Notes: a model not told the origin generated them from the letters alone. Positions 1 through 64,000 are shown, counted from the stretch's first letter. The stretch is DNA of 64,000 bases from Alphaproteobacteria bacterium (GCA_965221125.1 CBDCRW010000004.1:608001-672000); one strand, 5' to 3'. Numbers and translations are program-made.

Positions 1-2
1 TC

Positions 3-515
3 GTTGCCGAACACTACCCCGCGCCGGCGGGCCCCGATCCCGCATCGGTCGCAGGCGCCACCGAATACGCCGCGGCCGCCGGGCCGTTGCGCGAAGCCTA
101 CGGTCGCGAGACCGCGGCGGCCCATGCCGGCTGGGCGGTGGGTGTGCGGGATCAGGCTGGCGCAGCGGGTGCGCCGCGTCCGGGCGAAACCGGAGCGGCC
201 GCCCGCTCCGAACGGGCGGAGACGAAGACCGACATGATCGTCAGGGGTGCGGCCCGCGAGGCGCGGGAGAGCGTCACGAAGGACGAAACGTTGGAGGGCC
301 GGGCCGGCGTTGCAGTACAGACGCAGAAGCCCTTCGAGGAGCATGCGACGGAGAACCTGCCCTTCATCGGCGGCTGGCTCGCAGGCAAGCTCTTCGGCAC
401 CGCGAAGAACGAGACGCCGGACGGGGCCGCGGACGAAACGACGGGGGCCGGTGGGGAGGAATCACCTCCGCCGGCGTCTCCCGAAGACCGGCGGCGGTGG
501 CGCCATGGCGAGTGA
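3..515 (+). CDS. 3' end of a probable TraG-like (F-type) mating-pair stabilisation protein, truncated by the window edge
   Basis: Frame is open from base 3 to the stop at 515. It lies directly upstream of traD/traI, the usual traG position. Product is inferred mainly from synteny. Confidence 0.5.
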   Translation, partial: VAEHYPAPAGPDPASVAGATEYAAAAGPLREAYGRETAAAHAGWAVGVRDQAGAAGAPRPGETGAAARSERAETKTDMIVRGAAREARESVTKDETLEGRAGVAVQTQKPFEEHATENLPFIGGWLAGKLFGTAKNETPDGAADETTGAGGEESPPPASPEDRRRWRHGE

Positions 516-522
516 GAGAGCC

Positions 523-894
523 TCAACGATAACGGTCGTCGTCGCGCAGCAGCCGGTCTTCCATGTCGGCAAGATACTGATAGCGGCCGGTGCGCGACGA
601 CCACTCGTCGAGGTCTCCGTCGTCGCGGGGAAAGTCATGATCCCCGAACGCGGACCAGTCACGGTGGACGAAGCCGCGCCGGAGCGCCAGCGCGAGAGAG
701 GACGGCACGGTCCAGAGGACGGCAACAAGCCATGCCACGCCGACCGTCTCCATCCCGGCGCCCAGGATGGCTGCCACCGCCGTCCAGAACGCCGCGACCC
801 CGAAACCGCCGAGTACGATGAGGCGCTCGGCCCGGGTCGTCGGCCGTTTCGCCGGTGTGCCGGCAAGATATCCTTGTGTTCGTGTCATGTTCAT
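523..894 (-). CDS. Small two-TM membrane protein, candidate entry-exclusion (Eex/TraS-like) protein
   Basis: 123 aa with two hydrophobic segments (LIVLGGFGVAAFWTAVAAILG; VGVAWLVAVLWTVPSSLALAL). Convergent with the traG-like gene, as eex is in SXT/R391. Confidence 0.45.
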   Translation of the reverse strand: MNMTRTQGYLAGTPAKRPTTRAERLIVLGGFGVAAFWTAVAAILGAGMETVGVAWLVAVLWTVPSSLALALRRGFVHRDWSAFGDHDFPRDDGDLDEWSSRTGRYQYLADMEDRLLRDDDRYR

Positions 895-1076
895 GGCCTC
901 CGATCATACCGTCCGGGCGGGAAAAGGGAATCCTCCGGCCCCGTCGTCTTCGCCCCGCCCACCGCCGGCCTTTGCCTCCGGGCGGCGCCGTGCCGGGCGT
1001 GCGGCGCCGAAGGCAGGTGCGACGTTCGCCTGTCCGTCTTCGCGCCTGCGGGCGTCGCCCATGAAGGAACGGGACC

Positions 1077-3221
1077 GTGATCCGGGGCATCGGCGGCAGC
1101 ACGCTCAGGGGCGGGCAGACGGTCTTCCACGGCATCCGCATGTGGGGCCAGCTGTTCCGGGCAGCCATGCTGTTCGCCGCCTTCACCACCGTGGCGGTGC
1201 CGGCCTGGACGCTGTGGCACCGCACCACGGGCGCCGAATGGTACGCCGCGGGCATGGTGACCCTCGCCGAGACCAAGCTCGCGCTCGGCTACGCGCCGGA
1301 CTCGGGCCAGGAGATCCGGTTCGCCGACGGCACGGTGCGCATCCTCGCCATCCGCGACATCGCCATGTCCGTGCCGGCGCTGGAGGCGCGCGAGCGCATC
1401 AAGCGGGAGATGTTCGCCAGCGCCTGGATGGGCTTCAAGGCGGGCGGCGGGCTGATCGCGCTCTTCCTCGCCGTCTTCTGGTATCGCGGCGCGCAGCTCG
1501 GCCGCCAGAAGCGCATCAGGGGCGCGGAACTCGTCACCGCCGCCGAACTGCATCGCCGGGTGCGGCCGCCGCATCTGCGGATGCTGGCGAGGCTGCCGGG
1601 CGCGGGACGAATGCGCCCCTACAGCATCGCCGGCATCCCGTATCCCGAGCGCACCGAGACCCAGCACACGATCGTCTCGGGCACCACGGGTTCGGGCAAG
1701 ACGGTGCTGATCTCCGACCTTGTGGCGCAGATCCGCGCGCGCGGCGAGCGCTGCGTGATCTACGACAAGATGGGGAGCTACACCGCGACCTTCTTCGACC
1801 CGGACCGCGACGTGCTGATGAACCCGCTCGACGCAAGGGCGCCGCGCTGGTCGCCCTTCCTGGAGGCACGCAATCCCCGCGACTTCGACATGATGGCCGC
1901 GGCGCTCATTCCCCAGCAGAAGGACACGGTCGATCCCTTCTGGGTGACGGCCGCGCGCCAGCTCTTCGCCAACGGCGCCGGTGTGCTGCGGGAGAAGGGG
2001 GTGCAGGACAACAGGGTCCTGGTCGACCACCTGCTCAAGACCGATCTCACGGCGCTCGCCCAGGCTATGGAAGGCACGGTGGCGCAGTCCATCGTCGATC
2101 CCGAGAACCCGAAGACGGCGCTTTCCGTGCGCGCCATGCTGACCGCCAATCTCGCCGCCTTCGAGTTCCTGCCCGACGAGGGCGCGCCGTTCTCGATCCG
2201 GGAGTGGATCGGGCAGGAGGACCGCGACGGGTTCCTGTTCCTCACCTCGCGCGGCGACCAGCATGCGAGCCTGCGCGGGCTGATCTCGACCTGGCTGGAG
2301 ATCGCGGTCAACGCCATGCTGTCGCTGGCGCAAAGCGACGGGCGGCGCATCTGGGTGATCCTGGACGAACTGCCGACGCTGCACCAGGTGCCGAGCCTCC
2401 AGCCGGGTCTTGCCGAGTCGCGCCAGTTCGGCGGGTGTTTCGTGCTCGGCGTCCAGGTCGCCTCGGCCTTGCGCGACCTCTATGGCAGGAACGGCGCCGA
2501 GACCATCTCGGGCCTCTGCGGCACCCGCGCGGTGCTGGCCGCGCCCGACCGGGACACCGCGCAATGGTCGGCCGACAGCCTCGGGCGCAGCGAGATCGAG
2601 GAGGTGGCGGAAGGGTATTCCTACGGCGCCAACACCATCCGCGACGGGGTGTCGCTCACGCCGCGCCGCGAGCTCCGGTCCCTGGCGCTGCCGTCCGAGA
2701 TCATGCGGCTCGCCAACCTGGAGGGGTATCTCAAGTTCCCCGGCCCGTTTCCGGTCGCCGCCATCCGCCTGAACTACGTCGCCCGGCCGAAGACGGCGGC
2801 GCGGTTCGTGGCGCGCGAGGACAACGGCACGGTGGATGCCGGCGTCGGCGGGGCACCGGAAGACGCGGACGCCGCGCCTTGCGGCGACGACGCCATGACG
2901 ATCCCGGACCCGGCCGAAGCAAGCGAACCCGGCGGTCCGGCGCTGCCGGCGCCCGAGGACGGGCCGGGTCCCGCCCCGCACCAGGGCGAGCTCGACCTTT
3001 CGTTACAGCCGGAAGCGGCCGGGAGCGCGGAAACGGAGGCCAACGGGCAGACGTCCCCGTCCGATCCCGCGCCGGAAGACGGCCCGCCCGAAGACAAGGC
3101 GGAGGAGGCGGCGGCGCCGGAGACCGGCGGCGACCGGCAGGACCCGCCCGCCGGAAGGCCGGCAGCGGGAGACGGGGAGGCCGCAGCCCCCGACGCAGGC
3201 CGCGTCTCCGACTGGGCCTGA
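1077..3221 (+). CDS. traD: Type IV conjugative coupling protein TraD (TrwB/VirD4 family)
   Basis: N-terminal TM helices, Walker A GTTGSGKT, Walker B ILDELPTL, the 'DPFW' motif and an acidic C-terminal tail. Adjacent to the relaxase. Confidence 0.93.
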   Translation: MIRGIGGSTLRGGQTVFHGIRMWGQLFRAAMLFAAFTTVAVPAWTLWHRTTGAEWYAAGMVTLAETKLALGYAPDSGQEIRFADGTVRILAIRDIAMSVPALEARERIKREMFASAWMGFKAGGGLIALFLAVFWYRGAQLGRQKRIRGAELVTAAELHRRVRPPHLRMLARLPGAGRMRPYSIAGIPYPERTETQHTIVSGTTGSGKTVLISDLVAQIRARGERCVIYDKMGSYTATFFDPDRDVLMNPLDARAPRWSPFLEARNPRDFDMMAAALIPQQKDTVDPFWVTAARQLFANGAGVLREKGVQDNRVLVDHLLKTDLTALAQAMEGTVAQSIVDPENPKTALSVRAMLTANLAAFEFLPDEGAPFSIREWIGQEDRDGFLFLTSRGDQHASLRGLISTWLEIAVNAMLSLAQSDGRRIWVILDELPTLHQVPSLQPGLAESRQFGGCFVLGVQVASALRDLYGRNGAETISGLCGTRAVLAAPDRDTAQWSADSLGRSEIEEVAEGYSYGANTIRDGVSLTPRRELRSLALPSEIMRLANLEGYLKFPGPFPVAAIRLNYVARPKTAARFVAREDNGTVDAGVGGAPEDADAAPCGDDAMTIPDPAEASEPGGPALPAPEDGPGPAPHQGELDLSLQPEAAGSAETEANGQTSPSDPAPEDGPPEDKAEEAAAPETGGDRQDPPAGRPAAGDGEAAAPDAGRVSDWA

Positions 3222-3222
3222 C

Positions 3223-6213
3223 ATGCTCTCCATCGGGGCGCTCGCCTCGGCCGCCCAGGGCGCCAGCTACTATGAGCGCGACGGCTATTACGCGAAGGAC
3301 GATCCCGAGCACCGCGAGGCGAGCGCCTGGGCCGGCAGGGGGGCGGAAGAGCTCGGGCTGAAGGGTCCGGTCGATCCCGCTGCCTTCCGCGCCGTGCTCG
3401 AAGGCAAGGTGCCGGACGGCTCCGGCACCGAGCTCGGCCGGCGCGGCAAGGACGGCGAACGCCTCCACCGCCCCGGCCGCGACCTCACCTTCTCGGCGCC
3501 CAAGTCGGTCTCCATCGCAGCCCTGGTCGGCGGCGACGGGCGCATCATCGATGTCCACGACCGGGCCGTCGCGGCATCGCTCGCCTGGGTCGAGAGGAAC
3601 GCCGCCGAGACCCGCATGAAGGATCCGGATACGGGGAGAATGATACGCGCCGGCAACCAGAAGATCGTCGCCGCCACCTTCCGGCACGACACCTCGCGCA
3701 ACCTCGACCCCCAGCTCCACACCCATGCCGTGCTCGCCAACATGGTCCGGGGCGAGGACGGCAAGTGGCGCTCCATGGCCAACGAGAAGCTCTACGGCTC
3801 GAAGATGCTGCTGGGGGCGCTCTACCGGGCGGAGCTCGCCCGGGGTCTCGGGGGTCTCGGTTACGGCATCGAGAAGACCCATGCCGACGGGCGCTTCGAG
3901 ATCGCGGGGGTTCCCCGGGAGGCGATCGCGGCGTTCTCGAGCCGCCGCGCCGAGATCGAGGCGGCGATGGAAGAGCGCGGGCTCGGCGTCTCCGCCGACA
4001 ATCCGCGCATTGCCGAGCGCGCGGCATTGATGACGCGGGCGAAGAAGCGCGACATCGACCGGGGCGAGCTCCGGGGTGTGTGGCAGCGCCAGGCGGCCGA
4101 TCTCGGCTTCGACGCCAGGACTCCGGTCGTCGAGGCCATGGAACGGTCCGCTGCGCCGGAACCGGCCTCCGCGGCGGTCAGGACAGCCGGGATCGGGACA
4201 CAGACGGAACTGCCGTTGGACAGTGCGGCGCAGGCGCCGGGCCGCGATGCAACCGCCGAAGCCGCACCGCCCTCGCCGGCCGCGGGGGCGGTGGCCTGGG
4301 CGCTGGCGCATCTCTCCGAACGCGCGGCGGTGTTCCGGCGCACCGACCTGCTGACCGCCGCGCTGGTCCACGCGCCGGGCGCGGTCATGGTCGGTGACGT
4401 CGAACGGGAAGTCGCGGCGCTGGAGAAGGCGGGCGCGCTGCACGCCGTCGACCTGCCCGGCGCCGAGGACTCGCTGGCGACGGAGAAGACCGCCGGCGAG
4501 GAGCGCGAGGCGGTGGCCCTGATGCAGGCCGGCCGGGACCGCGGCCGAGCCCCGATGCGGGGCTGGCAGGTGCAGGCGCATCTCAACAAGGGCCCGCTCA
4601 CGGCCGGCCAGAAGGCGGCCGTCAAGCTCATTCTCGGCGCGAAGGACCGGACGGTGGGCGTCCAGGGCTATGCCGGCACGGGGAAGACCACCATGCTGAA
4701 CCGGGCGCGGACACTCGCGGAGAAGAAGGGCTGGCGCATGGCGGGCCTGGCGCCCTCGGCTTCGGCCGCGCAGACGCTCGCTTCCGAAGCCGGGATCGGG
4801 AGCGAGACCCTGCAGCGCTTCCTCGCCCGCAATGCCGGCGTCGCCGAAGGCAGGCTCACGAAGAAAGGCGCGAAGGAGATGCGCGCGGCCTTCGCGAAGA
4901 CCATCCTGGTGGTCGACGAGGGCTCGCTCGCCTCCACCGTCCAGGCGAGGGACCTGCTGCGCATTGCGAACGAACTGCGCATTCCCCGCCTGGTGCTGGT
5001 GGGCGACGCCAAGCAGCTCGACGCGGTGGATGCCGGCAAGCCCTTCGCCCAGCTCCAGGCCGCCGGCATGCGGACCGCGGTGATGGACGAGATCATGCGC
5101 CAGCGCGATCCGGCCCTGAAACAGGCCGTCGAGGCGAGTCTCGCGGGCGATATCGAAAAGGCGTTCGCGAAGCTCGGCAGCAACGTCGCCGAGGTGAAGC
5201 CCGACAATATCGCCGGAGCGGTGGCCGCCCGATGGCTTGCTCTCACCGACGAGGCGCGCGCCAACACCGGCGTGATGGCGCCGTCGCACACGCTCCGCCA
5301 GCAGATCAACGGCCATATCCGCGAGCGCCTCGCCCGCGAGGGCCGCATCCACGGGCCCGTCCTCGAGTCCGAACGGCTGGTCTCGAAAGGCTATACCAAT
5401 GCGGAGAAGGTGCTCGCCGGCAACTACGCCATGGGCGATGTGGTGGCGTTCCACCGCCCCTACAAGCGGATCGGCGTCGAGAAGGGCGACGAACGCCGCG
5501 TCACGGGTATCGATTACCGGGCGAACGAGGTGCTGCTCGATGACGGCAGTGGCGGAACGGTTGCCTGGAAGCCGGAGGAGATCGGCGGGCGCCGGGGCGG
5601 CAGCGAGGTCTACCGGGCCGAGGAGATCGAGCTGCGGGCCGGCGACCGCATCCGCTGGACCCGCAACGATGCCGGCCTCGGGCTGGTCAACAGCCGGACG
5701 GCGGAGGTGCTGAAGGTCGCGGACGGGCGGGTGACCTTCCGCCTGGAGGACGGCAAGACGCTGGAGTTGGGGAAGGGAGACCCGCAGCTGCGCCATCTCG
5801 ACCATGCCTGGGCGTCCACCGTGCATGCCTTCCAGGGCCGTACGGTGGACAATGTGATCGCCGCGATGGAGGCGAGGCATCCGCATCTCACCACCCAGAA
5901 GAGCTTCTATGTCGAGATCAGCCGCGCCCGCGAGCGGGCCGAGCTGGTCACTGACGACGCGGCCGACCTCCGCGCCCAGCTCGAAGCGGTCACCGGCGAG
6001 CGCGTCGCGGCGCTCGAAGCCATCGGCGAGATGAAGCGCGAGGCGCCCGACAGGGCTGCGGACGCAGCCTGGAGCGTGGAGCGGCCGGCGGATCGGGGCT
6101 CCGGTTCGGGCACGGCGAAGGACCGCGAGACCGGAAACACGCCGTCCAGGACGCCAGCGAAGGAACCGGAGGTGCCGGTCCGCGAGCGCGGCGGCATGGA
6201 CCTCGAATTGTGA
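3223..6213 (+). CDS. traI: MOBF relaxase-helicase (TraI/TrwC family)
   Basis: N-terminal YY..YY (SYYERDGYY), DLTFSAPKSVS, HDTSRNLDPQLHTH (HUH), helicase motifs GYAGTGKTT, VVDEGS and QGRT. Confidence 0.95.
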   Translation: MLSIGALASAAQGASYYERDGYYAKDDPEHREASAWAGRGAEELGLKGPVDPAAFRAVLEGKVPDGSGTELGRRGKDGERLHRPGRDLTFSAPKSVSIAALVGGDGRIIDVHDRAVAASLAWVERNAAETRMKDPDTGRMIRAGNQKIVAATFRHDTSRNLDPQLHTHAVLANMVRGEDGKWRSMANEKLYGSKMLLGALYRAELARGLGGLGYGIEKTHADGRFEIAGVPREAIAAFSSRRAEIEAAMEERGLGVSADNPRIAERAALMTRAKKRDIDRGELRGVWQRQAADLGFDARTPVVEAMERSAAPEPASAAVRTAGIGTQTELPLDSAAQAPGRDATAEAAPPSPAAGAVAWALAHLSERAAVFRRTDLLTAALVHAPGAVMVGDVEREVAALEKAGALHAVDLPGAEDSLATEKTAGEEREAVALMQAGRDRGRAPMRGWQVQAHLNKGPLTAGQKAAVKLILGAKDRTVGVQGYAGTGKTTMLNRARTLAEKKGWRMAGLAPSASAAQTLASEAGIGSETLQRFLARNAGVAEGRLTKKGAKEMRAAFAKTILVVDEGSLASTVQARDLLRIANELRIPRLVLVGDAKQLDAVDAGKPFAQLQAAGMRTAVMDEIMRQRDPALKQAVEASLAGDIEKAFAKLGSNVAEVKPDNIAGAVAARWLALTDEARANTGVMAPSHTLRQQINGHIRERLAREGRIHGPVLESERLVSKGYTNAEKVLAGNYAMGDVVAFHRPYKRIGVEKGDERRVTGIDYRANEVLLDDGSGGTVAWKPEEIGGRRGGSEVYRAEEIELRAGDRIRWTRNDAGLGLVNSRTAEVLKVADGRVTFRLEDGKTLELGKGDPQLRHLDHAWASTVHAFQGRTVDNVIAAMEARHPHLTTQKSFYVEISRARERAELVTDDAADLRAQLEAVTGERVAALEAIGEMKREAPDRAADAAWSVERPADRGSGSGTAKDRETGNTPSRTPAKEPEVPVRERGGMDLEL

Positions 6214-6297
6214 CGATGCCGCCTTGCGCGCGCCGTATCCGGGGCGGCCGCAAGGCGCGTGGAAAACGCCGATGAGGGGCTGTAGAGGAGCCGGGGG

Positions 6298-6702
6298 ATG
6301 AGCGAAGACGACCGCAACGAGGCCTCCGGCGGCGAGAACGCGGCCGACAAGGCGGGCGATGTCCGCAAGACACGGGGCATCCGCTTCTCGGAATCGGAGT
6401 GGGAAGAGGTCAAACGCGCCGCCCTGGCCCATGACAAGCCGGCCGCCGAGTTCGTCCGCGAGCGCATCCTCGCGCTCGCGCGGAACCCCGAGGAGGCGGA
6501 TCGGGGGCCGGAGAGCGCCGAGCCGGCCCCGGTTGCGGCCTCGATGGCGCCGCTGATCGAGCGGATGTTCCGCTACACCTGGTTCCTGGCGACCGAAAGG
6601 CGCGACGCAATGGCCCGCGAAGGGCGCGGGGACGAGCTCGACAAGCTGGTCGCCGAGGCCCGGGCGTTCCAGGACTCGCTGCGCCGGGGCGCGGCGGACT
6701 GA
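6298..6702 (+). CDS. Ribbon-helix-helix relaxosome accessory-like protein, copy 1 (intact)
   Basis: RKTRGIRFSESEWEEVKRAA..KPAAEFVRERIL fits an RHH (MobC/NikA-like) pattern. Immediately downstream of traI. Confidence 0.65.
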   Translation: MSEDDRNEASGGENAADKAGDVRKTRGIRFSESEWEEVKRAALAHDKPAAEFVRERILALARNPEEADRGPESAEPAPVAASMAPLIERMFRYTWFLATERRDAMAREGRGDELDKLVAEARAFQDSLRRGAAD

Positions 6703-6817
6703 GCCGGACAGGCGCCGGCCACGATCCGCGCGGTGAGCGCGCGCACGCGCTCGGCGCCGGGGGTCACCATGCGATGCCACGAATGGACTGCGGCGCGCAA
6801 ATGCGCGCAAGCGTCGT

Positions 6818-6846
6818 TTGCTTTCGTGTTCCGTGTTTGGTATCAG
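6818..6846 (+). promoter_or_regulatory. Putative sigma70 promoter P1, cassette 1
   Basis: TTGCTT-N17-TATCAG with TGG before the -10. The same architecture is conserved in all three cassettes. Confidence 0.55.
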
Positions 6847-6862
6847 TCGCTTGGAATGGGTC

Positions 6863-6901
6863 GTGCGCTCTCCTTCGGAGAGTCCGCATCGGGTGTTTTT
6901 T
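6863..6901 (+). terminator. Leader hairpin (UUCG loop) plus T6 tract, candidate attenuator, cassette 1
   Basis: gtgcg-ctctc-cttcg-gagag-tc-cgcat followed by T6. Analogous hairpins occur in cassettes 2 and 3. Confidence 0.45.
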
Positions 6902-6922
6902 GCAGTCCGGAGGGGGGCGACC

Positions 6923-9900
6923 ATGGGTTTTGTGCGAGAGGCGTGGGCGGCGGTTGCGGCTGCCGCGGGCGAGGTCCGGGATCGGGGCTTGACAAGTGTC
7001 CTTGAGGCTCCCGTTATAATCAGCCGGATCGCCGGATCGCCGGATCGCCGGATCGCCGGATCGCCGGATCGCCGGATCGCCGGATCGCCGGATCGCCGGA
7101 TCGCCGGATCGCCGGATCGCCGGATCGCCGGATCGCCGGATCGCCGGATCGCCGGATCGCCCCACCTGCGTGCGCGTTCCGGCCATGATCGGGGCCGCAT
7201 GGCGGCGGCTCCTCCGTCGGACACCCTCTCCATCCTCCCCGCCTGAGTCTTCCGGTCTCGCCGCTGCGGGCGGTCTGCGCCGGGCCGCCGCCGCCGGCCT
7301 GCTCGGCCTGCCGCTGGCGTTCGGTCTCGCCGGCGCGGCGCAGGCCTACGAGGGCATCACGATCTCGGCGCCCCCGGACGCGCCAGAGGGACATTCGGGC
7401 CTGACGAACCAGACCTTCGAGGTGCGCCTTACCGGACCGGTCTCGGGCGACGTCAACTACAAGGTCTGCTTTTCCGGCACGGCCACGTACGCGGACGACT
7501 ACAATCCCACGCTCGGTGGGACCCAGCAGTCCTCCAATTGCGTCAACGGCCGCATCGGCAGGGGGCGGACGACTCCTGACAGCGCCATCGGCATCGCCGT
7601 GGTCGGCGACGAGATTTCGGAAAGCGGAAGATGGCGCGGCGAGTACGGCGAGACGGTGACCGCGCACCTGACCCTTGTCGGCGCGCAGCCGTGGGACCTT
7701 GACGGCCGCCGCGCCCACACGGTCACCCACACCATCCTGAACGACGACGTGGCCGTGAGTTTCCGGCAGGCCAACTACGAAGGCCGCGAAGGGAAGCGGC
7801 TCCGCATCCAGGTCGACCTGGTGGAAAGCACCCAAGGATACCCATGGAACGTCACGGTCCCGTTCACGTATACCCGGGGAACGGCGTCGTCCGGCGACTA
7901 CGACGCCTCGCGGACCTCGCTGACCTTCCGGCGCGGCGAGATCACGCAGGACCTGTACGTCGACCTGACCGACGACAGCAGCTTCGACAGTGGCGAGACG
8001 TTCACCATCGATTTGGACACGGCCAGCTTTCCGACCGGCATGTATGACAGCGGCATTGCGCGAGCACGGGTGACCATCAAGGACAACGACTACAGCATCA
8101 GCGCGAGTTCCAGCTCCCATGCAGTCCGGGAGGACGCGGGGGGCGTCAGCATCCCGGTGACCATCAGCCCCGCGCAGGAGCGCACGGTGGGCGTGCGCGT
8201 CAGTTTCAGCGACATTAACGCTTCCGGCGGCCAGGACTACATCGCGAAACACCACAGCTTTCCGGACGACATCCTGACCTTCCATCCCGGGGAGACCGCG
8301 AAGTGGATCTTCGTCCCGGTCGTCAACGACGGCGCCTTCGAGCAAAACGAGCTGTTCAAGGTGACGCTGACACAGACGGTCGGAGCGACGGATCCGGAAA
8401 CCGTGGATATCATCATCAAGGATCATCGGCCAGGCGACGGCGAATACACCAGCAAGCTGATCCTCGAACGGACCAGCCGGGACACCGTCTCGGAGGGGCA
8501 GAGCGCGACGTTCAGGCTCACGATGCATCCGGCTGTGCAGGAAGGCTCCACCGTCGCGGTGCTGCTGTCGCAGTCGGCCGACGACGGCGTGCGGGCGAAC
8601 TGGATCGCCGGTGCGCCGGAGACGCACGCGCACTACAAGACCGTCAGTTTCGCCCGAGGGGAAAGCGTGAAGACCCTGACGGTGCCGATCCGGAGCGACA
8701 GGCGCGACACCAACGGCACGCTCACCGTGGCGGCGATGGCGCCGGGCGACCACCCCGCCAGCACCGGCCCCTACACCGCGCGCGGGCAGAAAGTGGTCGC
8801 GAAGGTGCGCATCCTGGACACCACGGCGGACGGCAACCCCCACAGCAGCCCCCAGCAGACGGCCGCGGTCGAGGTCCCCTCCACGGCGGTGACCAACCTG
8901 CAGGTGACGGCGGTTGACGGGAACACGGCGAAGGCGACGTGGGACGCGGTTCCGCACGCCACCGGCTACGAGGTGGAGTGGGACGCGCTCGACGGCAACG
9001 GGCAGTCGATCGCCGCCGGCCTCCACGCCGGCGTGACCGCCACGACGCAGACGATCGAACACCAGGCGCCGGGGGCGGCGTCGCTCAGGGTGACGGTGGC
9101 GCCGGAACATGTCGACGGCAACGGCGACACGCAGGTGCTCGCCGGCCTCGCGGCCACGGCGGTACTCGACCTGTCGACGCCGCAGTCCGCGCAGGCGGAT
9201 TCTCTCCAGGCGGGCGCGGCGTCCTGCGATCTCGGGACGCTGCGCGCGGACATCGCGGGCTATATCGGCGAGCAGCCGGAGACGAGCGACCATGTGAAGC
9301 GCTGGAAGCGGGTGCTGGCGGCGTTCGACGGCAAGGCCGGGGGCATGACCGCCGCCGAGGCCGGGACGTATGCCGGCAAGGGCTGGACGCGCTGGGACCC
9401 GGTGGTGGTGGCGCTCGACTGCCTGGAGAAGGCCGCGACGCCGCAGGCGGAGACGCCGGCGGCGGTCCCCGAGCTCAGCCTGTCGGCCGGTCCCGCCGTG
9501 GACGAGGGCGGCAGTGCGGTCTTCACCGTCCATGCCGATCCGGCGCCGGCGGCGGAGCTCACGGTCGCCTTCACCGTCGCCCAGAGCGGCGAGTACCTGG
9601 ACGCGCCCGGCGCGGGCAGCCGGACGGTGACGCTTGCGGCGGGCGCCGCGAGCGCCACGCTCGCCATCGCCACGGCCGACGACGGGGCCGATGAGGCCGA
9701 CGGCTCGGTCGGCGTCACCCTCGACGCCGGCGCGGGCTACACCCTGGCGGCCGGCAAGGCGGCCGCGAAGGTCGCGGTGCGCGACAACGACACGCCGGTC
9801 GTGAGCGTGGCGGCGGGCACTGGCGTTACGGAGGGCGATCCGGCGACGTTCACGGTGACGGCGACGCCCGCGCCCGCCGCGCCGCTCACGGTGGCGCTGA

Positions 9901-12071
9901 CGGTGGGCCAGAGCGGGGACTTCGCGGCTGCCGGCGAGACCGGCGCCAGGGAGGTGACCGTTCCGACCGGGGGCAGTGCAGCCTTCGAGGTCGCGACGGC
10001 GGACGACAGCGCGGACGAGCCGGACGGATCGGTGGGCGCGGCCCTGCAGTCCGGAACGGGCTATGCGGTGGCGGATCCGCCGGCAGACGCGGCCACGGTC
10101 GCGGTCTCGGACGACGATGTCGCGGCGACGGGCGTGCCGACGCTCTCGGTGAACGACGTCGAGGTGAAGGAGGGTCCGTACCGGCGGGTCGAGTTCACGG
10201 TGACGCTCAGCAAGGCGTTGGAGAAGGGCGCCTGGTTCTACTACCGGGTGCGGGAGTCGAGCCCGGTGTCGGCGAAGCGGGGCGTGGACTTTTCGGCCTC
10301 TACCGGAAAGAAATTTGCGTCCATAAGGCCGGGCGCGACCGAGCACCGGATCATGGCGGCCCTGGTGATCGACGACAGCCACGACGAGGACCCGGAGACC
10401 TTCGAGATCGTACTCTCGGACGCGAACGGCGTGGCGATCGCGGACGGGGTGGGCGTGGCGACGATCGTCAACGACGACCCGATGCCGGCGGCGTGGCTCG
10501 CGCGGTTCGGTCGCACGGTGGCGGAGCAGGCGCTCGACGGGATTGCCGGGCGCATCGCGGCGCCGCGCGCGGCGGGCATGCAGGGCGCGATTGCCGGGCA
10601 GGCGCTGAGCTTCAATCCTGGATCGGGGTCCCCCGGATCGCAGACCGGCGCGGCGAACGACAACGCGGCCAGTGTCGGCTTCTCCGGCACCGGGCCGCTG
10701 GCGCTGTCCGGCCTCGACGCTCCCGCCGGGCGCTTCGGCCCTGCCGGCCTCGGGGCTGGCTTCGGCCATGGCGTCCACGGTTTCGGCCAGGGCTTCGCGC
10801 AATCCCGTACCATGACGGGGCTGGAGGCGCTGCTGGGCTCGAGCTTCACCGCGACGGGAGAGACCGACGCCACCGGCGGCAGCCTCGCCTTCTGGGGCCT
10901 CGCGGCGCAGTCGAGCTTCGACGGCCGCGAGGGGACGTTCTCGCTCGACGGCGAGACGACGACGGCCATGCTGGGCGCGGACTATGCGCGGGGCAGGTGG
11001 CTGGTCGGGCTCGCGCTGATGCAGAGTTCCGGCGAGGGTGGCTACGCCGACAGGGCTGCCAGCCCCCGCCCCGCTTTGCAGACCTGCCCGGAGGATGCGG
11101 ACGAGAGTCTGTGCAACGGCGCGGTGCGGGAGGGCGACGGCGACGTGGAGGCGTCTCTGACGGCCGCCGTCCCGTACGCGGCCATCCAGTCGTCCGAACG
11201 TCTCAGGCTCTGGGGCGCGGCGGGCTACGGCACCGGCGAGGTGACGCTGAAGCCCGCCATGGGCGGCTCGCTCAAGTCGGACCTCTCCTGGACGATGGCG
11301 GCGGCGGGCGCGCGGAGCGATCTTCTCCAGCCTCCGAAGGAAGGGAGCGGTCCCACGCTCGCGCTGACCGCGGACGCCTTGTGGGCGCGGACCTCGTCGG
11401 AGAAGACGCGAGAGCTGGCGGCGTCGGACTCCGACGTGACCCGGCTGCGGTTGGGTCTGGAAGGCAGCTATCGCATCGCCACCGAGGGCGGCGGCCGGAT
11501 CGTGCCCAGGGTGGAGATCGGCGCGCGCCATGACGGCGGCGACGCGGAGACCGGCTTCGGCGTCGAGCTCGGCGGCGGCATCGCCTGGACCGATCCGGCG
11601 CTCGGGCTCTCGCTCGACCTCTCGGGCCGGACGCTGATCGCGCACGGCAACGACGATCTGGAAGACCGGGGCTTCGCGGCCTCGCTCGCCTTCGATCCGA
11701 ACCCGGGCACCGAGCGCGGCCTGTCGCTGACGCTCCGCCAGCGGATCGGCGGCCGGGCCGAGGGCGGGCTCGACGCGCTGTTCGCGACCGACCCGCTGGC
11801 CGACCGCACCGGTATCGGCGAGGTGGAGAGCCGATGGCAGGCGGAAGCCGCGTACGGCCTCCCGGCCCTCGCGGGGCGCTTCACCGGCAGCCCGCATGTG
11901 GGGCTCGGGCTCGCCACGGGCGCGCGCGACTACACGCTCGGCTGGCGGCTCTCGCCGGCGGCCAACGCCAACGCGCCCGATCTCTCCTTCGGCGTGAGGG
12001 CGACGCGCCGGGAGAGCGATACGGCGGCGCCGGAACACATCGCCGGGTTCGAGCTTCGCGCCCGCTGGTAA
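6923..12071 (+). CDS. Adhesin A1: Calx-beta/FN3-like passenger plus C-terminal autotransporter-like beta-barrel. Out of frame with ATG 6923 at 17 repeats; main ORF is 7170..12071
   Basis: Signal peptide ending AGAAQA, Calx-beta-like repeats (EG..A.FTV...DD..DE.DG), barrel with a terminal aromatic residue (ELRARW). The start codon is uncertain (6923 vs 7185). Confidence 0.8.
6989..7020 (+). promoter_or_regulatory. Putative promoter P2, TTGACA-N20-TATAAT, cassette 1
   Basis: Perfect consensus hexamers in GC-rich DNA, with an unusually long 20-bp spacer, directly before the repeat tract. Confidence 0.45.
7023..7158 (+). repeat. Simple sequence repeat (GCCGGATC)x17
   Basis: 17 perfect 8-bp units counted directly, starting 100 nt after the SD-linked ATG at 6923. 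Confidence 0.97.
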
Positions 12072-12086
12072 TCGCGACGCCCGGCG

Positions 12087-12790
12087 ATGGCGCGGCAGGT
12101 CCGCGGATGGGACGCCCTGCGGGCCTGGCGCTTCATCCGGGCCAGCAGGGCGTATCGCGACGCCTGGGCGAAGCGCCGCCATCTCTCCGGCCTGCCGGAG
12201 CGGGCGCCGTTCCCGGTGCGCCTCCAGACCGCCGCCGATCTCGCCGCCGCGGCCTGGGGCATGGCGGCATTTGAAGACCCGCATGCGGAACGGCCGCTCG
12301 CGCCCTTCTGGACCCAGGCCGGCGTGATCGACGGCCGGGTGGCGCCGGACGCGCCGCCGCTGGCCCGGCTTGCCGCTGAGGGCGGGGCAACGCTCTCCGG
12401 GCTGCGGCTGGGCGACGGCGCCTTGATGCTCCGGATCGAACGGGAGGGCCGGTCGGTCCAGGTCCGGCTTCCCCGAGGCGCCGGCTTCCCCGAGGATGGC
12501 GGGCTGTTGCTGGTGCGCGAAGTGGCGAGCATCGAGGATGTCTGGCTCGGCGCCCCGGTCCCTCGGCCGGGGCGGGAACGGGGGATGACGGAGACACCGA
12601 ACTTCTGCTGGCGCTGGAAAGCGAGGCGGAAGGACTCACCCGGCGCGAGGTCGCGGTGCGGCTCTGGGGCCGGGAACGGGTTGCGGAGGAGTACCACGAC
12701 GGCAGCTGGATGCATACCCGCGTCAAGCGCCGCCGGTCCCGCGCGAAGGCGATCCTGAAACAGTATCGCGACATGGCGACAGGCAAGTAA
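12087..12790 (+). CDS. FseA-like (DUF6499 + DUF2285) transcriptional activator, copy 1. The C-terminal HTH lies in the -1 frame
   Basis: N-terminal AWRFIRASRAYRDAW and WG..FEDP motifs. The -1 frame reads LLLALESEAEGLTRREVAVRLWGRERVAEEY..RVKRR..YRDM to TAA 12790, which resembles the DUF2285 HTH. Confidence 0.6.
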
Positions 12791-12958
12791 TGCGCGGGCC
12801 GCGCCGCCGCGCGCCGATTGCCGAAATGCCGGGCGTTCGTTTGCCGTCGGCACGGAAACCCGGGCTCGGCCGCCGCGATTCCGCCTCGCGCGCGCCGTAT
12901 CGGGGGCGCCATGCGGCGCGCGGAAGACGCCGATGAGAGGCTGCAGAGGGGCCGAAGG

Positions 12959-13363
12959 ATGAGCGACGACGACCGTGACGACGTCTCCGGCGGCGCGAAT
13001 GCGGCCGAAAAGGCCGGCGAAGTCCGCAAGACACGGGGCATCCCCTTCTCGGGTTCCGAGCGGGAGGAGGTCAAACGCGCCGCCCTGGCCGACGACAAGC
13101 CGGCCGCCGAGTTCGTCCGCGAGCACATCCTCGCGCTCGCGCGGAACCCCGAGGTGGCGGTTCGGGCGCGGACGAGCGTCGAACCGGCCGCGGTTGCGGC
13201 TTCGATGGCGGCGCCGATCGAGCGGGTGTTCCGCTACACCTGGTTCCTGGCGACCGAAAGGCGGGACGCGATGGTCCGCGAAGGACGCGGGGACGAGCTC
13301 GACAGGCTGGTCGCCGAGGCCCGGGCGTTCCAGGACGCGCTCGGCCGGGGCGACGCCGACTGA
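12959..13363 (+). CDS. RHH protein copy 2 (substitutions in the predicted DNA-binding strand)
   Basis: Paralog of 6298..6702; GIRFSESEW has become GIPFSGSER. Confidence 0.6.
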   Translation: MSDDDRDDVSGGANAAEKAGEVRKTRGIPFSGSEREEVKRAALADDKPAAEFVREHILALARNPEVAVRARTSVEPAAVAASMAAPIERVFRYTWFLATERRDAMVREGRGDELDRLVAEARAFQDALGRGDAD

Positions 13364-13431
13364 GCGAAGCCGGCGGTCGCAGGACCGGTTCCTCGACGAT
13401 CCGCTTGCCGGCTTCCGTTGAAACACCCTGG

Positions 13432-13607
13432 CCGAGCGAAAGCAGGTCAGGACCACCAACGCCATCGAACGAAGGTTCTGCGGGGTCCGAAGACGAACCC
13501 GGCCCATGGGAGCCTTCCGGGACAAGACCTCCATCGACCGCATCCTCTGCGCGGTCTTCATCCACGGATACAAGTCCCGGGGAATCGCCAGCCCCGTCTC
13601 CCCGACC
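13432..13607 (+). pseudogene. IS256-family transposase C-terminal remnant
   Basis: Translates as ERKQVRTTNAIERRFCGVRRRTRPMGAFRDKTSIDRILCAVF, matching the IS256 C-terminal TN.IER..RRT motif. Confidence 0.7.
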
Positions 13608-13614
13608 ACGGAGT

Positions 13615-13699
13615 TTGCCTTCGCGTTTCGAGTTTGGTACTAGGCGGCCCGAACTGGGAGATGCGCCCTCTCCGGAGGCGCAGAACCCGGTGTTTTTTT
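13615..13699 (+). promoter_or_regulatory. P1 promoter plus leader hairpin/T7 tract, cassette 2
   Basis: TTGCCT-N17-TACTAG; stems actggg/cccggt and tgcgcc/ggcgca; T7 at 13693-13699. Confidence 0.55.
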
Positions 13700-13722
13700 G
13701 TTTGCGGTCCGGGGGGATGACC

Positions 13723-16700
13723 ATGGGTTCAGTGCGGGGAGCGTGGACGGCGATTGCGGTTGCCCTGGACGGGGTTCGAAGTCGGAGGTGTTCGCGCGGG
13801 CACTTGACAAACCCGGACGGTGCAGCTGTTAAAATAAGCCGGGACGCCGGGACGCCGGGACGCCGGGACGCCGGGACGCCTCACCTGCGCTCGCCTGCTG
13901 GTCATGAGGGCGCTCGCATGGCTGTGCCGCACATCTTCTCCGCCTGACCGTTCTGCCGCCAGCCGCGCCGAGCCGCGCCGCATGCGCTCGCCGGGGCGCC
14001 GCCTGCAAGGTGCCCTTTGTTCGTCGGTGCTGTTGCTGCTGACGGCGATTGCCTCCGGCGAGGCCTGGGCGGCACCCTATATCAGTATCGCCGCCTCTCC
14101 CGCCTCGGTGGAGGAAGGCGAGACGATCACGTTCACGATAACCAGAACCGGGTCCACGTCGTCGGCCCTGGAGCAGATCGTGATCCACCTCCCCCAATTT
14201 GGCAGTCCTTTTGTCTGCGACGGCAGCCGGTGCCCGGTCAAGTACGTCCGACCGCTGGATGTCGGCTACGAGTGCGCCATCCTCCCCGGCGTGAGCAATC
14301 ATCGCTGCTTTACCATTCCTGCCGGCAAGAGTTCGATCACCGTCGACGTGCCGACCTACGCCCACACGCTGCATGAGGAGGATGGGCGGGTCGGCTTCTT
14401 CATACGGGGTGGATATCCCGAGTATACCGGGATGAACCATTACTGGATAAAGGGACCCAGCCGCCGCTACGTGACGGTGCGCGACGGGCCGGACGTGACG
14501 CCGGACGTCAAGGCGACGCTGAGCATTCCGGACAACCGCGCGACCGAGGGGGATGCCAGCGATCCGGCAACGGTGGCATTGACGTTGACCGGGTCAGATC
14601 CCACTGCCCTTGTTTCGCCGACAGTGCCTTCAAGCCGGGAATTGATCCGGGGCGAGAGCCTCAAGGTGCCGCTTCAGTTCTCGGGCGGTACGCCCGGAAC
14701 GGACTTCACGCTGTCCCTGTCGGGCAACCCCGCCGGGGTCTCGCTCGATGCGAGCACCGGCACCGTCACCTTCACCGGCCCGTCCAGCGGCAGCAGCGCG
14801 GCCGCCGCGACGCTGATCCTTACTGCCGCGGACGATCCGGATGCGGACGGCGCCACCGTGACCGCGAGTATTGGGCATGTGACCGCCTCGGGCATCCCCG
14901 GGAGCGCCAGCGGCGCACGGAACGGCGACGGACGGATTCTCCTGATCGATCCCGACACCCCGCCGCCGCCGCAAATCAGCATTTCTGGAGGAGCCGATGT
15001 CACCGAAGGCAGCGCGGCCATCTTCACGCTGAACGCCGACCCCGCGCCATCGGATGACATCAGCGTCGAAGTGGAGGTGTCGGACAGCGGCGACTTCGCC
15101 ACCGGCGGACAGGACGGCTCCCGGACGGTCACGATCGGCGCAAGCGGCAGCGCCAGTCTCGAGGTCGCCACCGCGAACGATGGCCGGGACGAGCCCGACG
15201 GCGCGATTACCGCGACGATCGGGAGCGGCGACGGCTACACGGTGGACAGCCGGAGCCACACGGCTTCGGTCGCGGTGGCGGACGATGACGTGCCGGTGGT
15301 GGCCTTTGCCTCGGCCTCGTCGGGCGCGGGGGAAGCCGCGGGCACGCGCAACGTGACGCTCGATCTCGATCCGGCGCCGGGCGCCGGCATCACGCTCGAC
15401 TACAGCGTCGGCGGCACGGCGACCGAGGGCAGCGGCAACGACTTCACCATCGAGAGCTCCGGCACCGTGTCGGTCGCGGCCGGCGCCGCGACGGCGACCA
15501 TCCCGATCGCGATCGTCGACGACGCCAGCAATGAGAGCGCCGAGACCGTGGTGCTGACGCTGACCGACGGCACGGGCTACACGCCGGGCGCCACGAAGGC
15601 CCACACCCTCACCATTACCGACGACGACGCGGCTGTCGTCCCGCCCGGCGTGACGGTCTCGACCGACGCGCTCAGCCTTGCCGAGGGCGGCGCGGCGGGC
15701 AGCTACACGGTGGTGCTGGCGAGCAAGCCGACGGCGGATGTGACGGTGACGGCAACGAGCGGCGATGCGGGCAAGGTGAAGGTCCACGGCCCCGGCGGCA
15801 CGGCGGGCGCGAGCGCCACGCTCACCTTCACCTCGACGACCTGGAACCGGGCGCAGAGCGTGACGGTGACGCCACAGGAGGATGCGGACGCCGACGACGA
15901 GAGCGTCGCCATTACCCATGCCGTCAGCAATACCGGCGGCTATGGCGGGGTGACGGTCGGGTCCGTCACGGTCTCGGTGGACGATGACGAGACGCCGACG
16001 CTTTCGGTCGCGGTCGCGCCGGCGTCCGCGAACGAGGGCGCGGCGGGTGCTAAGGGTTACGCGACGGTGACCTTCGGCCTTGCCCCGACGCGGGCACAGG
16101 CGACGAGCTTCAAGGTGTGCCTGAAGAGCACCGGCACCGCGACCCGGGGCGGCAGCGCGGACTACCTGTTCGTCGGGCCGTCGAGCGACACACCCGTGAG
16201 CCTTTCCAACGACTGCCACAGCTACACGCTGCCCGCGAACGCGGCGAGCGGGCAGGCGCGGCTGCTGATCCGGGGCGACGGCGAGGTCGAGCCCGACGAG
16301 ACGGTGGTGGTGGAACTGCGCGACCCGCCGCAGGGGGTGGCGGTCTCCGGGGCCGCGGGCCTTGCGACCTACACCATCGTCAACGATGACACCGCCCCCA
16401 ATGCCTGCCATGCGGATGTGAAGCCGGACGTGCAGGGCTATGCCGGGGAGACGCACTACGGAACGGCGCACGTGACGCGCTGGATGAAGGTGCTGGCCGC
16501 CTTCGGCGACGACAACGGCCATGCGGCGATGGACGTCGCCGAGGCGAAGCAGATGCGGGACCAGTACTCGCCGGGCCGCTGGAACCCGGTGATAACGGCG
16601 CTCCAGTGCCTGGAGAATGCCGGCACGACCAATACCGGTCCCGAGATCACGGTCACGGGCGGCAGTGGCGTTACCGAGGGCGGCAATGCGGTGTTCACGG

Positions 16701-19594
16701 TTGCGGCCGATCCGGCCCCGGCTTTGAGCCTGGCGGTGACGCTCACCGTCGTCGACGACGCGGTGAGCGATTTCCTCGGCGCAGGCGATGAGGGGACGCA
16801 GACGGTCACCATCCAGGCGGGCCAGTCCTCGGCCACGCTCACGCTCGCCACGGTGAATGACAATGCGGACGAGCCCAATGGCAATGTGTCCGCGACAGTC
16901 GAGGCCGGCGCCGGCTACACGGTCGGCAGCCCGAACGCGGCGACGGTGGCGGTGAGCGACGATGACGATCCGCCGGTCGCGACACCGGTGGTGCGCATCG
17001 CCGGCGGCAGCGGCATCGCCGAGGGCGGCACCGCCAGCTTCACCCTGACCGCCACGCCCGCGCCTGCGGGCGCGATCACGGTCCGGGTGGACGTGACCGA
17101 CAGCGGCAGTTTCGCCGCAGGCGGCCAGACCGGCGCGAGGACGGTGACCGTGGGCACGTCCGGCACGGCAACGCTCGCCGTGGCTACGGCGGACGACGGC
17201 GCGGACGAGGCGAATGGCAGCATCGCGGCCGCGCTCCAGGCTGGCACGGGCTACGCGGTGGCAGCACCGCCCGGAGATACCGCCTCGGTCGCGGTCGCGG
17301 ACAATGACGATCCGGTGGTGAGCATCGCCGCCGGCGCCGGGGTGACGGAAGGAGCCCCGGCCGCGTTCACCCTCACGGCCACGCCTGCGCCGCACGCGGA
17401 CCTGACGGTGAGCCTCGCGGTGACCCAGAGCGGGGACTATGCCGCCCAAGGCCATACCGGCACGAGGAACATCATCATCCCGGCCGGGGGCAGCGCGGCC
17501 TTCGAGGTCGCGACGGTGAACGATACGGCGGACGAGCCCGACGGCTCGGTCACCGCGACCCTTGCCGCCGGCACCGGCTACGCGGTGGCGGCGTCTCCGG
17601 ACGACGCGGCCTCGGTCGCGGTGGCGGACGACGACGTGGCGGCGGCGGGCGTGCCGAGCCTCTCGGTGAACGACGTCGAGGTAAAGGAGGGTCCCTACCG
17701 GCGGGTCGAGTTCACGGTGACGCTCAGCAAGGCGTTGGAGAAGGGCGCCTGGTTCTACTACCGGGTGCGGGAGTCGAGCCCGGTGTCGGCGAAGCGGGGC
17801 GTGGACTTTTCGGCCTCTACCGGAAAGAAGTTTGCGTCCATGAGGCCGGGCGCGACCGAGCACCGGATCATGGCGGCCCTGGTGATCGACGACAGCCACG
17901 ACGAGGACCCGGAGACCTTCGAGATCGTGCTCTCGGACGCGAACGGCGCGGCGATCGCGGATGCCGTGGGCGTGGCGACGATCGTGAACGACGATCCGAT
18001 GCCGGCGGCGTGGCTGGCGCGCTTCGGGCGTACGGTTGCGGAGCAGGCGCTCGACGGCATCGCGGGCCGCATCGCGGCGCCGCGCGAGGCGGGCGCCCGG
18101 GGCACGCTTGCAGGGCAGGCGCTGAGCTTCGGAACGGGCTCGGCGGCTGACGGCGCGGCGAACGATGCCGGATCGTTGTCCGGGGCAGGCAACGCGGCCA
18201 TTGCCGACGCGGGCATCGAAGGCGCCGGGCCGCTGGCGCTGTCCGGCCTCGACGCTCCCGCCGGCCGCTTGGGCACGGTTGGTTTCGGCCATGACGCGGA
18301 CGGCTTCGGCCAGGGATTGGCGCAATCCCGCACCATGACGGGGCTGGAGGCGCTGCTGGGATCGAGCTTCACCGCGACGGGAGAGACCGACGCCACCGGC
18401 GGCAGTCTCGCCTTCTGGGGCCGGGCGGCGCAGTCGAGCTTCGACGGAAGAGAGGGCGCGTTCTCGCTCGACGGCGAGACGACCACCGCCATGCTGGGCG
18501 CGGACTACGCGCGGGGCAGGTGGCTGGTCGGGCTGGCGCTGATGAAGAGTTCCGGCGAGGGCGGCTATGCCGATGCCGGAACGGGGTCCGTGCGCTGTCC
18601 GCAGGACCTGGACGCGGAGACGCGGGAGGTCTTGTGCGCAGGCGCGGTGCGGGAGGGCGACGGCGACGTCGAGGCGTCGCTGACGGCTGCCGTCCCCTAC
18701 GCGGCCATCCAGGCGTCGGAACGGCTCCGGTTCTGGGGCGCGGCGGGCTACGGCACGGGCGAGGTGACGCTGAAGCCGGACGTGGGCGGCTCTCTCAAGT
18801 CGGACATCTCCTGGACGATGGCGGCGGCCGGCGCGCGGAGCGAGCTGCTGCCTCCGCCCAGGGAAGGCTCGGGTCCCACGCTGGCGCTGACGTCGGACGC
18901 GCTGTGGGCGCGGACCTCGTCGGAGAAGACGCACGAGCTTGCGGCGTCGGATTCCGACGTGACGCGGCTCAGGCTCGGTCTGGAGGGCGGCTACGCCATC
19001 GCCACCGAGGGCGGCGGCAGCGTGACGCCCAGGGTGGAAATAGGCGCGCGCCACGACGGCGGCGACGCGGAGACCGGCTTCGGGGTCGAGCTCGGCGGCG
19101 GCATCGCCTGGACCGATCCGGCGATCGGGCTCTCGCTCGACCTGTCGGGCCGGACGCTGATCGCGCACGGCAACGACGACCTGGAGGACCAAGGCTTCGC
19201 GGCCTCGCTGGCCTTCGATCCCGATCCGTCGAGCGAGCGCGGGCTGTCGCTGACGCTGCGCCAGGACTGGGGCGGATCGGCCGAGGGCGGTCTCGACGCG
19301 CTGTTCGCGACCGACCCGCTGGCCGACCGTGCCGGTATCGGCGAGGCGACCAGCCGCTGGCAGGCGGAAGCGGCGTATGGCCTCCCGGCCTTCGGCAACC
19401 GCTTCACCGGGAGCCCGCATGTCGGGCTGGGGCTTGCCACGGGGACGCGCGACTACACGCTCGGCTGGCGGCTCTCGCCTGCGGCCAACGCCAACGCGCC
19501 CGATCTCTCCTTCGGCGTGAAGGCGACAAGGCGGGAGAGCGACACGGCGGCACCGGAGCACACGGTCGGGTTCGAGGCTGTAGCGCGCTGGTGA
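13723..19594 (+). CDS. Adhesin A2: Calx-beta repeat autotransporter-like protein. Out of frame with ATG 13723 at 5 repeats; main ORF is 13904..19594
   Basis: Signal peptide ending GEAWA, multiple Calx-beta-like repeats, C-terminal barrel highly similar to A1/A3 and ending FEAVARW. Confidence 0.8.
13804..13835 (+). promoter_or_regulatory. P2 TTGACA-N20-TAAAAT, cassette 2
   Basis: Hexamers and spacer length are conserved although the spacer sequence has diverged. Confidence 0.45.
13838..13877 (+). repeat. Simple sequence repeat (GCCGGGAC)x5
   Basis: Five perfect 8-bp units, at the same position as the repeats in cassettes 1 and 3 but with a different unit sequence. Confidence 0.95.
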
Positions 19595-19609
19595 TCGCGC
19601 CGCCCGGCG

Positions 19610-19780
19610 ATGGCGCGACAGGTCCGCGGATGGGACGCCCTGCGGGCCTGGCGCTTCATCCGGGCCAGCAGGGCCTGGCGCGACGCCTGGGCGAAGCGCC
19701 GCCATCTCTCCGGCCTGCCGGAGCGCGCGCCGTTCCCGGTGCGCCTCCAGACCGCCGCCGATCTCGCGGCCATGGCGGTA
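19610..19780 (+). pseudogene. Truncated FseA-like gene, copy 2 (5' ~55 codons only)
   Basis: Near-identical to 12087 and 28502 up to DLAAMA, then switches to a traI-3'-end-like sequence. Confidence 0.7.
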
Positions 19781-19900
19781 AGGTCTCGTGGAGACGCAAC
19801 CGGGACGGCAAGGGCCTCGAATCGTGACGATGCCGACTTGCGCCAGCCGTATCCGGGGCGACCGCGAGGCTGGCGGAGGACGCTATGGAGGAGCCGCGGC

Positions 19901-20284
19901 ACGAGCGAAAACGACCGCAACGAGACTTCCGGCGGCGGGAACGCGGCCGACAGGGCGGGCGAGGTCCGCAAGACACGGGGCATCCCCTTCTCGGGTTCCG
20001 AGCGGGAGGAGGTCAAACGCGCCGCCCTGGCCCACGACAAGCCGGCCGCCGAGTTCGTCCGCGAGCGCATCCTCGCGCTCGCGCGTGCGCGGGAGGGTGC
20101 CGAACCCGCCCTGGTTGCGGATGCGCTGACGCCGCTGATCGAGCGGATGTTCCGCTACACCTGGTTCCTGGCGACCGAAAGGCGCGACGCGATGGCCCGC
20201 GAAGGGCGCGGGGACGAGCTCGACAGGCTGGTCGCCGAGGCCCGGGCGTTCCAGGACGCGCTCCGCCGGGGCGACGCCGACTGA
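19901..20284 (+). pseudogene. RHH protein copy 3 (ATG changed to ACG; in-frame fusion to the truncated FseA-like ORF 19610..20284)
   Basis: Paralog of 6298..6702 with ACG at the start-codon position. Confidence 0.6.
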
Positions 20285-20411
20285 GCGAAGCGCGCGCCCG
20301 CCCGGACCGGTACCGGGACAGCGATCCCCAGACCTCCATGGACCGCATCCTCTGCGCGGTCTTCGCCTGAGAAAACACATCCCGGGCAATCACCGCCCCC
20401 GTGCCCCTGAC

Positions 20412-21864
20412 GATCGTGTCCCGAGGAGTGGTGTAAGAGCGTCGCGCTTTACGCGGCATCCGGCGGGTAGGGCCGGGTTATTCAGGCTGCCACAGCGGAC
20501 AGCTTGATCGTGGGATTGTCGCTCAGGGGAGCGATCGATTCCAGCGTCATGTACCTCCTTCCGACGGTCCATTCGTCGTTCTGCTCGAGCAGCACGGCGC
20601 CGACGAGGCGGGTGATGGCGTCCTCGTTGGGGAAGATGCCGACGACGTTGGTGCGTCGCTTGATCTCGCCGTTGACGCGTTCGAGCGGGTTGGTCGAGTG
20701 AAGCTTGACCCGGTGCTCCTTGGGGAAGCTCATGTAGGCGAGGACGTCGTGCTGGGCCTCGTCCATGAGGGCCGCCAGCTTGGAGGCCTTGGGCCTGAGC
20801 TGGTCGGCGATCAGGCGCCACTGGGCGGCAGCGGCCTCGGCATCGTCCTGGGCGAAGGCGGTGGCGACGAAGGCGGAGACGACGCGCCGGCCCTGCTTGC
20901 CGGCATGGGCCAGCAGGTTGCGCATGAAGTGGACGCGGCATCTCTGCCAGGTGGCGCCGAGGATCCGGGTGGTGGCGGCCTTCAGGCCCTTGTGGTCGTC
21001 GGAGATCACCAGCTGCACGCCGCGCAGGCCGCGCCTGGTCAGCGAGCGCAGGAACTCGGTCCAGAAGGTCTCGGCCTCGGAGGCGCCGATCGCCATGCCG
21101 AGGATCTCGCGCCGGCCCTGGTCGTTGACCGCGACGGCCACGGTGACCGCGACCGGGACGATGCGCCCGGCCTCGCGCACCTTCACGTAAGTCGCATCCA
21201 GCCAGAGATAGGGCCAGTCGCCTTCGAGCGGGCGGTCGAGGAAGCTGCGGATCTTGTCGTCTATCTCCCCGCAAAGGCGCGAGACCTGGCTCTTCGATAT
21301 CCCGCTCATGCCCATGGCCTGAACCAGTTCGTCGACCGAGCGGGTCGATACCCCCTGGATGTAGGCCTCCTGGATCACCGCCGTGAGCGCCTTCTCCGCC
21401 GTCCGTCGGGGCTCCAGGAAGCCGGGGAAGTAGCTCCCCTTCCTGAGCTTCGGAATCTTCAGGTCGACCGTGCCGGCCCGGGTCTCCCAAGGCCGATCGC
21501 GGTAGCCGTTGCGCTGGTTGATCCGCTCCGGCGTCCGCGCGCCATGCTCGGCGCCGGTCAGGCCCTCGACTTCCAGCTCCATAAGGCGCTGCGCAGAGAA
21601 GGCGATCATCTCACGCAGCAGATCGGCGTCAGAGCTCTTCTCCAACAGCGTCCGCAGGGTAAGCTTGTCATCGGTCATCGTGGTTCTCCTTAGGCTCGGG
21701 TCGATTCGGATTCACCCAAACCCTAAACCGGAACCGCGATGGCCACCCCGCTGTGGATAACCGGCTTGGCGCCACCAGACTCGAGGGCGGTCGCGGCGCC
21801 AAGCCGGTTACCCACAGCTACCGGGGGTAGCGGGAGCTCCTACACCACGTCTGGGGACACAACC
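20412..21864 (-). mobile_element. IS256-family insertion sequence, 1453 bp
   Basis: Imperfect terminal IRs gatcgtgtcccgaggagtggtgtaagag / ggttgtgtccccagacgtggtgtaggag (rc). 8-bp target duplication CCCCTGAC at 20404-20411 and 21865-21872. Confidence 0.92.
20482..21678 (-). CDS. IS256-family transposase
   Basis: 398 aa; [28 protein letters not shown] and [16 protein letters not shown] motifs. Confidence 0.95.
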
Positions 21865-22114
21865 CCCCTGACACATGACTCCTGACGTTATCTGCGCTTC
21901 GTCGCCGCCTGCGTGGCCGGCCGCTGTCGCCAATTTGGCCGGGACCTTTCCGTTCTCCGCCGCGCCGTCGCGATCCGCTGGCTGCGGGTGCGGGTGCGCC
22001 CGCGGCGCTGACAGGTCGTGCGGGACCGGCGGTCGCCGGGCGAATGAGCGGCGCCCGGGGCCGTCATGAGTTGCCAGGGACGGACAGCGGCGCGTGAGCG
22101 TGCGCAAACGGGAT

Positions 22115-22198
22115 TTGCTTTCGCGATTTGGATTTGGTACTTGGCGCGTGGATCGGGTCACAGGCCCTCTTCGGAGGTTCTGTGCCCGGCATTTTTTT
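22115..22198 (+). promoter_or_regulatory. P1 promoter plus leader hairpin/T7 tract, cassette 3
   Basis: TTGCTT-N17-TACTTG; stem cggg-cacag-cctc-TTCG-gagg-ctgtg-cccg followed by T7. Confidence 0.55.
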
Positions 22199-22222
22199 GT
22201 TGAAGTCCGGAGGGGGGCGACC

Positions 22223-25200
22223 ATGGGTTTTGTGCGAGAGGCGTGGGCGGCGGTTGCGGCTGCCGCGGGCGAGGTCCGGGATCGGGGCTTGACAAGTTGC
22301 CGTGAGGTTCCCGTTATAATCAGCCGGATCGCCGGATCGCCGGATCGCCGGATCGCCGGATCGCCGGATCGCCGGATCGCCGGATCGCCGGATCGCCGGA
22401 TCGCCGGATCGCCGGATCGCCGGATCGCCCCACCTGCGCGCCTGCCGGTCATGATCGGCTCCGCATGGCGGCGGCTCCTCCGGCCTTCATCCCCGCCTGA
22501 GACATCCGCTCCCGCCGGCCGCGGCCTTCGGCGCGGCCTGCTGCCCGCGCTGCTGTGCCTGCCGCTGCTCGCGGGCCTCGCCGCCCCGGCCGCCGCGCAG
22601 ACCACCCCCTCGATCGCTGTGGCCGTCGCGACCTCGCCGACCGAGGGCAACCCTGCTGAATTCGCGCTGAGTGCAACAAGTTCGGGGTCGTGGTCGTCGT
22701 CGCTGACAGTGACCGTGAACGTCGCCCAGACCGGCAATTATGTCGCCGCGAACCATCTGGGCAACAGGGACATCACGATTCCGGCGGGCCAGTTTTACGC
22801 ATCGACGACGTTCTCCATCCCGACGATCGGGGACAATACGGATCAGGCGGAGGGCTCGATCACCGTGACGGTGCAGTCCGGCACCGGCTACACGGTGACT
22901 GGCGGAACGGCCACCGCAAGTGTCGTGGACGACGATCCGGTCGAGGTCTCGCTGACCGGCGGCGGCCGGATCAGGGACGGCAACACGGGCGATTCCGTCA
23001 ACATCGAGATTTCGGTCCCGCGCCCCGTCGACGGCGAACTCATCAGTGTTCCGCTGGTCATGACTTCAGGCACCGGCGCGCAACTGCCCGGGTCGACGAG
23101 CCCGGATTTCAGCTATGCGGTGACGGGAGGAACGGTCACCGCTCAAGCCGGCACGGCCACGCCGGTCCTGCGGTTCGGCACCGGCAGCAGTCGCATGACG
23201 TTGACGCTGACTCCCACGGCGGGCGAGGACAGCGACAGCGCCGATGAAACGATCACCGTCGGCTTTGGGACGTTCACCCAGAGCGTCCAGGGCGTCGGTG
23301 GCGGCGCGAAGGCGCATCCCGCGAACAACAGCGCCACGGTCAGGATCTCCGAGCCCCGGACGATATCGTTCACGGGTGTCGCCACATCGGTGTCCGGGCC
23401 GCTTGATCCCGCCTCGACGGACGGGACCCACTCGGTGAGCGAGAGCGTCGGCGCCTTATGGGTGGAGCTCGCATTGAGCCAGGCCCCGGAGTACACGACC
23501 ACCGTTTATGTCCGGGAGAAGAAGTCCGGCACGACGGCCACGCACCGCCAGGACTACAAACGCAGCGGCACAGGGTTCGGCTGGATCGCGAATTTCGGCG
23601 GCGGCAGTCGCAAGGCGCGGTTCCGGGTCCCGATCGTCGCCGACGGGATCGCCGACGACAAGGAGACGCTGACGCTCGAGATCTACAACGTCAGCAGCAT
23701 CGAACCCAATTTCAGCCTGGGCCACACGATCGACGCGGCCGGAACCTACACGCTCACGATCCGGGACTACACGGCGACCAATGCCAGCGACTATGTCGAC
23801 GTGTGGCTGTCGAAGGACGAATACGAAGTGACCGAGGGCGAGGCGCTCGAGGCGACCGTCCACCTGCAGCATCCGCGGGATGCGGACACCACGATCAACC
23901 TGACCGAGACGCGCGGCACGGCCACGGACGGCACGGACTACACCGCCGGCCCGTACTCCGTCACGGTCCCGGCGGGCAGGACGAGCGCGACCTTCACGGT
24001 CCAGACCACGCAGGACGAGGAGCAGGAACTGGGTGATGAGACATTCCGGGTGCGGATCGACGATTCCAGCCTGCCGGCAGGGTTCGCGACGTCGGACGGG
24101 ACCGGCAGGCCGGAAGAGGCCGTGGTCGAGATCGTCGACGACGAATACACCTTCTGTTTCGGGGCAAACAGCTATTTGGCTCCGGAGGGCGAGGAAGGGG
24201 TCCTGCCGCTCACGTTCTCGCGGCCGTTGCCGCAGGCAGGCTCGTTCCGGTTCCGCTACTTGAACCTGAACGCCAGCGACAGCGACTACACGCGAGTGTT
24301 CGACTTCCCGGTCTTTTTCGATCTCCCCGCGGGGACGGAGGAGTACACGCTCAGGCTCCCAGTCGCCGCGGACCTGCTGTACGAGGACAACGAGCTTCTC
24401 AAGATCACGTCCATTACGCCGACCATTCCGAATGGAATACTCGAATGCTCAACCGACATCATCATCAAGGACCGGAGCCGCGAGGTGGATTTCCAGGCCG
24501 CGGCCTACACGGCCCATGAGGGCCGGGAGGCGGAGGTGGGGATCCGGGTGGTCGAACGGGGAACCGACGATCTCATGACGCTCCGCAAGCCGGTCACGCT
24601 GCACATCGCCGCCACGGGCACGGGCAGCGCCACGGCGGGCACGGACTACGCGGCGGGCCCGTGGACTCTCACCATCCCGGCGGGGGCCTCCAGGGGCGTC
24701 CTGCGGATTCCGGTCCATGCGGACGGGGCCAATGACGACGGGGAGACCATCGATCTGGAGATCAAGCGGGCGACCGGGGGCTCCGGCGTGGCTCCCGGGC
24801 GACAGCTTGGCGACCAGAACGGCAACGTGCTGTCCGCAAACCTCCACGTCCGGGTCAGGGATACCACTGATATGCCCAACGGCGCCGCGACGGTGACGAT
24901 CCAGGGCGCGTCGGGGGCGCCGTCGGGCACGCGGTTGGTATGGATCGAGGCCGGCCCGCAGGTGTCCGAGGGCAGTGACGCCACCTTCACGCTGAAGGCC
25001 GACCCGGCGCCGCTTGCGCCGCTGGATGTCAGCATCCATGTCGGGGATACCGGGACGTCCCAGACACGGCATCTGGCCGAGGAGCACCGGGGCCTGCGGA
25101 CGGCGACCGTCGACACCACGGGGAGCACCGTCTTCACCGTGCCGACGCAGACGAACGGATCGCAGCACACCAGCGCGATCCGGGTGGCGCTGATGGACCC

Positions 25201-28200
25201 GTCCCTGCTGTTCGCCAGCCAGGAGGCCGACTACATGCCGGGCAAGCCGAGCGTGGCCTATGTCGGGGTGGACGCGGCCGTGCCCAAGTTCAAGGCGCAG
25301 CGGGACGCGCTGTCGGCGGTCGCGGAGGCGCCGAGCGCGCCGGTCTCGAACCTCCGGGTGACGGCCGTCGACGCCACGAGCGCGCAGGCGACCTGGGACG
25401 CTGTTCCCCATGCCACGGCCTATCGGCTGGAATGGGAAGGGGGCAGCGAGGGCGACTACATCGGCGGGGGCTCGAACGGCATCACCGGCACCTCGGCGAC
25501 GATCCACCACAATGCCCCGGCGGCGATGACGCTGACGGTCCGGGTGGTCCCGTGGCATGTGGACGACTACGGCCAGGTGCAGATGCACGATGGGCTCGCG
25601 GCCACGGCGACGCTCGCCGTGGGGCCGGCCGATCCGCTGGCCGCCGCGCGGAACGCCTGCGTGCCGGCGAGCGTCCGCTCGGACGTGGAGGGCTATGCGG
25701 GCGAGACGCATTACGGCGCGGCGCATGTGAAACGCTGGAACAGGGCGCTTGCAGCCTTCGGCGTCGACACCGGCGAGACGGCGATGACCGGGGACGAGGC
25801 GCGGGACATGATGGACAAATACACGGCGAAACGCTGGCGGCCGATCGTCGAGGCCATCGAGTGCATCGAGGAGGCGGAGAAGGCCGCCCAGGCGGCGTCC
25901 CTCCCCGAGATCGCGATCTCGGGCGGCGGCGATGTGACGGAGGGGGCGTCGGCGTCCTTCACCGTCACGGCGACGCCTGCGCCGTCTTCGCCGCTCGCGG
26001 TGACGCTGACGGTCGGCCAGAGCGGCGACTTCGCCGCGTCGGGCCAGACCGGCACGAGGCAGGTCACCGTGCCCACGGGGGGCAGCGTGACCGTCCAGGT
26101 CGCGACGGTGGACGATGCGGTGCTGGAGGCCGACGGCTCGGTGAGCGCGACCGTCGCGGCCGGGACCGGCTACAACGTGGCGGCGGCGCCGGCCGATACG
26201 GCTTCGGTCGCGGTCGCCGACGACGACACGCCAGTGGTGAGCATCGCCGCCGGGAACGGGGTGACGGAGGGCAGCCCGGCGTCCTTCACCGTCACGGCCA
26301 GTCCCGCGCCGTCTTCGCCGCTCGCGGTGAAACTGACGGTCGGCCAGAGCGGGGACTATGCCGCCGCCGGCGAGACCGGCGCCAGGGAGGTGACCGTGCC
26401 GACCGGGGGCAGCGCGACCGTGCAGGTGGCGACGGCGGACGACAGCGCGGACGAGCCGGACGGTTCGGTGAGCGTGACCGTCGGGGCCGGAACCGGCTAT
26501 GCGGTGGCGGCCTCGCCGGGCGATACGGCCTCGGTGGCGGTGGCGGACGACGATGCCGCGCCCCCGGTGTCGGAACTCACCATCGGCGATGTGACGGCCA
26601 ATGAGAGCGACCGGCTGATGTGGTTCACGGTCACGCTGAGCCCGGCCTCGGACCGTGCGGTATCGGTCGATTACCGGACCCGGGAGTCGAACCCGGTCTC
26701 GGCGCGCAAGCACGATGACTTTCTGCAGATCGACTTCGGGGATGTCACGTTCAGTCCGGGCGAGACGAGCAAGCGGTTCTGGGTCTACATGTTCGACGAC
26801 GGTCACGACGAGGGATCGGAGACCTTCGAGGTCGCGCTGTCGCATCCGACGGGCGGCGCGAGGATCGCCGACGGGGTGGCGGTCGGCACCATCGTGAACT
26901 CGGACCCGATGCCGGCGGCGTGGCTGGCGCGCTTCGGGCGCACGGCGGCGGAGCAGGCGCTTGACGGCATTGCGGGCCGCATCGCGGCGCCGCGCGAGGC
27001 CGGCGCCCGGGGCACGATTGCCGGGCAGGCGCTGAGCTTCGATCCCGGATCGGGCTCCCCCGGATCGCAGTCCGGGGCGGCGAACGACAACGCGGCCATC
27101 GCCGGCGTCGAAGGCGCCGGGCCGCTGGCGCTGTCCGGCCTCGATACTCCTGCCGCGCGCTTCGGTGCGGGTGGCTTCGGCCATGACGCTCACGGCTTCG
27201 GCCAGGGCTTCGCGCAATCCCGCACCATGACGGGGCTGGAGGCGCTGCTGGGCTCCAGCTTCACCGCGACGGGGGAGACCGACGCCACCGGCGGCAGCCT
27301 CGCCTTCTGGGGCCGCGCGGCGCAGTCGAGCTTCGACGGCCGCGAGGGCACCTTCTCGCTCGACGGCGAGACGACCACGGCGATGCTGGGCGCGGACTAT
27401 GCGCGCGGCAAGTGGCTGGTCGGCCTCGCGCTGATGCAGAGTTCCGGCGAGGGCGGCTATGCCGATGCCGGTACGGGGTCCGTGCGCTGTCCCCAGGACC
27501 TGGATGCGGAGACGCGGGAGGTCCTCTGCGGCGGAGCCGTGCGGGAGGGCGACGGCGACGTTGAGGCGTCGCTGACGGCTGCCGTCCCCTATGCGGCCAT
27601 CCAGGCGTCCGAACGGCTCAGGCTCTGGGGCGTGGCCGGCTACGGCACGGGCGAGGTGACGCTGAAGCCCTCCGTGGGCGGCTCTCTCAGCTCCGACATC
27701 TCCTGGACCATGGCGGCAGCGGGCGCGCGGAGCGACCTGCTGGTCCCGCCGAAGGAAGGCTCCGGTCCCACGCTGGCGCTGACTGCGGACGCCTTGTGGG
27801 CGCGCACGTCCTCGGAGAAGACGCACGAGCTTGCGGCGTCGGACTCCGACGTGACGCGCTTGCGGGTCGGCCTGGAGGGCGGCTACGCCATCGCCACGGA
27901 GGGCGGCGGCCGGATCGTGCCCCGGGTCGAGATCGGCGCGCGCCATGACGGGGGCGACGCGGAGACCGGCTTCGGCGTGGAGCTCGGCGGCGGCATTGCC
28001 TGGACCGATCCGGCGATCGGGCTCTCGCTCGACCTGTCGGGCCGGACGCTGATCGCGCACGGCAACGACGATCTGGAGGACCAGGGCTTCGCGGCCTCGC
28101 TCGCCTTCGATCCGAACCCGGGCACGGAGCGCGGCCTGTCGCTGACGCTCAGCCAGGACTGGGGCGGCTCGGCCAAGGGCGGGCTGGACGCGCTGTTCGC

Positions 28201-28486
28201 GACCGACCCGCTGGCGGACCGTGCGGGTACGGCCGAAGCCACAAGCCGCTGGCAGGCGGAGGCGGCCTACGGCCTCCCGGCCTTCTCGGGACGGTTCACC
28301 GGCAGCCCGCATGTCGGGCTGGGGCTCGCCACGGGCGAACGCGACTACACGCTCGGCTGGCGGCTCTCGCCGGCGGCCAACGCCAACACGCCCGATCTCT
28401 CCTTCGGGGTGAAGGCCACGCGGCGCGAGAGCGAGGGGGTCGAGCCGGAGCACACGGTCGGATTGGAGCTTAGGGCGAACTGGTAA
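22223..28486 (+). CDS. Adhesin A3: Calx-beta/FN3 autotransporter-like protein, in frame through the repeat (ON)
   Basis: GGAGGGGGG SD before ATG 22223. Continuous ORF through the RRIAGSPD repeats to a signal peptide (LAAPAAA|Q) and a barrel ending ELRANW. Confidence 0.85.
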   Translation: MGFVREAWAAVAAAAGEVRDRGLTSCREVPVIISRIAGSPDRRIAGSPDRRIAGSPDRRIAGSPDRRIAPPARLPVMIGSAWRRLLRPSSPPETSAPAGRGLRRGLLPALLCLPLLAGLAAPAAAQTTPSIAVAVATSPTEGNPAEFALSATSSGSWSSSLTVTVNVAQTGNYVAANHLGNRDITIPAGQFYASTTFSIPTIGDNTDQAEGSITVTVQSGTGYTVTGGTATASVVDDDPVEVSLTGGGRIRDGNTGDSVNIEISVPRPVDGELISVPLVMTSGTGAQLPGSTSPDFSYAVTGGTVTAQAGTATPVLRFGTGSSRMTLTLTPTAGEDSDSADETITVGFGTFTQSVQGVGGGAKAHPANNSATVRISEPRTISFTGVATSVSGPLDPASTDGTHSVSESVGALWVELALSQAPEYTTTVYVREKKSGTTATHRQDYKRSGTGFGWIANFGGGSRKARFRVPIVADGIADDKETLTLEIYNVSSIEPNFSLGHTIDAAGTYTLTIRDYTATNASDYVDVWLSKDEYEVTEGEALEATVHLQHPRDADTTINLTETRGTATDGTDYTAGPYSVTVPAGRTSATFTVQTTQDEEQELGDETFRVRIDDSSLPAGFATSDGTGRPEEAVVEIVDDEYTFCFGANSYLAPEGEEGVLPLTFSRPLPQAGSFRFRYLNLNASDSDYTRVFDFPVFFDLPAGTEEYTLRLPVAADLLYEDNELLKITSITPTIPNGILECSTDIIIKDRSREVDFQAAAYTAHEGREAEVGIRVVERGTDDLMTLRKPVTLHIAATGTGSATAGTDYAAGPWTLTIPAGASRGVLRIPVHADGANDDGETIDLEIKRATGGSGVAPGRQLGDQNGNVLSANLHVRVRDTTDMPNGAATVTIQGASGAPSGTRLVWIEAGPQVSEGSDATFTLKADPAPLAPLDVSIHVGDTGTSQTRHLAEEHRGLRTATVDTTGSTVFTVPTQTNGSQHTSAIRVALMDPSLLFASQEADYMPGKPSVAYVGVDAAVPKFKAQRDALSAVAEAPSAPVSNLRVTAVDATSAQATWDAVPHATAYRLEWEGGSEGDYIGGGSNGITGTSATIHHNAPAAMTLTVRVVPWHVDDYGQVQMHDGLAATATLAVGPADPLAAARNACVPASVRSDVEGYAGETHYGAAHVKRWNRALAAFGVDTGETAMTGDEARDMMDKYTAKRWRPIVEAIECIEEAEKAAQAASLPEIAISGGGDVTEGASASFTVTATPAPSSPLAVTLTVGQSGDFAASGQTGTRQVTVPTGGSVTVQVATVDDAVLEADGSVSATVAAGTGYNVAAAPADTASVAVADDDTPVVSIAAGNGVTEGSPASFTVTASPAPSSPLAVKLTVGQSGDYAAAGETGAREVTVPTGGSATVQVATADDSADEPDGSVSVTVGAGTGYAVAASPGDTASVAVADDDAAPPVSELTIGDVTANESDRLMWFTVTLSPASDRAVSVDYRTRESNPVSARKHDDFLQIDFGDVTFSPGETSKRFWVYMFDDGHDEGSETFEVALSHPTGGARIADGVAVGTIVNSDPMPAAWLARFGRTAAEQALDGIAGRIAAPREAGARGTIAGQALSFDPGSGSPGSQSGAANDNAAIAGVEGAGPLALSGLDTPAARFGAGGFGHDAHGFGQGFAQSRTMTGLEALLGSSFTATGETDATGGSLAFWGRAAQSSFDGREGTFSLDGETTTAMLGADYARGKWLVGLALMQSSGEGGYADAGTGSVRCPQDLDAETREVLCGGAVREGDGDVEASLTAAVPYAAIQASERLRLWGVAGYGTGEVTLKPSVGGSLSSDISWTMAAAGARSDLLVPPKEGSGPTLALTADALWARTSSEKTHELAASDSDVTRLRVGLEGGYAIATEGGGRIVPRVEIGARHDGGDAETGFGVELGGGIAWTDPAIGLSLDLSGRTLIAHGNDDLEDQGFAASLAFDPNPGTERGLSLTLSQDWGGSAKGGLDALFATDPLADRAGTAEATSRWQAEAAYGLPAFSGRFTGSPHVGLGLATGERDYTLGWRLSPAANANTPDLSFGVKATRRESEGVEPEHTVGLELRANW
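22289..22320 (+). promoter_or_regulatory. P2 TTGACA-N20-TATAAT, cassette 3
   Basis: As in cassette 1. Confidence 0.45.
22323..22426 (+). repeat. Simple sequence repeat (GCCGGATC)x13
   Basis: 13 perfect units; keeps ATG 22223 in frame with adhesin A3. Confidence 0.97.
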
Positions 28487-28501
28487 TCGCCTCGCCCGGC
28501 G

Positions 28502-29205
28502 ATGGCGCGGCAGGTTCGCGGATGGGACGCCTTGCGGGCCTGGCGCTTCATCCGGGCCAGCAGGGCCTATCGCGACGCCTGGGCGAAGCGCCGCCATCTC
28601 TCCGGCCTGCCGGAACGCGCGCCGTTCCCGGTGCGCCTCCAGACCGCCGCCGATCTCGCGGCCATGGCCTGGGGCATGGCGGCCTTTGAAGACCCCTATG
28701 CGGAGCGGCCGCTCGCGCCGTTCTGGACGCAGGCCGGCGTGATCGACGGCTGGGTGGCGCCGGACGCGCCGCCCCTGGCCCGGCTCGCTGCGGAAGGCGG
28801 GGCGACGCTCACCGGGCTGCGGCTCGGCGACGGCGCGCTGATGCTCCGGATCGAGCGGGAGGGCCGGTCGGTCCAGGTCCGGCTTCCGCGCGGCGCCGCC
28901 TTCCCCGAGGATGGCGGCCTCCTGCTGGTCCGCGAGGTCGCGAGCATCGAGGATGTCTGGCTCGGCGCCCCGGTCCCTCGGCCGGGGCGGGCACGGGGGA
29001 GGAAGGAGACACCGAACTTCTGCTGGCGCTGGAAAGCGAGGCGGACGGGCTCACGCAGCGGCAGGTCGCGGTGCGGCTCTGGGGCTTGGAGCGGGTGGCG
29101 GAGGAGTACCACGACGGCAGCTGGATGCATACCCGCGTCAAGCGCCGCCGGTCCCGCGCGAAGGCGATCCTGAAGCAGTACCGCGACATGGCGCTGGGCA
29201 AGTAG
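28502..29205 (+). CDS. FseA-like (DUF6499 + DUF2285) activator, copy 3. The C-terminal HTH lies in the -1 frame
   Basis: Near-identical to copy 1, with the same frame break near a G-run; the HTH frame ends TAG 29205. Confidence 0.6.
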
Positions 29206-29386
29206 CCCGGAGGCCGCGCCGCGGCGCTTTGCGGCGGTGCGCCGATAGCCGAAATGCCGGGCGTTCGTTTGCCATCGGCACGGAAATCCGGGCCCGGCCG
29301 CCGCGCTTCCGCCTCGCGCACGCCGTATCCGGGGCGCCATGCGGCGCGCGGAAGACGCCGATGAGAGGCTGTAGAGGGGCCGAAGG

Positions 29387-29792
29387 ATGAGCGACGACGA
29401 CCGTGACGACGTCTCCGGCGGCACGAATGCGGCCGAAAAGGCGGGCGGCGTCCGCAAGACGGGGGGCATCCGCTTCCCGGAATCGGAGTGGGAAGAGGTC
29501 AGGCGCGCCGCGCTGGCCACGGAAGGCCCGTCACCTGCAGCTCGTCCGCAAGCCCATCCTCGCGCTCCCATGGAGCCCTGACGGCGCGGATCGGACGCCG
29601 AAGAGCGTCGAACCGGCCCCGGTCGAAGGTTCGATGGCGCCGCCGATCGAGCGGATGTTGCGCTACACCTGGTTCCTGGCGACCGCACGGCGCGACGCGA
29701 TGGTCCGCGAAGGGCGCGGGGACGATCTCGACAGGCTGGTCGCGGAAGCCCGCTCCTTCCAGGACGCGCTGCGCCGGGACGCCGCCGACTGA
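29387..29792 (+). pseudogene. RHH protein copy 4, frameshifted
   Basis: The N-half (29387 frame) and C-half (29403..29792 frame) match copy 1 but lie in different frames. Confidence 0.7.
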
Positions 29793-29855
29793 GCGAAATC
29801 GGCGCCCGCCCGGACCGCATCCGGGCGCGGCCCCCCGGAATCCCGCGTATGTCGC

Positions 29856-30033
29856 GCGTGTATCGGTCGCCGACAGCTGACGCGAGCCTCTTGAGCGACG
29901 CCGCGACGCGCGTGTATCGGTGCGTATGCCGGTCCCCGGTCCGCGTGTATCGGTGCGTGTATCGGTCGATGACACGGACCGACAAAGGCATGCCAGACCC
30001 ATGAGAAACCGCGTGTATCGCACCGATACACGC
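29856..30033. repeat. Iteron-like 12-mer GCGTGTATCGGT cluster (candidate oriT/relaxosome binding sites)
   Basis: Direct copies at 29856, 29910, 29943 and 29955, a partial copy at 30011 and an inverted copy at 30022-30033. Confidence 0.75.
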
Positions 30034-30666
30034 TCGATCCTGCAAGAAGCGGACGCCGGAAGGCGGCGGACGTCCTCCGAAGACGAGGCAAGGATGGGCT
30101 CTGCGCGCGCACGCGCCACCAGCATCAACGATGCGTCGGGTGTGAGACCCAAGGCCCGCCCGGGCGGGTCGGAAGCCTGATTCGCGCTGAACGGGGGATC
30201 GGGAAATCGACGCCGGGGAACCCGGCGGAGGGGAGCCGCGCGGCGATTGAGCGGGCGGGCTCGCCGACGCGAGCGAGGGCACTGGTGCGAAGCACCGTGC
30301 CGAGCGGGTCGGCGGGTGCGGCGGCAGTGCCGCCGACAGTCGTGCCGGGGGAAGTGCGCCGGGCCGTGCGCCGGGATCGGGCCAGCCGGCGATGCACTCA
30401 TGCGCAGCATGGTGCAGCGGCGCGTGACGCGACAGCGGAACGGCGCGACGACGGCGCCCAAGGCAGAAGCAGGGAGCGCGATGCCGGCGGCGTCCGCAGC
30501 GGTGCGAGCGTCAGCGAGCCCCCGGATCGCGGTCCGGGGCAGGCTCCGCGAGAGCGCGGCGCGAAGCGCGCGCGAGGTGTCGGCGTTGCGGTGCGACCGG
30601 TGTGCGCATACGAAAACGGGCCGCGCCGCCGCCGAAGCGACGACGCGGCCCGTCGAGGCGCTGCGG

Positions 30667-31593
30667 TCAGGCCGCGACCTTGTCGACCGGGATGCCGAGC
30701 TCCCTCGCCTTGTCGATGAGGTTCTCGGTGATGCCGGAGCCGGGGAACGCGATGACGCCCTTCGGCAGGAGGTTCAGCAGCTCGTCGTTGCGGCGGAACG
30801 GGGCGGCGCGGCCGTGGCGGTCCCAGTCGGGCTTGCAGACGACCTGGTGGACGCCGTTCTTCTCGGCCCAGCCCGCCGCGATCTTCTCGACGCCGGGGGC
30901 GCCGCCGTGGACGAGCACCATGTCGGCGTATTTCTCGCGGACCTTGTCGAGGCGCTCGATCACCGCCGCCGGGTTGGCGACGTCCTTGCCGCCGGCGATG
31001 GCGACGAGGGTGCCCTGCGGCAGATGGGCCTGGGTCTTGCGGTCCTTCTTCGCGCGGATGTAGTCGCGGGCGTCGATGGCCGCCGAGGTCAGATGGCCGG
31101 TCTGCGAGACGTGGCTGCCGCGCCGGGGCCGCCATGTGTTTCCGGTGACGGTGCGGTAGCTCTCGGCGGTGGCGTCGCGCATGGCCTCGAAGGCGTCGCG
31201 CCGCGCGGTGAGGTTCTGCGCGCGGTCGGTGGTCAGCTCCAGCTCGAACGACTTGATCTCGGAGCCGTCCTGCTCGCGCTGGAGGTCGCGGAGGTCGGGC
31301 ATGAGCCTGTCGGCGGCGCGGTCGAGGCGCTGGGTCTGGGCGTCGAGCATGTTGACGAAGCCCCAGAGCAGGCTCTCGCGCTCGTCGGCAAGCTGGAACC
31401 CGTCCGGTGCGACGGCGTCGGCGAGGAGACCGAAGGCTTCCTGCATGGCGCCGATCGCTTCGTCCTCGTCCCAGACGTCGCGGGTGTCGAACTCGTCGCG
31501 CCCGGGGGTGGCGCCGTAGAGGGCGGCGTTCTCGCAGACGGTCGCGGTGGCGGACTGTCCGCGTTTCTCGATGATGTCGATATCGAAGATCAT
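30667..31593 (-). CDS. DUF2493 (YspA/SLOG-like) domain protein
   Basis: C-terminal IAGGKD..LVHGGAPGVEKIAAGWA..PDW.RHGRAAPFRRN..IAFPGSG SLOG motifs. Confidence 0.8.
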   Translation of the reverse strand: MIFDIDIIEKRGQSATATVCENAALYGATPGRDEFDTRDVWDEDEAIGAMQEAFGLLADAVAPDGFQLADERESLLWGFVNMLDAQTQRLDRAADRLMPDLRDLQREQDGSEIKSFELELTTDRAQNLTARRDAFEAMRDATAESYRTVTGNTWRPRRGSHVSQTGHLTSAAIDARDYIRAKKDRKTQAHLPQGTLVAIAGGKDVANPAAVIERLDKVREKYADMVLVHGGAPGVEKIAAGWAEKNGVHQVVCKPDWDRHGRAAPFRRNDELLNLLPKGVIAFPGSGITENLIDKARELGIPVDKVAA

Positions 31594-31673
31594 GTCGATT
31601 TCCTTTCGGTTTCACGTTCGGGGCCGATCCCCGATGTGATGTCCTGTTGGGTCACGCGCGCGCAGCAGAAGCA

Positions 31674-31797
31674 CCTGGCCTTAGAAGCTCTTGGGCGGGG
31701 TTGGTGCGGAAAGTCGCCGAACTTGGTGCGGAAGATCGCTCTGCGATCTTCACGGTCGGCGACTTTCACGGCCCGCCCTAGAGCTTCTTGGGCCAGG
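31674..31797. promoter_or_regulatory. Long nested stem-loop upstream of the DUF2493 gene (candidate ssDNA promoter/ssi)
   Basis: Arms cctggcc/ggccagg, agaagctc.tgggcggg/cccgccc.agagcttct, gaaagtcgccga/tcggcgactttc and gaagatcgc/gcgatcttc. Confidence 0.5.
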
Positions 31798-32073
31798 CCG
31801 CAGGGAGCGCAGCGACCGGAGGACCCTTCAGGGTTGCTGGCGCGAGCACGTGTGGCACAATTGGACAGCACAGCGGGGTGGCGTAATTCTCTCCACCTGC
31901 ACGGACCCCATCGGCGGTTCCGCGCGGCACGGCGTCGGAAACGATCCCCGGACCTGTCGACCGCATTGGCAAGCGGAGCGCGCAGTCCGCGCCAGCGAGT
32001 GGAGATATGAGCGGAGAGCCCGGCCCGAAGGGGTCGCCCAACCTTCCTGCCCGCTTGTGCGACCGACCCGGCA

Positions 32074-32511
32074 TCACGCCACGTCCCGGACGGGCCTGAG
32101 ATGATCGAAATCGTCGGAGTTGGCGACGATGCAACGCTGCGGCCCGGCGATGTCGAAGATAAAGACGAGCGCATCGCCGGACCTGACGACAGCGTCGTAG
32201 AACGCGGTCCAGGCGTCGTCCTTCTCCTTGTGCTCTGACAGCACCTCGACCGGGAAGTCGACATCGTCGATGGCGTAGACGACGGTGCGGTCGGCGGTGG
32301 CGACCTGGAAGCGCGGCGGAACGACGGGATCGCTCTGCCAGAGGATGGCGCCGCTATCGCGATTGAAGACGACGGTCTTCAGATCGGGATCGGCGGCGAC
32401 GCGCCGTTTGACCTCGGCCCAGGCGGCGCAGCGGTCATTGATGCGGGCGGGTTCGTCGACGAGATCGATCCAGTCCTCATCGACGGTGCGGATGACGTAA
32501 CGGACGGCCAT
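32074..32511 (-). CDS. Hypothetical protein
   Basis: GGAGG SD before ATG 32511; globular-looking composition. Confidence 0.6.
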   Translation of the reverse strand: MAVRYVIRTVDEDWIDLVDEPARINDRCAAWAEVKRRVAADPDLKTVVFNRDSGAILWQSDPVVPPRFQVATADRTVVYAIDDVDFPVEVLSEHKEKDDAWTAFYDAVVRSGDALVFIFDIAGPQRCIVANSDDFDHLRPVRDVA

Positions 32512-33625
32512 GACCTCCTCCCTCTCTCTTCCGGTCGGCTTGCCCGACCCTCCGCTCTTCTCTTCCTCCACCGGACCGGGGGCCCGCTTCGGCCTGCGAG
32601 CCGGAGGCGCGGAAGAGCGGCGCGAAGCGGGCGCGGAGCGCCGCCGCGCCGATGTCGACCAGGTCGTCGTTGAAATCGTTGCCGGCGGGCACGATCACGG
32701 TGGCGGCGATGCCCGCCCGCGCGCAGCGCCGGGCGAGGCGCTCGGCCGCGAGCGCGCCGTCCTCGTCGTTGTCCCGCGCGATGACCAGCCGCGCGAGGCC
32801 GGGCGGAGGCGCGAAGGCGCCGAGGCTGCCGGCCGAGAGCGCGGCGGCAGCCGTGATCTCCGGCACGGCGGCGACCAGGGAGAGCACGGTCTCAATGCCC
32901 TCGCCGACGACGAGCGGAGCGTCGTCGGAGGGCGCGCCGAAGCGCACCGCGAGGCCGTGGATGCGGCCGAGCGCCTTGCGCGGCGCCGCGACGCCCGCCT
33001 TGGCGGGCGAGCGCGGATCGAGCCAGGTGCGTTGAACCCCGAGGATGCGGCCGTCGTCGCCGGTGACGGCGGCGACCAGCGCCGGGAACCGGCGCACCAG
33101 GGAGCCTTCGCGGTAGCGAAGCTCCGGGTGATAGCGCAGCGCCGCGAAGCGGCAGCGCGAAAGCCCCCGGGCGTGGAGATACCGCTCGGCATGGCTGCCG
33201 TCGATCGCACGGCAGCGCCGCCACAGGCGGCGCGCCGCCTCGGTTGCGTCGTAGGGCGCGTCCGAAATCGCGGTGGGCGAAGCCCCCGGACGGCAGGCCC
33301 CCGGATCGCGTCCGGGGCAGGCCGGCAGGGCGAGGAAGGCGCGCGCCTCGTCGAGCGCCGCGCGCAGCGTCGGCGCTCCCGAGCGGTAGCGGATCAGATC
33401 GAGCAGGTCGCCGTGTGTCCCCTGGGCCGCGTCGGTCCACTTCCCCGGCGTGCCGGGCCCGCGCAGGCGGACAAAGAGCGAGCGCCCGCGGGCGCCGTCG
33501 AGGTCGCCGCAGATCCAGTAGCGGCCCTGCCGGCGGCCGTTGGGGAGATAGCGCCGGCAGACGTCCTCGGCACGCGCGCCGAGCGCGGCGGCGATGGCGG
33601 CGGCGGGAGACGGGCCGTGGTGCAT
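32477..33625 (-). CDS. Toprim-domain primase-like protein
   Basis: N-terminal YLPNGRRQGRYW..GD, then VGEGIET and IARDND..G toprim motifs, and DFND. Confidence 0.85.
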   Translation of the reverse strand: MHHGPSPAAAIAAALGARAEDVCRRYLPNGRRQGRYWICGDLDGARGRSLFVRLRGPGTPGKWTDAAQGTHGDLLDLIRYRSGAPTLRAALDEARAFLALPACPGRDPGACRPGASPTAISDAPYDATEAARRLWRRCRAIDGSHAERYLHARGLSRCRFAALRYHPELRYREGSLVRRFPALVAAVTGDDGRILGVQRTWLDPRSPAKAGVAAPRKALGRIHGLAVRFGAPSDDAPLVVGEGIETVLSLVAAVPEITAAAALSAGSLGAFAPPPGLARLVIARDNDEDGALAAERLARRCARAGIAATVIVPAGNDFNDDLVDIGAAALRARFAPLFRASGSQAEAGPRSGGGREERRVGQADRKREGGGHGRPLRHPHRR

Positions 33626-33774
33626 GAGGGACCTCCTTCCGGGACATGCGGGACGCCCGATACCGGCCGGCCTCCGCCTCCGGCCGGCGCCCCCGGAACG
33701 GGTCCGGGGCAGGCTGCGGGCCGGCGGCATGAAAGGCCCGGCGCGGGAAGCGCCGGGCGGGAAGGGGGTAGGGT

Positions 33775-34326
33775 TCAGGCGCGGGATGCATCGGCCAGCC
33801 GACCGACGCGGATGCGGCCGGTCCAGGCGGCGGCGCGCGCGGCGGGATCGCCGTCGCGCAGTTGGTGGCGCAGCTCCATCCAGAGCCGCCCGAGCACGTT
33901 CGCGCCGCGGTAGCGGTTACCGTCCGGCTTCGCGCCCCACCAGGGGTCGCGGGACGAGACCTCGACGATCGCGCGCGCGCCGGTCGCGGCAAGCGCGGCG
34001 TCGATCGCGGCGGCGTCGGCCTCGCGCTTCATGCGCAGCACCCAGCGCATGACGTTCACCCGCTGCCCGTTCCAGCGCGGGTCGAGGCCGGCGGCTGTGC
34101 CGCGCCCGATGGCGGCCGCCTCGCGCGCCGTCGGCGCGCCGGCGATCCGGCGCTGCACCGCCGGGGCGGCGCCGAACTTGCAGGCCTGGTACAGGTGCTC
34201 GGACGTGGCAAACGTCCACGGTCCGGCGGCGATCGGCGCGGCCAGCGGCGCGAAGTTGCTGAACTCGCCCCAGGGGGCTTTCGTGAAACGAAAGCCGCAA
34301 ACCTCGTCGCGGTTGTAGATACGCAT
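33775..34326 (-). CDS. NADAR (YbiA-like) family protein
   Basis: FSNF, TSEHLYQACKF, IVEVSSRDPWWG and GANVLGRLWMELR motifs. Confidence 0.88.
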   Translation of the reverse strand: MRIYNRDEVCGFRFTKAPWGEFSNFAPLAAPIAAGPWTFATSEHLYQACKFGAAPAVQRRIAGAPTAREAAAIGRGTAAGLDPRWNGQRVNVMRWVLRMKREADAAAIDAALAATGARAIVEVSSRDPWWGAKPDGNRYRGANVLGRLWMELRHQLRDGDPAARAAAWTGRIRVGRLADASRA

Positions 34327-34465
34327 GGCGTCATCCTCCGTTGCCGGCGGCGGACTCCCTCCGGCCCTGCCGCGCTTCGCCCAGGCGCAAGCCAGCCTCC
34401 GCTCCCGCGGGCCGGCGGAGCGGCCCCGCGCAGCCCGGAGGGGACGCGCTCCGGTTCGAGAGCAG

Positions 34466-34499
34466 AAAAAAGGGGACCGACGCCGAAGCGCCGGTCCCC
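34466..34499 (-). terminator. Rho-independent terminator (originally downstream of the host ssb)
   Basis: Minus strand ggggaccggcgc-ttcg-gcgtcggtcccc-TTTTTT. Confidence 0.8.
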
Positions 34500-34765
34500 G
34501 AGGCAGGAGGGAGGAACGATGACGGAATCAGAATGGTTATGGGAAGTTGGACCGTGTAACGTTTGAGTGAGTGGTTTGATTCACAACGATCTTTTGGTGT
34601 TCCGGTGCCCTTCCGTGCGGATCTCTTGTAAACAATGCCGCCGAGATTGGCCCGATATGGGCGACATTGTTTACACTTTTGTCGTCGGCACCCGATGCGA
34701 GGCCAGGAAGGACGGGCCGACGCGCGAAGCGCCGGCCCGATCGGGAGTAGACGGCGATCATGCTC

Positions 34766-35185
34766 CTAGAACGGCGAATCGGAGGCATGGCCGGCTTCTG
34801 CCGGCCGGCGGTCGTCCTGGGTGGCGGCGGTGCCGTTGGTGCGCTCGAGGAACTGGATCCGCGAACCGGGCACCAGCAGGATCTCGGTGGAGAAGCGGTC
34901 GCTGTCCTCGCCCTCCTTCCGCCACCTGCGCGTCTGGAGCTTGCCGCTGACGTAGACCAGGCGACCCTTCTTCGCGTGCTTTTCGAGCATGCCGATGAGC
35001 CCGTCCTGGAAGGTCACCGCCTTGTGCCATTCCACGCGATCGACGCGCTCGCCGGTCTTGTCGATGTACCCCTCGTCGGTCGCCACGCTCATATTGGCGA
35101 CGCGCCCGCCGGACGTGAGATTGGTGATGGTCGCATCGGCGCCCAAGCGTCCGATGAGCTCAGCCCTGTTCATCCCGAAGCTCAT
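34766..35185 (-). CDS. ssb: Single-stranded DNA-binding protein (cargo copy)
   Basis: NRAELIGRLGAD, EWHK, GRLVYVSGKLQTRRW motifs; C-terminal DSPF. Confidence 0.9.
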   Translation of the reverse strand: MSFGMNRAELIGRLGADATITNLTSGGRVANMSVATDEGYIDKTGERVDRVEWHKAVTFQDGLIGMLEKHAKKGRLVYVSGKLQTRRWRKEGEDSDRFSTEILLVPGSRIQFLERTNGTAATQDDRRPAEAGHASDSPF

Positions 35186-35489
35186 GATCGTCTCCTGTTC
35201 ATCCGAGTTTCTGACGATGGTTGCGGAACGAAGCGGGCCGGGGGATCTCTCTCCCCGCCCTTCTCCGTTCATCCTCCTCCAGCCACTCTCCACCTCTGCC
35301 AGGCCCGGCGCCCCGGTGGCCGACAGGTAGCCGACGGCTTCACGGATCGCACGCGACGAGAGGCCGGCTGCGGCCGGGCGTGCGCCGGCATTGGAAGCCG
35401 CCAGGGCGCAGTTTTGATCAGGGGGGCGCGGGATGGGGGCGATCAGGGCGCGATGGGGCCAGCCGGCAGGCGGGTGTCGCTGAACGAGG

Positions 35490-37469
35490 TCATTGCCCGA
35501 TCGATCTCAAGCGCGACGCCAGGGTGATGTCGCGCTTCAGATTCCTTGGCGCCGTTGCGACGGCAGCGTCGAAGACGTTTCGGTCTCCGACGAAGACGAC
35601 CTGCTCCGAGGCCCGCGTGGCCGCGGTGTAGATCAGCGTTCTGTCGAGGATCCTGGACCGGTAGACGGGCACGATCACCAGGGGCCACTGCGAGCCCTGC
35701 GCCTTGTGCACGGAGATCGCGTAGGCGAGCTCGATGTTGGTGGCGTCGGCGGCGCCCAGCCGGTGCTCCTGGCTGTCGATGACCGCCGTCGCATGGTCCC
35801 GGTGCGCTTCGACGATACGGCCGGTGGAGCCGTTCATGAGGTCGCGCTCGTAGTCGTTGCGGGTCCAGATGACGGGATCGCCTTCGGCGATGTCGGCACG
35901 GCCGGGAACGAGACGGGGGGTATGGGCGCTGCCCTGCATCCGCAGTTCGTGGAACCGGCGGTTGATGGCGAGGATGCCCGCCGGTCCTGCGTTGACCGGC
36001 GCGACGATCTGAGCGTCGCCCCGGCGCAATCCGTTCTTGGCGAGCCGCGCGCCGGCATCGAAGATGACGTCGAACGCCTCCTCCGGGGCGGCGTCGATGA
36101 ACGTCACCCCCGGCGCCAGGCCGCGGAAGGGGCCGAGCTCCGGGCGGCGGCCGTTGCGAATGGCCTCGGCCACGACCGGTATCCCGGTCTCGGCCGATTG
36201 ACGCATCACGCGGTCGAGGACGGTCTTCGGGATGGCGGGATGTTCGATGAGCACGTGGAAGGTCAGGCCGAAGCCGATGGGCGGAAGCTGCGCGGGATCG
36301 CCGACGAGAACGAGGGAGGCGTCCCCGATGCGTCTCACCACCTGCCAGAGCAGGGGAAGGTCGACCATGGACGCCTCGTCGACGATGACGATGTTGCCTG
36401 CATGCAAGCGCGCACCCGCGCCGCCGGAGGTCTCCTTGAGGAAGCGGGCGATCGTCATCGCGGGGCGCCCCGCCGATTGGGCCATGCGCTGCGCCGCGCG
36501 GCCCGAGAGCGCGATGAGCACGGTGTCGCGGCCGAAGCGTTCCGCCAGCTCGCAGATGCCGCGCAGGGACGTGGTCTTGCCGGAGCCGGCATAGCCGCCC
36601 AGCACCGACAGCCGGTGCCGGAAGGCGCCCGCGATGGCGGCTTTCTGCGGGCCCGTGAGGCGGTGCGGCCGGCGGCGTTCATACTCGTCAACGGCGTGCC
36701 CGATCTCCTCGCCGGCAACAGCTGGCAAGGCCAGGTCGGACGCCGGAACTTCGGCGGCGAAGCGTGCGAGCTCTTCGGCAAGGAAGGCCTCCATGGCGGC
36801 CGCGCCCATGGGCTGAACGCCGTCCTCGAAGGGCTCGGCGCCGCCGGCTTCGACGGCGCTCTCGACCGCCCAGGGTCCGGCAGGGCTGCCGTCCGGAGCC
36901 GCTACGCCGGTGAGCAGCTTCGCGGCCCCGGCCTCTGCCGAGGCGCGGGACGTCCATGTATGGTTCCGGTCGAGGCGGCGGTAGAGGGTGGCCTCGACGG
37001 CGGCGACGGCGCGGCGGGGATCGTCGGGCGCGACGCCGAGAGCGCGGCAGACCCTGTCGGTTGCAGGCCAGGGCAGGAAGCTCGCGAGGAGGTAGGGATT
37101 GTCCTTCAGGGCGTCGATGCCGTCATGGCCCCAGCAGCGGGCGATCCTGATCGCGGTACGCGTCCCGACAGCGGGGGCGACCCCCCGGCTTTCCAGCCAG
37201 TCGAGAAGCTCGATCTCGGGGCTCTTCAACTCGTAGGCCGCGAACGCGTTGGTGGCGGTTTCCTCGCCGAGGATGGCGGTGACCTCGGGATGTTTCCGGT
37301 CGAGCGCGTTACGCAGGCCGTCGCCGAATGCGGCTGCCAGGGCAGCGGCCTTCGCGGGGCCGATGCCGCGGAAGTCCCGGTCCTCGGCAAGGTACGCCGC
37401 GAGCGCGCCGGGCCTTCGCGGCATCGGGGCCTCGACGGCGGCACGGGCGGCTGCGCCCGGCCGGCTCAT
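35490..37469 (-). CDS. RecD2-like SF1B helicase
   Basis: HhH GIGP, GYAGSGKTT, IVDEASMV, VGDPAQLPPI and YAISVHKAQGSQW motifs. Confidence 0.88.
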   Translation of the reverse strand: MSRPGAAARAAVEAPMPRRPGALAAYLAEDRDFRGIGPAKAAALAAAFGDGLRNALDRKHPEVTAILGEETATNAFAAYELKSPEIELLDWLESRGVAPAVGTRTAIRIARCWGHDGIDALKDNPYLLASFLPWPATDRVCRALGVAPDDPRRAVAAVEATLYRRLDRNHTWTSRASAEAGAAKLLTGVAAPDGSPAGPWAVESAVEAGGAEPFEDGVQPMGAAAMEAFLAEELARFAAEVPASDLALPAVAGEEIGHAVDEYERRRPHRLTGPQKAAIAGAFRHRLSVLGGYAGSGKTTSLRGICELAERFGRDTVLIALSGRAAQRMAQSAGRPAMTIARFLKETSGGAGARLHAGNIVIVDEASMVDLPLLWQVVRRIGDASLVLVGDPAQLPPIGFGLTFHVLIEHPAIPKTVLDRVMRQSAETGIPVVAEAIRNGRRPELGPFRGLAPGVTFIDAAPEEAFDVIFDAGARLAKNGLRRGDAQIVAPVNAGPAGILAINRRFHELRMQGSAHTPRLVPGRADIAEGDPVIWTRNDYERDLMNGSTGRIVEAHRDHATAVIDSQEHRLGAADATNIELAYAISVHKAQGSQWPLVIVPVYRSRILDRTLIYTAATRASEQVVFVGDRNVFDAAVATAPRNLKRDITLASRLRSIGQ

Positions 37470-38005
37470 TCGGACGTCTCGTCGAGCTGAAGGCGGCTCT
37501 GTCCGGGGCCGGAGTTCTCTTTCTCCGGCGGCCTGGGCCTGTAGCGGCGACCGGCGGCGATCAGCGCTTGATCGGTAGCCTCATAGCGCCTCAGGCGGGC
37601 GATGAGCGCCGCGTTCCTGGCGACCAGCTCGCTGACGCGGCGCTCGGCGGCCGCGCTGCGCCGCTGTTCCTCGCGCAGGCGGGAGGCCGGCACCATGGCC
37701 TCCCCGCCGGCGTCGCCCGGCGCCTCGACAGCTCCCGTGGTCTGGCGGTCGTGCACGGAGGGCGGCGATCCTCTGGCGGAGAAGGCCACGCCCTTCCGGC
37801 CGGCGTAGTCCTTGAGCATGGCGCGGAAGGACGGGTTCTGCGTCACCGTCGACCGGCCAACCCCGACCAGCTGGCAGATCTTCGCCAGATGGAGAGCCCG
37901 GCCGTTCATGGGCAAGGTCTCGCCGGCCGCCTCGCGCGCGTCGATCTCTTCGCGCAGGCGCAGCACCGCCTGCCGGCCGCGTTCCGCGCCGCTGCCCCTG
38001 CTCAT
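37466..38005 (-). CDS. Small HTH/coiled-coil protein (VPA1267-like)
   Basis: LHLAKICQLVGVGRSTVTQNP HTH-like segment plus a C-terminal coiled coil. Overlaps both neighbours by 4 bp. Confidence 0.55.
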   Translation of the reverse strand: MSRGSGAERGRQAVLRLREEIDAREAAGETLPMNGRALHLAKICQLVGVGRSTVTQNPSFRAMLKDYAGRKGVAFSARGSPPSVHDRQTTGAVEAPGDAGGEAMVPASRLREEQRRSAAAERRVSELVARNAALIARLRRYEATDQALIAAGRRYRPRPPEKENSGPGQSRLQLDETSE

Positions 38006-38421
38006 GCGTCATGCTCGCTATATTCTCGATCGACCGGCTGAAGCGGAGCGTCCAGCCGATGGTCGGGAATGCCGAGAACGTGCGTGTTGTAGGCCCAGAC
38101 GGCGAACCGGGTCATCATCGCCTCGTTCTCGGCGCGAAGCCGGCAGAGGTCCGCTTCCAGGGAATCGATGCGCTCGAGGAGGGCCGCTTCGGTGTCGGTC
38201 TTCGGTCTCGGCCGCCGCCCCGCCCCGCTGCCCCTGAGTTGCTCCCTGCGGGCCGCGAGCGCCGTCCTTATCCGTTCATGCCTGGACAGCGCCTGGCGCG
38301 AGTAGGCGTGGCCGAGCCGTCGCCGCGCCAGCCTCACGACCGCGCCCCACGTGGCCACCTCGAGCGTGCCGATGGTCCTGGCGAGCGTTTCGACGTTGGT
38401 CTCGGTGAGGTGCCGGGCCAT
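38002..38421 (-). CDS. GinD-like small coiled-coil accessory protein
   Basis: 139 aa; TW..VV..YSRQALSRHERI followed by a coiled coil. Directly after the third integrase. Confidence 0.6.
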   Translation of the reverse strand: MARHLTETNVETLARTIGTLEVATWGAVVRLARRRLGHAYSRQALSRHERIRTALAARREQLRGSGAGRRPRPKTDTEAALLERIDSLEADLCRLRAENEAMMTRFAVWAYNTHVLGIPDHRLDAPLQPVDREYSEHDA

Positions 38422-38422
38422 G

Positions 38423-40477
38423 TCACGGTTTCCGTAGCCGGGGTAAGGAATCGGGAGCCGGGCCGGGGCCGGGCAGGGCTTTCGCCGAACCGGCCCCGTC
38501 GCCGCCGATCGCATAGCGTGCCGCGCCGTCGAGCCTCAGGACGGCGCCCGGCGCGATCGCCGCGTCGTCGATCAGGGCGACGAGCTCGCGCAGGCGCGCA
38601 AGCTCGGTCCTCTTGCGGGAGAGCCAGATCTCCGAGTTGCCTTCGCCGATAGCTGCGGCCTCTTCCGCGGACGCGACAGCTTTCTGGATGACGGCTAGGC
38701 GGTCGCGCAGGGCGCGCTCGGCGCGCTCGTCTCCCTTGACGCAGGCGTGCTCGACGCAGTTCAGGCAGTCCCGGTACATCGGGCAGGGCGACGCCGCAAA
38801 GTCGTGCAGGCAGGCGCCGTAACGCGTCAGATGCACCCCGGCGAGACTGCCCTCGATCAGCTGCCGCGGGGTCACCGGCCGCTGAGGGGTTGCCGTCATC
38901 GGGCTGCCGAAGATGTCCCCGCCGAGAGAGCGCGCCTTGGAGACGAGGGAATCGGCGGTTTCGTGGTCGTAGTACGCGTTGTGCCGGATGTCCTTGCGGC
39001 CCGCCCATCTCGCGATGTCGAGCTGCGACAGGTTCCCCTCGTTCGCCAGCGTGGTCATGTAGTGGCGCAGCTGGTGAGGCGTGATGCGGACGGTCTCGCC
39101 ATCGTCGTCCACCAGCCCGAGACGGCCGAACAATCCAGCCTTTTGATCGCTCGTGCAGTCTCTCCCGTTCATGGTGTTCTTGATCTCGCTGGTCGAGACG
39201 CAGGAAAGGCGCCAGAAGAGAGTGCACGATTGCCGGGCCATGTCAGCGGTGCGTACGAGCAGCGCGCGGTCGTATCCGAGGCCGGATCTGGGATCGGCCA
39301 GCGGGAAGCCTTGCGGGAGCTCCGCCCGAAAGCCTTCTTCGATCGGCGCGCGGAGATAAAGCTTGGCGTTCATTGCGAGCTTGACGCCCAGCTGTGTTGC
39401 GTGGTCCGCGCGAACATCGAATCCGTTTCTGCGCAGCGCGACAAGCACGGTCCTCGGATCGGCGGCCGTTCCGAGACTCCTCATGCTGATGTAGCCCTCG
39501 CGGGCGAGAGGATCGTCCGGGGCGTCGCCCGGGAGGATGTCCTCGCCGGCCATGTACCTGCGCGCAAGCGCGCGGGCGGGCTCGGTGACGTCTCGAATGC
39601 GCTTCAGCGCGTCCCTCGCCAGCGGCACGAACGCGCTCGGGATCCAGCGCGTCTCGGGCTCGCCGCCCTTCGACGGATACCAGCGCAGGCCGTAGCGGTC
39701 CTTGCCGCTCTCGACGGCCTCCACTTCGCAATCGTAGGCGTCGAGCCGGTGCAGCTCGGAGATGCGGCTGTGCGTCACCAGGAGAAGGGCGTATGCGGAA
39801 GCGGCAATCACGTCCATTGGATGCTCGGCGCGGCGGTATGCCTCTCCGAGCGCGGCAAGCGCGCGTTCCGAGGGAAGTTTCCGGGCCCGAGCCCGCTCGC
39901 GTTCGACGCCGATGCGATCGAAGCTCGTCGGCCGCCTGATGGGGCAGGTCCAGACGAGAGGCCGCGCGACGAGGCCGTGATGGTCGAGAAAGCCGGCGAT
40001 CGCTTGAAGCTGCAGGCCGACGCGATACGCAGTGTGGCGGCTGTAAGCAGAGCGAGAGGCCGCGGCGGCGGCGTTGAAGTCGTCGGGCCGCGCGTCGGCA
40101 ATCGATTTGCCAGCTTCGGCGAGAGTCTTGTCGAGATGCCGCATCGCCGAGAGCATCAGCTGAGGGGCCATCTGTGGGGCAAGACCATACCTGTAGCGCA
40201 GGTACGCCTTGAAGAAGTCGGCGTTGCGGGCGCCGAACGGCGCGTAGTGCTCGATCGACCTTGGCGCTTTCTTCAGGGGATGACCCCAGTTGAGGCGAAG
40301 CACGCTCTTGCTGCGGCCCGACACAGTGGCAACTCCGCGCAGCTCCCATCTCGGCGCGTCCCAGTCGAGCTCGGCGCCGAACACCGTGAGGTCGTCGCGC
40401 GCATGACGGATGAACTCGGCGAGCCTCGCTTCGGCATCGAGCGCCTCCGCCGGCCGGAAGAGCGCGAGCTCAGCCAT
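38423..40477 (-). CDS. Large tyrosine recombinase (GinC-like)
   Basis: SRISEL, PHQLRHY, WAGRKD..NAYY catalytic pattern; C-terminal CxH..C..CxxC. Confidence 0.8.
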   Translation of the reverse strand: MAELALFRPAEALDAEARLAEFIRHARDDLTVFGAELDWDAPRWELRGVATVSGRSKSVLRLNWGHPLKKAPRSIEHYAPFGARNADFFKAYLRYRYGLAPQMAPQLMLSAMRHLDKTLAEAGKSIADARPDDFNAAAAASRSAYSRHTAYRVGLQLQAIAGFLDHHGLVARPLVWTCPIRRPTSFDRIGVERERARARKLPSERALAALGEAYRRAEHPMDVIAASAYALLLVTHSRISELHRLDAYDCEVEAVESGKDRYGLRWYPSKGGEPETRWIPSAFVPLARDALKRIRDVTEPARALARRYMAGEDILPGDAPDDPLAREGYISMRSLGTAADPRTVLVALRRNGFDVRADHATQLGVKLAMNAKLYLRAPIEEGFRAELPQGFPLADPRSGLGYDRALLVRTADMARQSCTLFWRLSCVSTSEIKNTMNGRDCTSDQKAGLFGRLGLVDDDGETVRITPHQLRHYMTTLANEGNLSQLDIARWAGRKDIRHNAYYDHETADSLVSKARSLGGDIFGSPMTATPQRPVTPRQLIEGSLAGVHLTRYGACLHDFAASPCPMYRDCLNCVEHACVKGDERAERALRDRLAVIQKAVASAEEAAAIGEGNSEIWLSRKRTELARLRELVALIDDAAIAPGAVLRLDGAARYAIGGDGAGSAKALPGPGPAPDSLPRLRKP

Positions 40478-41957
40478 GAGCCACCCCCGTCCGCATCGCG
40501 CGGCAACGATCGGCGACCTCCGCGACGGCCATGATGGTTGCGTCGTTGGCGGCGGCCACCTGCGGGGAGATCCCGTCCGCGAGAAGCGTCCTGCGCTCCT
40601 CGACCAGGGACTGCAGCAGATCCTCGTGAGGCGCGTCACGCCAGGGACGGAACGCGGCGCAGGTGTAGCATGCAAGCGGCGCCAGACGGACACAGCTGCG
40701 CGGGCCCGCGCAGGTTCCCACGCCTCCGCCGGCGGCGGACGCAACGCGACGCGACGGCGCTTCCCCGGCGCCGGATTCGACCTCGCCCGCAACGATCGTG
40801 CCCCTGAACAGCCCGGCCAGCGGCTCCGCCCGGCCATGAAGGGCGGCGTCCATGCGGTCCTGGATCGAGCCGCGCGACTCCACATACACGCCGACGTGCT
40901 GGAGGTCGGTGTGATCGAGAAGGTGAGCGATCAGAACAGGAGGGTGACCCACATCGGCAGCACGCGTCCCGAGAGTGCTCCGGAACCGCCGGGGCGCCAG
41001 GTTGATCGGAGCGGCAGTGCGCGCCGACCGAAGGCCGAGCGCGCTCTGGATGCGCCTCAGAGCGCGGCCGGCACCGCCCCTGCCGATGTGTGCCTCCGCG
41101 AGCGATGCGAAGGCGGTCGCCTCGACGGCAAAGATCGGACGCCGGTCGACCGGAATGCCCCGGAAGCGCTCGTCGCGGGATCGCTCCTCGACGAGTTCCC
41201 TAAGCAGAACGGCAAGCTCGCCAGGGATGACCCGCTCGCGCGTGAGGCGCTTCGGCGTCCTCTTCTTGAGAGACGGCACCAGGAGGCGAGATGCGGCCGA
41301 TCCCGGTGCAGGCGGAACCAGATCGCCACAAGTCAGCATCGACAGCTGGCCGGGCCGGGCCCCCGTTGCGGTCAGCGTGAGAAGAATGCCGAAGTCCTGC
41401 CTGCTCACGCGGCCCTCGCCATACGCCTCGCGTGCCGCAAGGGTGATGCTCTGCAACTCCACATCGGTGAAGGGACCCTTCGTGGGGTGGTGCGTGCGGA
41501 CGGCGGCGCCCTTGACGTTCCCGGGTATCTTGATGCTGCTGAAGAACTGCAGCACGTCGCGGTCGACCCCGGCGTAGCCGCGTGCGACCCAGAACTTCAG
41601 GAACGCCGCGACGTGGCCCAGATAGTGCAGTTGCTCGCGAGCGAGCAGCGACCGGTAGTCCATGAGAGCCGCCGCAGAGATGGTGGCGCCGACCGGGACA
41701 TCCCGCGCCATTCTTGCGAGGGCCTGGACGCCCCCCAACACGGTGTCGGGGGAGCGATCTTCCATGTAGGCAAGGGCAGCCTGCTTGACGTTGTCGGCGT
41801 GCCCGGCGCCCCAATGATCTCGTATCGGCTTGAAGGAGATGCGGGTCACGCCCTTCTCCAGCACGATCTTCCAGACGTCGCCGCCGGAATCGAATCCCGC
41901 ATGGATGCCGCGCTCTCGCGGAGCGCCGGCAGGCTGCAATCCGCCCGGACTACTCAC
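40470..41957 (-). CDS. Tyrosine recombinase (GinB-like)
   Basis: TGARPGQL, PRRFRSTLGT, LLDH..VGVY; C-terminal C..C..CYTC. Confidence 0.82.
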   Translation of the reverse strand: MSSPGGLQPAGAPRERGIHAGFDSGGDVWKIVLEKGVTRISFKPIRDHWGAGHADNVKQAALAYMEDRSPDTVLGGVQALARMARDVPVGATISAAALMDYRSLLAREQLHYLGHVAAFLKFWVARGYAGVDRDVLQFFSSIKIPGNVKGAAVRTHHPTKGPFTDVELQSITLAAREAYGEGRVSRQDFGILLTLTATGARPGQLSMLTCGDLVPPAPGSAASRLLVPSLKKRTPKRLTRERVIPGELAVLLRELVEERSRDERFRGIPVDRRPIFAVEATAFASLAEAHIGRGGAGRALRRIQSALGLRSARTAAPINLAPRRFRSTLGTRAADVGHPPVLIAHLLDHTDLQHVGVYVESRGSIQDRMDAALHGRAEPLAGLFRGTIVAGEVESGAGEAPSRRVASAAGGGVGTCAGPRSCVRLAPLACYTCAAFRPWRDAPHEDLLQSLVEERRTLLADGISPQVAAANDATIMAVAEVADRCRAMRTGVAHG

Positions 41958-43194
41958 CCTCGAACAATCCCTGGTGCATGCCTCTCAGGGCGGCCTCGGC
42001 CGCCCGTTCGACGTGACGGTGCGTGTAGACCGCCGCCATCTTCGAATCCGGACTCCATCCCATCAGGAAGTTGCGGATGCGCTCCTCGCTCGCCTCGGGG
42101 GTGCGATCGCCACGCTCCGCCCTGCCGTCGATCGCGGCCGAGAACCTGTCGTTCCAGGTGTGGCGCAACAGGTGAGGATGGAGACGGAAGCCGAGAACGC
42201 TTTCGAGCGCAGCGAAGACGTTGCCCACGCTTCTCGGGGTCAACGGCGCTCCCGGCCTGATTCCTGCATGGGACACGAAGACATAGGCGTGCATCCGGGC
42301 GCCGGGTTCGGTCCGGCGCCAATCCGACAGGTAGGCGAAGAGGATGTCCGCCAGCTCCGGCCTGATCGGCACGGGCCGTGCGCCGGACTTGGTCTTCGGC
42401 TTCTGCCGACGAGGGTCCCGGGGGTCCGGAGGGCGCCGATGGATCGAGATCGTCAGTTTCCTGAAGTCGATGTCCGGGATCTTCAGGCCGCAAAGCTCGC
42501 CCCTGCGCATGCCGGTCTCGTCAAGGCAGGCAACAACGGCAAGGTTGCGATAGCGAACCGCCTCGCTCCGGAACGGGTTTTCCGGCGAGGACGGATCGAT
42601 GACGGCGAACAGCCGGTCGCGCTGTTCCGGCGACAGGCCCTTCCTGGGCTCGGACGGTTGACGCGCGCCCACCTTCGCCCGGGCGGTCAGAGCCTTGACG
42701 GTGTCGCGAAGGAGCTGCTGCGATCCGGCGGCACGGCTGTGGCTTGCAAGCCAGTCGAGATAGGCAGCGACGGACCGCACACGGTTGGCTCCGGTCTGGG
42801 GGTCCAGCATCTCATCGCAGTCGTGGGGAAGGTGCCGATGAAGCTCCTTGCCCGATCTGGAAAGCGGCAGGACATTGGCTTGGTGGGGACGCTCGGTCCG
42901 ATCCGGAACCCGGGCGGTCTTCAGCGCATGGGAAAGACTCTCGACCTCCCGCAGCTCCAGACCGGCGCCCGTGGCCATGCGTGCTTCGAGGGAGAGCCCG
43001 TTCGAGTGCGCCCACACCCGGGCCGCCGCGATCGCGCGCATGTGCGCCTCGATCGTGTTCTCGGCGCGGCCGGCGTTTCTGAGAATGGAGACCGCATACC
43101 GTATCGGCTCGGGCGCGGGGGCCGAGCCGGGCTCGACCAGGGCGGGGAGCGTCTCGCCGCCGGGAAGTCTGATTCTGCGGACGCTCTCGGGCAT
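41950..43194 (-). CDS. Tyrosine recombinase (GinA-like)
   Basis: TGMRRGEL, HPHLLRHTW and LMGWS..MAAVY motifs. Confidence 0.88.
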   Translation of the reverse strand: MPESVRRIRLPGGETLPALVEPGSAPAPEPIRYAVSILRNAGRAENTIEAHMRAIAAARVWAHSNGLSLEARMATGAGLELREVESLSHALKTARVPDRTERPHQANVLPLSRSGKELHRHLPHDCDEMLDPQTGANRVRSVAAYLDWLASHSRAAGSQQLLRDTVKALTARAKVGARQPSEPRKGLSPEQRDRLFAVIDPSSPENPFRSEAVRYRNLAVVACLDETGMRRGELCGLKIPDIDFRKLTISIHRRPPDPRDPRRQKPKTKSGARPVPIRPELADILFAYLSDWRRTEPGARMHAYVFVSHAGIRPGAPLTPRSVGNVFAALESVLGFRLHPHLLRHTWNDRFSAAIDGRAERGDRTPEASEERIRNFLMGWSPDSKMAAVYTHRHVERAAEAALRGMHQGLFEGE

Positions 43195-43330
43195 CGAAAG
43201 TTTACGCTCTTGCCTTGTTCCGGCTTACCTAGAATTGCGACTCCAAACGTGTCAATCATGAAATTCAACAAAAAATGAAAGCCCGCAAGGTGTTACCCCT
43301 GCGAGCTTTACATTTCTACCTAACTTCCCC

Positions 43331-43783
43331 TTAGAACGGGATTTCGTCGTCCAGATCCGCGGGCGCCGAGGCCGGGGCCGCGCCGGTGTCGCCCGCCGCG
43401 TCCGGGTCGGGCTGCATCCGGTCGTTGCCGTTCGGCTTGTCCAGGAATTGCACCCGGCCGCCCGGGACCAGCAGGATCTCGGTCGAGAAACGGTCGCCGT
43501 CCTCGCCCGGCTTCGACCAGCGGCGGGTCTGGAGCTTGCCGTCGACATAGACCAGCCGGCCCTTGGTGGCGTGCTTCTCGAACATGTCGATCAGCCCCTC
43601 CTGGAAGGTGACGACCCGGTGCCATTCGGTCTTGTCGACCTTCTCGCCGGTCTGCTTGTTGATGTACGACTCGTCGGTCGCGATGCTCAGGTTGGCCACG
43701 CGGCCCCCCGAGGTGAGGTGGTTGACGGTCACGTCGGCGCCGAGGCGGCCGATCAGTTCCACGCGGTTGAGTCCGAATGCCAT
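43331..43783 (-). CDS. ssb: Single-stranded DNA-binding protein (backbone copy)
   Basis: Classic SSB OB-fold motifs and acidic tip DDEIPF. Confidence 0.93.
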   Translation of the reverse strand: MAFGLNRVELIGRLGADVTVNHLTSGGRVANLSIATDESYINKQTGEKVDKTEWHRVVTFQEGLIDMFEKHATKGRLVYVDGKLQTRRWSKPGEDGDRFSTEILLVPGGRVQFLDKPNGNDRMQPDPDAAGDTGAAPASAPADLDDEIPF

Positions 43784-43891
43784 GACGATTCCCCTTCATG
43801 GTCTGGATGATGACGATGGGTGATGAACGACCGGGGCCGGGTCACTCCCCCGAAGCCCCGACCGTTCAATCTCTCCAAGCCCTCCTCCCCT

Positions 43892-44143
43892 CTATTCCGG
43901 CAGAGGGAGCGACGACGCCGGGTCCCAGGGTTCCGCCGGCGCCGCGTCCTGGAAGGACATGCCGAACGCCGGTTCCGGGTAGAGGCTCGCGAAGCCGTGT
44001 TCGGGATAGACTGCGCCCCGGTCAGGACAGCGGATGGCGCGCTCGTCCTCGGCGATCTCGCGGACGGTGTGACGGCCGACGCCGATCTCGGCGAGCAGAT
44101 CGCTGCCGGTCGGAATGTCGTGGGATGTGTCGGGATGGAACAT
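43892..44143 (-). CDS. Small hypothetical protein
   Basis: GAGGAGG SD before ATG 44143; 83 aa. Confidence 0.45.
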   Translation of the reverse strand: MFHPDTSHDIPTGSDLLAEIGVGRHTVREIAEDERAIRCPDRGAVYPEHGFASLYPEPAFGMSFQDAAPAEPWDPASSLPLPE

Positions 44144-44244
44144 GGGCGGGACCTCCTCTGCCGCTGCCCGATCCGGCATCGGCGCGGGGGACCCACTCCC
44201 TCCGGCCTGCCGGACACTCGCCCGACAGGCGCTCCTCTCCTGCT

Positions 44245-44781
44245 CTACGAACCGGACGCGGCGCGGCGGATGGCGGCCAGGCGCTCGCATACCGCCCGCG
44301 GCGACATGGCTCCGAGGTTCAGCACCGGAATGCCGCGGGCCTCGGCGATGCGAATACCCATGCCCGTGCCGCCGACCGGCTCGCCGCGTGCCGACCAGCA
44401 CACGACCGCATCGACGGGCCGGTCCAGCCGCTGGCCCAGCAGGATCGCGACATTCCGGGCGTGCAGCTTCCGGGCGCCCGACGAGCAGCGGTGCCAGGCG
44501 GGATGCAGGCCAGCCGCGATTTCCATGCATGCGGGGAGCAGCGACGGGGTGAGCACGCGGCAGTCCGGCCCCCGGTGCCCGTTATAGCCCCGCCATGGCA
44601 GCCAGATGGTCCGCTGCTCCACCGGCGCTCCCGCCGCGAACGCGCTGTCGGCCCCGTCCGCGCCGCCTGAAGACAAATGCCAGCCGGTCCGCGCCAGCCA
44701 GCCCGCCATCGTCTCCATATTCGCCAGCACGGTCGCCGGCGTCTCGCGCGAGCCGATCCCCGCATAGGTCAATGTCGTCAT
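44245..44781 (-). CDS. SLOG/DprA-like nucleotide-binding protein
   Basis: YAGIGSRETP, SGGADGADSAF, RN..I.G and GGTG motifs typical of the SLOG fold. Confidence 0.75.
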   Translation of the reverse strand: MTTLTYAGIGSRETPATVLANMETMAGWLARTGWHLSSGGADGADSAFAAGAPVEQRTIWLPWRGYNGHRGPDCRVLTPSLLPACMEIAAGLHPAWHRCSSGARKLHARNVAILLGQRLDRPVDAVVCWSARGEPVGGTGMGIRIAEARGIPVLNLGAMSPRAVCERLAAIRRAASGS

Positions 44782-44921
44782 GGTCCGATCTCCCCGGTTG
44801 CGACGGCCGCGACTCCCTCTCGGTCAACGGCTTCGCTCCCGGACCGCTTTTCTCCACCTCTGCGATGCGAACGGACCGGCCTCGCTTGCATTGCCGCGCT
44901 GCCCGGGGCATCGGTTGCGGC

Positions 44922-45302
44922 ATGAACGGTCGTGGATCGATGGCGAGGCGCGGATTCTGGCCGCTGGCGCTTCTCTGGCTGCCGGCCGGGGTGATGGCGC
45001 AGGCGGTCATCCGGTTCGGGCCGTCGGCGGTCGGGTTCGCGGATTCCGGGGAGGCGCTGGCGGCGCTGGGCTCGCTCGCCGTCGCCGTCCCGTGCGGTCT
45101 GCCGCTGGCGCTCGGCTGCCGGCGCCTCTGGCGCCTCGGCTACCGACGCGCGGCCTGGGCGACAGCTATCGGGCTGGGCGCGCTCACCGTGCAGGCGACG
45201 GTCGTCGCCGGGCTCCTCGGCCCGGTGGCCATCGCCGTCTGCGCCGCTGTGTTGAGCCTGCCGGTCTGGATCGCCTGGCTTTGGTTTGTGCGGCGCGGAT
45301 GA
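44922..45302 (+). CDS. Small multi-pass membrane protein
   Basis: About four hydrophobic helices in 126 aa. Confidence 0.55.
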   Translation: MNGRGSMARRGFWPLALLWLPAGVMAQAVIRFGPSAVGFADSGEALAALGSLAVAVPCGLPLALGCRRLWRLGYRRAAWATAIGLGALTVQATVVAGLLGPVAIAVCAAVLSLPVWIAWLWFVRRG

Positions 45303-45567
45303 TTGCGGACGGCGGGCCGGCAGCGGAGCATGGCCGCCATGTGCGAGCCCCTATGGTCGCCGGACGGCACGGGGTCGGCTGCGCAGTAGTGCGATGGGCC
45401 GAAACCGGGCGGCCGTGGCCCCGACAAGACGACGATGGGCCGGCTGCGCAGCAGGGCGGTCAGACCGAACGGCGCGGAGAGGCGGTGGGTTTGGCGTCAC
45501 CGGCCCGCACAGGCATGTCCGGGACAGACATTGGCCATTCGCGCATTTTTGTGCGAGAGTGCTGCGG

Positions 45568-45780
45568 GTGAACGGACGTGAATTCATAACGCGGGTGAGA
45601 AGGCTGGCGCGCAGAAGCGGCATCGCGGTCCGGTTCGACAGGACAAGGGGCAAGGGCAGTCACGGCACCCTGTATTACGGCGACCGACATACCGTGGTGA
45701 AGGACCGCAGGAAGCCGCTCAAGACCGGTACGCTGCGCGGCATGTGCAAACAGCTGGGCATCGACCCGAACGACCTATAG
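45568..45780 (+). CDS. hicA: HicA-family toxin
   Basis: RGKGSHG motif and GTL..M.KQLGI; GTG start; 70 aa. Confidence 0.88.
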   Translation: MNGREFITRVRRLARRSGIAVRFDRTRGKGSHGTLYYGDRHTVVKDRRKPLKTGTLRGMCKQLGIDPNDL

Positions 45781-45792
45781 GGAGTTCCGATC

Positions 45793-46227
45793 ATGGCAAC
45801 CCGATACAGCTACCCCATCGACCTCCACAAGGAACGCGAAGGCGGGTTTTCGGTGACCTTTCCGGACTTCGACGAGGCCTTCACCGACGGCGATACCGTC
45901 GCCGAGGCGGTCGCGGAAGCCGCGGACTGCCTGGAGGAGGCGCTCGCGGGCCGCATCGCGCGGCGCGAGGACATCCCGGCTCCGAGCCCGGCGAAGGGCC
46001 GGCCGGCGGTGACGCCCGGCGCGGTGCTCGCCGCCAAGGCGGCGCTCTACGAGGTCCTGCGCGAGCAGCGGCTGTCCAACAGCGCCTTCGCGGTGGCCAT
46101 GGGCGTTCAGGAGAGCGAGGTTCGCCGCATGCTCGACCCCCGTCATGCCACCAAGATCGGCAGACTGGAGGAAGCCCTGGCCCGTTTCGGAAAGCGTCTG
46201 GTGGTTACTGTGGAGGTGGCCGCCTGA
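45793..46227 (+). CDS. hicB: HicB-family antitoxin
   Basis: FSVTFPDF..AFTDGDT..EA..A.D.L RNase H-like fold plus C-terminal HTH. Confidence 0.9.
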   Translation: MATRYSYPIDLHKEREGGFSVTFPDFDEAFTDGDTVAEAVAEAADCLEEALAGRIARREDIPAPSPAKGRPAVTPGAVLAAKAALYEVLREQRLSNSAFAVAMGVQESEVRRMLDPRHATKIGRLEEALARFGKRLVVTVEVAA

Positions 46228-46295
46228 CCGGCGAGCGGCGGATGGTGGGCCGGCTGCGGAGCAGGAGTGTGGGGGCGTGGATTTCCGCGAGCAGA

Positions 46296-46799
46296 TCAAG
46301 CATCGCCGAAGAGCTGATGCCACAGGCCCTCGATCGAATCGATGCGTGTGAATTGGCCCTTGTTGACGACACGGTGGGTGGGCCTCTCGGCCTTCACGCC
46401 TTGGGCGTTCGCCTTGGTGTGCTTCGCGGTCCTGAACGATTCGAGATCCGGCAGTCTCTTTCCGGGCTCGCCGCCGAAATACAGAAAGGGTCCGAGTTCG
46501 AGGGAATCGGGATCGAAGTACACCCATACGACGCAGCCGGATGGCTTTTCGGCCAGAGAAAGACCGACTTTCTGGGTTGCGGTCCTGGAACCGCGATAAG
46601 ACGCTTTCAACTGTATGTGGCGAACATGCCCGTTGCACTCGGCGATGAGATCATACCCGGCCCGGTCCACTTCTGGCTTTGATGTTTCGATCGAGCAATC
46701 GCCTCTCTGCCAGGACCGTTTCAGCAACTCGCCGACCAGAAGGTGCTCGATGAGGTTCTCGCGGAATGCGGAATGGAGATAGTGCTTGCTGTCGTTCAT
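46296..46799 (-). CDS. Putative PD-(D/E)xK nuclease
   Basis: E..VDRAGYDL..HIQLKAS (D..QxK) motif; lower GC than flanks. Confidence 0.55.
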   Translation of the reverse strand: MNDSKHYLHSAFRENLIEHLLVGELLKRSWQRGDCSIETSKPEVDRAGYDLIAECNGHVRHIQLKASYRGSRTATQKVGLSLAEKPSGCVVWVYFDPDSLELGPFLYFGGEPGKRLPDLESFRTAKHTKANAQGVKAERPTHRVVNKGQFTRIDSIEGLWHQLFGDA

Positions 46800-46899
46800 G
46801 AACCGGGGATCGCTCTTGGGTTGGCTGACGGTCGGCATCGTCGGTGGCCGCGATCGATTCCGGTGGTGTTTGTCGCACCGCCTGTGAAACGCAAGCGCG

Positions 46900-47169
46900 T
46901 CAATGCCAGGCCTCACCCTCCGGATCGTCGTCTTCGGCTTGCATGGAGGCCGCCGCCATGGCGGTCCAGTCCTCGCGGTCGTAACCGAGCCTTCGATTCA
47001 GTTTGTCGCAAAGGTCCAGGGCATTGTCGAGGTCGAGGGTCACGAGCGCCGTCGGGACATGCCCGGCGAGGCCCTCGAAGACGATGTGGATTTGCTGGGC
47101 ATCGACCTCGACATCGTAGGCGGGCACGAAGCAGAAGTTCGGCTCGTCGGGGAGTGTCTGCTCGATCAT
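46900..47169 (-). CDS. Small acidic hypothetical protein
   Basis: AAGGA SD; 89 aa. Confidence 0.55.
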   Translation of the reverse strand: MIEQTLPDEPNFCFVPAYDVEVDAQQIHIVFEGLAGHVPTALVTLDLDNALDLCDKLNRRLGYDREDWTAMAAASMQAEDDDPEGEAWH

Positions 47170-47303
47170 GGGGTTGTTCCTTCACGGGAGTGCGGTGCCG
47201 GCGCGCGGGACAGATGTAACCCTTGCGCGACCGGGACGGAAGCGGCGCCGGCCAGGCGAGGATGCCGGGCCGGCGACACGGGTGGAGAGCGACGCCCGCC
47301 GGG

Positions 47304-50300
47304 TCAGGCTGCGAGCGGCCAGCGTTCGAGAACGCGTTCCAGCACGCCGGCATTGGGCGCGAATATCCGGGCCCGGAACGAGACGATCTCGACGGTGCAG
47401 CCCATGCGCTTCAGCGCGGCCATATCGGTATCCGCCGGCCCCTCGATCTCGACCCGGTCGGCGCCCATCAGCCTACGCCGCGCGAGCCGCCAACCGTTGG
47501 CGAGAGACAGCGCGGTGCCGCGTTCCATGACCGCCGCGAAGGCTTCCGCGCCGGTCATGGCGGGACCGCCGTCGAGACCGAACCCGGCGCGCACGGAGCG
47601 TACCTGCTCGGCGTCGAGCACGCGTCCGATGAGGGCGATGCCATCGTCACTGGTGAGCCGTCGGACCCGCATGTTCTCGGCGGGCAGGCGGTCCCAGACC
47701 GGCAGTAGCAGGCCGGAGGCGAGCCAGAAGCGCGAGTCCCGGTGGGACGGCAGTCCGGCGATCTCGGCGTCCCAGACGCGCCGCCACCCGGCTTCGTCGG
47801 CCCGGCGCCAGTTGGAGGCGTCGAGCTCGGCCTTCGCCATGGTCTCGGCGGTCGCGGGCCGGATGAGCCGCACCCGCTCCTTCACGCCGCCGTCGTCGAG
47901 CATGCGCGAGGCGGCCGGCAGCACCACGGCGGCGCGCTTCGAGCGGGCGTTGACGGCGAGACGGGGCTTTCCGTCCGGTCCCGGATCCCGCTCGCCGATC
48001 TCCAGCGCGGCGTCGGCGGTGAGCGGCACCAGCCGATCGCGGCGCACGATCTCGACCAGCTCGGTCGCCGCGCCTGTGCCGGGATGCTCGTAGAGCGTCT
48101 CCCGGCCGGCGACGGCGAGCGAGTCGGCGGTCACCGTCTCGACCCCGACCTCGTAGCTGCCGGCCTCGATCGCCTGCTCGATATTGGCGGCGATGCGGGC
48201 CTCCAGCTCGGCAAAGAGCTGGTTCTGCTCGGCGATGGGGAGCGCCAGCAGACGGTTGAGGAACCTGGGCATGGGCGGCAGGTCCTCCTTGAGCGATCCC
48301 TCCCAGGTGAGCTTGAGCCCGGTGGCCTTCTCGAAGCGCTCCAGAGTCCAGCCCTGGATGGACCCGCGCCAGAGCGCGCCGTAGAACTGGCGCAAGGCAG
48401 CCTTGGCATACGGGCTCTCAAGGTTGTCGCTCTCGCGGAACAGCGCCGCGTCGCTGCCGCCCATGGCGGTCTGACTGTCCCGCTGGCCCCGCGTGATGGC
48501 GCCGAGGCTGTCGAGCCGCCGGGCGATGGTGGCGATGAACCGGCGCTCGCCCTTAACGTCCGTAGTGACGGGCCGGAACAGCGGCGCGGAGGCTTGGTGC
48601 GTGCGGTGGGTACGGCCCAGACCCTGGATCGCCTGGTCGGCGCGCCAGCCGGGTTCCAGCAGATAGTGGATGCGGCGTTCCGTGTTCCCGCAGGACAGAT
48701 CGGCGTGGTAGCTGCGGCCCGTGCCGCCCGCCATGGAGAACACGAGGATGCGCTTGCTCCCATCCATGAACGCGGCGGTCTCGGCAAGATTGGCAGAGGT
48801 CGGCCGCGAGCGCAGCGAGAGACGTTCGCCCTTGGCGTCCACGATCCTCACCACTCGGCGCGACCGGCCGGTGACCTCGGCGACGGCCTCGTGCCCGAAA
48901 TGCTGCACGATCTGGTCGAGCGCCGTCGGCACCGGCGGGAGCGCCGCGAGCTTCTCGATCAGCGCGTCGCGGCGGTCCTCGGCCTCCTTGCAGATGACGG
49001 GGTTGCCGTCGTCGTCCCTGGCGGGGCGGCTCAGGAGATTGCCGGCGTCGTCGGTGAAGGGCTCCTGGAGCTGCACCGGGAAGGCGTGCATCAGGTAGGA
49101 GAGAATGGCGTCCCGGGGCGTCAGGTCGATATTGAGATCGTCCCACTCCGAGGCCGGGACGTCGGCGATGCGGCGCTCCATCAGCGCCTCGCCCGTGGAC
49201 ACGAGCTGGACCACGGCGGACCGGCCGGCGGCAAGGTCGGCCTCGATCGCGCGGATGGTCGAGGGGCACTTCATGCCGGTCAGCAGGTGGCCGAAGAAGC
49301 GCTGCTTGGTGCCCTCGAAGGCCGACAATGCCGCCGCCTTGGCGTTCTTGTTGAGCGTGTCCTCGCCCTGGACGATGCCGGTCGCCTTCAGCGCCTCCTC
49401 GATGTTGGCATGGATCACCTTGAAGGCGCCGGCATAGGCGTCGTAGATGCGCCGCTGCTCGGGCGTGAGGGGGTGTTCGAGGATGCCGACCTCGATCCCG
49501 TCATAGGCCAAGGCTCTCGCCTGGTAGAGACCGAGGGCCTTCAGATCGCGCGCCACGACCTCCATCGCGGCGACGCCGCCCGCCTCCATGGCGGAGACGA
49601 ACTCGACGCGCTTCTCGAACGGCGTCTCGCCGGCGCCCCAGAGGCCGAGCCTGCCGGCATAGGCCAGACCCGGCACGGTGGTGGCGCCGGTGGCCGAGAT
49701 ATAGGCGATCCGCGCATCCGGCAGTGCGTTCTGGAGCCGCAGGCCGGCCCGTCCCTGCTGGGAGGGCTTGGTCTCGCCACGCTCGGACTTGGAGCCGGCG
49801 GCGTTGGCCATGGCATGCGCCTCGTCGAAGACGATGACCCCGTCGAAGGCGTGGCGGTCCTCTTCGTCCAATGAGCCCGCCAGCCATTCGACGATCTGGT
49901 CGAGCCGCGAGGGCTTCCCCTGGCGGGACGGCGAGCGCAGCGTGGCGTAAGTCGCGAACAGGATCCCCTCGTCGAGCGGGATCTCCATCCCCTGCCGGAA
50001 ATTGCCGAGCGGGATGACGTCGCTCTCCAGCCCGCCGAGCGCCGTCCAGTCGCGGCGCGCGTCCTCCAGCAGCTTGTCGGACTGGCTGAGCCAGAGGGCG
50101 CGTTTCCTGCCCCGCAGGCGGTGGTCGAGGATGATGGCGGCGACCTGGCGGCCCTTGCCGCATCCGGTGCCGTCTCCCAACATCCATCCCCGGCGGAAGC
50201 GCACCGGCTCCGACAGGGTCTCGCCCCCGGATCCAGTCCGGGGCAGGCTCTCCTGGGTGACGAGGGAGGTGTCGATTTCCTCCCCGGATCCGGTCCGGGG

Positions 50301-51845
50301 CAGGCTCTCGCCGTCCTTCGGGCAGCGGTGGACGGTCTCCCACTGGGAGTCGATCCGGTACTCCGCCGCGAGATGGCGCGAATGGGCCTCGCCCGCCAGC
50401 ACGACGCTCTCGAGCTGGGCATCGGACAGCATGCCGTCCGTTACCACGCGTTCCGGCAGCATCGGCCGCCAGGCCGGTACCGGATGGGGCACGGCGGCCA
50501 TGGCGGCGGACTGCACCAGCGGCGTCGGATGCTCGACCGCGCCCGGCACCCGCACCGCACGCGGCCGCCAGGGAGCGTAGGGACCCGCGTCGGCGGCCGA
50601 CGATTCGGCATCGGCGGTCGCTGTCTCCACCGGCCCGGTCTCGACGACCAGTTCCGATACCGGTCCCCAGTCATGGGCCTGCCGCGTCTCGGGCGTAGAT
50701 ACGGGCTTCTGACCCCGCCGCTTCTCGGTCTTCGGCGCTACCGGCTTGCCGAACAAGTCGCGCGCGGGGCCGGACTGGACCGGGGCGGACGCGATCGGCT
50801 GCCGCTTCGGTACCCGCGCGATGACGGCATCGAGTAGTTCGGCGGCGTTCTCGGCGCGTGCCGTTCCGTCCAGTTCGACAGCGGGTCCGGCGCCGCGCTC
50901 CAGCACGGTGAGGCGGGTGTCGAATCCGGTGCCCCGGCGGGCATAGGCCCGGCCGTCGATCGCCATGGTGAAGACGCAGCGGGCCGGCGGGTCGAGACGG
51001 CCGACGGTGTCGCCCGGCGCGCAATGGGCCGACGTGATCGTCACCAGCCGGCCGCCCGGCGGCAGCATCGAGGCGGCGGAGCGGACATGGCGGAGGTCGG
51101 CGTCGCGGGTGGTGCGGTCGACGCCGGGCGTTGCCGAAAACGGCGGGTTCATCAGGACCACCGTCGGCCGGACGTCGCGCAGCCGGTCCGCGATCGTCTC
51201 GGCGTTGAACGCGGTGACCACCGCCTCGGGGAAGAGCTGCGTCAGCAACCGCGCCCTGGTCTGCGCGTATTCGTTGAGGTGGAGATTGCCTGTGGCGGAG
51301 TTGCCGAGCGCGCACTGCGCCATGACGGCCAGCATCCCGGTGCCGGCGGAGGGTTCCAGCACGACATCGCCCGGCCGGATGGCGGCGGCCTGTAGCGCGG
51401 CATAGGCGAGCGGCAGCGGCGTCGAGAACTGCTGGAGGCGGACCTGCTGCTCGGAGCGCCTGGTATGCGAGGGCTCCAGCGCCGCGAGGGCCTCCAGCAT
51501 CGCCAGCATGCGGCGCGTGCCGTCAATACCGGCGCCCGCATTGCGCCGCATGCCCCGGCCGTAGCGCTGCATGAAGATCACGACGGCCGCTTCGGCGGCC
51601 TCGTAGGCATCCTTCCAGACCCAGGCGCCCTCGGCGTCGGTGGCGCCGAAGGCATCCGTCATGGCGGCCCGCAGCGTTGCGGCATCGAGCGGACGTCCGG
51701 CCTCCAGCACCGGCAGCAGGGTTCGGGCCGCGGCGAACAGGGCGTCGCCCGCGATCGGGCGGGCCGGCGATGCGGCCGGGTCGGTGGGGACGGCGGGAGG
51801 AAGAGAACGCGCGAGGGCGTCCGGCGCCGGATGGGCGTCGAGCAT
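47304..51845 (-). CDS. Strawberry-notch family SF2 helicase fused to an N6-adenine methyltransferase-like domain
   Basis: QQFSTP, VLEPSAGTG and MNPPF (MTase); GDGTGCGKGR, FDEAH, SATG and QGLGRTHR (helicase). Confidence 0.9.
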   Translation of the reverse strand: MLDAHPAPDALARSLPPAVPTDPAASPARPIAGDALFAAARTLLPVLEAGRPLDAATLRAAMTDAFGATDAEGAWVWKDAYEAAEAAVVIFMQRYGRGMRRNAGAGIDGTRRMLAMLEALAALEPSHTRRSEQQVRLQQFSTPLPLAYAALQAAAIRPGDVVLEPSAGTGMLAVMAQCALGNSATGNLHLNEYAQTRARLLTQLFPEAVVTAFNAETIADRLRDVRPTVVLMNPPFSATPGVDRTTRDADLRHVRSAASMLPPGGRLVTITSAHCAPGDTVGRLDPPARCVFTMAIDGRAYARRGTGFDTRLTVLERGAGPAVELDGTARAENAAELLDAVIARVPKRQPIASAPVQSGPARDLFGKPVAPKTEKRRGQKPVSTPETRQAHDWGPVSELVVETGPVETATADAESSAADAGPYAPWRPRAVRVPGAVEHPTPLVQSAAMAAVPHPVPAWRPMLPERVVTDGMLSDAQLESVVLAGEAHSRHLAAEYRIDSQWETVHRCPKDGESLPRTGSGEEIDTSLVTQESLPRTGSGGETLSEPVRFRRGWMLGDGTGCGKGRQVAAIILDHRLRGRKRALWLSQSDKLLEDARRDWTALGGLESDVIPLGNFRQGMEIPLDEGILFATYATLRSPSRQGKPSRLDQIVEWLAGSLDEEDRHAFDGVIVFDEAHAMANAAGSKSERGETKPSQQGRAGLRLQNALPDARIAYISATGATTVPGLAYAGRLGLWGAGETPFEKRVEFVSAMEAGGVAAMEVVARDLKALGLYQARALAYDGIEVGILEHPLTPEQRRIYDAYAGAFKVIHANIEEALKATGIVQGEDTLNKNAKAAALSAFEGTKQRFFGHLLTGMKCPSTIRAIEADLAAGRSAVVQLVSTGEALMERRIADVPASEWDDLNIDLTPRDAILSYLMHAFPVQLQEPFTDDAGNLLSRPARDDDGNPVICKEAEDRRDALIEKLAALPPVPTALDQIVQHFGHEAVAEVTGRSRRVVRIVDAKGERLSLRSRPTSANLAETAAFMDGSKRILVFSMAGGTGRSYHADLSCGNTERRIHYLLEPGWRADQAIQGLGRTHRTHQASAPLFRPVTTDVKGERRFIATIARRLDSLGAITRGQRDSQTAMGGSDAALFRESDNLESPYAKAALRQFYGALWRGSIQGWTLERFEKATGLKLTWEGSLKEDLPPMPRFLNRLLALPIAEQNQLFAELEARIAANIEQAIEAGSYEVGVETVTADSLAVAGRETLYEHPGTGAATELVEIVRRDRLVPLTADAALEIGERDPGPDGKPRLAVNARSKRAAVVLPAASRMLDDGGVKERVRLIRPATAETMAKAELDASNWRRADEAGWRRVWDAEIAGLPSHRDSRFWLASGLLLPVWDRLPAENMRVRRLTSDDGIALIGRVLDAEQVRSVRAGFGLDGGPAMTGAEAFAAVMERGTALSLANGWRLARRRLMGADRVEIEGPADTDMAALKRMGCTVEIVSFRARIFAPNAGVLERVLERWPLAA

Positions 51846-52062
51846 GGCAGGCTCCGTGCTGGAATGGACCGGGCAGGTCGGCGGCGCGGCACGGAACTCC
51901 CGCCCCGCTTCGCCGGACCGCCCAAGGCCGGCTGACCGGACTCCCGCCGGCGCAATGCGCGCCCGTGAAACCCCACGCAAGCGCGGCTGGTGTATGCGTT
52001 CAGGAAGGTGTGGGAGCGCCTGGGGAGCCCGCGCCGCTCAGGGCGGGCTCAGGCGGGACGGG

Positions 52063-52296
52063 TCAGCGCAAGGCGCGGGCGATATGGCCCGCATAGACGC
52101 CGACGGCCCGCCAGTAGCAGGCCATGGGACCCTTGTGCCGGCGCCACTGGAGCTCGGCGCGGTGCTGCGCGTCCTTGCGGAGGTCAAGCAGGGTCAGCCG
52201 TAGGGCGTGGCGCGCGGAAGGCGGCAGCGACCGGAAGCGCGCGAGCCAGGCGTGTTTCAGGTCGGCGTCGGCGCGGTGGATGACGGAGCGCGACAT
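52063..52296 (-). CDS. Small conserved hypothetical protein
   Basis: 77 aa with KGPMACYWRAV..YA.HIARAL. Confidence 0.6.
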   Translation of the reverse strand: MSRSVIHRADADLKHAWLARFRSLPPSARHALRLTLLDLRKDAQHRAELQWRRHKGPMACYWRAVGVYAGHIARALR

Positions 52297-52300
52297 GGGG

Positions 52301-52489
52301 CTAACCGGAGAGCCGGTCGGCGCGCTCTGCGGCGATCGCCTCGCGATTCATTTCGGCCTGCTCGGCCCGGTCCTCGGCCGTGAGGCCGTCGGCGTCGGTC
52401 GGCTGCTAGGACGTCGAGCCGCAGCCGGGGCACCAGAGGATGTTGTGCTCGGGTCCGCGGTCGCCGCAGTCGGTGCATTTCCAGCCCAT
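52301..52489 (-). pseudogene. Small Zn-ribbon protein with an internal amber stop
   Basis: AGGAG SD; MGWKCTDC..WCPGCGSTS* then continues in frame to TAG 52301. The internal TAG is at 52406-52408. Confidence 0.5.
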
Positions 52490-53374
52490 GCCGGTCTCCT
52501 TTCGGTGTGAATTGGCTTCCCCGAAACGTCTCTCTCCTCATGGGAGCGCGCGGCGCCCGGGCGGAGGGGAGAAACACCGCCCGGACGAAGCGCGAGATGC
52601 CGGATCACCTCCTTTCGCTGTGGAGCCTGCGGGGCGAGAAACCGTCGCCGGGCAGGGGTGCGGCGCGAGTCCTCCCGCCCCGACCCCGCCGGACCACCCC
52701 CGGCCGGCTGACCGGACTCCCGCCGGCGCGAGGCGCGCCGGGGAAACCCGGCGCGGGACGTGCGGCGCCGTCAGACGAAATACTCGCCTGCCGCCGTGAA
52801 GGTGGACTCGTTGGCAGTGAGGGTCTCGTCGATCGCCTCGTCCGAGGTCAGGTGCTCGTACTCGGCGCGAAGCTGGCGGTAGAGCCAGCGCGCGAGATCG
52901 CGCATGGCCTCGATCACCGTGTCCTCGGCACCGTCAGTCGGCGGCTGCCAGGTCGCGCTGTCGCGCTCGACCTCGATGGACATGGTGTATTCGTGGTAGT
53001 AGCGGCCCTGCTGCCTGATGGTACTGTGCAGGGAATAGAAATTGCGCTTCTGGGCGGTCTGCAAGGCGTCGGCGATGCGGTGCAACTCGTCATCCCTGGG
53101 CGCGTGAGCGCGGATGGCGCGGGCCGCTCCCCGGGCGTGGGCATACGTACCTTCGAACGACGCTCCGTCTCCCTGCGACCAGAATCCGCTCCAATGCCGA
53201 TATCGGCATTGGAGCGGTTGAACCGAGAACAGGACTATGCCGCGTTCGTCAGCTAAGGCATTGATTTCCCCCACAATGGTGTAGGCGTTATCGGCATATT
53301 CACAGGGTTGGTTGCGCGTCCGGATTTCCTGATGGTCCTTCTCTCCCTTCACCACGAAGGGAGAGAAGCGAACA

Positions 53375-54619
53375 ATGTCGAACGTCGAGAAGTCTTCGAA
53401 GCCGAGCGAGACGGGCTGGCTCATGCCGTACCGGCACGCCTACCTGGGCGAACTCGACAAGCTCGGTTACACCGCGCGTACGATCAGCAGGCACGCGGCG
53501 AGCGTAAACGCCTTCATCGCACAGGTGGACCTTCGCCAAGTCGGTTCAGGAGAGATCGACGCAACCGCGCTCGCGGAGGTTCGAGCTGCTGTTCCCGAAC
53601 TGCGGTCGACCGACGAGCAACGCCAACGCCGGTGGTGCATCGCGCAGTTCACGGCCTGGCTCGCAAGTACCGGCGTAATCGACCCGCTGATACCTCCTCC
53701 TCCGCCGGCACCGGGATCGCTGGAACACCTCACGGCTGCATACGGCGACTGGATGCGTCAACAGCAGGGACTGGGCGAGGGAACGATTGAGGTTCGCGAG
53801 TCTGCTCTCAGGCGCTTCATGGCCTTCCGCTTCGGTGCCGTCCCGGGCGATCTGGATGACATCACCGCGGATGACATCAGGGGATTCCTCAACCTGCCCT
53901 CAGCGCGGAAAGGGCACGGGCCCGGAATAATCACGCGGGCATCGCACCTGCGGAACATCTTCAGGTTCCTGTACGCAACCGGTCGCACTCGGCTGAACCT
54001 CGCCCTCTGCGTTCCCGGCATCCCGAGACGGGCCCCGCGCCTATCACGCCACCTGTCCGCCGGCGAGGTACGGCAACTGGTCGACGCGGTTCACGAGGAC
54101 AACGGCTTCGGCCGACGTAACCGCGCGATGCTGCTTCTGATGGCGCGGCTCGGGCTGCGACCCAAGGAGGTGGCCGCAATACGGCTCGACGACATCAACT
54201 GGGCGGCGGGGGAAATCGTCGTCCGCGGCAAGGGCGGGCAGCACGAGCGCATGCCGCTCCCCACCGATGTCGGAGAGGCCATCGTTGCCTACATCTGCGA
54301 TGGCCGTGCCGGCAACACGCGGCATCTGTTTGTCTCCGCGCGAGCTCCCCACAGGCCGGTGACATCCCAGACAATCAACAGGACGCTCAGCCGGGCCTTC
54401 GCAAGGACAGAGCTGGAGCCGCCCAACGGCGAGATCCGGTGCCACCTAATGCGCCATTCCCTGGCCGTCGCCATGCTGGGCCGAGGCGCATCGCTGGGGG
54501 AAGTGGGCGAGGTGCTGCGCCACCGCTCCCTTCGGACGACTACGACCTACGCCCGCTACGACTTCCAGGCCCTGCGGTCGGTCGCCCGCCCGTGGCCGGT
54601 GCCGGGAGAGAGCCGATGA
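53375..54619 (+). CDS. RIT tyrosine recombinase A
   Basis: LGLRPKEV, HLMRHSLA and LRHRS..TTTYA motifs. Confidence 0.9.
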   Translation: MSNVEKSSKPSETGWLMPYRHAYLGELDKLGYTARTISRHAASVNAFIAQVDLRQVGSGEIDATALAEVRAAVPELRSTDEQRQRRWCIAQFTAWLASTGVIDPLIPPPPPAPGSLEHLTAAYGDWMRQQQGLGEGTIEVRESALRRFMAFRFGAVPGDLDDITADDIRGFLNLPSARKGHGPGIITRASHLRNIFRFLYATGRTRLNLALCVPGIPRRAPRLSRHLSAGEVRQLVDAVHEDNGFGRRNRAMLLLMARLGLRPKEVAAIRLDDINWAAGEIVVRGKGGQHERMPLPTDVGEAIVAYICDGRAGNTRHLFVSARAPHRPVTSQTINRTLSRAFARTELEPPNGEIRCHLMRHSLAVAMLGRGASLGEVGEVLRHRSLRTTTTYARYDFQALRSVARPWPVPGESR

Positions 54620-55563
54620 CGACCTTCATCGAACACCTCGAAGAATACATCGCCGAACGTCGTCATTACGGCGGTGACTGGTCTGTCGTCCAATGGAACT
54701 TGCGCCCGTTGGCCGCCTTCGCAGATGCCGAGGGTGCGGAATGGATTACGGTTGACCTGATCCTGCGCTGTAAGGAGCAGTACCTTCCTGCGAGTTCCAT
54801 AAGTTGGAGCAACCGGCTGAGCTCGGCGCGCGGCTTTACGGCTTGGCTCAAGGCCCGTGACCCCCGAACGGAAGTCCCACCCAAGGGGCTGGTTCCCAGG
54901 CGTTATCAGCGCCCGGCACCCTACATCTACTCCGATGACGAGATCGTCCAGATCGTCACCGAGGCCGCGAAGCTGCCGTCTCCGCGTGGGTTACTAGGAA
55001 AGACCCTTGCCACACTGTTCGGCCTGCTGGCTGCTAGCGGGCTGCGAATCGGCGAGGCACTCGGGCTTGACGATCGGGACGTCGACCTCGACGCCGCCGT
55101 CCTGCATGTAAGCAACGCCAAGAACGGCGATGGCCGATTTATCCCGATAACGGACTGTACTGCCGATCGCCTCAGCACCTACCGCGGCGAGCGGAACCGG
55201 GTTCTCGGCACCGCGCCGACAGCGTTCTTCACCAGCGACAGCGGGAAACGGCTGAGAAAACTTACGGCGGAGCAGAAGTTCGCAAGGCTCGGTCAGGCGA
55301 TCGGCCTGCGGGAGACACCGGTCGGAGGCGGATATGGCCGCGGTCCCCGCCTCCACGACATGCGTCACACCTTTGCCACCAAGACGATTATCGACTGGTT
55401 CCGAGCGGGACGCGACCCTGACCATGAGATGTACAAGTTGAGCACATACCTGGGCCACAAGGATCCGACTGGGACCTACTGGTACATCGAGGCGGTGCCC
55501 GAACTCCTGCAACTCGTCAGTGAGCGCGCCGAGCGGAGCTTCACCGAAGGAGAGGCATCATGA
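54616..55563 (+). CDS. RIT tyrosine recombinase B
   Basis: SGLRIGEA, LHDMRHTFA and YLGH..TYWY motifs; ATGA overlap with A. Confidence 0.9.
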   Translation: MTTFIEHLEEYIAERRHYGGDWSVVQWNLRPLAAFADAEGAEWITVDLILRCKEQYLPASSISWSNRLSSARGFTAWLKARDPRTEVPPKGLVPRRYQRPAPYIYSDDEIVQIVTEAAKLPSPRGLLGKTLATLFGLLAASGLRIGEALGLDDRDVDLDAAVLHVSNAKNGDGRFIPITDCTADRLSTYRGERNRVLGTAPTAFFTSDSGKRLRKLTAEQKFARLGQAIGLRETPVGGGYGRGPRLHDMRHTFATKTIIDWFRAGRDPDHEMYKLSTYLGHKDPTGTYWYIEAVPELLQLVSERAERSFTEGEAS

Positions 55564-56555
55564 CTTCGTACCCGCTCCCCATCCTCGTGGAACGCTTCTT
55601 TACCGACCGCCTCGCGAACCAGTTGGACGCCACGCCCAACACGGTGGACAGCTATCGCCGTAGCTTCGTGCTGCTTCTGAGGTTCGCACGTGACCGTCTC
55701 GGCCGCGATCCAACTGACATGCTTGTCACCGACATTGATGCCGAGCTCGTCGGGGAGTTCCTCGACCACATCGAAACCGAGCGCGGCAACACTGCCCGCA
55801 GTCGCAACACCAGACTGACAGCGGTCCGCTCCTTCTTCAGCTTCGTTGCCATCAACGAACCGGGGCTCCTCCACCACTGCCAACAGGTGCTCGCCCTGCC
55901 CGCAAAGCGCTACGAGCGGCCGGCGCTCTCGTATCTTGAGCACGACGAGATCGAGGCGCTCCTCGCTGCCCCCAATATTGCGACATGGTACGGGCGGCGG
56001 GACAGGACCATCCTCCACCTCTTCGTGCAGACCGGCCTGAGGGTCTCGGAGTTGATCGGCCTCGACTGTGGTGATGTCGATCTCGGAACCGGCGCCCATG
56101 TCAGCTGCTGCGGCAAGGGACGCAAGCGACGGAAAACGCCTTTGAGGAAGGACACGGTGGAGTCGCTCCAGGGCTGGCTTGAGGAACGCGGCGGAGCCGA
56201 TGACCAGCCATTGTTCGTGAGCAACCGCAACGGTCGTCTCAGCCGGGACGCGGTCGAGCGAATCGTCCACAAGTACGCCGCGCTGGCATCCAAGGAATGT
56301 CCAGCGCTCAAGGGCAAGAGGATAAGTCCCCACTGCCTTCGACACACTGCGGCGATGACGCTGCGTCACCGCGGTGTCGGCGGCACGTTGATCGCGCTGT
56401 ACCTGGGGCACGAGTCTGTCGCGACGACGAGCATCTACCTTCACGCGGACATGAAACTGAAGGAGAAAGTCCTGGAACGGACGAAGCCGATTGAGGCGCC
56501 GAGCGGACGATACAGGCCCGGAGACGCGCTTCTGGCGTTCCTCGAATCCCTATGA
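55560..56555 (+). CDS. RIT tyrosine recombinase C
   Basis: TGLRVSEL, SPHCLRHT and YLGHES..TSIY motifs; ATGA overlap with B. Confidence 0.9.
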   Translation: MTSYPLPILVERFFTDRLANQLDATPNTVDSYRRSFVLLLRFARDRLGRDPTDMLVTDIDAELVGEFLDHIETERGNTARSRNTRLTAVRSFFSFVAINEPGLLHHCQQVLALPAKRYERPALSYLEHDEIEALLAAPNIATWYGRRDRTILHLFVQTGLRVSELIGLDCGDVDLGTGAHVSCCGKGRKRRKTPLRKDTVESLQGWLEERGGADDQPLFVSNRNGRLSRDAVERIVHKYAALASKECPALKGKRISPHCLRHTAAMTLRHRGVGGTLIALYLGHESVATTSIYLHADMKLKEKVLERTKPIEAPSGRYRPGDALLAFLESL

Positions 56556-56870
56556 ATATGCCGATAACTCTGGCGCAGCTCTGAGTGAAATCAATGCCTT
56601 AGGCCGTGAACGCGGCATAGTCCAGTTCTCGGCATATCCGGTCCAGAACAAGTGCGGCTTGTCCCGCGTTCCGCCGCCATAGAGGCGCACCGGGCTGGTG
56701 CGCAGCGTCACGCCGAGGATTCCGCATATCGTCTGGAAATCCTCGTAGACGAAATCGTACCACTCGTAGTCGAGGCAGGACTCGCGATACCAGGCGCGGG
56801 CGGCTTCCTTCGCGGCGTCCGAAAGCTCGTCGATCGTGTAGACCGTGATCTCGACGACCTGGGGCATGGG

Positions 56871-57404
56871 TCAACACTCCTCGGGACGGGGGTTGCGGGG
56901 GATGCTGCCGCCGGCGACGCGCACGAACCGGACCGCCTCCTGGATGCGGCGGAGCGCGACGCGGTCGTGATCGGGATTGGCGCGGGACCAGGTGACCGGC
57001 CGGCGCGCGTACCAGGCTCCCGAATCCGCAACCTGCCCTTCGGCGTATGCGACGAAGTGTTTGCTGGCTGAAATCGCCCACGTCCCGGCGGGTGCGGCGT
57101 CGAGGAAGGTGCCGAGCGTGATCGCGCGTACGTCAAAGGGAACATCCGCGAAGATGCGCTCCCAGACTTCCTCCCGCCGGGCGAAACGGCGGTTGCGGTA
57201 TTTCGGATGGCGGAGAGCGTAATCCGGCGTCCAACCGAACTCCGCCAGCGCGGCGGCGAGCTCGTCGATGAAGACGCCGTTGACCGAGGGGCGGTCGAAC
57301 AGGCGGCGGATGACGGCGGCGGCCTCGTGGGTGAGCACGCCGGCGATCGCGGAAATCGCGGACGGGCCGCACTTCGTGGCGCGGCCGGTGATGCGGTGGA
57401 GCAT
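56871..57404 (-). CDS. Hypothetical protein
   Basis: 177 aa in operon order; CGP.AI near the N-terminus and a later H.VA..D, a possible peptidase-like triad. Confidence 0.55.
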   Translation of the reverse strand: MLHRITGRATKCGPSAISAIAGVLTHEAAAVIRRLFDRPSVNGVFIDELAAALAEFGWTPDYALRHPKYRNRRFARREEVWERIFADVPFDVRAITLGTFLDAAPAGTWAISASKHFVAYAEGQVADSGAWYARRPVTWSRANPDHDRVALRRIQEAVRFVRVAGGSIPRNPRPEEC

Positions 57405-57575
57405 GGCGGTCTCCGTGCTGGAACGGACATGGCGGGAGTCCGGCGCGGGGGGTCCTCCCGCGCGGGCCCGCCGGCCTGCCCTGCGCCGGCTGTCCGGACT
57501 CCGGGCGGCGAGAGGCGTGAAGAAGGGGAAGGTGCGCCGGCGCGGGCGGCGGAAGGCTCAGGCCGCCGGCCGGGA

Positions 57576-58052
57576 TCACCAGCGCTGCGCGTCGAGGTGG
57601 CGCAGCGCGGCGGCGGTGAGCTCGCGAATCTCGGCGTAGGAACGCTCGTCGGAATCGTTCCACTCGATGAGGCTGTTGAGGTGCGGCTCGAAATCCGCTG
57701 CGTCCTGTTCCCGGGCGCTGGTGTCGATGCCGGCGAGCCGGGTGTAGACGGCGCAGATGGTCTCGGAGGCCTCGCCGGTATGGGACGGGTCGTAGTGGAG
57801 CACCGAACCGGTGTGGATGCGGATGGCCGCGCCGAGGCAGAAGCAGCGCGGGCTCTCCGGCGAGGCGAGGCGGAACGCGGGACGGTGGCGAACCTCGTCG
57901 TTGTCGACGACATGGAAGCCGCCGTCGAACTCGATGACGTCGCCGTCGTCGTCGCGGCCCCACCCACCCTGGTGCCAGCGCTTGGGGAGGTCGAAGGTTT
58001 CGTGGACGCGGCGGGCGATCTCGAGCTGCTGCTCGGGGCTGAGAATCGGCAT
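57576..58052 (-). CDS. Hypothetical protein (DUF6197-like)
   Basis: W.QG..CL.AAI..WND..R motif pattern; GGAG SD. Confidence 0.55.
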   Translation of the reverse strand: MPILSPEQQLEIARRVHETFDLPKRWHQGGWGRDDDGDVIEFDGGFHVVDNDEVRHRPAFRLASPESPRCFCLGAAIRIHTGSVLHYDPSHTGEASETICAVYTRLAGIDTSAREQDAADFEPHLNSLIEWNDSDERSYAEIRELTAAALRHLDAQRW

Positions 58053-58104
58053 GGTCGTTGCTCCCGTGAATGGGTGCGGCGGGTGGAGAGGGGCGGAAGC
58101 GCGC

Positions 58105-58521
58105 TCAGTCGTCTTCGGGCCACATGATGGTGATGACGGGCTCATCCTGGTCCCCGCCGCCGATCGCCACGATGGGGCAGTGCCTGCGGGGTGGCCGGTT
58201 GCTGTCGCGAAGGTCCTTGCGGATATCGCGCACCAGCACGCACATGGTCACGCGGTCGCTGTTCGAGGCGCGGAGCGCGTAGTAGCGCGCCATCCAGAGC
58301 ACGTCCCAGAGACGCCCGCGCTCGTCCTGGTAACCGCGGTATCCGTCGGGCAGGGCGACCAGGCGTTCCCACACGGCGCGAGAGAGTGCGACGGGAATCC
58401 TGAACCCCGCCTCGCGCGCGGTCTCGGAGACATCGACGAGGACGCCGTCCTCGATCGCCTGGGCGCGAGTGTAGGAGAAGATCACGGGACCGAATGGGGA
58501 GGCGTTGGCGGGTTCGGGCAT
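58105..58521 (-). CDS. Conserved mobile-element protein (DUF6573-like)
   Basis: YTRAQAIEDGVLVDV..GRLWDVL..VITIM.PED. Confidence 0.7.
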   Translation of the reverse strand: MPEPANASPFGPVIFSYTRAQAIEDGVLVDVSETAREAGFRIPVALSRAVWERLVALPDGYRGYQDERGRLWDVLWMARYYALRASNSDRVTMCVLVRDIRKDLRDSNRPPRRHCPIVAIGGGDQDEPVITIMWPEDD

Positions 58522-58569
58522 GGTCGGGCTCCTTGCGGATGAGAGAAGGAAGCGGTGGCTGCGGGCCGG

Positions 58570-59325
58570 TCAGAGAAGCCCCAGCGCCTGGAAGCTGACC
58601 GCGTTGCACGGGGCGACGATGACGTGGTCGAGCAGCGCGACGTCGATCGTCTTCAGCGCGTCGCGGATGCGGTTCGTCATGGCGATGTCCGCCCTGGACG
58701 GGTTCGGGTCCGAACTGGGATGGTTGTGAATTGCGATGACCGCGCTCGCCTGAAGCTCCAGCGCCCGCACGCAGATTTCGCGGGGATAGGCCGGCGTGTG
58801 GCAAACGGAGCCGCGCTGGTGGAGCTCGTCGGCGAGGAGCCTGTTCTTCCGGTCCAGGTGCAAGATCCGGAATTCCTCGACCTCGCGGTGCCCGGCGAGG
58901 GTGCGGCAGTACTCGATCACCTTGTCGTAGCTGCCGAGCGATGGGCGCACCGTGTCGGGCACCTCGGCCCTTGCCATGCGGATGCCGAGCGCTTCGGCGG
59001 CCTTGAGGGCGGCGACGGCGTCTTCCGGCAAGCCGTGCACGGTGTGCAGGCGGGCCGGCCGGGCGGCGAGGACGCGCGGCGCGGTGCCGAACATGTCGAG
59101 CAGGCTCGCGGCAAGTGCGCTTGCGTCGTCCACCGACGAGCACCCGGTGAGCAACAGCTCCAGCAGATCGCGGTCGTCGACAGCCTCGTGGCTGGCGCGC
59201 AGGAAGCGGCGCTGGAGTCGGCGGCGGCCCGCAGCCTGCCGGATGGACGCGGGCCCGGCAGGCAGGTCGTAAAGCGGCATCTCGTCGAAACCCGTCACGG
59301 GGTCGGGCATGGCGACATCCTCCAT
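58570..59325 (-). CDS. radC: RadC/JAB-domain protein
   Basis: EEF..L.LD.KN, YPRE and HNHPSSDPNPSRAD..LLDHVIV motifs. Confidence 0.9.
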   Translation of the reverse strand: MEDVAMPDPVTGFDEMPLYDLPAGPASIRQAAGRRRLQRRFLRASHEAVDDRDLLELLLTGCSSVDDASALAASLLDMFGTAPRVLAARPARLHTVHGLPEDAVAALKAAEALGIRMARAEVPDTVRPSLGSYDKVIEYCRTLAGHREVEEFRILHLDRKNRLLADELHQRGSVCHTPAYPREICVRALELQASAVIAIHNHPSSDPNPSRADIAMTNRIRDALKTIDVALLDHVIVAPCNAVSFQALGLL

Positions 59326-59356
59326 GGGGTCGAAGGGAAGCGGCGTGGACGCGGGG

Positions 59357-59590
59357 TCAGTGCGGCGTGTCGGCCTCCGGCATCGGGTCGGACGGGGCGA
59401 GATCGACCGCGACCCTGCCGTCGTGCACGATGATCGTGACGGTGCGGCCGGGCGGCATCAGCCAGAGCAGGTCGGTCCAGACGGCGCGGGCGATGGCGCG
59501 CTTGTGGGCGTCGTCGTCGGGCCCTTGCCGGGCGGGAACTCGGGATGCCGATCCGGGGGAACAGGCGGCAGGCATGGTGGCGAGCGTCAT
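59357..59590 (-). CDS. Small hypothetical protein
   Basis: GGAG before ATG 59590; fills the gap in the operon. Confidence 0.35.
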   Translation of the reverse strand: MTLATMPAACSPGSASRVPARQGPDDDAHKRAIARAVWTDLLWLMPPGRTVTIIVHDGRVAVDLAPSDPMPEADTPH

Positions 59591-59675
59591 GGTTGCGGTC
59601 TCCCATGGTTGCGGGTCGCCCCGGCGCGCGGCGGCGCCGGGGCGGCCTCGGGGTGGATGGAGGGCCGGCAGGCGG

Positions 59676-61412
59676 TCAGGCGCCGCCCGCCGCGTTCTCG
59701 ATGTCGGCAAGCGTCACGGTCACGTCGGGGCGGTGGATGCGGATGTCGACGGCGCGGCCCCTGGGCACGAACCAGAACAGCTCCCGCCGGACGACCTCGG
59801 CGATCGAGGTGCGGCAGGCCTCGTCATCGCTGAGCAGCAAGCGCGTCGCGAGGTGCAGCGCGTCCTCGTCGAAGCGGGCGAGCTGGGTCTCGTAGCTGTC
59901 CGCGCCGGCATCGTCCGACGGCGAGAAGAAGCCGTCGCGGAGCAGTGCGGCGAGTTCGTGGGGCTGGAGCGCGCTGTCTTTCGCGACCAGCGGAAGGGCG
60001 TCGTGGAGCCAGCTCCAGGCCTCGCCCGCGAAGGCGAGATCGGTCGGCAGGCCGAGGGTGGGCGCCGGGCCGTCCGCCGCCCGGACGGCGAGCGCGATGC
60101 GGACCGCTTCGGGCCTGGGCGGCAGCTCAGCGGCGGTCGGCCCCGTCCGCTCCGGCAGCGGCGCGTCGTCGATCGCGGAGGATTTCCCGTCCAGCACGAG
60201 CTCGGTCACGATCCCGGTCACCCGGTCGATGGCGTCATACCAGGCGTAGCCTTCGAGCCGGCGGTCGGCCTCGAACAGGCGCGGCGCGATGCCGTTGCGG
60301 TCGGCGGCGCGCCACAGCGCCTGCGCCTCGGGCGGATCGAGATCGCAGTCCATGACCAGCGCGTCCGCGCCTGCCGGGGCGAGCTTCGGCGGATCGCGCC
60401 AGTCGTCGACATTGGCGAGCGCGGGCCGCCAGGGGCGCAGCACGGCCGGCGACGGCGCGATGTCGATGCCGGCATCGCGCGCCCGCGTCCAGTCCTCGAA
60501 GGCCGGGCGCGGCGAGGGATCGGCCGCCATGGCGCGGTAGATCGCCCGCCGCGCGGCCTTGCGCATGTCCTTGAGGAAGGCGTTCTCGACCGCCTCCTTG
60601 CGGGCCGGCAGGACCAGTTCGAGATCGGGGCAATCGTCGACGTCCGCCAGGACGCTCCAGGTCGGACCGTGGACGGTGTCGACCGTGGGCAGGCCGACGG
60701 TCAGGGTGAGGCCGAAGAAGTTGAGGTCGGGGTTCCTGTAGCCGCTGCGGCGGTTCCTGAAGATGCCGAAGACGAGACCCTGCCATTGCTCGGCATGAAC
60801 CGCGCCGTCGAGGAAGGCGCGGCGGGAAAGATCTTCGGCTGCGGAGTCTCCGTCCGTGCCGTCCTCGAACACGACCGGCAGCGGGTAGTGCCGGGCGGCG
60901 TTCTCCGCGGCTGTCTTGATCGCCGCGGCAGCCTCGGTCGCCTCGAATGAAATCGACGTCCCCCAGGGATACGGGGCTTCATCGTCGGCCTGCACTTCGG
61001 CCCCGGCCTCGCCGAGAAAGTGCTCGGGCGTCAGTTGGACCCGCCAGCCGGTCGATACCTCGGCGGCGGATGAATGCGGCCTGGACGAAACGATGCAATT
61101 GCGGCGCGCCAGGCTGGCGAAGCCGAAGCCGGCGGCGTCCTCGCGCCGCACCAGCTCCCGGTCCCAGCCGTTCTCGCCGAAGCTGAGCAGGACGGCGGGA
61201 TCGGCGATGCCGGCGCCGTCGTCTGAAACGGTGACGGTGAGCGGCGTCTCGCCCGCGGTGGCGGCGGAAACCGAGATACGCACCCGCGTGGCGCTGGCGC
61301 GGCGGCTGTTCTGCAAGGTCTCGGCGAAGATGTCGGCGAGGGTGGCGGCGTAGATGCGGGTGACCCGCTTGACGGCGCTCTCGTGGATACGGGCGCGAAT
61401 GGTGCGGTTCAT
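59676..61412 (-). CDS. GHKL/HATPase_c-domain protein
   Basis: ETLQNSRRA, VSDDGAGI, GFG and GT GHKL motifs. Confidence 0.8.
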   Translation of the reverse strand: MNRTIRARIHESAVKRVTRIYAATLADIFAETLQNSRRASATRVRISVSAATAGETPLTVTVSDDGAGIADPAVLLSFGENGWDRELVRREDAAGFGFASLARRNCIVSSRPHSSAAEVSTGWRVQLTPEHFLGEAGAEVQADDEAPYPWGTSISFEATEAAAAIKTAAENAARHYPLPVVFEDGTDGDSAAEDLSRRAFLDGAVHAEQWQGLVFGIFRNRRSGYRNPDLNFFGLTLTVGLPTVDTVHGPTWSVLADVDDCPDLELVLPARKEAVENAFLKDMRKAARRAIYRAMAADPSPRPAFEDWTRARDAGIDIAPSPAVLRPWRPALANVDDWRDPPKLAPAGADALVMDCDLDPPEAQALWRAADRNGIAPRLFEADRRLEGYAWYDAIDRVTGIVTELVLDGKSSAIDDAPLPERTGPTAAELPPRPEAVRIALAVRAADGPAPTLGLPTDLAFAGEAWSWLHDALPLVAKDSALQPHELAALLRDGFFSPSDDAGADSYETQLARFDEDALHLATRLLLSDDEACRTSIAEVVRRELFWFVPRGRAVDIRIHRPDVTVTLADIENAAGGA

Positions 61413-61442
61413 GGGCGAACCTCCATGAAAGTGCGGAAACGG

Positions 61443-61480
61443 AAACGCCCCGCCGGCGACGTTGCGCTGGCGGGGCGTTC
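61443..61480 (-). terminator. Hairpin after parB
   Basis: aacgccccgcc..ggcggggcgtt stem followed by TTTCCGTTT on the minus strand. Confidence 0.5.
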
Positions 61481-61499
61481 TGGTCGGACCTGCGGGCTC

Positions 61500-63953
61500 C
61501 TACTGGACGCGGCGGAGGAACTCGGGGATCTCCATCGGGTCCGGGTGGGCGGCGTGCCCGTTGACCGGACCGGTCGCTGCGATGCCGTCCGGACCACCCG
61601 TGACAGCCGGATCGGAATCGGCCTCTCCGGCATCGCCCGGATCGGCATCCGGATCGGGATCGGCCGCTTCGGCACTGCCGTTGCCGGCATGCGCCGTCGC
61701 GCCCTCCGACGGGTCCGGCTCGGGAGCGGCATCCGTCGCCTGGCCGTTGCCGGCCGGCGCCGTTTCATCCGGATCGGTCCCGGCGCCGGCGGCCGGTTCT
61801 ACGGGTTCCGGCTTGTCGACCGGCACCGTCCCGGCGTCATCCGCCGCAGCGTCCCCGGCGTCTCCGACCGTCCGCCCGGTGTCGAACGCCGCGAAGCCGG
61901 GCGGCGTCCAGGCGAGGGCGGCCGCGTGCATCGCGGCGCTCACGCCGATGGGTGGGTCGCCGGCGGCGAAGGCGGCTTCCATCGCTTCGGCCAGCGCGGG
62001 CTTCCTGTATTTGGACCGCGCCGACGCCCAGTTGAGGCCGAACACCGTGCGGGCGATGTCGAGGACCCGCGCCTTGGCGATCCGCGACCACAGCATCGCC
62101 GCCGTCGGGCGGACATGCCTGGCGAAGTCGATGTCGAGCCGGGCGACTGTGGCTTCGAGCTCGGGACGGGCCTGGGGCTCGAAGGAGAGCTGGCCCTTTA
62201 CCGTGCGCGCGACGCAGGCGGCGAACAGTGCCTCCTTCTCCGCCCGGGGCAAGGCCCTGAGCGCGGCGAAGGACTGGCCGCCGTCCCCGATGGTGAGCCA
62301 GTCGAGAGACAGATGCGAGCGGTCCTCCAGCATGGCCTCACCGGGCGACCAGTCGGCGAAGTCGTCGTCGTTCATGCGGATGTTGGGCCGGTCCGGGCTT
62401 TCCTTGACCGCAATGTCGAGGGCGTGGTCGTGATAACCCGGCGCGAACACGGCCCGGGCCATCTGGAACAGCGCGAGGTCGAAGGCGGCCTCGAAGTCGC
62501 CGGCGAGATGCGCCTTGATGAGCGCGGTGCGGATCGCGCGCAGATCGTCCGCGAGGCCGATGCCGACGCCAGCCTCCTTGCGCGCCTCGGATTCGGGATC
62601 CTTCGGCGGTGCCATCGGCCCCGAAACGGACGGATTGACGGACGGGCCGGCAATGCGATCGCCATGACCGGCGGTGTGGACGCCTTGCGCGGCGGCGTGC
62701 GCGTCGTGACCGTTGCCGGCCCGGGTCGCCGCACCGTCGGGCTGCGCCGGCTTCGGCATGTCCTCAGGTCTAACCAGTCCCTGGATGACCTGGAGAGAGG
62801 CGTCATTGCCGATGGTGACGATGCAGCCGGCAATCGCGATATCCTCGCGCCGGAACACCGCGCGCGCCTCGATGGCGCCCTCGATCTCGTCGAGACGTGC
62901 TACGACGGCTTCACCCTCGGCGACCAGTTCGTCGGTCCAGTCGTCCTCATCGAGATTGGCTAGCTCGTCGTGACGGGTCGCCAGCTTCTCCATCTCGGCC
63001 CGCTCCTCGTCGGTCGGCGTGCCGGGCTGCGGCTCGATGCGCCCGTAGCGGGCGGTGTGGTCCCACGCGACCTCGACCATGGGGACGGCCCACTTCCAGC
63101 GCGTCGCCAGCTCGTCGGCTGCGGCCTGGAGCTTGTCGGTCGCCAGCTTCTCCAGCAGCACCGGGTCCTCGAACCAGACGCCGTGCTCGTGTTCGTCGGC
63201 GAAAAGGTCGCGCATGACCTGACCGCCGGCGGTCTCATAGGCCTCGACCCCGACGAAACGGGCGATGACCGAGGCGCCCGGCACGCGCTCCTCGGTGAGC
63301 AGGCGCTTCACCTGCCAGGCGGACGGGCGGTAGGCCTGTCCGGAGACCTGCCCCCAGACCGCCATCTGGCGCTCGCGGTCGGCGGTGACGGCGAAGGCCT
63401 TCAGCACTTCGAGGTCGATCTCGTCGGCCCGGTAGGCGTCCAGCAGCTCCGGCGCGGCGTTGCCGAGGCGCAGGCGCTGCTCGACGATGCGCTCGGACGC
63501 GCCGAACCGCGCCGCGATGGCGGACACCGACTGGCCGGCGTCGGCCAGCTCCTTGAACGCGACCACCTGGTCGGCGGGGTGCATGGCGATGCGGATGACG
63601 TTCTCGGCGAGCGAGAGTTCGGAGGGATCGGCGTCGCCGGACCTGACCTGGCAGGGAACCGGATGGTCGGCGTCGAATACGCCGTCCTCGACCAACTCCT
63701 GCATGGCCTTCAGGCGGCGGCCTCCGGCGACCACGGCATAATGCTCGGCGCCATCCTCGTCGGGTTCATCCGGGCGGACGACAAGGTTCTCCAGCAGCCC
63801 GAGGGCGGCGATGGAAGCCTTGAGCGAAGCGTCGGCCTGAGCATCGGGCGGGGTCTTGCGGACGTTCTCGGGGGCGAGCGCGAGCCGGGAGAGCGGGATC
63901 TCCCGGATGAGCGGTTCGGCCCTGGGGGCGATGAAGTTCATTCCAGTCTCCAT
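61500..63953 (-). CDS. Large ParB/RepB/Spo0J-domain leading-region protein
   Basis: NVRK, GLLENLVV, VAGGRRL, SLAEN..R and HTH (IAARFG) motifs. Confidence 0.88.
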   Translation of the reverse strand: METGMNFIAPRAEPLIREIPLSRLALAPENVRKTPPDAQADASLKASIAALGLLENLVVRPDEPDEDGAEHYAVVAGGRRLKAMQELVEDGVFDADHPVPCQVRSGDADPSELSLAENVIRIAMHPADQVVAFKELADAGQSVSAIAARFGASERIVEQRLRLGNAAPELLDAYRADEIDLEVLKAFAVTADRERQMAVWGQVSGQAYRPSAWQVKRLLTEERVPGASVIARFVGVEAYETAGGQVMRDLFADEHEHGVWFEDPVLLEKLATDKLQAAADELATRWKWAVPMVEVAWDHTARYGRIEPQPGTPTDEERAEMEKLATRHDELANLDEDDWTDELVAEGEAVVARLDEIEGAIEARAVFRREDIAIAGCIVTIGNDASLQVIQGLVRPEDMPKPAQPDGAATRAGNGHDAHAAAQGVHTAGHGDRIAGPSVNPSVSGPMAPPKDPESEARKEAGVGIGLADDLRAIRTALIKAHLAGDFEAAFDLALFQMARAVFAPGYHDHALDIAVKESPDRPNIRMNDDDFADWSPGEAMLEDRSHLSLDWLTIGDGGQSFAALRALPRAEKEALFAACVARTVKGQLSFEPQARPELEATVARLDIDFARHVRPTAAMLWSRIAKARVLDIARTVFGLNWASARSKYRKPALAEAMEAAFAAGDPPIGVSAAMHAAALAWTPPGFAAFDTGRTVGDAGDAAADDAGTVPVDKPEPVEPAAGAGTDPDETAPAGNGQATDAAPEPDPSEGATAHAGNGSAEAADPDPDADPGDAGEADSDPAVTGGPDGIAATGPVNGHAAHPDPMEIPEFLRRVQ

Positions 63954-64000
63954 GGAGGGTGTTGTTTCGCACGTTATTTGACGCCGAATCTCCCAGATTA

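Follow-up and report, generated by a model that had tools for sequence, protein, structure and literature searches.

The three repeat-bearing cassettes in the window, that is, the whole stretch of 64,000 nucleotides analysed here, are best explained, with moderate confidence, as slipped-strand contingency loci, in each of which an 8-bp tandem repeat tract would lie inside the translated 5' end of a gene (A1, A2 and A3 in cassettes 1, 2 and 3, respectively). Ribosomes would initiate at an upstream ATG preceded by a Shine-Dalgarno (SD) sequence (6923, 13717-13723 and 22223), read a leader of 22 to 35 codons and then enter the tract, in which three units correspond to eight Gly/Pro/Ser/Arg-rich codons. 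In one of three repeat-number classes, reading would continue into a long N-terminal extension and the signal peptide of an autotransporter-type protein, and one unit gained or lost at replication would shift the frame by -1 or +1. Both wrong frames would be shut at once, one by the TGA of an ATGA motif at the first downstream ATG after the tract (ATG1), the other by a TGA located 41 to 59 nt beyond. With the present repeat numbers (n), A3 (n=13) would be in frame, and A1 (n=17) and A2 (n=5) would each be one unit away. The in-frame product would be exported and its extension removed, and switching would take place within populations.

All three cassettes are encoded on the plus strand. In cassette 1, the SD sequence GGAGG (6909-6913) and the upstream ATG (6923-6925) are followed by a promoter-like box, TTGACA-N20-TATAAT (6989-6994 and 7015-7020), and by the tract (GCCGGATC)x17 (7023-7158), from which the upstream-ATG frame emerges as frame +2 relative to the main ORF. 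ATG1 overlaps a TGA, the first frame +1 stop (ATGA, 7185-7188), the first frame +2 stop is a conserved TGA at 7244-7246, and the present upstream ORF covers 6923-7246; the main ORF (7185-12071) encodes 1628 aa from ATG1. Cassette 2 has a G-rich SD sequence (13711-13716), two upstream ATGs (13717 and 13723), a TTGACA-N20-TAAAAT box (13804-13835) and the tract (GCCGGGAC)x5 (13838-13877), and its upstream frame terminates at a TGA at 13945-13947. Its main ORF (13904-19594) encodes 1896 aa from ATG1 at 13904 (ATGA). The same frame contains another ATG at 13982, immediately upstream of a canonical signal peptide, and it is from there that the public gene call (1870 aa) begins. In cassette 3, an SD sequence GGAGG (22209-22213), the ATG at 22223, a TTGACA-N20-TATAAT box (22289-22320) and the tract (GCCGGATC)x13 (22323-22426) form part of one continuous ORF (22223-28486) of 2087 aa, the length also given in the public gene call; ATG1 (ATGA) lies at 22451 and the frame +2 stop at 22498-22500. 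The order of SD-ATG, 8-bp tract and signal peptide had been proposed in the initial annotation and was recovered both by reading the sequence and by Tandem Repeats Finder, which reported arrays of period 8 with 100% matches at 7023-7161 (GCCGGATC, 17.4 copies), 13838-13880 (GCCGGGAC, 5.4 copies) and 22323-22429 (GCCGGATC, 13.4 copies). The position of the tract upstream of the H-region, between the conserved SD-ATG and the signal peptide, was likewise borne out by sequence reading.

A regular-expression scan of the 4.58-Mb genome for perfect 8-mer tracts of at least three units found only five, which is far from chance: the three in the window and two others, at C4:17551-17782 (x29) and C4:579345-579456 (x14). 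These two belong to further copies of the same 5' module, which head unrelated genes. The module is also present at 27 loci in five of 49 genomes of the order, all of one genus, and in eight MAG records. In this genus of sponge-associated alphaproteobacteria, it precedes autotransporters, arylsulfotransferase-like proteins and others, and judging from the sequences it is a genus-wide, portable contingency-locus module and not a property of a conjugative element. Over the 34 loci, n lies between 2 and 63, and a comparison of homologous loci, as suggested previously, revealed wide differences between near-identical flanks, with n of 29/14/11/14/11, 27/26/15, 40/63, 9/25/30 and 17/11/7/14/9 within groups; each of these counts is taken from a single assembly. 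A2 has five units against eight in its counterpart, whose unit shows a single-base difference. Unit length is invariably 8 nt, with six sequence variants, in line with the earlier proposal that a non-triplet repeat is kept although the 8-mer differs. The loci thus combine a perfect non-triplet tract upstream of the functional part of an ORF, downstream of a putative start codon, with conserved flanks and differing n, as contingency loci do.

It is very improbable that the tracts have no regulatory role and are assembly artefacts, or expansions, selfish or neutral, that the region tolerates. Such a reading would fit the near-neutral leader peptides (pN/pS 0.57-1.38, nine pairs), the counts from single assemblies and the near-random frame states, given that 7 of the 34 loci are in frame, near the one in three expected if the frame were irrelevant; the leader peptides and the frame states also count against a frame-setting tract. 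However, the tracts are perfect, reach up to 63 units and occupy the same position in 34 loci from independent assemblies, only 8-nt units are found, conservation extends to the flanking start and stop codons, and other simple sequence repeats (SSRs) in the genome are few (five with a unit of 4-12 nt and at least four copies).

Several features of the reading frames favour translation through the tract. The SD-ATG frame is open across the tract in 34 of 34 loci, and each of the 30 module-locus rows has a stop-free frame that spans the TTGAC box and the tract. GGAGG or a G-run lies 5-9 nt upstream of the ATG in 10 of 11 aligned leader types; upstream ATGs are in frame in L121, L126 and L128, and L109 uses the other open frame, as read by eye. 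Three public gene calls, P0012 (A3), P0024 and P0033, begin at the upstream ATG and include the repeat peptide. In five of 34 loci from three lineages (L029, L031, L105, L042 and L114), the main frame offers no ATG in the interval that separates the tract from the signal-peptide region, and L029, L031 and L042 also lack GTG and TTG there; the ORFs of these five loci are open for 297-501 codons, except in L029 (168). Both off-frames close near the tract, one within 13 codons and the other within 28, whereas equally early closure of both was seen at only 117 of 2853 random in-gene positions of the genome (4.1%) and frame +2 in genes is normally open for a median of 234 codons. The frame +2 stop, a TGA 41-59 nt after ATGA, takes its T from a third codon position (CCT GA or TCT GA), and CCT makes up 5.2% of Pro codons in the genome. 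The frame +1 stop depends on the A of ATGA, which is present in all 29 loci with ATG1 and with seven different second codons, while A occupies 19% of first codon positions genome-wide. Variation within the promoter-like box is codon-like as well: among 17 distinct N20 boxes, read by eye, codon 6 is GAG, GAT or GAC in 13 and codon 7 is GCT, GCC, GCG or GCA in 14, and the box length variants of 14, 20 and 23 nt differ by multiples of three.

In 29 of 34 loci, ATG1 follows the end of the tract by 3-46 nt, and each time it is part of ATGA. Initiation at ATG1 could occur at any repeat number, which, like the ATG of A2 at 13982, counts against the frame-setting reading. In addition, it is unusual for the H-region of a Sec signal to be preceded by more than 100 residues. 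The frame arithmetic itself was re-derived with the same outcome, A3 being in frame from the ATG at 22223, A1 requiring 15 or 18 units and A2 requiring 3 or 6. The claim that one cassette is ON and two are OFF depends on the model, given the second ATG in 29 of 34 loci and the ATG at 13982 in A2.

The overlap of ATG1 with a stop codon would also be compatible with a three-state switch, which we consider unlikely: the upstream ORF would always be translated, frame 0 would yield a fusion, frame +1 would stop at ATGA and allow a restart at ATG1 that gives a short N-terminus, and frame +2 would overrun ATG1 by 41-59 nt and be OFF. A1 and A2 would then be OFF and A3 would be the extended form. The invariant ATGA across seven second codons, at a position where A is uncommon, and the conservation of a frame +2 stop on a rare third-position T speak for such a switch, as does the lack of an SD sequence at ATG1, since coupled starts usually have none of their own. 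All three frame states occur among the 34 loci: 7 are fused, 6 stop at -5 to +1 of ATG1 and 18 at the downstream TGA, and the remaining 3 lack ATG1, with L109 assigned by eye. However, fusion would have to work in the five ATG1-less loci, the frame +1 ORF of L106 and L118 ends at a TAG 5 nt upstream of ATG1 and not at ATGA, and the A at +4 has another possible source, as it is a general preference at start codons.

The promoter-like box did not appear in the initial account of the cassettes. In the window, the boxes end 2 nt upstream of each tract and are conserved at the nucleotide level; across loci, hexamers identical to or one base off the consensus end 0-4 nt ahead of every tract. Over the 27 loci found by their tract alone, TTGAC is kept in all 27; as second hexamer, 19 have TATAAT, 2 TACAAT, 1 TAAAAT and 4 GACAAT, while 1 has lost it. 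Only four perfect TTGACA/TATAAT pairs exist genome-wide, and all are these boxes. Read in the frame of the upstream ATG, the box of cassette 1 encodes Leu-Thr ... Ile-Ile, and it does so with codons of the lowest usage (TTG, at 3.5% of Leu codons; ACA, at 2.7% of Thr codons; and ATA, at 2.0% of Ile codons). In the window cassettes, moreover, a hairpin with a T-run ends 8-20 nt upstream of the SD sequence, which leaves no room for a promoter belonging to the upstream ATG. A tract that sets the frame leaves the conserved box and the downstream ATG without account, and for this reason the three-state switch and a role of the tract in the 5'UTR are kept as alternatives.

It is possible, if somewhat doubtful, that the box is a working promoter, that transcription starts from the first unit and that the tract forms a variable untranslated leader ahead of ATG1 (7185, 13904 and 22451), so that expression would be tuned gradually via mRNA structure, processing or stability and not by frame; the upstream ATG would then not be part of the mRNA. 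The near-consensus hexamers directly before every tract argue for this, as do the second-hexamer variants at positions 1 and 3, which are the least constrained positions in real -10 elements. ATG1, which closely follows the tract in 29 of 34 loci, invariably has A at +4, and a terminator-like hairpin precedes the SD-ATG of the window cassettes. However, the spacer is mostly 20 nt (14 nt in four boxes and 23 nt in one), whereas near-consensus pairs elsewhere in the genome peak at 16-17 nt, and L072, which has no second hexamer, still carries 11 units. ATG1 lacks an SD sequence and is absent from five loci, and the upstream SD-ATG, the off-frame stops downstream of ATG1 (4.1% in the control) and the GAN-GCN pattern of the spacer would be unaccounted for. 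Folding with RNAfold was no better than that of shuffled sequences (6905-7260, z 0.95; 13700-13960, z 0.11), and RNAfold gave no long hairpin with a complementary arm in these leaders, which match no Rfam family. A methyltransferase gene of the same genus, furthermore, has an 8-mer tract without such a box. The precedent for an untranslated tract is hmw of Haemophilus influenzae (PMC12721329; PMC3309571).

The 7-bp tract of hmw1A and hmw2A is transcribed as 5'UTR, with more repeats leading to less expression (PMC12721329), and biogroup aegyptius carries the 8-bp unit GCATCATC at the hmw site (PMC3309571). In both hmw and the cassettes, the gene of a very large secreted adhesin is preceded by a hepta- or octanucleotide tract, with promoter elements, or promoter-like ones in the cassettes, immediately before it; n differs between strains in hmw. 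The hmw tract, however, is not translated; it base-pairs with a G-rich arm and is cleaved by RNase III, which results in graded expression, whereas here the SD-ATG frame crosses the tract, stops close both off-frames and folding was not significant. The frame-setting reading has a close relative in opa of Neisseria, in which a CTCTT repeat within the leader-peptide coding sequence switches expression ON and OFF by frame (PMC3745409). Both systems have a non-triplet SSR between the start codon and the mature outer-membrane adhesin and many paralogues, each with its own n. In opa, the 5-nt unit lies in the hydrophobic core; the unit here is GC-rich and 8 nt long, and its tract occupies a long disordered extension that precedes the H-region. 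Further differences are the autotransporter-like proteins with Calx-beta passengers, the additional ATG (ATGA), the fixed stops in the off-frames, the promoter-like box and the host, a sponge-associated alphaproteobacterium of 69% GC. The tetranucleotide loci of the H. influenzae lic1/lic2 type have several upstream ATGs, whose different frames lead to different expression levels. They resemble the cassettes in combining a 5' repeat with more than one start codon; however, the alternative starts of lic lie upstream of the tract, whereas the second ATG here lies downstream of it and overlaps a stop. An SSR in leader-peptide coding sequence is an established principle (PMC3745409), and of the earlier statement that the architecture had no description, only the novelty of this form stands. 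Octanucleotide tracts are also counted among the SSRs of phase-variable DNA methyltransferases (PMC7383803). Two genomes of the same genus, neither of them the one studied here, carry a similar 8-mer tract (x14 and x13) inside an N6_N4 methyltransferase gene (Pfam N6_N4_Mtase, E 6.9e-47), 45 nt after the SD-ATG; one genome has the gene in frame, the other out of frame. This putatively phase-variable gene is a textbook instance that favours the frame-setting reading, and its tract differs from those of the window in its location and in lacking the promoter-like box.

A1, A2 and A3 probably encode large surface proteins with a Calx-beta/LapA-like passenger and an autotransporter barrel. In A1, the N-terminal extension is followed by an H-region with an AQA/Y site (around 7278-7346), a Calx-beta/LapA-like passenger (Pfam Calx-beta, E 4.1e-30) and a probable C-terminal barrel (11049-12068); signal-peptide-like H-regions with AxA-type sites were read by eye downstream of the tracts. 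A Sec signal peptide, thus recognized by eye, and a passenger domain (Calx-beta, LapA-like repeats) are found together, as in type Va autotransporters. The C-terminal 870-910 residues, approximately, are 76-77% identical among the three proteins, in agreement with the conserved C-terminus, described initially as a barrel. The last 340 residues match Pfam Autotransporter PF03797 with an E-value of 3.2e-5 and 24.2 bits, which is below the curated cut-off of 26 bits, and an autotransporter beta-domain is named in 29 of the 30 nearest ESM-Atlas clusters (best score 0.97). AF2 produced an all-beta model of low confidence (pLDDT 48.3), whose Foldseek matches are all outer-membrane barrels (TamA, EspP, BamA, OmpG and BrkA; TM 0.22-0.41).

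The array lies amid conjugation and integration genes, as would cargo of an integrative/conjugative element. As had been stated for the relaxase, it directly adjoins genes for a TrwB-type coupling protein (1077-3221, plus strand; Pfam TrwB_AAD_bind, E 9.7e-142) and a TrwC relaxase/helicase (3223-6213, plus strand; TrwC, E 1.6e-85; AAA_30, E 9.3e-46) on its upstream side; within the window, it is followed by genes for three tyrosine recombinases, SSB, a ParB-like protein and RadC, and no mating-pair-formation genes were seen. The device itself also occurs at unrelated genes and at the 27 loci in five genomes, and the suggested part in mating-partner attachment is conjectural. A 134-aa ORF at the cassette borders (6298-6702, plus strand), without a Pfam family, marks the duplicated unit; its paralogues, matched by eye from translations, lie at 12818-13363, in the C-terminal part of 19610-20284 and at 29403-29792. 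Downstream of each adhesin gene is a 223-aa ORF (12087-12758, plus strand; paralogues at 28502-29173 and, as the N-terminal 54 aa, from 19610) that has no Pfam or NCBIfam family. Upstream of cassette 1, a block at 6816-6901 (plus strand) consists of the 3' relic of a transposase-like ORF (6816-6846) and the hairpin with T-run (around 6860-6901), including a terminator-like site at 6882-6894; in an alignment of the three cassettes, changes in the stem preserve pairing. The cassette 2 copy of the relic translates to a C-terminal transposase-like peptide of the Mutator/IS256 family (Pfam Transposase_mut, weak, E 0.15). An insertion sequence of the IS256/Mutator family (20404-21864, minus strand; Transposase_mut, E 7.3e-122) separates cassettes 2 and 3 and is absent from the contigs of runs X1 and X5, in which position 20403 is joined to 21865.

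Three arrays of an 8-nt unit, all with 100% matches in Tandem Repeats Finder, are present in the window: GCCGGATC with 17.4 copies in cassette 1 (7023-7161), GCCGGGAC with 5.4 copies in cassette 2 (13838-13880) and again GCCGGATC, with 13.4 copies, in cassette 3 (22323-22429). The layout described in the initial annotation was borne out item by item on reading the sequence: each cassette consists of a Shine-Dalgarno sequence (SD), an ATG, a leader, the tract, a second ATG and a signal-peptide-like region. The upstream ATGs are located at 6923, 13717/13723 and 22223 and are preceded by GGAGG or a G-run 5-9 nt ahead, the leaders between these ATGs and the tracts span about 100-115 nt, and the second ATGs (ATG1) follow the tracts at 7185, 13904 and 22451. 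In all three cassettes, ATG1 is followed by a hydrophobic stretch that resembles a signal peptide and has an AxA-type site. The frame arithmetic is also correct: counted from the upstream ATG, the surface-protein gene of cassette 3 (A3, 13 units) is in frame, while A1 (17 units) would be in frame with 15 or 18 units and A2 (5 units) with 3 or 6. The complete assembly (7 contigs, 4.58 Mb, 68-70% GC), scanned with a regular expression, contains just five perfect 8-mer tracts of at least three units, the three of the window and two others on the same contig, C4 (17551-17782, 29 units; 579345-579456, 14 units); only five other simple sequence repeats (SSRs) with a unit of 4-12 nt and at least four copies are found in the whole genome. 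Contigs of other runs that cover 7162-22322 are short and break off within or close to the tracts. Two contigs from RNA libraries, one of run X15 spanning the hairpin, SD and upstream ATG of an A2-like copy (13621-13785, depth 22.3) and a second covering 14006-14718 (depth 20.8), might stem from DNA carry-over and were not counted as evidence.

From ATG1, the three genes encode products of 1628, 1896 and 2011 amino acids, which all contain Calx-beta and LapA-like repeats. Their passengers differ, and the C-terminal 870-910 or so residues are 76-77% identical. The claim that this conserved part is a barrel is probably right: the last 340 residues match the Pfam family Autotransporter just below the curated cut-off of 26 (24.2 bits, E = 3.2e-5), of the 30 named ESM-Atlas clusters closest to this segment, 29 are autotransporter beta-domains (best score 0.97), and an AlphaFold2 model, for which the alignment had 18 rows, is all-beta and shows at least 12 long strands, albeit at low confidence (pLDDT 48.3). 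Foldseek matches of this low-confidence model are exclusively outer-membrane barrels (TamA, EspP, BamA, OmpG, BrkA and AIDA-I), with low TM-scores. The C-terminal domain belongs to a large family, with 2290 proteins at E<=1e-5 out of 8000 candidates scored. A function as adhesins is suggested by the domain content. Within the passenger of A3, a 327-bp tandem duplication (25934-26553; 1.9 copies, 83% matches) lies in the Calx-beta-like repeat region. Between ATG1 and the hydrophobic H-region, the autotransporter-family proteins carry an N-terminal extension of about 30-75 residues, rich in Ser, Pro and Arg (7185-7346 in the window and homologs P0006, P0024, P0033, P0075 and P0094), which is unusually long, lacks an internal start codon and contains a motif, SPPE-SSAS-..RRPASSSDSF..., that recurs across lineages. 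The DNA of a tract-less homolog, P0066, was not found among 44 genomes of the family with the query used.

The array is located in a conjugative-type mobile region. Its upstream neighbors are genes for a TrwB-type coupling protein and a TrwC relaxase, and genes for three tyrosine recombinases, a single-stranded DNA-binding protein (SSB), a ParB-like protein and RadC are found downstream; no mating-pair-formation genes are present in the 64-kb window. The three consecutive recombinase-like ORFs (820, 495 and 414 amino acids, the first two overlapping as called) and the SSB gene that follows them occupy 38423-43194 on the minus strand, an order typical of the integration module of mobile elements. 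An IS256/Mutator-family insertion sequence with a 398-aa transposase on the minus strand separates cassettes 2 and 3 (20404-21864); since position 20403 is joined directly to 21865 in contigs of runs X1 and X5, this insertion is polymorphic between samples. Each adhesin gene is followed by a 223-aa ORF of no known family. ORFs of this type (12087-12758 and 28502-29173) and paralogs of a 134-aa type (6298-6702, 12818-13363, 19610-20284 and 29403-29792) lie at the cassette borders and delimit a duplicated unit; in cassette 2, an apparent deletion has joined residues 1-54 of the 223-aa type to the 134-aa type. Neither type matches a Pfam or NCBIfam family.

The repeat module, built around the tract and a promoter-like box, is not restricted to the conjugative element, as the two further tracts of the genome share the same core and head genes unrelated to those of the window. 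From 5' to 3', this core reads GGGGC, TTGACA, 20 nt, TATAAT, CA, the tract, GCCCCACCTG..., ATGA and ...CCTGA. The two other genes encode proteins of 915 and 902 amino acids with an arylsulfotransferase-like domain, one of which is followed by a gene for a 2486-aa Calx-beta protein. A pattern for the tract alone matched in 5 of 49 genomes of the order, all five from one genus, and enumeration from the tract end yielded 27 module loci (five in the source genome G000, one in G027, eight in G034, four in G040 and nine in G041) in addition to two methyltransferase-gene tracts and three chance matches. Box plus tract matched 32 stretches among the GenBank species genomes. Nine of them have at least two units, and all nine lie on MAG contigs that are rich in GC and bear the label Alphaproteobacteria, Rhodospirillales or Defluviicoccus sp.; one of the nine is a duplicate of a G041 locus. 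The remaining 23 are single-unit chance matches in DNA of 33-54% GC. A scan of JGI metagenomes gave 21 pattern matches, none with a tract. Sequencing runs holding 36-40% of the window's sampled words include ones labelled sponge metagenome or marine metagenome.

In total, 34 loci could be analyzed. Their units (GCCGGATC, GCCGGGAC, GCCGGTCA, GCCGGGTC, GCCGGGAA and GCCAACCG) are 8 nt long without exception and are repeated between 2 and 63 times. Within groups of near-identical flanks the repeat number amounts to 29/14/11/14/11, 27/26/15, 40/63, 9/25/30 and 17/11/7/14/9; such free variation is, as far as sequence comparison can tell, the signature of a hypermutable tract. That the arrays reflect neutral expansion or an artefact is considered extremely improbable.

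Several independent lines of sequence evidence say that the tract is translated. GGAGG or a G-run precedes the ATG by 5-9 nt in 10 of 11 aligned distinguishable leader types, and the frame running from the box through the tract is free of stops in all 30 module-locus rows, with an in-frame upstream ATG in L121, L126 and L128; in L109, read by eye, the upstream ATG opens into the tract in the other open frame. Five loci from three lineages lack any main-frame ATG after the tract and ahead of the signal-peptide region, and in L029, L031 and L042 GTG and TTG are absent there too. As the ORFs of these loci are kept open for hundreds of codons, translation has no other place there to begin. The off-frames are likewise informative: frame +1 runs into the TGA contained in ATGA, or into a TAG located 5 nt ahead of ATGA, and frame +2 into a TGA 41-59 nt beyond ATG1. 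At random in-gene positions of G000, so early a closure of both off-frames was seen in just 117 of 2853 trials (4.1%), and frame +2 stays open for a median of 234 codons. The frame +2 stop hinges on a third-position T (CCT GA or TCT GA; CCT makes up 5.2% of Pro codons), and the A after ATG1, which creates the frame +1 stop, is found in 29/29 loci that have ATG1, as the first base of seven different second codons, while A accounts for 19% of first codon positions. Stops of this kind would be pointless unless ribosomes came through in each of the three frames. Among 17 distinct boxes with a 20-nt spacer, compared by eye, one spacer codon is GAG, GAT or GAC in 13 and the codon next to it is GCN in 14, with all four third bases in use; furthermore, the box length variants of 14, 20 and 23 nt differ by multiples of three. 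The public gene calls P0012 (A3), P0024 and P0033 begin at the upstream ATG and include the repeat-encoded peptide; gene calls are not evidence of translation, yet the frames are continuous. A further line comes from two genomes of the same genus, in which an 8-mer tract of this kind lies inside a DNA methyltransferase gene (see below).

We therefore regard a frame-dependent translational switch with initiation at the upstream ATG as the probable mechanism. Slippage by one unit would shift the ribosome between one productive frame, which fuses the leader to the main ORF, and two frames with built-in early stops, and the extension ahead of the H-region would be removed together with the signal peptide. 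The mechanism put forward in the initial annotation is thus largely supported, although incomplete; its calls of one ON and two OFF genes and its link to conjugation were not established. A sub-variant with three outputs, in which the invariant ATGA serves as a stop-restart site, is judged doubtful. The frame states of the 34 loci comprise 7 fused, 6 ending at ATG1, 18 ending at the downstream stop and 3 others; grouped as 7 fused, 9 near or third frame and 18 downstream stop, they are not clearly non-uniform, and the loci are not independent. A rule of exactly one in-frame locus per genome holds for G000, G027, G034 and G040 and is broken by G041, which has two once L121 is counted.

Some properties of the module fit less well with a simple in-frame switch. 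ATG1 is kept in 29 of 34 loci, and A2 has an additional ATG at 13982, which immediately precedes a canonical signal peptide and is the start used in the public gene call. The leaders are near-neutral (pN/pS 0.57-1.38), a ratio that yields no coding signal. The two hexamers of the box are conserved at the DNA level rather than the codon level: TTGAC is present in 27/27 loci found from the tract alone, and the second hexamer is TATAAT in 19, TACAAT in 2, TAAAAT in 1, GACAAT in 4 and lost in 1. Read in frame, their codons are the rarest of the genome (TTG 3.5%, ACA 2.7%, ATA 2.0%), and all four perfect TTGACA/TATAAT pairs in G000 are such boxes. The box itself, ATG1 and the published precedent of the Haemophilus hmw loci (PMC12721329; PMC3309571) speak for a reading in which the box is a promoter and the tract lies in the 5'UTR. 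However, the spacer is 20 nt long (14 or 23 nt in five loci), whereas near-consensus pairs elsewhere in G000 peak at 16-17 nt. Set beside the signs of translation through the tract, this hmw-like reading is an unlikely one. A sigma-70 promoter scan of 6200-7400 returned no site because it admits only 16-18-nt spacers. Comparison by eye with known consensus sequences led us to reject a sigma-54, RpoH or MerR/SoxR-type promoter, as the spacings misfit and no conserved dyad was found in the spacer by eye; the lack of a MerR domain in the adjacent 134-aa ORFs additionally argues against the MerR type. In the window cassettes, a 3'-end relic of a Mutator-family transposase gene and a T-run hairpin end 8-20 nt before the SD, and other leader types have a conserved block of about 110 nt in their place. 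Among six B-type loci (L003, L006 and relatives), a block upstream of the leader ATG that includes GGAATTGCGCTAATGATCGCA, about 110-330 nt upstream of the tract, is more conserved than the leader. Several other types have a different conserved block (GGCTTACGGTACGCGAAATCGG...GCCGGGCGACAGGTTCGGAGG) ahead of their leader ATG. These two blocks are candidates for the actual promoter and 5'UTR. The leader plus tract folds no better than shuffled sequences, an Rfam search with the repeat gave only spurious miRNA matches, and a small conserved ORF from a second ATG (GCATGG) to a conserved TGA was dropped because the ATG is ATC in L004-type loci.

It is tempting to combine these features in a three-output switch, a speculative and rather unlikely proposal, in which the 8-bp tract would steer a strongly initiated upstream ORF. 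This ORF would either be fused to the adhesin, or end at the invariant ATGA with ribosomes restarting at the adhesin's own ATG, or overshoot to the fixed stop and thereby silence that ATG; the consensus-like but mis-spaced box inside the upstream ORF, at the edge of the tract, could be the source of a second, tract-led transcript. Such a switch is not known to have been described for any SSR locus. If it existed, four to nine loci and a repeat-bearing DNA methyltransferase per genome would provide combinatorial surface and epigenetic bet-hedging in a non-pathogenic sponge symbiont.

The methyltransferase tract, on the strand opposite to the pattern match, consists of (AGCCCGGC)x14 in G041 (locus L104, C2:182848-185875) and x13 in G040 (locus L112, C7:472827-475854). 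It is located 45 nt downstream of an SD-ATG, in the 5' end of a gene for an N6_N4 DNA methyltransferase with an Mrr-like domain. The G041 tract is in frame and the G040 tract is not, and no other start codon lies close by. By sequence, this is a candidate phase-variable methyltransferase (phasevarion) of the textbook type. Since the tract lacks the TTGACA/TATAAT box, the box is not needed for tract maintenance and is unlikely to be a device required for tract instability.

The feature is thus real, its principle already known and its form new. The principle is that of the Neisseria opa genes, about 11 loci in which the sequence encoding the leader peptide contains CTCTT repeats (PMC3745409), and the module also resembles other contingency loci. 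Several aspects are new: the family of GC-rich 8-nt units with its tract lengths; the position of the tract before the H-region, within an extension of considerable length; a portable module that combines fixed off-frame stops, ATGA and an embedded promoter-like box; its occurrence in sponge-associated alphaproteobacteria at four to nine loci per genome, in addition to a methyltransferase; and the triplicated copy on a conjugative-type element. A literature search of incomplete coverage found no paper on SSR phase variation in sponge symbionts. To our knowledge, phase variation driven by repeats has been described almost exclusively in animal pathogens whose genomes are small and AT-rich, and the units there measure 1-7 nt. 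The octanucleotide tracts found here, in contrast, are GC-rich and reach 63 units; they occur in four to nine copies per genome in a genus of 69% GC and are attached 5' to several kinds of secreted proteins, and one set of copies sits on a conjugative-type element. Should the module switch in the proposed manner, stochastic variation of the surface would belong to the biology of sponges, be it between symbiont and host or between symbiont and phage or predator. The combination of off-frame stops, ATGA and embedded box also offers a compact system to study how transcription, upstream-ORF translation and repeat length are combined in one switch.

Further repeats were noted in the same genomes. 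A reversed control pattern (GGCCG every 8 nt) gave 8 matches in G028 and 28 in G040, which suggests more 8-mer tracts with another core. In G000, a 10-bp direct repeat, GGCACAAAGT, is present in eight copies with degenerate copies on both sides (C4:376250-376329), its reverse complement forms an array on contig C6 (145246-145285), and AAGCCGAGAT is repeated four times on C6 (524221-524260); these arrays are apparently intergenic and resemble iterons or protein-binding arrays.
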